Below are positions 1 through 28,716 of a DNA stretch of 28,716 nucleotides, in pieces. This DNA comes from a virus (Duplodnaviria > Caudoviricetes), in the IMG/VR virus record IMGVR_UViG_3300025167_000048, positions 1 through 28,716 of that record; one strand, written 5' to 3'. How positions within the stretch are numbered: the stretch's first letter is position 1; the number at the start of each line of letters is the position of its first letter. The translations under genes were made by a program, and so were the position numbers. The notes under the pieces were generated by a model. The model was not told where the DNA came from. It did no database searches and saw nothing but the letters and a program-made list of their open reading frames with translations.

Positions 1-1
1 G

Positions 2-709
2 CTGGAACGCTTTGCCAAAGCAAAGAAAAGCGTGGCTTACGTTGCAGCTGAAGGCGGCATAGCAAGACTTGCAGGCGAGCGATACGAAACTGTCGACATA
101 AAAACAAACATAATAATCAAGGATGGCGTGACCTGGACGAAGGAATTCGCTGAAGACGCAAGCTGGAACGTTCTTAGCCGTGAGTTGGAAGAGCTTGGCC
201 GCAGTGTTGCAGAGATGGAGACAGCGAAGATAATTGCGCTTTACGAAGCCATAGCAGCGGGTGATCTCGCAGGCGGCGCCGTCATCGCAGGCGGAGCAGC
301 GGTGCTATCGTGGGCGAAGCTTGTGGAGATATGGGATGCTGTCGAAGGCGAAGATTTCGAGGCTGACACTATGTTCATGCATAGCAAACAAATGAGCCAG
401 CTTTTCACAGCGACGGAATTCATCAATTCGCAGTATATGCCATCGGCAGGCGTGCAGGTTGGGCGGGGCTTGATTGGTCAGGCGTTAACGATGAACCTGT
501 TCAAGTCGAGTAAGTGCACAAACGGCAAGGTTTTTGGTGTTAGCAAGCTTCCTGCGGGCGTCATGCTAATTCGCAGAGACATAACTACAGAGACCTTTGA
601 GGATCCGCGGGCTGGCGAATTCGGTGTGGTCGCTACTGAGAGGATCGGGTACGGCGTCTTGCGCAGCAAAGCGGTTTCGGGCGGCACTAACTTCAAGACA
701 ACATTCTAG
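2..709 (+). CDS. Major capsid protein (HK97 fold), C-terminal part; 5' truncated at the window edge
   Basis: Frame is open from nt 2 (LERFAKAKKSVAYVAAEGG...). MCP-like segments: 'AYVAAEG', 'WTKEFAEDA', 'LGRSVAEMETAKII' and C-terminal 'VVATERIGYGVLRSKAV'. In circular order it follows the cement gene, and an oligo-T terminator follows it. Confidence 0.85.
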   Translation: MERFAKAKKSVAYVAAEGGIARLAGERYETVDIKTNIIIKDGVTWTKEFAEDASWNVLSRELEELGRSVAEMETAKIIALYEAIAAGDLAGGAVIAGGAAVLSWAKLVEIWDAVEGEDFEADTMFMHSKQMSQLFTATEFINSQYMPSAGVQVGRGLIGQALTMNLFKSSKCTNGKVFGVSKLPAGVMLIRRDITTETFEDPRAGEFGVVATERIGYGVLRSKAVSGGTNFKTTF

Positions 710-719
710 GCACAACGCA

Positions 720-749
720 TTTCTCTCTTTCTTTTCTTTTTTTTGTTTT
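720..749 (+). terminator. Archaeal-type oligo-T/pyrimidine-tract terminator
   Basis: tttctctctttcttttcttttttttgtttt lies immediately after the MCP stop codon. Confidence 0.7.
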
Positions 750-776
750 AACGCGTATTTGGTCAGGTGACAGAAG

Positions 777-1004
777 GTGGCGGTTGAGTACGAAAGACGC
801 GGTGACGCGTTCAAGGCAATCCATAGCGCCTTAAGTAACATAGCTGCGCCGCCGCATGGGAAGAAAATCACGGGCATACAGTTCACTTGGACTGTTGCTG
901 GGAATGTTGAAACCGCCAAGTTTTACGATGGGGCTGAATTACTTTTCACGCTCACGTTTACGTGGAATGTTGATAGTACGTTGAGCGGGGTGGCTCGAAC
1001 ATAG
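777..1004 (+). CDS. Small beta-rich hypothetical protein, probably virion-associated
   Basis: SD-like aggtga upstream; located in the structural module. Confidence 0.6.
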   Translation: MAVEYERRGDAFKAIHSALSNIAAPPHGKKITGIQFTWTVAGNVETAKFYDGAELLFTLTFTWNVDSTLSGVART

Positions 1005-1047
1005 CCGACAAAGCGCGGCTGTGCGAGAAACCAGATTAAAATAAAAA

Positions 1048-1608
1048 ATGGAGGAAAATAGAATGGAAAAACTTGAAGAGAAAATTGGTTGGAATGCCAA
1101 ATGGCGAATAGACAAGTTTCGCGACCCTGACGACAAAATAGCGAAGGCTTTGCAAGCGGGTATGCCGATGAATGAGGCGCTAAGCCTCTACGCGAAAGCG
1201 TTCATCTGCACCGAAAGAATCGAAGGGAACATCGCTTTAAACGAGGGTTTGCAAGCGCTGATCGGTTTGGCTTGTGCGATAGGTAGTGAAACGGCGTGGA
1301 GCAACGCGGCAGCGTATTTGGGCGTCGGAGACTCCAATGCGGCTGAAAACGCGGCGCATACGGGTTTGCAGGCGGCAACGAACAAACTTTGGAAGGCGAT
1401 GGATGCGACTTATCCGCAGCGGACAAATCAAACTGTGGATTGGCGGGCTACGTTCGGTAGTGCAGATGCGAATTACGCGTGGGAAGAGTACACTGTTGTG
1501 AATGCTTCAACTGATGCAGGCAAGAACTTGAACCGCAAAATCGCCAGCAAAGGCACGAAGGCGTCGGGCGAAAGCTGGGTGCTTAGTCTGCAGATAACGT
1601 TCTCGTAG
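1048..1608 (+). CDS. Putative virion structural protein (tail-fibre/collar-like beta domain)
   Basis: Motifs 'YLGVGDS' and 'RATFGSADANYAWEE' resemble phage fibre-attachment domains; structural context. Confidence 0.5.
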   Translation: MEENRMEKLEEKIGWNAKWRIDKFRDPDDKIAKALQAGMPMNEALSLYAKAFICTERIEGNIALNEGLQALIGLACAIGSETAWSNAAAYLGVGDSNAAENAAHTGLQAATNKLWKAMDATYPQRTNQTVDWRATFGSADANYAWEEYTVVNASTDAGKNLNRKIASKGTKASGESWVLSLQITFS

Positions 1609-1619
1609 GCGGATGACAT

Positions 1620-3107
1620 TTGAGCTTTTCCGTTGACGTTAAGAAATGGGATGCGAAACTCCAAATTGCGGCATTACAGAATTTACCCTCTAAAACGTCA
1701 ACGAGAAGCTATCTTTTAACTGCTGAAGAAAGCAAAACTGAAGACGGTGGTTTAGAACTTGAATTTGTGTTATCTGCAAAACCGAATCGCAACACCATTG
1801 ATATTCCGTTTTTAAGGGAAAACATTGTTCTGTATTATCAGCCGCCGTTAACTGAAGAATTCAACAAAGCGGACTGCGAAGTTTGGACCGAAACCCGTGT
1901 CAAAACAAAGGATGGACAAGAGTTTCTCCGTCCTGAGAACATTGTCGGAAGCTACGCAGTTTATCATGCTTCAAAAAAAGGCAACAATTACAAAACTGGT
2001 AAAATCTGCCACATTTTTCGTCCGAAGCTTATTGATGCTGACGGCAAAACTGTTTGGGCAGATTTTAATCGAGATGCAAATGAAACAAACGTTTTAATCA
2101 TAACACTTCCGCAGACGTTTCTCAACTCAGCCAAATACCCCGTGACGGTTGATCCGACTTTCGGCAAAACAAGCATAGGCGGAACAAGCGGAAACAGCAC
2201 TGCAGGATATATCCGAGGTTCCAAATACACTCTAAGCGAAAACGCTGAAGTAACTGCGTTAAGTGTTTACCTTGACACCGCAACGGGAAACGTGAAGAAA
2301 GCGATTTATGATGCAAGCCTCAACAAAGTATACGCTGACGATGTTGGGCAAGCCGTGGTTGCCGGCTGGAATACCAAGAGCGGATTATCAGTAGGTTTAA
2401 CCGCTGGCGATTACTGGCTCGTTTGGAAAAACGACACAAGCGGAACATACTACAAGTATGATGCTGGCACACTAAATCAGGGATTATACGCAACTTACGC
2501 TTACGCAACAGCTTTCCCAGCCACTTTAACGCCTGATGGATATCAGGATAGAGCCTATAGCATTTACGCCACGTACACCGCTGGCGCAACATTACAAACC
2601 GTAACCGATGCGGTCGCGCTTTCAGATAGCGTTTTGCGGCATAAAACGTTTAGCGTTTCGGATGGCGTGGGCGTTTCTGACTTGGCGAGAACCGACAAGA
2701 ATCCGTTGATCGTGGCTGACGCCTTAGGCTTGGTTGATGCTATTTTGCGGAATAAGCAGTTTGCCGTCACGGATGCGGTTGCGCTTGCCGAACTTGTCGA
2801 TGTTATCAAAGGGCTTATACTGAAAACTGTGGCGGATTCGATTGGGTTAAGCGATGCGGTTTTGCGGGATAAGGTTTTAGCGTTGATTGATGCGGTAGCG
2901 CTTTCCGACGCGGTTTCGACGCCTTCCCGTATCCTGCGGGCTTTGGATCAGGTAGGTCTTGCTGATGGCGCCTTAGTGAATAAGGTTCTGCAGGTCATTG
3001 AGAGCATTAGCCTTGTCGAGGTTGTTGAGGTTGGTGTTGGCGGCGCCAAGAAGACAAAGTTATTTCTAGTGCTGGGAGACTTGGCGATTCAACTTTCGAG
3101 TGATTAA
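1620..3107 (+). CDS. Putative fibre/adhesin: N-terminal beta domains plus C-terminal ~18-20 aa 'D-x-V/I-x-L-x-D' repeats
   Basis: 'YPVTVDPTFG' domain boundary, a Y/T/G-rich beta sandwich, and repeats DAVALSD/DGVGVSD/DALGLVD/DSIGLSD/DQVGLAD. Confidence 0.55.
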   Translation: MSFSVDVKKWDAKLQIAALQNLPSKTSTRSYLLTAEESKTEDGGLELEFVLSAKPNRNTIDIPFLRENIVLYYQPPLTEEFNKADCEVWTETRVKTKDGQEFLRPENIVGSYAVYHASKKGNNYKTGKICHIFRPKLIDADGKTVWADFNRDANETNVLIITLPQTFLNSAKYPVTVDPTFGKTSIGGTSGNSTAGYIRGSKYTLSENAEVTALSVYLDTATGNVKKAIYDASLNKVYADDVGQAVVAGWNTKSGLSVGLTAGDYWLVWKNDTSGTYYKYDAGTLNQGLYATYAYATAFPATLTPDGYQDRAYSIYATYTAGATLQTVTDAVALSDSVLRHKTFSVSDGVGVSDLARTDKNPLIVADALGLVDAILRNKQFAVTDAVALAELVDVIKGLILKTVADSIGLSDAVLRDKVLALIDAVALSDAVSTPSRILRALDQVGLADGALVNKVLQVIESISLVEVVEVGVGGAKKTKLFLVLGDLAIQLSSD

Positions 3108-3109
3108 TC

Positions 3110-3418
3110 ATGGCGGTTAAACTTGGCGTCGTAACAGGTGTTTGTTCTCGATGCAGCAGATTGCTAGTTCGCAATCGCCCTGAAGCTGAAGCGGTCTGTG
3201 ATTGCTTTGATTATTGCCCTCGCGATCACGGAAGTGGCGCCTACGCGACGAAGATGGATGCTTACACGCCTGATTTGACTCCTGCAACCTACGGCCCCAT
3301 GAAAGTGGTTTCTGGGGATGTACGTGGTGACCTGGATCACCCGATGAATATTCTTCGGCGTTGCCCTGTCTGCGGTTACCTTTCGGCTCAGAAGCCCGTG
3401 GAGGTGCGCTTATCATGA
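3110..3418 (+). CDS. Cys-rich zinc-binding protein
   Basis: CSRC, CDCFDYC and CPVC motifs; starts 2 nt after the upstream stop. Confidence 0.65.
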   Translation: MAVKLGVVTGVCSRCSRLLVRNRPEAEAVCDCFDYCPRDHGSGAYATKMDAYTPDLTPATYGPMKVVSGDVRGDLDHPMNILRRCPVCGYLSAQKPVEVRLS

Positions 3419-3522
3419 TGCGGTGCGCGTGTGGATCTGACGCTAACATATTCGAAGCTGGTAGGGCGGAATGTACGCGGTGCTATTTGAAGCGGGTTAA
3501 GGAAAGAGGGAGATCAAACTGA
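3415..3522 (+). CDS. 35-aa zinc-finger microprotein (not in the ORF track)
   Basis: MMRCACGSDANIFEAGRAECTRCYLKRVKERGRSN; ATGA overlap with the upstream stop and GGAGGTG SD at 3400-3406. Confidence 0.6.
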   Translation: MMRCACGSDANIFEAGRAECTRCYLKRVKERGRSN

Positions 3523-3743
3523 GTAAAAATTTTAAGAGCGACTTCGAAACTCCTCCACATACTAAAGTGCGTGTGGTTGCGACTGTCGATCGGAAACTCT
3601 GCGAGGAGATGGAGCATATTCATGTGCAGGAGATTGAGCGGGCTAGGGCTGAGGACCGTACTGAGCCTGATTGGAGCAACACACTAGAAATGCTCATGAA
3701 AAAAGGCGCTCGGGCTTACAAACGTAAGGAACCTGAAAAATAG
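3519..3743 (+). CDS. Ribbon-helix-helix-like DNA-binding protein, CTG start (not in the ORF track)
   Basis: (M)SKNFKSDFETPPHTKVRVVATVDRKLCEEMEHI...DWSNTLEMLMKKG shows a strand-helix-helix pattern. CTGA overlap with the previous stop; purine-rich SD upstream. Confidence 0.6.
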   Translation: MSKNFKSDFETPPHTKVRVVATVDRKLCEEMEHIHVQEIERARAEDRTEPDWSNTLEMLMKKGARAYKRKEPEK

Positions 3744-3769
3744 TTTGCTACGATTTTCCATTGCATTTT

Positions 3770-3808
3770 ATTACATAACGTAGAATGTTATGCAATTAAT
3801 CTTAAGAG
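3770..3808 (+). promoter_or_regulatory. Inverted-repeat operator next to an AT-rich promoter for the neck/tail operon
   Basis: attacataac-gtagaat-gttatgcaat (9/10 matching arms) followed by taatcttaag. Confidence 0.45.
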
Positions 3809-3852
3809 TCCTTGTCTGCAGAGGGTTCTCTATTTGTGTTGAGGTCCTTCAG

Positions 3853-4224
3853 TTGGTTTCTATCACGCCTGATAGTGTTCGCAAGCGAGTCAATCTTACA
3901 GCTGTCGATGTGCCGGATGACATGGTGAACCAGTTTATCCAGGATGCGGTTGAGACAATCGAGATCGAGGCGGATTTGTCGATTGATCCTGCTAACTGCA
4001 CTGCGGCTCAGGCTGTTCCGATCAGGAATTTGGCGGCTATCTATTGTGCTTGTAAGGTTACGGGGGGCTCGGCCAGCGGCTTGAATTTCAGGGTTGGAGA
4101 TTTGTCTGTCGATGAGTCTTCTTCAGGCGGGGGCAGTGGGCTCAGCGGCAGTAATCTCCAATTCCTGATGAATGAGGTTCAAAGGTTCATCGATCGCTTT
4201 AAGACTGATTTCAGGATGGTGTAG
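3853..4224 (+). CDS. Head-tail adaptor/connector protein (SPP1 gp15/HK97 gp6-like)
   Basis: Likely TTG start at 3853 after GAGGT. Helical N-terminus 'ITPDSVRKRV', 'FIQDA' and a 'FRVGDLSV' beta-hairpin typical of adaptors; first gene of the neck module. Confidence 0.65.
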   Translation: MVSITPDSVRKRVNLTAVDVPDDMVNQFIQDAVETIEIEADLSIDPANCTAAQAVPIRNLAAIYCACKVTGGSASGLNFRVGDLSVDESSSGGGSGLSGSNLQFLMNEVQRFIDRFKTDFRMV

Positions 4225-4227
4225 GGC

Positions 4228-5847
4228 GTGGGCACTGTCCCAAGCGCCTACTACGACTATGTTATGCATTACGCGCCCTGGTACTACGCTGTTACGACTG
4301 CTATGGCTGCTGATCCGCCCTCTGGCCAGAAGAATGTCACTGTTGCAGATGGCTCCAAATTCAGCGCGAATATGCCCTGCGAGCTCAAGGATTCTGCTCA
4401 TAATGAATGGAACGAAGTTGACAGTGTACTCGGTAACGTTGTGACCATGAAAAACAACCTTGCCTACACGTACTATGTGGCGAAGGGCGGAACCGTGGAT
4501 CATGGCGACAAAGATTTTGGGAAAGGCGCTTTTCCCGCTGCTTTCGCCATCGAATTTCTCTATGAAGCCTATTCTGCTACTCAATTCGCATCTAATCAAG
4601 CTGAGATTCTCTCAAAAATCGTCGAGCTTGCCGATTGGTTGTTGACTCAGCAATGCACAGATAATCTGAAGTTGGCGTATGGCGGCTTCAAATCTGGCGA
4701 GTCAAGTACTCAGTATTGGGCTGTCGACGCTGGCAGGGTTATTCCTGCTTTGCTGAAAGCTTATGCTCTGACGTCGACTGTGGGCTATTTGGATGCTGCG
4801 AAGTTGGCAGGGTACACTTTTCTCTATACGATGCAACAGCAGCCTAGCGTTCTCGGAATCCATGATAAATACTATGGCGGCTTTCCGAATTACGTTAGCA
4901 TAAGCGATACTTGGGATTCGGTGATGAGCGTTGAAAACCTCTATTGCCTCATTGGGCTTAAGATGTTGGCTGATACCTACGATACGGCCAATGCTTCCAG
5001 GTACAATTCCATGATGACTGATCTAGTCGGTTTCTTGCGTGAGGGTTTCGAGCAGCTCTATCTCTACTATAATCCGCCGCCTTCTGGATTGGGCGAGTGG
5101 TACCGCGTTGGGCTGAATGATACTGAGGTTTATGATGATCCTGTGAGTTTCGCGTTGCTCGGTCTCTACGCTTACGAGAGCTGGAGTCTCACTTGTCAGC
5201 GTGTCTACAATTTCATTCAATCGATTAGGGCTAGTGGGCAGTATCCGGCGTATTGGCCTGAGGTTTGTTGGCCTGGCTACCTTGACGTGGTTACGCGGTT
5301 CCCTGCTTGTCCCTACTATGACGCGATTACAATGGGGATTTTGTGGAAGGTCCGCAAAGAGCGTGATCCTCCAAGCTTCAAGCTGGCTTACGACGTCGCC
5401 GCCAAATATAGCGATGAATTTCTGTTTTGGGGTCCTCTGTTCACAGATTTTAGTCCTGTGACGCCTGCGAAGGCTATGGCTAATGTTACATGGTTGGCAA
5501 GGATGTTCCTAAACTACGAGGAGCCCTTAACCAGATTCACGCAGATTCTCAACAACAAGGGCGAAGCGGTTCTGCTTTATCCTGTCCGTCAGGCCGTGGA
5601 GATTGTAAGTTATGGCGAGCCTTTGGATGTGTTAGCTGTGATTTCACCTTTGCGAGCTGAGCAAGTCCTAATCGAGCCAGGATACTACCTGGATGACTAT
5701 CTGGCGTTTTACACATTCTTGCCAGTGCGCAGCCACGACAAAATCAGGCGTCAAGGTGAAGACTATGAGGTTCAGACTGTGACGCCTTTCACTTACGCGA
5801 ATCAGCGGTTTTACTTCAAGAGCGCTGCGCGGAGGCTGATTGCTTGA
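4228..5847 (+). CDS. Head-closure (stopper)-like C-terminal domain fused to a large alpha/alpha-toroid-like domain
   Basis: C-terminal 'FYTFLPVRSHDKIRRQGEDYEVQTV...YFKSAARR' fits the gp16-like stopper pattern. The central region has helical hairpins with 'LADWLLTQQ...GGF' and 'YGGF' motifs. Confidence 0.55.
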   Translation: MGTVPSAYYDYVMHYAPWYYAVTTAMAADPPSGQKNVTVADGSKFSANMPCELKDSAHNEWNEVDSVLGNVVTMKNNLAYTYYVAKGGTVDHGDKDFGKGAFPAAFAIEFLYEAYSATQFASNQAEILSKIVELADWLLTQQCTDNLKLAYGGFKSGESSTQYWAVDAGRVIPALLKAYALTSTVGYLDAAKLAGYTFLYTMQQQPSVLGIHDKYYGGFPNYVSISDTWDSVMSVENLYCLIGLKMLADTYDTANASRYNSMMTDLVGFLREGFEQLYLYYNPPPSGLGEWYRVGLNDTEVYDDPVSFALLGLYAYESWSLTCQRVYNFIQSIRASGQYPAYWPEVCWPGYLDVVTRFPACPYYDAITMGILWKVRKERDPPSFKLAYDVAAKYSDEFLFWGPLFTDFSPVTPAKAMANVTWLARMFLNYEEPLTRFTQILNNKGEAVLLYPVRQAVEIVSYGEPLDVLAVISPLRAEQVLIEPGYYLDDYLAFYTFLPVRSHDKIRRQGEDYEVQTVTPFTYANQRFYFKSAARRLIA

Positions 5848-6840
5848 GCGAGCTAGAGGACCCGGTTACTACTCTTTTGAGGTTGATCACTACGAGGATA
5901 CGTGTCACGAAGGATGATGGGAACGCTGCGAAGATTCTGGCTTCAGAGGCAGCGTTTGATCGGGAGCTCCTGCTAAAGGAGTACGATTCGCAGATCACTT
6001 TAGCGGTTGACCCAAACCTGGGTGTTCAGGACCAGAAGCTTGAGTTGGCTGGGCGTCTTAGGCGTCAGATGTACTATTTCAGGTTGACAGCGCATTCGGT
6101 CGATAAGCCTTCTGTGCCAGGCGCAGATCTAGGGCGAGTGATGCGCAACAAGGTCACCGCACAGGTTAAGGCGATTATTCGGGAGAACAGGACCTTGCCC
6201 TATCAGACCGCCTATAACTTTGCTGGTCTCGGGTATCCGTCTGGTGATCCGCATAAGGCGTTCGCTGCTGGTGCAGCCTCGGAACTGGCGCCGTCAAGCA
6301 CATCGTGGGCTGAATTATCGACTCTCGAATATCAGAATATTTGGTACAGTGGATGATCGCTTTTCCAAAAGCCATAATGTGAACAACCAGTATGCAATGA
6401 TGCTTTTTAGGTTTAAGATAGGCCCAAGGGAGCAATGCGTCAAGAAGATCGTGTTGAGTTTTGAGGGTTATGGCACGGCGCCCGTTGGGAACGGTATAAC
6501 GGTAAAAGTCTGGAATCATGTTGCCTCTGCGTGGCAGCAAGCTCAAACTGGAACGGGCAGCGGAGACGAAACAATAACGATCACACTTTTGGCTGATTGG
6601 CCTAACTTCATTGATTCAAGCGGCTACGTGTGGCTTCTGACCAGAACCACGAATCCAAGCAATGGCACCACGCCAGCAGTCGTTTACTGCGATTTTGTCC
6701 AGTGCACAATTCAGGTTTACGGGATCACTTACTGCGACGTCGTGAGTTACAAGCCTGTCGACGTCGTGGATGTCAAGCCTTTCCTCTTCAAGACCGAGTT
6801 CATTTTGAAAGGATGGTTGTTTGAGACGGTTTCAGGGTAA
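5844..6840 (+). CDS. Tail terminator-like protein with an inserted beta domain, interrupted by a +1 frameshift at ~6351
   Basis: Sits between stopper and tail tube. Removing one G in tggtacagtGgatgatcgc joins ORFs 5844-6356 and 6220-6840 into one 331-aa frame (...IWYSDDRFSKSH...). Confidence 0.6.
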
Positions 6841-6858
6841 TGGAGGAATAAGAAAAAA

Positions 6859-7725
6859 ATGGTTGAAACATACGGTTCGAACGAAGAGCGCGTCTATTAC
6901 GTTGCGGAGGACACTTTCGGAACTACGCCGACAAATCCAGCGATGCTCAGCGTTCCAGCGGATCAGATTGAACCCAGCATCGACCCAGGTAACATAAAAC
7001 TGAGAGGAGCAGGAAACTACGACCTGCAGGTAATCAAGAAGGGTCTCAGGCAGGTGGGGCTTAAGGTTAGCTATCCGTTACCTTCTAATGCTCCTGTCGA
7101 TTTGCTGCAGTGGGCCAAGATGGACCTGAACAAGAGCCTTAGCATACAGGTACTCTACTATAAGGGCACGTTTGCGAGCGCCACCGACATCATTTCGATG
7201 CTTTTCACGGGCATGAAATTCAACAAGGTAAGCGTAAGTTGCAGCATCGAGGACGTCGTGAAAGCTCTAGCAGAATTCCAAGGACAAAATGCTGCTACAG
7301 GGACCGCGAAGATCACCGGCGCAACCTACACCGATTACGCTGGAGCTGTAGCTTTCCATGAGACCTACGCCAAAAAAGACACTACTATCCTTGATCGCGT
7401 TACTGATTGGAAATTCGACATAGAAAATAATCTCAAACGGGTGCCTGTTATTCGTTCTTCAAGCGGAGAAATACTGAAGTACTTGCCGTTCCGTCATCGG
7501 GTTCTCTCTGGAGAATTGACGTTCGAGTTTGAAAGCAAAACCGAGGCTGACGAGATTCTTGCCGATACGGAGTTTACGCTTGAGTTTGGGCTTGGAGGCA
7601 CATGCAAAGCTGTCTTTTCCTACTGCAAGTGGGATAACGTCTCGATTCCAAGCAAGATGGAAGACCTGATCTCACTAAAGGCGCCGTTTGTTGCTAAAGG
7701 ACCTGTTTCGATCAATGCCACCTAG
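6859..7725 (+). CDS. Major tail tube protein
   Basis: 'YYVAEDTFGTTP', 'FDIENNL' and 'GELTFEF' are typical siphovirus tube motifs; GGAGG SD. Confidence 0.8.
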   Translation: MVETYGSNEERVYYVAEDTFGTTPTNPAMLSVPADQIEPSIDPGNIKLRGAGNYDLQVIKKGLRQVGLKVSYPLPSNAPVDLLQWAKMDLNKSLSIQVLYYKGTFASATDIISMLFTGMKFNKVSVSCSIEDVVKALAEFQGQNAATGTAKITGATYTDYAGAVAFHETYAKKDTTILDRVTDWKFDIENNLKRVPVIRSSSGEILKYLPFRHRVLSGELTFEFESKTEADEILADTEFTLEFGLGGTCKAVFSYCKWDNVSIPSKMEDLISLKAPFVAKGPVSINAT

Positions 7726-7736
7726 GAGGGCTGCGA

Positions 7737-7904
7737 GTGATCTCTGAAGCTGAGATTAAGGTTCTGATTTGCGTGGGCGCTATGTGGGGTCGCTATTCAG
7801 AGCGGATCAGCAAGTTACCGAAGCATCTGCAGGATACTTTCCTAGCGGATTTGGAAACTGCAATCGAAAATCGTTTGAGGGTTTTGGAGAGAGTAAAAGA
7901 ATGA
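7737..7904 (+). CDS. 55-aa hypothetical protein (not in the ORF track)
   Basis: GTG start after GGAGG; MISEAEIKVLICVGAMWGRYSERISKLPKHLQDTFLADLETAIENRLRVLERVKE; ATGA overlap with the next gene. Confidence 0.65.
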   Translation: MISEAEIKVLICVGAMWGRYSERISKLPKHLQDTFLADLETAIENRLRVLERVKE

Positions 7905-8365
7905 ACGAAGAATCCTTTGAGATTGATGAGAGATTCGGCAAAGAATACCAGGGCAAATACGTTTTCAAAGAAATCACGTGGGCGAAGCGGAACCGCATAA
8001 TCCAGAAGTACACGAAATACAGCAGAGTCTCCGGGGAAGTTGAAAGCAGCGACTTCATCGCTATACAAGCAGAAACCATTATGGCAAGTTTACACGGTCA
8101 ACCTGATTCTAAGCCCATAACACTTGAGAAGCTTCTAAGCGAAGAGGATGGCATTCCGATAGAGCTCGGAGAATTATTCTCGAAGGTTACCAACAGGCTC
8201 AATGGCATGAGTCACGAGGATATCCGTTTTTTGTTAGAGCAATTAGACGAGGAAAGCCGCATCCTGCTCTTTCAGAGTTTCGGCTTTGTAAAGAGTTCGG
8301 ATGGACCCCAACTCAGCTCGCAAAGCAGCCAGCTCGAACAATCCAAGAGTTCTGTGCCATCTTGA
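7901..8365 (+). CDS. Tail assembly chaperone (gpG-like)
   Basis: True start is probably ATG 7901 (MNEESFEID...); lies between the tube and tape-measure genes. Confidence 0.7.
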   Translation: MNEESFEIDERFGKEYQGKYVFKEITWAKRNRIIQKYTKYSRVSGEVESSDFIAIQAETIMASLHGQPDSKPITLEKLLSEEDGIPIELGELFSKVTNRLNGMSHEDIRFLLEQLDEESRILLFQSFGFVKSSDGPQLSSQSSQLEQSKSSVPS

Positions 8366-8430
8366 ACGTGATGGATCAGATGGCGGAGGAAGAACGTCAA
8401 AAGGCGGAGAAGGAGGCTAAAAGACGGTAG
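8227..8430 (+). CDS. -1 frame extension of the tail chaperone (gpGT-like), reached by programmed frameshift
   Basis: In-frame heptamer T TTT TTG at 8227-8233. The -1 frame reads FVRAIRRGKPHPALSEFRLCKEFGWTPTQL...KRR* and ends at the next gene. Confidence 0.7.
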   Translation, partial: FFVRAIRRGKPHPALSEFRLCKEFGWTPTQLAKQPARTIQEFCAILNVMDQMAEEERQKAEKEAKRR

Positions 8431-8444
8431 AAATCGCATGTGAC

Positions 8445-8789
8445 GTGGAAGGTATTGAAGAATTTCAAGCGGCGATGCTGAAGTTTGACGGCGCCTTACA
8501 GAATCAGGTCTACCGTTATCTTGCAAGCTGGGCTGCTGACGTTAAGGCTGAGGCTATGCGTCTTGTTCCAGTGAAGACAGGATATTTGCGAAGCACAATT
8601 TACGCCAAGATTAGGGATTGGGTTGCGGAGATTGGGGCTGAGGCTACTTACGCGCTTTTCGTGGAATTAGGGACAAGGCACATGCAAGCAAGACCATACC
8701 TCTACCCAGCAATTCAAGAGCACTTGCTAAGGCTTGAGCAAATAATTCTCGAAGCGATTGATGCAGCTAAAGCGGAGGCGGGCTTATGA
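8445..8789 (+). CDS. HK97 gp10-family tail completion protein
   Basis: 'PVKTGYLRSTI' and 'YALFVELGTRHMQARPYLYPA' family motifs; start may be ACG at 8424. Confidence 0.85.
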   Translation: MEGIEEFQAAMLKFDGALQNQVYRYLASWAADVKAEAMRLVPVKTGYLRSTIYAKIRDWVAEIGAEATYALFVELGTRHMQARPYLYPAIQEHLLRLEQIILEAIDAAKAEAGL

Positions 8790-9427
8790 GCGCAATGCGT
8801 GAGATCAGTATTGCTATTCGCGCTGAAAACCGCACAATGGGCGTATTCCGCACAATATCGGCTGACGTTTTGAGTTTAGGCATGGCTTTCGGAGCTCTTG
8901 ATTCGCAAACGGGTCGCACTGTCATGCAAATATTCTCGGTAGTGCGCTTAATGACGAGTTTGAAAGCGATTTTGGCGACAACAACAGCTACTCAGACCGC
9001 TCACAACGTCGCTGTTGGGACTGGCGCTGTAACCCAAACTACTTTAGCTGTGTCCACGACTGGGGCAGTGACCGCTCAAGTTGCTCAGAATACTGCTACG
9101 CAAACGGGCATAATATCTCAAACGTTGCATGCAGTTAGGTTAGGTATTAGTGCAGTGGCGCATGGAGTTTACGCCGCTGCCTGCTGGATCGCCACAGCAG
9201 CTCAGAACGCTTTAAACATAAGCTACGGGACGTTTTTGGCTTTGACTGGCGTGGGCATCGCGGTTATTGCGATCGCCGCAGCCGCCATGTGGAGCTTCGC
9301 GAACAGCATGAATGCGGCCACGTCCAGCGTACAGGGCTTTAATGAGGCTGCTGCTGAAACGCCTTCCCATGCTCGTGGTATTCAGCGTGCGGGCGAGGCG
9401 GATCTGTATCGTCAAGGAGTTGAGTAG
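8786..9427 (+). CDS. Very short tape measure protein
   Basis: N-terminal 'ISIAIRAEN', Ala/Thr-rich helical body and 'WIATAAQNALN...TGVGIAVIAIAA' TMP-type repeat; upstream of the hub. Confidence 0.7.
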   Translation: MSAMREISIAIRAENRTMGVFRTISADVLSLGMAFGALDSQTGRTVMQIFSVVRLMTSLKAILATTTATQTAHNVAVGTGAVTQTTLAVSTTGAVTAQVAQNTATQTGIISQTLHAVRLGISAVAHGVYAAACWIATAAQNALNISYGTFLALTGVGIAVIAIAAAAMWSFANSMNAATSSVQGFNEAAAETPSHARGIQRAGEADLYRQGVE

Positions 9428-9429
9428 TC

Positions 9430-11025
9430 ACGAGCGTTAATCCTCCAAACCTCACGATCGCTTTAGGTTCTGTTGGCGTTCCCCAGGGCGACGTGATCGA
9501 AGCCAGAGTGCACCTTGGCGCCACGAAAGAGGTTAGCAGTTGGGAGCTTCTCCTGCAGAACTGGAATGCGAAGTACAGTCCCGGAGGGACTTATCCGCTT
9601 AGCGTGGGTCAGGATGGCTATATCTGCATTGGTCGGGGCGCGAATGTTCCGCAGATCATCACTACGAGGACCGAGAGCGTCAAGTATGAGTCTAGTCCCA
9701 GCGAGAGTTACGTTCGCGTGAGCGGTCGATGCTGGGGCGAAAAGCTTTTCCGCCAGGTCCTAACGAAGACGTATTCCAGTCAAAAGGGCGAAGCGATCGT
9801 TAAGGACCTGTTGGATTACTATTCTGGGCTTAGTCATGTTCGGAATTTTGTGGAACTTGTGGAGAATACAAGCACGACCTTTACGCTTTTGGAATATGAG
9901 AATACGCCTGTCTGGGACATTCTAAGGGCTATTGCCGCTGCAAGCGATTTGGCTGGCGTGATCGGGTACGATTTTCGCATAGCCCCGGATGGCAAGGCCG
10001 AGTTTTTCCCAAGAAACAGCAAGAGCAATTCCGTGAGTTTGAGCGAGAAGATTGAGTATAGCGAGTATCGCAAGGACATTTTCAGGGTGCGAAACAGGGT
10101 CACGATTTATGGGGCGCCAGAGAAAAGCAGTCCAGCAGATAAGTTTTCATCAGTTGAAAGCCTTTCGCCAACAGAAGGTGCATGGACTGCAGTCGCGGGC
10201 TCCGTTAGCCTTGATAGCTCAAAGCATTATTCTGAAGCCACTGCGAGCATCAAAAACTCAACGGGAGCTAACTATTACGGTGCTAGCCTTTTCACTTTCG
10301 GGACTTCATATATTGTCGACGCCAACAGATTTCCTTTACTCTTCCTTGTGCTTGCGAGAGATTCTACGTTACCCGGCAATTTCAGCATTGTATTATTCGA
10401 TACTTCTGATAGGATTGCTCAATGTGAGATCGGTCAGATTGGCGATGATAAATGGGTTCTTGAACAACTCAAGGTTGGCTCTGCGTATGCTGATCAATGG
10501 GCTGTTGAAGCTAATTTTGATTGGACGCATATCTGGCGTGTTAAAGTCGTAGGTTGGTGCACTGGTACGACACCTGGTAACTTCTGGGTTGGGCAATTAT
10601 TTTTCGGTGGTTGCCGCTATAGCTCGATGCAAGAGAATACCACAAGCCAAACCGCTTATGGCCTCCGCATGTTCGCTGACACAGATGAGGAGCTTTACAG
10701 CGATAACGAATGCATGTTGCGAGCGAAAGCGATTCTCGCTAACTTGAAGGATCCTGCAGAGTACCTTACAATTCGCAGCACGGTTATCGACTATGGCAAT
10801 ACACCTCTTCTGGCAGGAGATAAAATCAACGTTACTCTGCCCAACGAGAATGTGAACGCCGATTTCCGCATTCTGAGCGTTGAGTATTTGGTCGACGCGA
10901 AGACCCAAACGCTTGAGAGCACCTTGGAGCTGGGGCGTGAGGTTCCGCTCCTGGCTGATTACGTGTATGCTTTGCGCAGCAAAATCGACCATGTTAGTAG
11001 ACACAAAATTGCGAGGTTATTCTAG
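9430..11025 (+). CDS. Baseplate hub / tail-tip protein with an inserted carbohydrate-binding-like domain
   Basis: Hub features 'VRVSGRCW', 'RVRNRVTIYG', 'SQTAYGLR' and 'LLAGDKINV...FRILSVEY'. The frame is open upstream of GTG 9493 back to 9424. Confidence 0.7.
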   Translation, partial: TSVNPPNLTIALGSVGVPQGDVIEARVHLGATKEVSSWELLLQNWNAKYSPGGTYPLSVGQDGYICIGRGANVPQIITTRTESVKYESSPSESYVRVSGRCWGEKLFRQVLTKTYSSQKGEAIVKDLLDYYSGLSHVRNFVELVENTSTTFTLLEYENTPVWDILRAIAAASDLAGVIGYDFRIAPDGKAEFFPRNSKSNSVSLSEKIEYSEYRKDIFRVRNRVTIYGAPEKSSPADKFSSVESLSPTEGAWTAVAGSVSLDSSKHYSEATASIKNSTGANYYGASLFTFGTSYIVDANRFPLLFLVLARDSTLPGNFSIVLFDTSDRIAQCEIGQIGDDKWVLEQLKVGSAYADQWAVEANFDWTHIWRVKVVGWCTGTTPGNFWVGQLFFGGCRYSSMQENTTSQTAYGLRMFADTDEELYSDNECMLRAKAILANLKDPAEYLTIRSTVIDYGNTPLLAGDKINVTLPNENVNADFRILSVEYLVDAKTQTLESTLELGREVPLLADYVYALRSKIDHVSRHKIARLF

Positions 11026-11379
11026 ATGGATAAGCATGTTTTGAAGCAAATTAAGGAATTTGAGAAGGGCGATTATCTCAAAATCAGTTGGTTTGATGCC
11101 TCAGATGCTCGCGGTCCGTTGGCGGAGCATAAAAAGCCCGAATGCCTCGTGGATGAATGGGGCGTTTTCCTCGGCATTGAAGGGTCACCTGAACATTTGC
11201 TGCTAGGGAAGCATTACGTGCGTAGTGATCATGTTTGGGAGGCTACACGCATTCCTGTTACGCTTATCAAAAACGTTGAGCTTATTGCGAAGCATGCCTC
11301 ACCCTCTGTTTTTCTGCGAAAATATATGTTAGTTGTGCCTCCACGGAAAAATATTGTGCGGGTGAAAAATGGTGACTGA
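11026..11379 (+). CDS. Hypothetical small beta-barrel protein
   Basis: 'GDYLKISWFDA...WGVFLG...IPVTLIKNVE' pattern; abuts the hub stop codon. Confidence 0.6.
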   Translation: MDKHVLKQIKEFEKGDYLKISWFDASDARGPLAEHKKPECLVDEWGVFLGIEGSPEHLLLGKHYVRSDHVWEATRIPVTLIKNVELIAKHASPSVFLRKYMLVVPPRKNIVRVKNGD

Positions 11380-11629
11380 TTGGGTCCGCAGGGCTTTGAC
11401 GCGGAAAGTCAAGCGCAAGGGTACTCGTGGTAACCAGCATGTGATTGTTGCCGAACCGGATGAGAAGCTTGTGTACGTAGTAAAATTCGCGTTAGGCATG
11501 ACCGCTTGCTTATCAGGCCTCGAGGTCGCACATATGGCGTTTTTGCATTCTTGGAACGCTGAGATTTTCGTTGCCATCTCCAGCTTGATCACCTTCGTGT
11601 CTGGCATAATCATAGGGCAGAAGGCTTAA
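11369..11629 (+). CDS. Small membrane protein with two TM helices (holin candidate)
   Basis: Basic N-terminus plus two hydrophobic stretches; located at the end of the tail module. Confidence 0.5.
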   Translation: MVTDWVRRALTRKVKRKGTRGNQHVIVAEPDEKLVYVVKFALGMTACLSGLEVAHMAFLHSWNAEIFVAISSLITFVSGIIIGQKA

Positions 11630-11646
11630 GCGATGAGGATAGGTGA

Positions 11647-11985
11647 ATGATGAAAAAAAAGAATTCTTTTTTTTATCATGTGGGTGATGAGGATTACGGG
11701 CGTGTTTTCCGTCGTATAACGCGGAAATTGAGGAAATTGAAGAAGAAAGACTTTGTTAAGGCTGAATCTTTTGCGGCTCGGGATGAAGTTTGCAGGGTCT
11801 TCGCTGCTGAATGTTTTGACCTGTCTAAGAAATTTGCTGCTAATGGCGATGAGAAGCTTAGTTTGCAATATGCTAAGTTAGCTGCCAGGCTGCTAGGGCT
11901 TTCGTTGCGTCCTAAGAAGTTGAGTGATTTGGATGAGATTAAGAAGGCTTTGGCTGAGTTGAAGGCGCAGGAGAAGGCTGAGTAG
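11647..11985 (+). CDS. Putative terminase small subunit
   Basis: Basic, helical 112-aa protein with AGGTGA SD, overlapping the terL start. Positional inference only. Confidence 0.45.
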   Translation: MMKKKNSFFYHVGDEDYGRVFRRITRKLRKLKKKDFVKAESFAARDEVCRVFAAECFDLSKKFAANGDEKLSLQYAKLAARLLGLSLRPKKLSDLDEIKKALAELKAQEKAE

Positions 11986-13544
11986 TGTCATGGCGAAGTT
12001 TGCCTGGTAGTGTTGCGGGTCTTTGGCGTGAGATTGAGAAGATTCAGTCTGTTAGGGTGTCGATGGAGGATAGGCGCAAGATATGGTTTCTGGCTAAAGT
12101 GCTTGCTGACTTGAGCGGGCAGAGTGTTGATGTTGTTTTTCGGAGAATCAAGCCGCGCAGCGAATCTGACCTCAACGCTATTTACGCTTTGTACGATAAG
12201 TGCCAAGGTCACAGCATCGAAGAACTCGGTGAGGATCCTCTGTTTTCAGAGGTTTTCCTGAATTTCAAGCATAAGAAGTATCAACTGAAGTTCGCGGTTA
12301 GCCAAGCTAGGCAACAGACAGTGTTGTGGACTCGGCAGGGCGGAAAAACCACATCTATCGGCGTGAAGTTGTTTAAGCGTCGTGTTCGGCGTCCCGGTAG
12401 TCAAGCAACTATTACGGGTCCTGGATTGAGGCAAGCTAAGCTTGTTATTGAGAAGCTGTCTGATGTTCTTAGCAGGATGGATCCTGTAGCGCATAAGGCG
12501 TGGGTTGAGAAGGTTCTAAAAACAACTATTCGCCTGAGGAATCGTTCGCGTTTGAAGGCTTTTCCCTTCAGTTTAGAGAAGCTTCGGGGCGAAACTAGCG
12601 ACGATGTGGATGTGGAGGAAGCGGCGTTCATTAAGGAGCTTGAAGAGTTGGTGCAGGGTACACTTATTCCTCAGATGGCTACTCGTTGGGACCGAGGGGC
12701 ATCGATTGTTTTGAATAGTACGCCTTGGGATAAGAAGAGTTACTATTACAAGACGTTGCATGTTCCTGAGGTGTCGAAGTTTTGGATACCTTTTGTTGCC
12801 GATTACCATGAAGCTGTTAAGGAAGACTTAATCACACAGGGATTTATTGATTTGCAGCGTCAGCAGTTGGATCCTGACCGTTTTTCCAGAGAGTATGAAT
12901 GCAAGTTTACTGAAGATAGAGGGCGTTGGCTTAGTCAAGAGCTGATAACCAAGTGTGTAGATTCGAGTATTGTGGAGCCTTGGCGTTTCGAGGATAACTT
13001 TGAAGGCTTGGAATTCTATGGCGGGTTCGATATTGGCCAGGAACATGATAATGCGGCTTTCAGCGTTGTAGAAAAAGTGGGCGAAGTGCGTTTTCTGCGC
13101 TATAGCTACGTTTTTCCTCTGGGAACAAGATATGATGTTCTTACGAGTCACGCAAAGGTTTTGTCTGATCGCTGGCAGACGCTGGTCAGGCTTCTTATTG
13201 ATGCGACTAACGAGAGAGCGCAGGCTGAATCTATGGCAACGCAGATTGAGGGCGCGGAGGGTGTTGCTTTATCGCTTCAGTGGAAGCAAAAGGCAGCTAG
13301 TTATCTCAAGCAGTTAATGGGAAAGAAACAGTTTAAGTATTATTTTGACCCGGATTTGATTGCGGATTTGGCGATTGAACAGTTCGAGGAGTTGCCAGGC
13401 AAGTCGGCTGAGGGTGAAGGGAATATCAGGTTTTTCCATGCCCCTGGCACACATGACGACCGCTTTTGGAGTATTGTTTTAGCGGTGGCGGCGTCAATGG
13501 AAGAGGAGTTCGAGTCGGTGTTGGAGGTGTTCAGAGTTGGGTAA
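11985..13544 (+). CDS. terL: Terminase large subunit
   Basis: Walker A 'TRQGGKTT', Walker B 'VDVEEAAF', coupling motif 'NSTP', 'SREYECKF', and RNase H-like nuclease motifs 'GGFDIG..HD' and 'HDDRFWS'. Confidence 0.92.
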   Translation: MSWRSLPGSVAGLWREIEKIQSVRVSMEDRRKIWFLAKVLADLSGQSVDVVFRRIKPRSESDLNAIYALYDKCQGHSIEELGEDPLFSEVFLNFKHKKYQLKFAVSQARQQTVLWTRQGGKTTSIGVKLFKRRVRRPGSQATITGPGLRQAKLVIEKLSDVLSRMDPVAHKAWVEKVLKTTIRLRNRSRLKAFPFSLEKLRGETSDDVDVEEAAFIKELEELVQGTLIPQMATRWDRGASIVLNSTPWDKKSYYYKTLHVPEVSKFWIPFVADYHEAVKEDLITQGFIDLQRQQLDPDRFSREYECKFTEDRGRWLSQELITKCVDSSIVEPWRFEDNFEGLEFYGGFDIGQEHDNAAFSVVEKVGEVRFLRYSYVFPLGTRYDVLTSHAKVLSDRWQTLVRLLIDATNERAQAESMATQIEGAEGVALSLQWKQKAASYLKQLMGKKQFKYYFDPDLIADLAIEQFEELPGKSAEGEGNIRFFHAPGTHDDRFWSIVLAVAASMEEEFESVLEVFRVG

Positions 13545-13605
13545 GCTCAAGGATGTAAGGCGCAAATTGGCTAGGCATAAGGTGCTGGGTGATGGCCGCT
13601 GATTT

Positions 13606-13633
13606 ACTACGTACATACTGGGATGTACGTGGT
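13606..13633. repeat. 28-bp inverted repeat with 11-6-11 geometry (candidate recombination site or operator)
   Basis: ACTACGTACAT-ACTGGG-ATGTACGTGGT; arms match at 10/11 positions; intergenic. Confidence 0.75.
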
Positions 13634-13691
13634 GTTTTCACTTTAACTCACCTCTCTCTCCGCGGTTGCAGAGTGTCTTTTCTAGAGCGCT

Positions 13692-13714
13692 GTTTTAAAG
13701 TCTCTATATATAAG
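13692..13714 (+). promoter_or_regulatory. TATA-box promoter for the ABC-GNAT gene (possibly leaderless)
   Basis: ttttaaag and tatatataag lie about 20-40 nt upstream of TTG 13734. Confidence 0.5.
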
Positions 13715-13733
13715 GGTCTTTGCGTGATCTGCC

Positions 13734-15188
13734 TTGAGGGATCGCAGGGAGCATTTTAAGATTCGCAGGGTCCGCCGGGTTTATGATCGTTCAAGTAGTA
13801 AGTTTGCGTTTAATATTTCTTATGAGACTGCGGTTCAGTTGACGCCGAGGACTGTTGTTGTGGCTGAGGCCTTCGGGTTGGGCGTTGACGATTCGCAGAA
13901 GTTCACGGTTCTTAATACGGAATTGAAGATAAGTCCTTCTGACATCGTATTGATCACTGGCGATAGTGGCAGCGGCAAGAGCGTTTTATTACGCGCGATC
14001 AGGGCAGATTTGAGAGATGAGGCTGTTGACATGTCTGAGGTTCAGGTGATTCCTGATAAGCCGCTTATCGAGACTATAGGCGCTACTGTTGAAGAGGGCT
14101 TGGAGCTGCTCAGCAAAGTGGGCCTGAATGATGCTTTTCTTTTCCTACGTACATACGATCAGTTGAGTGATGGCCAGAAGTACCGTTATCGCCTTGCCAA
14201 ATTCTTGGAAAGTAAGGCGCAATGGTGGCTTATGGATGAATTCGCGGCTACGCTTGACCGTGATACGGCGAAGATTATCGCTTTTAACGTTCAGAAGTTG
14301 GCTCGGCAGCAGGGCAAAGCTGTTCTCGCTGCGACTACGCATGATGATCTCTTTGAGGATCTGTCGCCTTCGGTGCACGTGCATAAGCGTTTCGGCGAAG
14401 AAATTGAGGTTAAGGAATTCCCGAATAAGGCGGCTGCCGAATGCAGTCTCTTGAAAGAGATGAAGGTTGAGGGCGGACTTCTGGATGATTGGCGTAAACT
14501 AAGCGTTTTTCACTATCGCAGCCACAGCGTTGGAGCCAGAAGGGATATTTTCAGTTTAAGGTTTCGCGGTTGGCTTGTTGGCGTGATCGTGTATTGTTAT
14601 CCGCCTCCGAATTGCGGTGGCCGCGGACTTGTGCTGCCGCGCATGCCCATCAAAGAGTTGAATAGGAAACTGAGCATTATTAGCCGTGTCGTAATACATC
14701 CTAAATACCGCACTATCGGCTTAGGCGCAAAGTTGATCCGTGAGTCGTTACCGCTCATTCATACGCCTTTTGTGGAGATGATTGCTGTTATGGCGAAGTA
14801 TAATCCGTTTGCGGAGCGTGCGGGCATGCGCCGGGTTGTCGTGAAGGAGGCGGCTGAGGAGGCCTTGGGCATGGCGGAGGTCCTGAAGGGTTTTGGCTTT
14901 GACGTGCAGTTGTTGGCTAGTGAGCGGTATGTACGTGGTAAACTCGCGGGTTTGAATCCCGCCCAACTGAGCGAATTAAAAGAGGCTTTCGTTAAGAATG
15001 ATTATCCGCGGTTCCGAAGAGAGATTGCTGCGCTTCGTCATGTGCCTTATGGTACCACAGCAGCCTTTCGGGAAGGAATAGCGGGTGCGGATTTGGAGAA
15101 GATAGCGAAGTTGATTAGGATTGTTGGGGTTCTTCTTCAGACGAAGGTTTATTTATTTTGGAGCAGAGACGAAATTCGTAAGCCGTAA
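13734..15188 (+). CDS. Soluble ABC-ATPase fused to a GNAT (Mom-like) acyltransferase
   Basis: Walker A GDSGSGKS, signature LSDGQ, Walker B LMDEF and H-loop ATTH. C-terminal 'FHYRSH' and acyl-CoA motif A 'SRVVIHPKYRTIGLG'. No permease nearby. Confidence 0.85.
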   Translation: MRDRREHFKIRRVRRVYDRSSSKFAFNISYETAVQLTPRTVVVAEAFGLGVDDSQKFTVLNTELKISPSDIVLITGDSGSGKSVLLRAIRADLRDEAVDMSEVQVIPDKPLIETIGATVEEGLELLSKVGLNDAFLFLRTYDQLSDGQKYRYRLAKFLESKAQWWLMDEFAATLDRDTAKIIAFNVQKLARQQGKAVLAATTHDDLFEDLSPSVHVHKRFGEEIEVKEFPNKAAAECSLLKEMKVEGGLLDDWRKLSVFHYRSHSVGARRDIFSLRFRGWLVGVIVYCYPPPNCGGRGLVLPRMPIKELNRKLSIISRVVIHPKYRTIGLGAKLIRESLPLIHTPFVEMIAVMAKYNPFAERAGMRRVVVKEAAEEALGMAEVLKGFGFDVQLLASERYVRGKLAGLNPAQLSELKEAFVKNDYPRFRREIAALRHVPYGTTAAFREGIAGADLEKIAKLIRIVGVLLQTKVYLFWSRDEIRKP

Positions 15189-15465
15189 CGGTTTGTTCTG
15201 GGTTCCAAGCGCCATTTATGTTAATCCATGCTTCGCGGAATTCTTCGATGTTGCTGAATCCTTCGGCTTTGGCGTCTTCCAGGGTGATATCTCCTAGGCG
15301 TTGTTGTGATGTACGTAGTATTGTGATGTGGCCTTGTGATTTCTGATAGCGTCTGCAGGTTATTCCGTAGGTGTGGCCGACTTTGAGGGCTCGCTTGTGG
15401 ATCCTGCGGCTTTGTGTTTTGCTGCCATCTAGAACCTTCGCTAGTAGCGGCTTTTTGAAGAGCAT
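15115..15465 (-). CDS. ASCH (PUA-like) domain protein
   Basis: Likely start ATG 15465: MLFKKPLLAKVLDGSKTQSRR (GxKxx[TS]xR motif) and 'RLGDITLEDAKAEG'. Confidence 0.85.
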   Translation of the reverse strand: MLFKKPLLAKVLDGSKTQSRRIHKRALKVGHTYGITCRRYQKSQGHITILRTSQQRLGDITLEDAKAEGFSNIEEFREAWININGAWNPEQTVTAYEFRLCSKINKPSSEEEPQQS

Positions 15466-15484
15466 AATCCTTAGCTTCTCCCTT

Positions 15485-16054
15485 TCAGGATTGAACTTGG
15501 TGTGCTTGGCGATCTCTTTTAGCTTCACGTTTCCTTTTAGCTTCTTTGCGCAGGACCTCAGCGGTTCTTTCAAAGTCCTCAGGGGTCTCTAGTTTAATCT
15601 CAGCCATAGGTGTCATGACACCTACTGCCTTCTTTGCGGCTTCCATTCTAGCTTTTTCTATGGCTTCTTTTCTATCTTTTATTAGTTCCTCAGTTTGCGA
15701 GACGCTTATTCGCCTAAGCATAATTTCTCTTGCAATTCTCGTAGCATCTTCCACGTTAGCTCCGATTACTGGCTCTAATCTTTGGATATGACTGATGCTA
15801 AGGTCTCCACTCCAAACAGCATCTTGGATGTCATCTGGGAACTTGAAGACGTTAATATGTGCTAAAACCCAGCTATCATCAACGCTAAGTTCTTTCCCAA
15901 TTTGGTAAAAAGTCATTCCGCCTTCTCGGAGTTCGCTTTTTTCGGGTTTGATATAGCAGTCCATTTTGGCTTGGTCTTGCATGAAGAGGCGTTCGGCTTC
16001 TTCCCAGATCATTTCGCGGATGTGTGGCCAGAATTTTCCTTTCGCTCTTTGCAT
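15485..16054 (-). CDS. Chimeric protein containing a ParB/Spo0J-type HTH region without the ParB CTPase domain
   Basis: 'MTFYQIGKELSVDDSWVLAHINVFKFPDDIQDAVWSGDLSISH...ISVSQTEELI' matches the Spo0J central-domain pattern. Confidence 0.6.
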   Translation of the reverse strand: MQRAKGKFWPHIREMIWEEAERLFMQDQAKMDCYIKPEKSELREGGMTFYQIGKELSVDDSWVLAHINVFKFPDDIQDAVWSGDLSISHIQRLEPVIGANVEDATRIAREIMLRRISVSQTEELIKDRKEAIEKARMEAAKKAVGVMTPMAEIKLETPEDFERTAEVLRKEAKRKREAKRDRQAHQVQS

Positions 16055-16068
16055 TCCCTTCTTCCCTT

Positions 16069-16287
16069 CTATACGGCGATGATGGCTAGGCTGCGTGTTT
16101 CTCGGCAGTAGTGGCCTTCGAAGGTTTCTACGGCGCCCTGGAAAATCCGATTCAGCTTCTCCCGGAGAGGATCATAAGGCGGAACCCGCACCACATTCTT
16201 CTCACAGATATTATAGAATTTCTCTCCGTTGAAGCTGAAAAGGAATAACCAACGCTTATCAGGATGGCGCTTCATGAATATTTGCAT
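16069..16287 (-). CDS. Small hypothetical protein
   Basis: First gene of the leftward operon; GAGGA SD upstream on the minus strand. Confidence 0.5.
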   Translation of the reverse strand: MQIFMKRHPDKRWLFLFSFNGEKFYNICEKNVVRVPPYDPLREKLNRIFQGAVETFEGHYCRETRSLAIIAV

Positions 16288-16350
16288 CGTTCTATTCCTC
16301 GTTCTATATTACGTTAGCGTTATATTTAAATATTACGCCAACGTTCTATT
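16288..16350. promoter_or_regulatory. Divergent promoter with repeated operator-like boxes
   Basis: Palindromic TATTTAAATA at 16323-16332; CGTTCTAT at 16288, 16300 and 16342. Confidence 0.6.
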
Positions 16351-16365
16351 CAGATGGGAATAAAC

Positions 16366-16518
16366 ATGCCAATAACATTCACAAGAGCAGTTTTCAAATC
16401 AGGTGACAGTTACAGAATAACAATTCCAATGGAGATCATAAAAGCCCTTGAAATCAAGGAAAAAGAACAACTGAAAATCTGGCTCGATAATAGCCACATC
16501 ATTATGGAGAAAATTTAA
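16366..16518 (+). CDS. AbrB/MazE/SpoVT-family DNA-binding protein (not in the ORF track)
   Basis: MPITFTRAVFKSGDSYRITIPMEIIKALEIKEKEQLKIWLDNSHIIMEKI is a classic swapped-hairpin pattern. Confidence 0.85.
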   Translation: MPITFTRAVFKSGDSYRITIPMEIIKALEIKEKEQLKIWLDNSHIIMEKI

Positions 16519-18143
16519 AAATCCGCTGTTTTGGAGTCGGGAAGTTGCTGGGTCTTCTTGCGCTTGAAGATTTCTGTTAAGAATGCTTCGATGTTTCCGC
16601 CGCCTTCTTTCATGTACTCGTTGAATAGTTTTTTCATGTCGAGTTTTTTGCCTATGCCTTCTCCAGCGAGCTTTGCCAAGAGCCACGTGGGCACAATCTC
16701 AATATGATGTTTTTTCGCAAGCTGATAAGTTTCCTTTTTTGAGTATGGCGCTATGAGAATGGGATGTACGTCCTGGTTGATCACGTGTACCTGGAGCTTC
16801 TGGTTGCCCTCCTGGAACTCGATCATTTCACCGAATTCGTTGCTATATCGCATTTTGTCTATGAATTCCCTTAGATGCTCAGGAGTGGCGCCGCCCTTGT
16901 AAAACTTACATTCGATTGGATAATAATGCTTCCAAAGAAGCTGATTCTTATAGAAAAAATCAACTTGGAGTACTCGATCTATTTCGCGTGCGTTACTAAG
17001 CTTAATATTATAATGTTCTTTACCCTTGACGATGCGGCGCCAGAAGGTGACTTTGATTTGCATGTTCTTGAGGGCTAAGTCGATGCATTTTTGCGCGAAG
17101 TCTTCATGGAAATGCCCGATGGCGCCTGCCATCCTTTTCTTCCGGCTTACATGCTGCTCCCAGTACGCAACCTGCCTTTGCCTATCCGCTTCCGTGAAAT
17201 GATCATTATCGTAGATGAAGCCTTGCCCGCCGATGACCGCTGTCACTAGCTTCGGGTAAATCTGCGTCAGGATTTTGATGGCTTTCAGCGTTTCAAACTG
17301 GCCTATTTCTTCCTCGAATTTTCCGTATGATGTGAAGCGTTTGAGGCTACTGTCCTTGCGGATCTCCACAAGCATTGCGTTGACGTGTGGACTGTACAGG
17401 CCTTCGCCCTGCTCAATTCGCTTCTTAGCTTGATCTGTGCCAGGTAAACCGTAGACATAGCCTTTGAGGCGTCCTTGGAATGGCGTTTCCTTGCCCAGCA
17501 TCGGATTCCAGTAACCGCGTCTTTCTAGTATGCCTTTCTTTCGCATTTTCGCTAGTGCTGAACTGGCTCTGCCCAATGGCGCTTTGAACTGATCAGCTAC
17601 TTCTTCAGGCACCACGCCGACGTCGCGGCTTTTCAGGAATTCCAGCACATCTTTCTTGCTTAGCCAGCCCTTCTTAATGTCCTCCGTTAGCGCTTTGCTG
17701 AAAGGCTCAAAGGGCACGTTTATTCTCCGCTTGGATTCCTGCAGCGTGTATCTCTGGGTCTTCCGCACCTCAATCGTGATCACCTGACTAGGCGTTACCA
17801 GTTGACTATCTGCCTTAATCCACAGAAAAGTCGTGAACACTCGCCAATATTGGCCTACGCCTGGTTTGCTATCCACGAAGCTCTCGCTGATCTTGCCTCG
17901 GCTGCGGAGGACCTTGCCTTGCTTCCACAACTTACTTAAGCGTTCCTGGACGGTTGTTGGGTAACTGTGTAATTCCCGGACGAGGTCCATTCTGCCCAGG
18001 ATCGTTAGGCCTCTGTAGAGTGAACTTTGACTTGCGTCTATGTCGATGTCTGTGAGTTTGGTTCTTCCGCGTCGGTGCAGGAAAAGTAGGAGCTGAAGCG
18101 CAGCTCGGTTTTCCAGTTGTTTTATTAGCATTTTTGGTGACAA
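16515..18143 (-). CDS. Multi-winged-helix protein with a C-terminal PD-(D/E)xK restriction-endonuclease-like domain
   Basis: wHTH-like segments 'SQSSLYRGLTILGRMDLV', 'TVQERLSKLWKQGKV' and 'PEEVADQF...ASSALAKMRKKGIL'. Nuclease motifs 'GHFHEDF', 'REIDRV' and 'PIECKF'. Confidence 0.7.
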   Translation of the reverse strand: MSPKMLIKQLENRAALQLLLFLHRRGRTKLTDIDIDASQSSLYRGLTILGRMDLVRELHSYPTTVQERLSKLWKQGKVLRSRGKISESFVDSKPGVGQYWRVFTTFLWIKADSQLVTPSQVITIEVRKTQRYTLQESKRRINVPFEPFSKALTEDIKKGWLSKKDVLEFLKSRDVGVVPEEVADQFKAPLGRASSALAKMRKKGILERRGYWNPMLGKETPFQGRLKGYVYGLPGTDQAKKRIEQGEGLYSPHVNAMLVEIRKDSSLKRFTSYGKFEEEIGQFETLKAIKILTQIYPKLVTAVIGGQGFIYDNDHFTEADRQRQVAYWEQHVSRKKRMAGAIGHFHEDFAQKCIDLALKNMQIKVTFWRRIVKGKEHYNIKLSNAREIDRVLQVDFFYKNQLLWKHYYPIECKFYKGGATPEHLREFIDKMRYSNEFGEMIEFQEGNQKLQVHVINQDVHPILIAPYSKKETYQLAKKHHIEIVPTWLLAKLAGEGIGKKLDMKKLFNEYMKEGGGNIEAFLTEIFKRKKTQQLPDSKTADF

Positions 18144-18159
18144 TTTCGACAGTCTCCCC

Positions 18160-18260
18160 TTCGTATTTCGTATATCGGAATGTGGAAAAGTGTTATAAAT
18201 AACTTGTGGAAGTATATACTATTCCGTATTTCGGAATACGGAATAAGGAAGGTGGAATAG
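18160..18260. promoter_or_regulatory. Divergent promoter/operator region
   Basis: BRE/TATA-like ggaaaagtgTTATAAAT, perfect 11-bp IR tattccgtatt-tcgg-aatacggaata (18220-18245), and GGAA repeats with 7-nt period. Confidence 0.7.
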
Positions 18261-18266
18261 AAAACC

Positions 18267-18443
18267 ATGAAAGAAGAAATAATCGATGTTGTGAAGGCTA
18301 TTCCGCAAGGCTCCGGCAAAAGCGTCTACGTTGTCATACCGAGGGAAGTTAGAGAGAAACAGCAAGTCAACGAGAAAACCGAGTTCGTTGTGATCTTGGC
18401 GCCTAACGGCGACATCATCTACAGAAAGAAGGAGGCAAAGTAG
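18267..18443 (+). CDS. Second AbrB/SpoVT-family DNA-binding protein (not in the ORF track)
   Basis: MKEEIIDVVKAIPQGSGKSVYVVIPREVREKQQVNEKTEFVVILAPNGDIIYRKKEAK. Confidence 0.8.
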   Translation: MKEEIIDVVKAIPQGSGKSVYVVIPREVREKQQVNEKTEFVVILAPNGDIIYRKKEAK

Positions 18444-18444
18444 C

Positions 18445-18693
18445 TTGGCTAAGGAGAGCTGCACGGATATAGTTGTTCGCAACATCTTTATAGATACCTT
18501 GGCTATTCTGCAGGATCATGAAAAGCGTTTGCAGGTACTTGAAAAGCCCGATTTGAAAACTGAGTTGAAAACTGAGTTACGGCAACTTAGAATGCGGATT
18601 GAGGCGCTTGATGATGCGCGGAAATTTAATGCTTTAGCCGCTTTGGATCAAGTTTGCGATCTACTTGGCATAAAAGATTTGGGGGCGCCGTAG
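18445..18693 (+). CDS. Coiled-coil hypothetical protein
   Basis: GGAGG SD, heptad pattern, tight operon packing. Confidence 0.6.
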   Translation: MAKESCTDIVVRNIFIDTLAILQDHEKRLQVLEKPDLKTELKTELRQLRMRIEALDDARKFNALAALDQVCDLLGIKDLGAP

Positions 18694-18906
18694 ATGCTGC
18701 AACGTTTTTTCACTATCACGGCTAAGGGCAAGAAGGGCAAACATCATACGCCTTTTCTGCAGTTGGAGACAGATGCTAGCGAGAAGTTGGTTGTGCATTT
18801 AGAAAGCGCAAGTGATTTGGCAAACTACGAAATTGATGATGAATTTGCTGTGGTCATAGGCGGCGGGACTAAGCAGGCGAAGCTTCCAGGAGTTGAGAAG
18901 AAATGA
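18694..18906 (+). CDS. Small hypothetical protein
   Basis: Abuts the upstream stop and overlaps the next start (ATGA). Confidence 0.6.
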   Translation: MLQRFFTITAKGKKGKHHTPFLQLETDASEKLVVHLESASDLANYEIDDEFAVVIGGGTKQAKLPGVEKK

Positions 18907-19040
18907 TGCAGCAAGCTACGCGTCGGGTGCAGCGGAAGCGTCCTGTTTGCACGGCTACTTATTGTCCGCAGAATACGCCAACTTTAGCAAGGCGCCCAGG
19001 AAGAAAATGCGCTGGTTGCCCGAATGTGAGGTATCCGTGA
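18903..19040 (+). CDS. 45-aa basic Cys4 microprotein (not in the ORF track)
   Basis: MMQQATRRVQRKRPVCTATYCPQNTPTLARRPGRKCAGCPNVRYP; start/stop overlaps at both ends. Confidence 0.55.
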   Translation: MMQQATRRVQRKRPVCTATYCPQNTPTLARRPGRKCAGCPNVRYP

Positions 19041-19765
19041 TGGCTTTGCAGCAGCGTTTGGCTCCTCAGGCTTGCAGGAGTCGCCGTCCTGAAAAGTTAA
19101 AATACATCACGACTTACGGGAAGCCTCAATACGTCAAAATCAAAGGTGGTGTTCAGAGGATTGAGCTTCACCGGGGCTGCCCCTACGGTCACGAATACTG
19201 CTATGAGCCGCAGGAGAACATTGATTTTCCTATTCCTAAGATTGAGCGGAATCATGTGCAGATTTTGGACATGAGTTTGCTTGCTCGTGGGAACTTGCTG
19301 GAGACGCTTGACCAACTTAGCAGGGTTCGGGTTGAGGGCAAGGTTGTTTACTACGAGGCTGTATGCGGCTTCGATTTTCGGGTGCTTACGCCTGAAATCG
19401 TGGATGCCCTGAAGATGGCCCGGTTCAAGCGAATTCGTCTGGCGTGGGATGGTCCTCTCGGTGACCAATACAAAATCAAAGACGCGATCAAACTGTTTCT
19501 GAAGGCTGGCTTCTCAACGGCGGACTTGATGTTGTTCAGGATTGTTAATTGGCGCGTGAGCTTTGAGGATTGCCTTCGGAAGCTGGATTTAATGAAGGTT
19601 TGGCGCGTCAAGGTCTGTGATTGCTGTTACGACGCAGGTTACCGTTATGCGGTTCCCGAGTTTTGGACGGAGCAGCAACTTCGGGAGACCCGTGCAGCTT
19701 GTCGTAGGCATAATCACCTTGTAAATTTCGGTATCGACCCAGATGTAAAAGCGGAGGCATCTTGA
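19040..19765 (+). CDS. Radical-SAM-like protein with a variant CxxxHxxC motif
   Basis: 'IELHRGCPYGHEYC', 'QILD', 'GFDFRVLTPE' and 'IRLAWD'. True start is likely 19037/19040 after GAGGT. Confidence 0.7.
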   Translation: MALQQRLAPQACRSRRPEKLKYITTYGKPQYVKIKGGVQRIELHRGCPYGHEYCYEPQENIDFPIPKIERNHVQILDMSLLARGNLLETLDQLSRVRVEGKVVYYEAVCGFDFRVLTPEIVDALKMARFKRIRLAWDGPLGDQYKIKDAIKLFLKAGFSTADLMLFRIVNWRVSFEDCLRKLDLMKVWRVKVCDCCYDAGYRYAVPEFWTEQQLRETRAACRRHNHLVNFGIDPDVKAEAS

Positions 19766-20139
19766 TAGTTCTTAGTCCTGATCCCCGCCTAGTTATGGTT
19801 ACGCCTATTTGCCCTGCTTGTGGATACGTGGATCCTATCTGTTGGCGTAGAAACCGCTGGGTCAACGGCGTCGACTACGCTAGATTCGAAGATTTCATAG
19901 TGGCGTATCCTCAGTTTGCCGACATGATAAAAGGCGTGACTCGCTCAGATATCCACTTTTACTATATGCGGGGAAAGAAAGCCAGTTGCTTTGTTTACCG
20001 TTGGCCTCGGGTCCTTGGCCCCACTTACTACACGTCAACTCGGCATTTTTTTGAGTGGTATGTTCCGCGGGGTCATTTGCCGAAGCAGCAGTCAAAATTG
20101 GAAGTTGCCGTTCCGTCGACTGAGGAGGCGGTTTCTTGA
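19762..20139 (+). CDS. Hypothetical protein with a CPACG motif
   Basis: 4-nt overlaps with neighbours at both ends. Confidence 0.55.
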   Translation: MIVLSPDPRLVMVTPICPACGYVDPICWRRNRWVNGVDYARFEDFIVAYPQFADMIKGVTRSDIHFYYMRGKKASCFVYRWPRVLGPTYYTSTRHFFEWYVPRGHLPKQQSKLEVAVPSTEEAVS

Positions 20140-21710
20140 AGTTGCGTCTTTCGTCTGATTTTGCCATCGATACGGATGATTACAAACGTGAGGGCTTACG
20201 CATTAGTATATTAGCTATGAGTGGGCATGGCAAGAGCAACGCGGCTGCCGACGTCGTTGAAGACGTCTTGGACAATGGCGCCCAAGTGATCATCATAGAG
20301 CCGATACCGGAGTGGCACACTTTGAAAGCCCGGTATAATAACGTGGTCGTGGTGGGCGGGCCATATCAGGATTTGCCGCTTGAGCCTGCCTTCGCTCACG
20401 AATACGTTAAGTCCGCGTTGGAGAAGGGCATTAGCCTCATAGTAAACGTGAGCGACATCGAGGATGATGCGGACCAGGTGCGGTTCGTCAGCAACTTCTT
20501 GTGGAATCTTTATCGTTTGGAGCAGAAGTACCGGCGTGTTGTCTTCCTGGTGCTTGAGGAAGCGGATACGTGGGCTCCGCAGATGTGGGATGCCGTTACG
20601 AAGCAAAGTCTCTCTCGAGTTAGCCTTATCGCTAAGCATGGCCGCAAAATCGGCATCTTCCCAATCCTAATCAGCCAGCGCCCTGCGGACCTGCACAAGA
20701 GCCCCTTGAGTCAATGCAACGTTAACCTTTTCGGCAGGTTCACAAGCCCAGCGGACCTCAGCGAAAAAACAGGCATCATGTACGTGGTGAAGAAGCAGCA
20801 CTTGCCTATCACTGAAGAGCAGATCATGAAGTTGCCCCAGAGTACATTCATCGTGACCGACCAGAACGGAGTACATACGGTTGCGGTCCGCAAACGCCTA
20901 TGCCCGCATGGCGCCGATACTCCGCTTGTGGAAACTAAGCCCTTCACTGCTGATGTTTCTAACGCTTTGAGCAGCTTGAGCGAAGAGATATCGAGGGCGG
21001 TTGCAGCCAAGAAGGCTGAGGATTCTGAGGTTAAGCGTCTTGGGAAGGAAGTTGCTCGCCTGAAAGATGAGAAGAAGGAGCTTGAGGCGAAAGCGAACAT
21101 CAAACTTTCTATACAAGAGATGATGAGCGGCAATGGTAAGGTTGCTCCTGAGGTTCTTGAGAAGCAGCTCGAGGAGGCAAGGCAGCAGGGTTTCAAAGAA
21201 GCACTGGAAAAACTTGATGCGGTCAAGAAAGAATGGAAGGTTGACGAATACCAGAATACTATAGCCTCTTTGAAGGATGAGAATTCAGCATTCAGGCAGG
21301 ATCTGGAAAAGTTAGAGCTAGAGAACGCGAAATTTGCTAAATTCAAAGCGGCTTTGGCTGAGCTTTTACCTACTCCATTATCTACGGGTTTACCTACAGA
21401 GAATAACGCGGTTGGGCTGCAGGCAACCACGACCATCGTTGATGTGGCTGCTGCTGAAAAATTTGTAACCATCAATACCGAGAGTTTTGCGGGTAAGATT
21501 CTTGCGGTTGCTAAGAAGGGCAAACTCGATAAATGGCAGCAACTGGGCGAGGTCGTGAAAGCTGTTGAAGAGGAGAAGTGGACGGCAACATCTCAGCAAG
21601 TCAATAATGCTCTAAATGATTTGGTTAAGGATGGGTTAATCGCTAAGAAGCACACTGACAGGAACTATTTCTGTTTGGCTCAGGGAGTCCAATTCAAGGA
21701 GGCCTCTTAA
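20136..21710 (+). CDS. HerA/FtsK-superfamily ATPase (DUF87-like) with coiled coil and C-terminal wHTH
   Basis: Walker A 'AMSGHGKS', Walker B 'LVLEEAD', arginine finger 'GRKIG' and 'ISQRP'; C-terminal 'QVNNALNDLVKDGLI'. Confidence 0.85.
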   Translation: MKLRLSSDFAIDTDDYKREGLRISILAMSGHGKSNAAADVVEDVLDNGAQVIIIEPIPEWHTLKARYNNVVVVGGPYQDLPLEPAFAHEYVKSALEKGISLIVNVSDIEDDADQVRFVSNFLWNLYRLEQKYRRVVFLVLEEADTWAPQMWDAVTKQSLSRVSLIAKHGRKIGIFPILISQRPADLHKSPLSQCNVNLFGRFTSPADLSEKTGIMYVVKKQHLPITEEQIMKLPQSTFIVTDQNGVHTVAVRKRLCPHGADTPLVETKPFTADVSNALSSLSEEISRAVAAKKAEDSEVKRLGKEVARLKDEKKELEAKANIKLSIQEMMSGNGKVAPEVLEKQLEEARQQGFKEALEKLDAVKKEWKVDEYQNTIASLKDENSAFRQDLEKLELENAKFAKFKAALAELLPTPLSTGLPTENNAVGLQATTTIVDVAAAEKFVTINTESFAGKILAVAKKGKLDKWQQLGEVVKAVEEEKWTATSQQVNNALNDLVKDGLIAKKHTDRNYFCLAQGVQFKEAS

Positions 21711-21970
21711 TGGGTTGCGGTGGACAAGTAATCGAAACTGGAAAGTTGCGAAGGTTTCTCCGAGAGCTGAAAATCTGGTGGAGAGGATACATCAAAACTG
21801 GTCTAAAAATGAGTTGTCCTTACTGCGGCTTTCATGCTTCGGTTTATTCAAAAATCTATCTTGCTGAGCAAACAGGTACAGACACGGTGATTTGCATAAA
21901 CTGCGAGTTTGAACGAGATTTGACTATCAATGAATTAGTGGAACTAGTGAAGAAGGAGGCTGAATCTTGA
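21710..21970 (+). CDS. Zinc-ribbon protein
   Basis: CPYC...CINC; TAATG overlap with the upstream gene. Confidence 0.65.
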   Translation: MGCGGQVIETGKLRRFLRELKIWWRGYIKTGLKMSCPYCGFHASVYSKIYLAEQTGTDTVICINCEFERDLTINELVELVKKEAES

Positions 21971-22530
21971 GTGTGAATGGGCGAAAGGGCTCTTCTGGGC
22001 ATCAAAACTTGATTCGTATGGCAAGTTTGAAGTTGCTTAATGAAGTGCTTGGTGAAGACTTCCTTCAGGTTACATTCGTTAGAGAAAACGCTTTAGATGT
22101 TAAAACACGTACGGACGTTGAAGGCGGCGGATTCGGTAGCACAATGATAGCGGCTGCTGAACTTAGGCTTTATGCTGATGTAGCTTGCGCGGTTGTTTAC
22201 GATGCAAATTCTGAATGGGCGCTTAAGAAGGATGCAGACCCCGAGCTGGTCAAAATAGTCGACAAGTTTTTTGCAGAGGGAAACATGCAGGAATATCGAC
22301 ACGCGGTTCGAGATGCCTATGGCATGATGTTTTACATAATCGAATGTGAAACAAACCCAAACAGCAACCTTCTACGCGACGGACCTAGACTAACAGCCTA
22401 CAAACTAATTAAGCAACAAAATAACAATCTAAAGCTAATTCTTGCGGTTTTTGAAGGCACTAAGGTAGATAATCCTGAAATTTTCGATGCGGTTTGGGAG
22501 TTTCCGCGAAAAAACGAGGAGGTTGCTTGA
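21967..22530 (+). CDS. Putative PD-(D/E)xK nuclease
   Basis: 'GHQNL', 'YADVA' and 'YIIECET' motifs. Confidence 0.55.
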   Translation: MSVNGRKGSSGHQNLIRMASLKLLNEVLGEDFLQVTFVRENALDVKTRTDVEGGGFGSTMIAAAELRLYADVACAVVYDANSEWALKKDADPELVKIVDKFFAEGNMQEYRHAVRDAYGMMFYIIECETNPNSNLLRDGPRLTAYKLIKQQNNNLKLILAVFEGTKVDNPEIFDAVWEFPRKNEEVA

Positions 22531-22644
22531 TGGCTTCTAAAATGTTTTCTTTCATTACCGTTTTTCGTAAGACGTTGCGGGAGGCTTGGAACGTTTGAAA
22601 GGCGAGAAGGGATGCGAGAAGAGGGCTAGGCGTGTGGGCAAGTT

Positions 22645-22986
22645 TTGGGTTTGCAGTTACGGGTACAAGGAGTTTGCTTAAGCATGTGGGTTTGTTTGAA
22701 TGATGCGGGTATGCGGGTTTGGGGCGATGTTTTCCCGGATGGCAAGGTTCCTGTTTGCTCTATGACCTTCCAAGAAGCGAAGTTAGGACCTAAAACTGAG
22801 CTCGTTATCTTGGTTGCCTGGACTGCATTATCTGAAAAGCAAAAGGACGGTGTGCTGGCTAAGATAAGCGAGAGATGGGGAACTCCGAAAGAGGAGGTCC
22901 TGAAAGGCATTCTGAGAATTGGCCTGCCGCTGCGGGAATCGTACACGACTGGTACTGTGGCCGCGGAGTTGAGGTTCTTCATTTAG
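22645..22986 (+). CDS. Hypothetical protein (start uncertain, possibly 22684)
   Basis: Globular-looking sequence, operon context. Confidence 0.6.
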   Translation: MGLQLRVQGVCLSMWVCLNDAGMRVWGDVFPDGKVPVCSMTFQEAKLGPKTELVILVAWTALSEKQKDGVLAKISERWGTPKEEVLKGILRIGLPLRESYTTGTVAAELRFFI

Positions 22987-22989
22987 GAG

Positions 22990-23784
22990 TTGCTTGTTTT
23001 GGCTGGGCGTTCTAGGGAATCCTCTTCGCGTGTGGACCATAATGATTATGATGGTTATGGTGAAAGCCTTAGGCATCGCGTTTTCTGCGAGCTCGATAAG
23101 AATCCGTTGCTCACTCCATTGGCGCTACGGCGGATTCTGAGATTTGATCGTGGCGTTAGCCTTCAGCTCCTTGCGAATTACAAGAACCAATGGCGCCATA
23201 ACTATCGAAATATGCGAGGTCTAAAGTGCCTAAGCTTTCATAATGCGCGGGCGAATGCGGTGGTGCCGAGGGATGTTAGTAGGGTTGAGGCTGTTAGGTG
23301 TAATTGGCTTGTTACTAGGGCGCGGAATAGGATGCTTGTTTGGCGGGATGAGTTGGGGCGGTTGGAGTGGTTTGAGACTGGTTTTGTGAAGGTTTGGGTG
23401 CGGAAGCCTGCGACTGAAGGGAAGGCGGTGCAATTGTTGGCTAATGGGTTTACGAAGACTGAGTTGATTTGGGATATGCGTGTTTGGGAGCGGGTTCGGC
23501 GTAGTTTGGTTCTTCATGGGGCTACGTTGGCTGTTGAGACCGGTGTTCGGTTGCCGTATGTTTGCGTGGAGTTGTTGAAGGAAAGTAATGGCGTTAAAGT
23601 GAAGATGGGTGATTTGACTGATCCGACGAAGTTGGAGATTGAGTTTTGTTATCCTAAGTGGGCTCAGAGAAATGAGCAGATTTTAGGGCAGCTTGCGGAG
23701 GTTCTGAAGAGCCTTTACAACTTGAACGGTGCAGCCGCGAATGGTGTTAAAGATTTGAGGAGCATGAAGGATTATGTTTTCTAG
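22990..23784 (+). CDS. Basic, Trp-rich hypothetical protein, possibly DNA-binding
   Basis: N-terminal HTH-like 'LDKNPLLTPLALRRIL'; 264-aa ORF in the operon. Confidence 0.6.
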   Translation: MLVLAGRSRESSSRVDHNDYDGYGESLRHRVFCELDKNPLLTPLALRRILRFDRGVSLQLLANYKNQWRHNYRNMRGLKCLSFHNARANAVVPRDVSRVEAVRCNWLVTRARNRMLVWRDELGRLEWFETGFVKVWVRKPATEGKAVQLLANGFTKTELIWDMRVWERVRRSLVLHGATLAVETGVRLPYVCVELLKESNGVKVKMGDLTDPTKLEIEFCYPKWAQRNEQILGQLAEVLKSLYNLNGAAANGVKDLRSMKDYVF

Positions 23785-24220
23785 TTACCACGTTAAGGTT
23801 ATTTGGGAAATTGTAAGAGATGGAAATTATGATGCTCGCAAACTGGCAGACAAGCATTATTCTCGCAAAACAAAAGGTGCAGCACTATTCTGCGGACCAG
23901 GCAAACATCTTGTGCTCATGACGCTTGATAAGAATGCCCTCTTTGTTTGGCGCAAGAATAAGTTTCGTCGAGATGATCAAGTAGGTGTGGAATGCACGAT
24001 ATTTAGAAACGAAGGCCCAATGCTATCAAGTGACCTCATCAGAGAAGCTATAAAAATCGCAAGGAACAAATGGCCTAACGAACGGTTCTTCACCTACGTT
24101 AATCCAAGTGCGATTAAAAGCACGGATCCTGGGCATTGTTTCAAGCAAGCTGGCTGGAAAAGAATTGGCACTAATCGTACAGGAAAATTGATTTTGTTGG
24201 AGGCCCCTATATGTACGTAG
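23774..24220 (+). CDS. Mom-like (GNAT-fold) putative DNA-modifying protein
   Basis: 'ARKLADKHYS', 'FFTYVNP' and 'PGHCFKQAGWKRIG' parallel the Mom-family HY and G-x-x-Y/F-x-A-x-G/N-W motifs. Confidence 0.6.
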   Translation: MFSSYHVKVIWEIVRDGNYDARKLADKHYSRKTKGAALFCGPGKHLVLMTLDKNALFVWRKNKFRRDDQVGVECTIFRNEGPMLSSDLIREAIKIARNKWPNERFFTYVNPSAIKSTDPGHCFKQAGWKRIGTNRTGKLILLEAPICT

Positions 24221-24409
24221 TAAGGGTTACTCGTAGTATTCCAGCGTTCAATTTGCCTGTGGATGGTTGTTTAGTGGGTTTTGATGGTGTTTGCAGAGGC
24301 TTGGATTTCTCTTCTTTTCGAGAAATAAGCCTTTTCTATGGCGCTGGATGCATGGGATTTTTTGCGTCTGTAGATGTAGACCAAGTGGTGTTTGTTTCGG
24401 TACTTGTTG

Positions 24410-25012
24410 ATGGAGCGGAAAACCTTGAGTGAACAGAGTAAACAGGAAATCGTTGAAAAGCCTGTTCAGAAGCGTTCTCCTGAGGAGAAAATTGGCAGAA
24501 TTAAGTGGAATCAGATCTTGCTGAACCGTGTTTTGGACGAGATTAAGAAGTTCAGAGAGGATATGGAAGCTGAGAAGCGTCAGATTCGGGAAGAGATTAA
24601 GCAACTTAGAGTTATGGAGCGTGCTATTCTCAATGGCTTCAGGGGCAGCGGTATTATCAAATATACTGTGCCTATGATTGAGCGGATTGCTTGTGTCGAC
24701 GCGGTTGACTTTGCGATTTTGGAAAGTGTTTATAGAGCGGCTAGTCCTGGCGTTCTCCCGAAGATAGTGGCTGTGGATATCGATGTCGATGCGGAATTGC
24801 GTAAACGTAGCCCTTACGATTTGAAATATTATGATGTAAGCCGCAGGATCGTCCACATGAACAAACGCCTTTTCGAGGAGCTTGCCGAGTGCTTGTTTGA
24901 GAAGCGTGGGCTGAAGTGGGCGTTGACGAGTTTTGCGTTTGAGGTTTGGGGCGAAGAGAAATTAGGCGAAACAGAAAAGGAGAATACTACGAGTACTCTG
25001 GGGTCCTCGTAG
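24410..25012 (+). CDS. Coiled-coil plus winged-helix (LysR/ModE-like HTH) regulator
   Basis: 'DVSRRIVHMNKRLFEELAECLFEKRGLKWALT' resembles the LysR recognition helix and wing; last gene before the late module. Confidence 0.55.
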   Translation: MERKTLSEQSKQEIVEKPVQKRSPEEKIGRIKWNQILLNRVLDEIKKFREDMEAEKRQIREEIKQLRVMERAILNGFRGSGIIKYTVPMIERIACVDAVDFAILESVYRAASPGVLPKIVAVDIDVDAELRKRSPYDLKYYDVSRRIVHMNKRLFEELAECLFEKRGLKWALTSFAFEVWGEEKLGETEKENTTSTLGSS

Positions 25013-25016
25013 TAAC

Positions 25017-25199
25017 TTATTTGGTTTTGTCTTCTTTGTCCTGGTAGTAGCTTACGCCTGCGGATAGTCCAACGCTTAGAGCTAGAGCGATTATTGTGGC
25101 TGATAGATCTCCGGATGAGGCTATGTAGGTTGCGCCTGCGGCGACGCCGTTGACGATTGCCAAGACCGCTGCGAGTTTGGGTTTGAATGTGAATCCCAT
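25017..25199 (-). CDS. 60-aa membrane protein with two TM helices
   Basis: GGAGGTGA SD at 25204-25211 (minus strand), two hydrophobic helices and a charged tail. Confidence 0.7.
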   Translation of the reverse strand: MGFTFKPKLAAVLAIVNGVAAGATYIASSGDLSATIIALALSVGLSAGVSYYQDKEDKTK

Positions 25200-25340
25200 T
25201 GGTTCACCTCCTATCGATTCTCGTTTTAAGCTCTCCCACATTTTAAAGCTTATTTTTTGCTTCTTTAAATTGTTTAAGCCTATTTTTGGTTTATCGTTTA
25301 ACGAAAGGGATATAAACGGTTTGTGCAGATATGGTTACGC

Positions 25341-26630
25341 ATGCCCTCTGCCCTGCAGTCGTTTCTAAGTAGAATTCGCGGTGCTTTTCATGAGAGCGCC
25401 TTGTTTGTGTCTTCTACCGAGAAAGCCATGGGCGTTTCTTCTGCAATCAGTTTTAAGACTATGTCGATGGTTTACCAAGCTGATCTTGCAGCTCGCGCCA
25501 GCATCGATTTCCTTGCGGATCAGGTTGCTGGTCAGGGCTTCTATACTACGTACAATGAGGAGTACCAGGAGAAGAGTGATGGCAAGACCGCTAAGGAAAT
25601 TGTTGACGCGTTTTGTGAGCGCGTGGGCTTGGATGAGCGGTTGCAGGAGACAAGTCGTTATGCCATAGGTTGGGGTAACGTTTTTTGGTGGGTCGGCCAC
25701 AAACAGCGAATTGATTTTCTGAGAGTTATTCCGCTTGAAGTAATCAAGGACCGCGGGCTGAGGTTCAGCGAGGACGGCGTGGTCACGCAGTTTCTGCTTG
25801 ATTGGGACCGCGACCTCAAAGAGATCTCCGGGCAGGAACTGATCCATCTTCCGTACAATGTCATGTCTTCAAGCCCATTGGGGCTAGGTATTTTGCACAG
25901 CCTCTGTGCGCCCTTAGCCATCGGCAACGGTGAAACTCGCGAGCCCTTTTACCAAATTAAAGGGAAGCTTCACAGCGGCATGGCGGATACGATTTACACT
26001 TTTGGGGCGCCCAATGAAATTTACAGTTTTCCAGGCCTCGCGAAAGATAAGTTGGAAAAGGCTCAATCGGACATTAGGAACATTCCCCGTCGTGGCGCCA
26101 GATTCGTGTACAATCCGCCTGCAGGTTCTGAAGCGAAGGTTACTTCGGTTGTGGCTGAGCGCATGCGCGGGCTTGATTTCTACGTCGAAACGCTTGACGA
26201 TGAATTTGTTCTTGGCCTTCAGACGCCTTTGGCAAAATTGGTCACGAAAACGGGCTTTACAGAGGCCAGCGCGAATGCTGCGTTGGAGATCGCTGAACGT
26301 CGCGTGACCGCCTTGCAGCGCTTTCTTAAGCGTGGCGTTGAACGATACTTGTTTGATCCTGTCGTAGCAGCGGCCGGGTTAGATCCTGCACAAGCTACGG
26401 TCCGCCTTAATTGGGGTATGCCTGAGAGCCTCGACTATGAGAAGTTATCTCAAATTCTCGGGCAAATCACCGAGTTGTTGAAGGTCAATCCGAACATTAT
26501 CGGAACTACGGAGCTCCGCAAGATCTTACGAGAAGTGGCTAAACTGCCATTGGACGAAGAGGATCCTGAGGCGGAGCTAGCTTCACGAGTATTACCGAAA
26601 CAAAAAGAGGAACAGAAGCAAAATGCGTGA
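25341..26630 (+). CDS. Portal protein
   Basis: 'IDFLADQVAGQGF', 'GWGNVFW', 'ELIHL...PLGLGIL', 'LGLQTP' and 'VTALQRFLKRGVE' portal pattern; upstream of the protease. Confidence 0.85.
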   Translation: MPSALQSFLSRIRGAFHESALFVSSTEKAMGVSSAISFKTMSMVYQADLAARASIDFLADQVAGQGFYTTYNEEYQEKSDGKTAKEIVDAFCERVGLDERLQETSRYAIGWGNVFWWVGHKQRIDFLRVIPLEVIKDRGLRFSEDGVVTQFLLDWDRDLKEISGQELIHLPYNVMSSSPLGLGILHSLCAPLAIGNGETREPFYQIKGKLHSGMADTIYTFGAPNEIYSFPGLAKDKLEKAQSDIRNIPRRGARFVYNPPAGSEAKVTSVVAERMRGLDFYVETLDDEFVLGLQTPLAKLVTKTGFTEASANAALEIAERRVTALQRFLKRGVERYLFDPVVAAAGLDPAQATVRLNWGMPESLDYEKLSQILGQITELLKVNPNIIGTTELRKILREVAKLPLDEEDPEAELASRVLPKQKEEQKQNA

Positions 26631-26754
26631 TTTTCTCAAGAAGTATGTGCCTCCGCTGTCGCATGCGCAAGTGGAGGAGATTTTGGCAGAGCACGAGCGT
26701 ATTGTGGCTGCCGCAATCGAGGATGTTAAAACGCATTCAACTCGGCGGAGGTGA
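26623..26754 (+). CDS. 43-aa hypothetical protein (not in the ORF track)
   Basis: MRDFLKKYVPPLSHAQVEEILAEHERIVAAAIEDVKTHSTRRR fills the gap between portal and protease. Confidence 0.5.
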   Translation: MRDFLKKYVPPLSHAQVEEILAEHERIVAAAIEDVKTHSTRRR

Positions 26755-26759
26755 AAACA

Positions 26760-27926
26760 ATGCCATTTGCAGAGTATGAGAATTTCGAGGATTGTGTGAA
26801 CAAGAATAGTGACGAGAAGGATCCAGCAGCGTATTGTGCGACGATTCAGCGGAAGGCAGAGCGGACAGAGTCGTTGCGGACTTTCCTGTTTGCTGAGAAA
26901 ATCGGTTTGGAAGGCAACGTTGTGAAAGGTGTTGCGATACATCCGAAGGTGATTTGGCATCCTGAGGAAGGCGTTAACTGGAAGGCGAAGCATGATTATC
27001 AGCGGGACGAGCTGAAGAAAGCGGCTGAAAGCCTATCGGGCAAGCCCTTCGGCATCAATCACATGCGGTTGCTTCCGGCGCCGAACAGGGTTTCGAGGAG
27101 CTGGTGGGATGAACAGCAGAACGGTGTAGCGTTTGAGGGCACAGTTGATGATGATGTAGCGGGCAAGATTCGCGAAGGAAAATTCAGAGGCTTAAGCGTC
27201 GAATGCGATTGGATGAAGCCAGGCAAATACGTGATGCTGGAGAAAACTGACAGTGGTGTCGCAATGAAAAACTTTGATTTGACAAGTGTGCATTTCTTGG
27301 ATCGCTTTCCGCCTGGCGATAGGGAAGCCTACGTGGAAATGTGGGAGGGCATTGTGTTGCCTGTTGTTCCGCCGCCTATTGATGTGCAGATTAACATGAT
27401 TCGCGAGCTTTTCGAGGAGCGGTTGCGGTTCTTGGAGGGGCAGGTTGCAGCAATGTCTCAGAATGCTGGAACGTTAGGTTTGCAGTCGCCTGCGATCGTG
27501 ATTTTCAAAGAGGCTGAAGCGAAGTTCACTTCAGAGGTTGGCGAGCTTAGGACTGTTGTTGGCACGCTGGATAAGCTGAAAGAAGCCTATGTTGCGGAGA
27601 AAACGGTTGTTGAAGGAAAGAAAGCCGGATTCGATGGCGCCTTGAAACTGATGGCCGAACGGTTGAATACTCCGCCTCCGCCTGAATCTGATGCTATCGT
27701 GGCGGTTCGCAAGGAGAAAGTGGCTTTGGAAGCTCGAGTGGCTGACGCTGAAGGGAAGTTGACGCGGGAAACGAATGTTGCAGAGCAGAAGTATCGTGTG
27801 TTGCATAAGGCCTTGGTTGAGTCAATTCCGTACCCGCACATCTGGAACATTCGTTTCCCAGGTCCTAAACGCATGGTGCAAGCGCAACTTGGCATCCTCG
27901 GCGTGCAACCTGGTGATTTCGAGTAG
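26760..27926 (+). CDS. Prohead protease fused to a coiled-coil scaffold
   Basis: GGAGGTGA SD; 'ELKKAAESLSGKPFGINH' (His) and 'GKFRGLSVE' (Ser); C-terminal coiled coil. Confidence 0.8.
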   Translation: MPFAEYENFEDCVNKNSDEKDPAAYCATIQRKAERTESLRTFLFAEKIGLEGNVVKGVAIHPKVIWHPEEGVNWKAKHDYQRDELKKAAESLSGKPFGINHMRLLPAPNRVSRSWWDEQQNGVAFEGTVDDDVAGKIREGKFRGLSVECDWMKPGKYVMLEKTDSGVAMKNFDLTSVHFLDRFPPGDREAYVEMWEGIVLPVVPPPIDVQINMIRELFEERLRFLEGQVAAMSQNAGTLGLQSPAIVIFKEAEAKFTSEVGELRTVVGTLDKLKEAYVAEKTVVEGKKAGFDGALKLMAERLNTPPPPESDAIVAVRKEKVALEARVADAEGKLTRETNVAEQKYRVLHKALVESIPYPHIWNIRFPGPKRMVQAQLGILGVQPGDFE

Positions 27927-28143
27927 GTGGTTTGAATGCCGACTGGAAGCTATTGCGTATCGGAGAAGACAACTGTAATTTCTCTTCGCACCTCCAAGGC
28001 TTCTCTAGTGCCTTCCGCCACTATTTCAGGCACCAAATCCTGCAAGACTTCTGGAGGCGAATAGTTCACAGTCAAAAGATCATGACCCTTAGTACCAAGG
28101 ACGAACTTGGGAAAAGGAATAAAAAAATGGAGAAGGAAAATAC

Positions 28144-28557
28144 ATGGCAGATTTGAGTGGACGAACCGATTTGGCAGTTGGAGACCCAGCTGACTTAGCT
28201 CATGTTATCGAGGATTACGAGTGTGAAGCCGCCGTTACCAAGGGGCAAGTAGTGTACATGAGTTCTGCGGGAAAAATTAGTCCTACGACCGTAGCAGCCG
28301 AAATAGGGATCGGCGTTGCAACGATGACTAAAGCAATCGGAGAAATGTGCCCCGTACTAGTTTCGGGAAAAATCAAAGTGACAGCAGGTGGCGCGATCGC
28401 GTTAAGTGGGTCAGTACGAGGATCCACAGCTGGAAAAGTCATAGCTAACGCTTACGCCGCTGACATAACAATGGTTGACAAAAATCTTGGAAATCTCTGT
28501 CATACCGCGGCTGCCGCTGATGCTGACCTTATCCTCATCAAGGTGAACCGAAGATGA
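28144..28557 (+). CDS. Capsid cement/decoration protein (DUF2190-like)
   Basis: 'AAVTKGQVV...IGVA...GEMCPVLVSG.IKVTAGGAI' pattern directly upstream of the MCP. Confidence 0.75.
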   Translation: MADLSGRTDLAVGDPADLAHVIEDYECEAAVTKGQVVYMSSAGKISPTTVAAEIGIGVATMTKAIGEMCPVLVSGKIKVTAGGAIALSGSVRGSTAGKVIANAYAADITMVDKNLGNLCHTAAAADADLILIKVNRR

Positions 28558-28568
28558 GAGAAATTCCG

Positions 28569-28716
28569 ATGCCAAAATTCCATGAGGCGCTCATGGATAA
28601 AGACGAAGAGTACCGCTTGGAATTCGAAGGCATGGCTAAACGCGCTGGCAGCAACCCGTGGATAAACCAGTACTGCCGCTTGGGCATGAAGGAAGGCATT
28701 TTCAGCGAAATGGCGG
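28569..28716 (+). CDS. Major capsid protein, N-terminal part (3' truncated)
   Basis: MPKFHEALMDKDEEYRLEFEGMAKRAGSNPWINQYCRLGMKEGIFSEMA is open to the window end, follows the cement gene and complements the headless MCP at nt 2-709. Confidence 0.7.
   Translation, partial: MPKFHEALMDKDEEYRLEFEGMAKRAGSNPWINQYCRLGMKEGIFSEMA

Follow-up and report, generated by a model that had tools for sequence, protein, structure and literature searches.

The stretch of DNA analysed here, called the window (28,716 nt; IMG/VR record IMGVR_UViG_3300025167_000048), is from a head-tail virus of Bathyarchaeia. Its terminase, ABC-ATPase, HerA-like, tail and portal-like genes are interspersed with copies of a short word, ATGTACGTRGT, and of two sister words (Table 1). 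A widened consensus gives 20 sites in three dialects on both strands (12+/8-), and two of the dialects, A and B, form 28-bp inverted pairs. No integrase or integrase remnant was found in the window, and a search of viral contigs for exact copies of the 28-bp pattern found none.

Table 1. Word copies and context genes in the window (one-mismatch and two-mismatch copies are relative to the 11-mer).
Feature	Position	Strand	Remarks
Dialect A core, two mismatches	2568..2578	-	
Dialect A, exact	3318..3328	+	within ORF 3110-3418
Dialect A, one mismatch	3471..3481	+	
Dialect C-like word	4250..4260	-	
Dialect B	5513..5523	-	within ORF 4228-5847
Dialect B, exact	5889..5899	-	within ORF 5844-6356
Dialect B, exact	9369..9379	+	within ORF 8786-9427
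Dialect B	9661..9671	-	within tail gene 9493-11025
Dialect B (11421-11431) and dialect A, one mismatch (11471-11481)	11421..11481	+	within ORF 11369-11629
Terminase large subunit (context)	11985..13544	+	used for finding relatives in Bathyarchaeia MAGs
28-bp inverted pair, dialect A (11-6-11)	13606..13633	.	exact copies 13606- and 13623+; between terL and ABC-ATPase/GNAT gene
Dialect A, one mismatch	14144..14154	-	FLRTY codons of ABC-ATPase
Dialect A, exact	14929..14939	+	within ABC-ATPase gene
Dialect A, exact	15309..15319	+	within minus-strand ASCH gene
ParB-HTH remnant (context)	15485..16054	-	without ParB N-terminal domain; rejected as reader
Dialect C-like word	20343..20353	+	within viral HerA-like gene
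Dialect A, exact	20778..20788	+	within viral HerA-like gene; also in G144 provirus homologue
Dialect C, exact	21426..21436	-	within viral HerA-like gene
Dialect A (24211-24221) then dialect B (24227-24237)	24211..24237	+	A word, exact, spans stop of ORF 23774-24220
28-bp inverted pair, dialect B (11-6-11)	24986..25013	.	spacer core CTGGG as in A pair
Dialect A, one mismatch	25545..25555	-	within portal-like gene

Over-representation of the word, reported in a first-pass annotation of the sequence, is confirmed. All seven exact copies are present, as are four additional TGTACGTRG cores (2569-, 11472+, 14145-, 25546-), near matches at 3471 (one mismatch) and 16764 (two mismatches), and a 15-mer common to 3315 and 13620. 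The annotation's estimate of about 0.03 expected copies agrees with an order-0 expectation of 0.029, and the excess survives the background check that it had suggested: Markov models of orders 1-4 predict 0.007-0.02 copies and order 5 predicts 0.20. Under the order-3 model the word ranks top among the 9-, 10- and 11-mers of the window, and matches with at most one mismatch number 11, versus 0.35 in dinucleotide shuffles. With synonymous codons shuffled in 42 ORFs, the 10-mer has 0.46 copies within genes, versus six seen, a count reached in 0 of 500 shuffles; the 10-mer is used at 6 of the 14 places in these ORFs where the protein permits it. The sister words TVCTCGTRGT (eight copies versus 0.3 expected, with its own inverted pair) and TRGTCGTRGT (three versus 0.2), both overlooked in the annotation, accompany it. 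The proposed plus-strand bias did not hold up, the core being split 7+/4- and the widened consensus as given above.

Several of these sites can be followed into related elements. The dialect A pair recurs as the same pair at the same place in a provirus (G002:C6), and a dialect B word occupies the matching place in loci L022 and L024. The first ABC-ATPase site downstream, at the FLRTY codons, is replaced by other synonymous codons in motif-poor relatives, and the second is retained in G002:C6 despite a Gly/Ser change and missing from relatives that share its YVRG peptide. Of 22 viral loci, eight carry 4.2-7.0 sites per 10 kb. Site density is highest in viruses, which are 15-30 times richer than hosts, and integrated proviruses are as site-rich as the free virus; a provirus in the B-type genome G135 has 4 sites in 46 kb, the same as its control. 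The element types that carry the word are unrelated to each other, and the proviruses encode their own integrases, with sites located internally, not at provirus ends.

The earlier suggestion that the copies are dispersed protein-binding sites stands insofar as they behave as dispersed, selected, protein-read DNA sites, but the readers named for them mostly fail. The viral ParB-HTH ORF is without the ParB N-terminal domain, which is present in 27 of 27 longer relatives, and parS-like loading fares no better, ParB_N having gone unfound in G002, G061, G126, G127, G128 and G137 (incomplete MAGs), a set that takes in the five closest motif-rich, A-type genomes. For recombinase half-sites, XerA exceeds the NF040815 family cut-off in 0 of 41 genomes. 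A stoperator-like viral repressor or the viral HerA-like ATPase would not account for the conservation of the motif, across lineages, in a core gene of the host. The evidence points to this host nurA-like gene rather than to a viral reader. Among other candidates set aside, an RHH-GcvH gene beside one conserved site is absent from ten genomes (G002, G061, G126-G128, G303, G327, G023, G065 and G081), and that site falls in a small ORF; an RNA explanation was dropped when Rfam gave one tRNA in six sources and nothing over the G303 arrays.

The motif belongs to the host lineage and not to the virus. Host chromosomes, where the annotation had suggested looking, contain it in some Bathyarchaeia: a class-wide survey found 14-54 copies in 7 of 251 genomes and at most four in all others, and reversed-pattern controls reached at most three in those seven. 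Seven dialects were found. Dialects read from nurA genes predicted genome-wide enrichment of B (19-29 copies in G133, G135, G136 and G137), D (44 versus 9 for the control in G056; 22 versus 3 in G022) and E (13 versus 0 in G010); dialect F is read from nurA genes alone, and G has just two copies outside nurA. Host density is low, at one exact word per 50-120 kb, and the widened consensus matches too loosely to be used for counting in hosts (0.66 vs 0.88 per 10 kb in G135). By the ORF calls of this analysis, 25 of 28 host copies in G135 C1 lie within unrelated genes, and words appear at synonymous positions in any place that the protein sequence permits. No SOS-like regulon was seen among the host sites examined, and no good site lies close to the second Orc1/Cdc6 paralogue of G135. 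Replichore polarity is a hallmark of Chi. In G022 the inferred leading strand carries 20 of the 22 D words, a polarity whose value as support weakened once a control word of the same composition gave 6/8; the split in G135 is 14:11.

The host sites concentrate in one gene. Among 30 nurA-like genes examined, 25 contain one to four copies of a single lineage-specific dialect, and two of the other five, which lack a recognised dialect, are broken. The 30 genes (24.5 kb) hold 77 own-dialect and 3 other-dialect copies, a count that is circular because the dialect labels came from the same genes; their flanks hold 7 own-dialect copies in 66.8 kb, 30-fold sparser. The inverted pair in nurA is a perfect 11-6-11 repeat in one register. 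Across paired half-sites the spacers are -2, 1, 4, 6 and 11-14 bp, and E and F genes have no pair.

The product lies below Pfam/NCBIfam detection for NurA and had no match in a sequence search of the PDB. Its predicted structure nevertheless retrieves NurA chains at Foldseek ranks 1-9 (E 3e-5 to 1e-3) from a low-confidence model (pLDDT 53.5, TM-scores 0.2-0.3), consistent with an RNase H-like NurA fold. Five residues invariant in 11 sequences (D75, E134, D164, K195 and Y284) correspond, by order and not by superposition, to catalytic residues given in the available text of PMC3326311. The gene is present in 19 of 20 motif-rich genomes. Searches did not detect it in two incomplete MAGs, motif-rich G144 and D-enriched G020, or in three MAGs with motif-poor related proviruses, and 20 of 41 relatives yielded no gene of this kind. 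It adjoins herA, and the pair sits beside the replication origin, nurA being about 1.2-1.5 kb from a cdc6-like gene and TTCCA-type repeats that we take to be ORB-like from the ORB consensus. The word differs from these separate repeats and was accordingly rejected as an origin recognition box. In the one genome compared, mre11 and rad50 do not form an operon with nurA (about 45 kb versus 1,083 kb in G135 C1). The host HerA has CedD as its best NCBIfam match (E 6e-18, far under the cut-off).

The dialect appears to follow NurA and not HerA. Dialects A and B are separated by eight NurA columns, versus 0.2 for random partitions; no such column occurs among 387 in HerA or in the neighbouring upstream wHTH protein, and both were discarded as dialect readers. 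The downstream membrane-HTH protein has an identical recognition helix in A, B and C genomes (three genomes). Five of the eight columns are partly encoded by the DNA sites themselves, and three of the eight lie on the helix that carries the catalytic Glu; residues 123, 124 and 127 (G135 numbering) hold the A state in four genes with no DNA site there. In G127, HerA is 93-94% identical to that of G128 and the wHTH protein 92% to that of G002, but NurA is just 55-60% identical to any other, and nurA holds a D cluster in a chromosome with 18 A words and one D word. Even with the site-coded columns left out, a tree that places this NurA among its host relatives is rejected (AU p 0.011). On the same reduced columns, the NurA of dialects A and B fits the host tree (AU p 0.49 and 0.30), and therefore G127 is the only proven whole-allele swap: its nurA brought its dialect along and the chromosome retained the earlier one. 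A similar layering is seen in G011, with a G cluster in nurA and seven E words elsewhere. An initial NurA tree with dialect A as a clade (six changes versus nine on HerA) was partly circular; with site-coded columns left out the figure was eight changes.

Because the host lineage carries the word, clustered in nurA and changing between versions of the gene, NurA probably reads the word as a stop signal and would itself be the contact protein. The word would then be a signal of the host lineage that depends on which allele is present of a NurA-family nuclease, whose gene lies with that of HerA at the origin. HerA would thread DNA to NurA, which would read the word as a Chi-like stop mark, perhaps through helix residues 123, 124 and 127 on the face bearing catalytic Glu134, and recognition would attenuate degradation. 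By accumulating three host dialects on both strands, the virus might have its incoming linear genome spared and able to recombine, and dialect switching may reflect an arms race with mobile elements. We give even chances to this reading, in which NurA-HerA reads a Chi-like signal for attenuation and recombination that mobile elements hoard. The stronger proposal falls somewhat short of even: that Bathyarchaeia independently evolved Chi on NurA-HerA, with the helix and its cognate password in the same DNA stretch and passed as a unit from lineage to lineage, so that chromosomes retain layers of relic passwords, and with viruses stocking several to widen host range. A Chi model leaves the pile-up of sites inside the nuclease's own gene unexplained.

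In a rival reading, NurA binds the word on intact duplex and loads the HerA motor, the cluster acting as a portable centromere-like site by oriC on which episomal viruses hitch-hike. A centromere-like site within a gene has a precedent in parS inside spo0J, nurA is close to the ORB-like repeats and the cdc6-like gene, a motif scan of G135 C1 found no ParA-type partition ATPase or canonical SMC, the G135 sites are not polar, and a cluster travelling with its allele would work at once after a swap. We nevertheless consider this unlikely: the sites are confined to nurA and not spread over the origin region, the catalytic residues are invariant, the failure to find this nurA in 20 of 41 relatives fits an accessory system, and integrated proviruses are as rich as free virus.

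Somewhat less probable still are operators, resembling LexA or CtrA boxes, of a regulator, either NurA itself or a winged-helix neighbour, that acts in autoregulation of nurA and that mobile elements exploit. Such feedback would account for the cluster inside the gene, inverted pairs lie just upstream of integrase genes (G002:C11, G143:C12) and the viral ABC gene, and the word stands 7-45 bp before several start codons in the G056:C14 element. Most host copies, however, lie within unrelated genes, none was seen before a repair gene, and neither the upstream wHTH protein nor the membrane-HTH recognition helix varies with dialect in the comparisons above.

It is improbable that the word is a preference sequence for DNA uptake or transfer that molecular drive has spread by way of a HerA/Ced-type importer. 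Neisseriaceae DUS also come in dialects, the HerA match to CedD (far below cut-off) would suit an importer, and the synonymous placement of words would suit drive; DUS, however, number thousands per genome and this word tens, viruses are far richer than hosts, and dialect tracks NurA, not HerA.

Very doubtful, too, are pairs as dif- or lox-like recombination sites with single copies as recombinase half-sites. The nurA pair and the 28-bp viral pairs share the 11-6-11 format of dif as given in the available text of PMC2958812, but XerA is missing above cut-off, the spacers vary or pairs are wanting, the proviruses use their own integrases with internal sites, and the cluster lies beside the origin, not opposite.

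Least probable of all, and largely refuted by the distribution in hosts, despite the viral peak in density and the parallel with mycobacteriophage stoperators, is a virus-encoded reader (ParB-HTH, RHH, AbrB, wHTH or viral HerA), given conserved clusters in a host core gene, unrelated carrier elements, sites that lie in either orientation relative to transcription, and the truncation of the viral ParB.

The Chi-like reading, if true, would provide an archaeal equivalent of Chi that uses unrelated proteins and possibly a small nuclease family with exchangeable specificity; host history would be readable in viral genomes, whose dialect content would predict host lineage. With seven natural NurA-word pairs to hand, sequence control can be tested directly, and even under loading or regulation it would be unusual for a nuclease gene to contain sites specific to its own allele. 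Searches on archaeal Chi-like and NurA-HerA topics found no description of this motif, most subscription papers and all supplements lying outside their coverage.

Among known systems, the closest in behaviour is Chi with RecBCD or AddAB: the word is likewise an over-represented, short, asymmetric, host-lineage-specific word linked to a helicase-nuclease. Like Chi in lambdoid phages, which hoard it without recombinases according to the available text of PMC3784561 and PMC12315714, it is denser in temperate viruses than in hosts and often falls at synonymous positions. The machinery is unrelated (an RNase H-fold NurA with a HerA ring), and the word, at 10-11 nt, differs in being sparse in hosts, clustered inside the nuclease gene and switched between close relatives; its polarity counts are 20/22 (control 6/8) and 14:11. 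It is filed as working like Chi, and not as a member, because the linked gene is NurA-like. E. coli Chi abundance itself is held to reflect codon use, not self-marking, in the available part of a preprint (10.1101/2021.07.08.451572). The available text of PMC12977600 has Thermococcus kodakarensis HerA-NurA cutting both strands, proposes that it destroys foreign DNA, and leaves open how a complex that does so in vitro serves repair without destroying self DNA. That archaeal end-processing complex (PDB 3tal, 2ygk, 9x1l; PMC3326311, PMC12977600, PMC13748450) shares the NurA fold, catalytic residues and adjacent herA, but here the genes are linked to the origin instead of mre11-rad50 (G135 C1), and the available texts of the three papers report no sequence preference. 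ParB and parS, including the half-parS of Pseudomonas aeruginosa in the accounts available, likewise combine a cluster near oriC with dispersed half-sites in genes; here ParB_N was not found in the five closest A-type genomes, there is no fixed palindrome, and dialect tracks a nuclease gene. Archaeal XerA/dif shares the 11-6-11 format of some pairs (PMC2958812, available text), whereas here XerA does not pass its cut-off, spacers are variable, and the sites are origin-proximal, with many dispersed half-sites.

The first-pass annotation described word A (ATGTACGTRGT) as over-represented in the window, and its seven exact copies and four extra cores (TGTACGTRG) were recovered where it had placed them. 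The excess survives Markov backgrounds of orders 0-5, under which 0.007-0.2 copies are expected versus 7 exact ones, and the 11-mer ranks top among the window's 9- to 11-mers. Across 42 ORFs, the 10-mer occurs 6 times within genes versus 0.46 in synonymous-codon shuffles, and the word is used at 6 of the 14 places where the encoded protein permits it. In the ABC-ATPase gene the closest provirus retains the word through a Gly/Ser change, whereas relatives with the same peptide choose other codons. The plus-strand bias that had been reported disappears once cores and sister words are also counted. The window carries 9-11 copies of A, 8 of dialect B and 3 C-like words, with none of dialects D and E, and contains a 28-bp inverted pair for A and likewise for B.

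Host chromosomes, which the annotation had proposed to search, also hold the word; among five metagenome-assembled genomes (MAGs) with related proviruses, G002 has 32 copies versus 3 of the reversed control. Six of 41 relatives of G002 have 10-32 copies, and class-wide 14-54 copies occur in 7 of 251 genomes, with four or fewer in all others. These copies lie in unrelated genes, proviruses, integrated elements and one conserved cluster, in which 3-4 copies fall within a gene flanked by a winged-helix gene and herA. The word belongs to the host: it is a real feature, and we have high confidence that it is host-linked. Exact A words are about 16-29 times denser in the window than in G002 or G146. 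Site density per 10 kb is 4.2-7.0 in 8 of 22 viral loci and 0-1.6 in the other 14, including the B-type G135 provirus, several of the 22 being near-duplicates of one another.

The AlphaFold model of the cluster-gene protein (pLDDT 53.5) retrieves NurA structures at ranks 1-9, and neither the acidic triad nor the Lys and Tyr vary among the sequences. The gene has ORB-like repeats and a cdc6-like gene, both identified by eye, ~1.2-1.5 kb away, and in G135 the nurA-herA pair is remote from mre11-rad50. Of 20 motif-rich genomes, nurA was detected in 19; it was not detected in G001, G003 and G004, whose proviral loci are motif-poor, although any of these MAGs may be incomplete. One MAG, G128, has two nurA-herA loci (L100 and L120), one A-type and the other divergent with no recognised word. 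In G135, G146 and G303, a gene convergent with herA (L146:5142-5873) encodes a conserved coiled-coil protein that is membrane-anchored and has an HTH at its C-terminus.

Other lineages carry different words in nurA (table). An own word is held by 25 of 30 nurA genes and none by five; the 30 genes contain 77 own and 3 other-dialect copies in 24.5 kb, and their flanks 7 in 66.8 kb, although the labels derive from the same genes, so that the independent part is the genome-wide counts, made for A, B, D, E and G. B occurs 19-29 times each in G133, G135, G136 and G137, and on G135 contig C1 no non-repeat 10-mer ranks above it (18 observed vs 1.5). D exceeds its control in G056 (44 vs 9), G022 (22 vs 3) and G020 (23 vs 9), as does E in G010 (13 vs 0) and G021 (4 vs 0). 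G occurs six times in G011, four of them within nurA; it is also found seven times in A-type G146, all on the forward strand (control, 3).

Dialect words in nurA and features of the window
Feature	Word or position	Strand	Remark
Dialect B	ATVCTCGTRGT		other genomes, at nurA codons where A sits
Dialect C	ATGGTCGTAGT		other genomes, at nurA codons where A sits
Dialect D	CTCTTCGTRR		private word, de novo from nurA genes of 'negative' genomes
Dialect E	ATGTACGTCGC		de novo, as D
Dialect F	TGTGCACCGT		de novo, as D
Dialect G	TTTCCACGGCA		de novo, as D
ABC-ATPase/GNAT fusion	13734-15188
ParB-HTH ORF	15485-16054	-	short unrelated segment in place of N-terminal ParB domain
Imperfect palindromes	16293-16362 and 18219-18246		each just upstream of an AbrB-type gene
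Radical-SAM gene	18893-19765
Small GNAT/Mom-like ORF	23774-24220

Several observations indicate that the nurA allele very probably sets the dialect. In G127, HerA is 93-94% identical to that of G128 and the neighbouring wHTH protein 92% identical to that of G002; its NurA is just 55-60% identical to any other and carries a D cluster, in a chromosome with 18 A words and one D word. Grouping this NurA with those of host relatives was rejected (AU p 0.011, site-coded columns removed). A and B NurA track the host tree outside a central segment, and whole-allele exchange is therefore shown only for G127. Clusters also differ from the chromosome in G011 (G over 7 E words) and G303 (C over 54 A words). 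In the HerA tree A and B interleave, and A as a single clade is rejected. Eight NurA columns separate A from B, versus none in HerA or wHTH; the sites themselves partly encode five of these, but positions 123, 124 and 127 (G135 numbering) retain the A state in four genes with no site there. These three fall on a predicted helix (119-143) bearing invariant R130 and E134. E-type and A-type NurA share R123 and Q127, and words E and A share ATGTACGT.

The reading that we favour, to which we give an even chance, is a Chi-like mechanism via NurA. It does not account for the concentration of sites inside nurA; autoregulation or a portable loading site, which we keep as rivals, would do so. Thermococcus kodakarensis HerA-NurA cleaves both strands, and its proposed role is the destruction of foreign DNA (PMC12977600); Chi is over-represented in lambdoid phages without recombinases (PMC3784561 and PMC12315714). 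Together with the co-occurrence of nurA and motif, these reports led us to infer that NurA would read the word as a Chi-like mark for stopping and recombination. Such a mark would be useful on both strands of an incoming linear viral genome, and mobile elements may drive dialect switching. As to polarity, the leading strand of G022, as inferred from an origin placed by gene order and a contig assumed nearly whole, carries 20 of 22 words and 6 of 8 copies of a control word; the ratio in G135 is 14:11.

In G303, intergenic repeat modules (L182:7860-8140 and L190:3350-3460) contain 4-8 A and C words in phased arrays, with CCCCTATA-type repeats at their borders; nothing in Rfam matched them, nor did any tRNA. 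At about 24 places G135 C1 carries a further dispersed repeat, CCCTCCCTTATAAATAGGTTGAA-like, which also flanks the terL-ABC genes of the G135 provirus and resembles window 13700-13716. The virus-like element L197 (G056:C14), with PCNA- and ParB-like genes, bears A-type words immediately ahead of a number of start codons, yet its MAG is D-type; it possibly comes from another host or was misbinned.

The window is a head-tail virus, encoding capsid, tail tube, terminase, the ABC-ATPase/GNAT and radical-SAM genes and a HerA-like ATPase; no integrase was found in it. Its terminase relatives come from MAGs titled Bathyarchaeia or unclassified archaea. Since the major capsid gene is divided between the contig ends (28554-28716 and 1-709, without overlap), the contig probably represents an almost complete circle; joined directly, the ends are out of frame, and ~28 codons are missing relative to the homologue in the G135 provirus. 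The ABC-ATPase/GNAT fusion, the radical-SAM gene and the small ORF that we take to resemble GNAT/Mom suggest a DNA base-modification module. The two palindromes flank a minus-strand gene of 542 aa and are possible operators of a separate cassette. In longer relatives of the ParB-HTH ORF, ParB_N and HTH are fused and are followed by methyltransferase or other domains at the C-terminal end.

No motif of this kind appears in the text consulted from PMC10848311, which deals with viruses of Bathyarchaeia, and that from PMC3326311, PMC12977600 and PMC13748450 reports no sequence signal for NurA. Targeted and wider searches of the open-access literature listed no description of these words. Membership tests placed the word outside parABS, XerA/dif and ORB. 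Known systems for comparison include stoperators, DUS dialects, CtrA and LexA boxes in phages, and parS inside spo0J. If our reading holds, the word would work like Chi, yet it is not a member of the Chi family.
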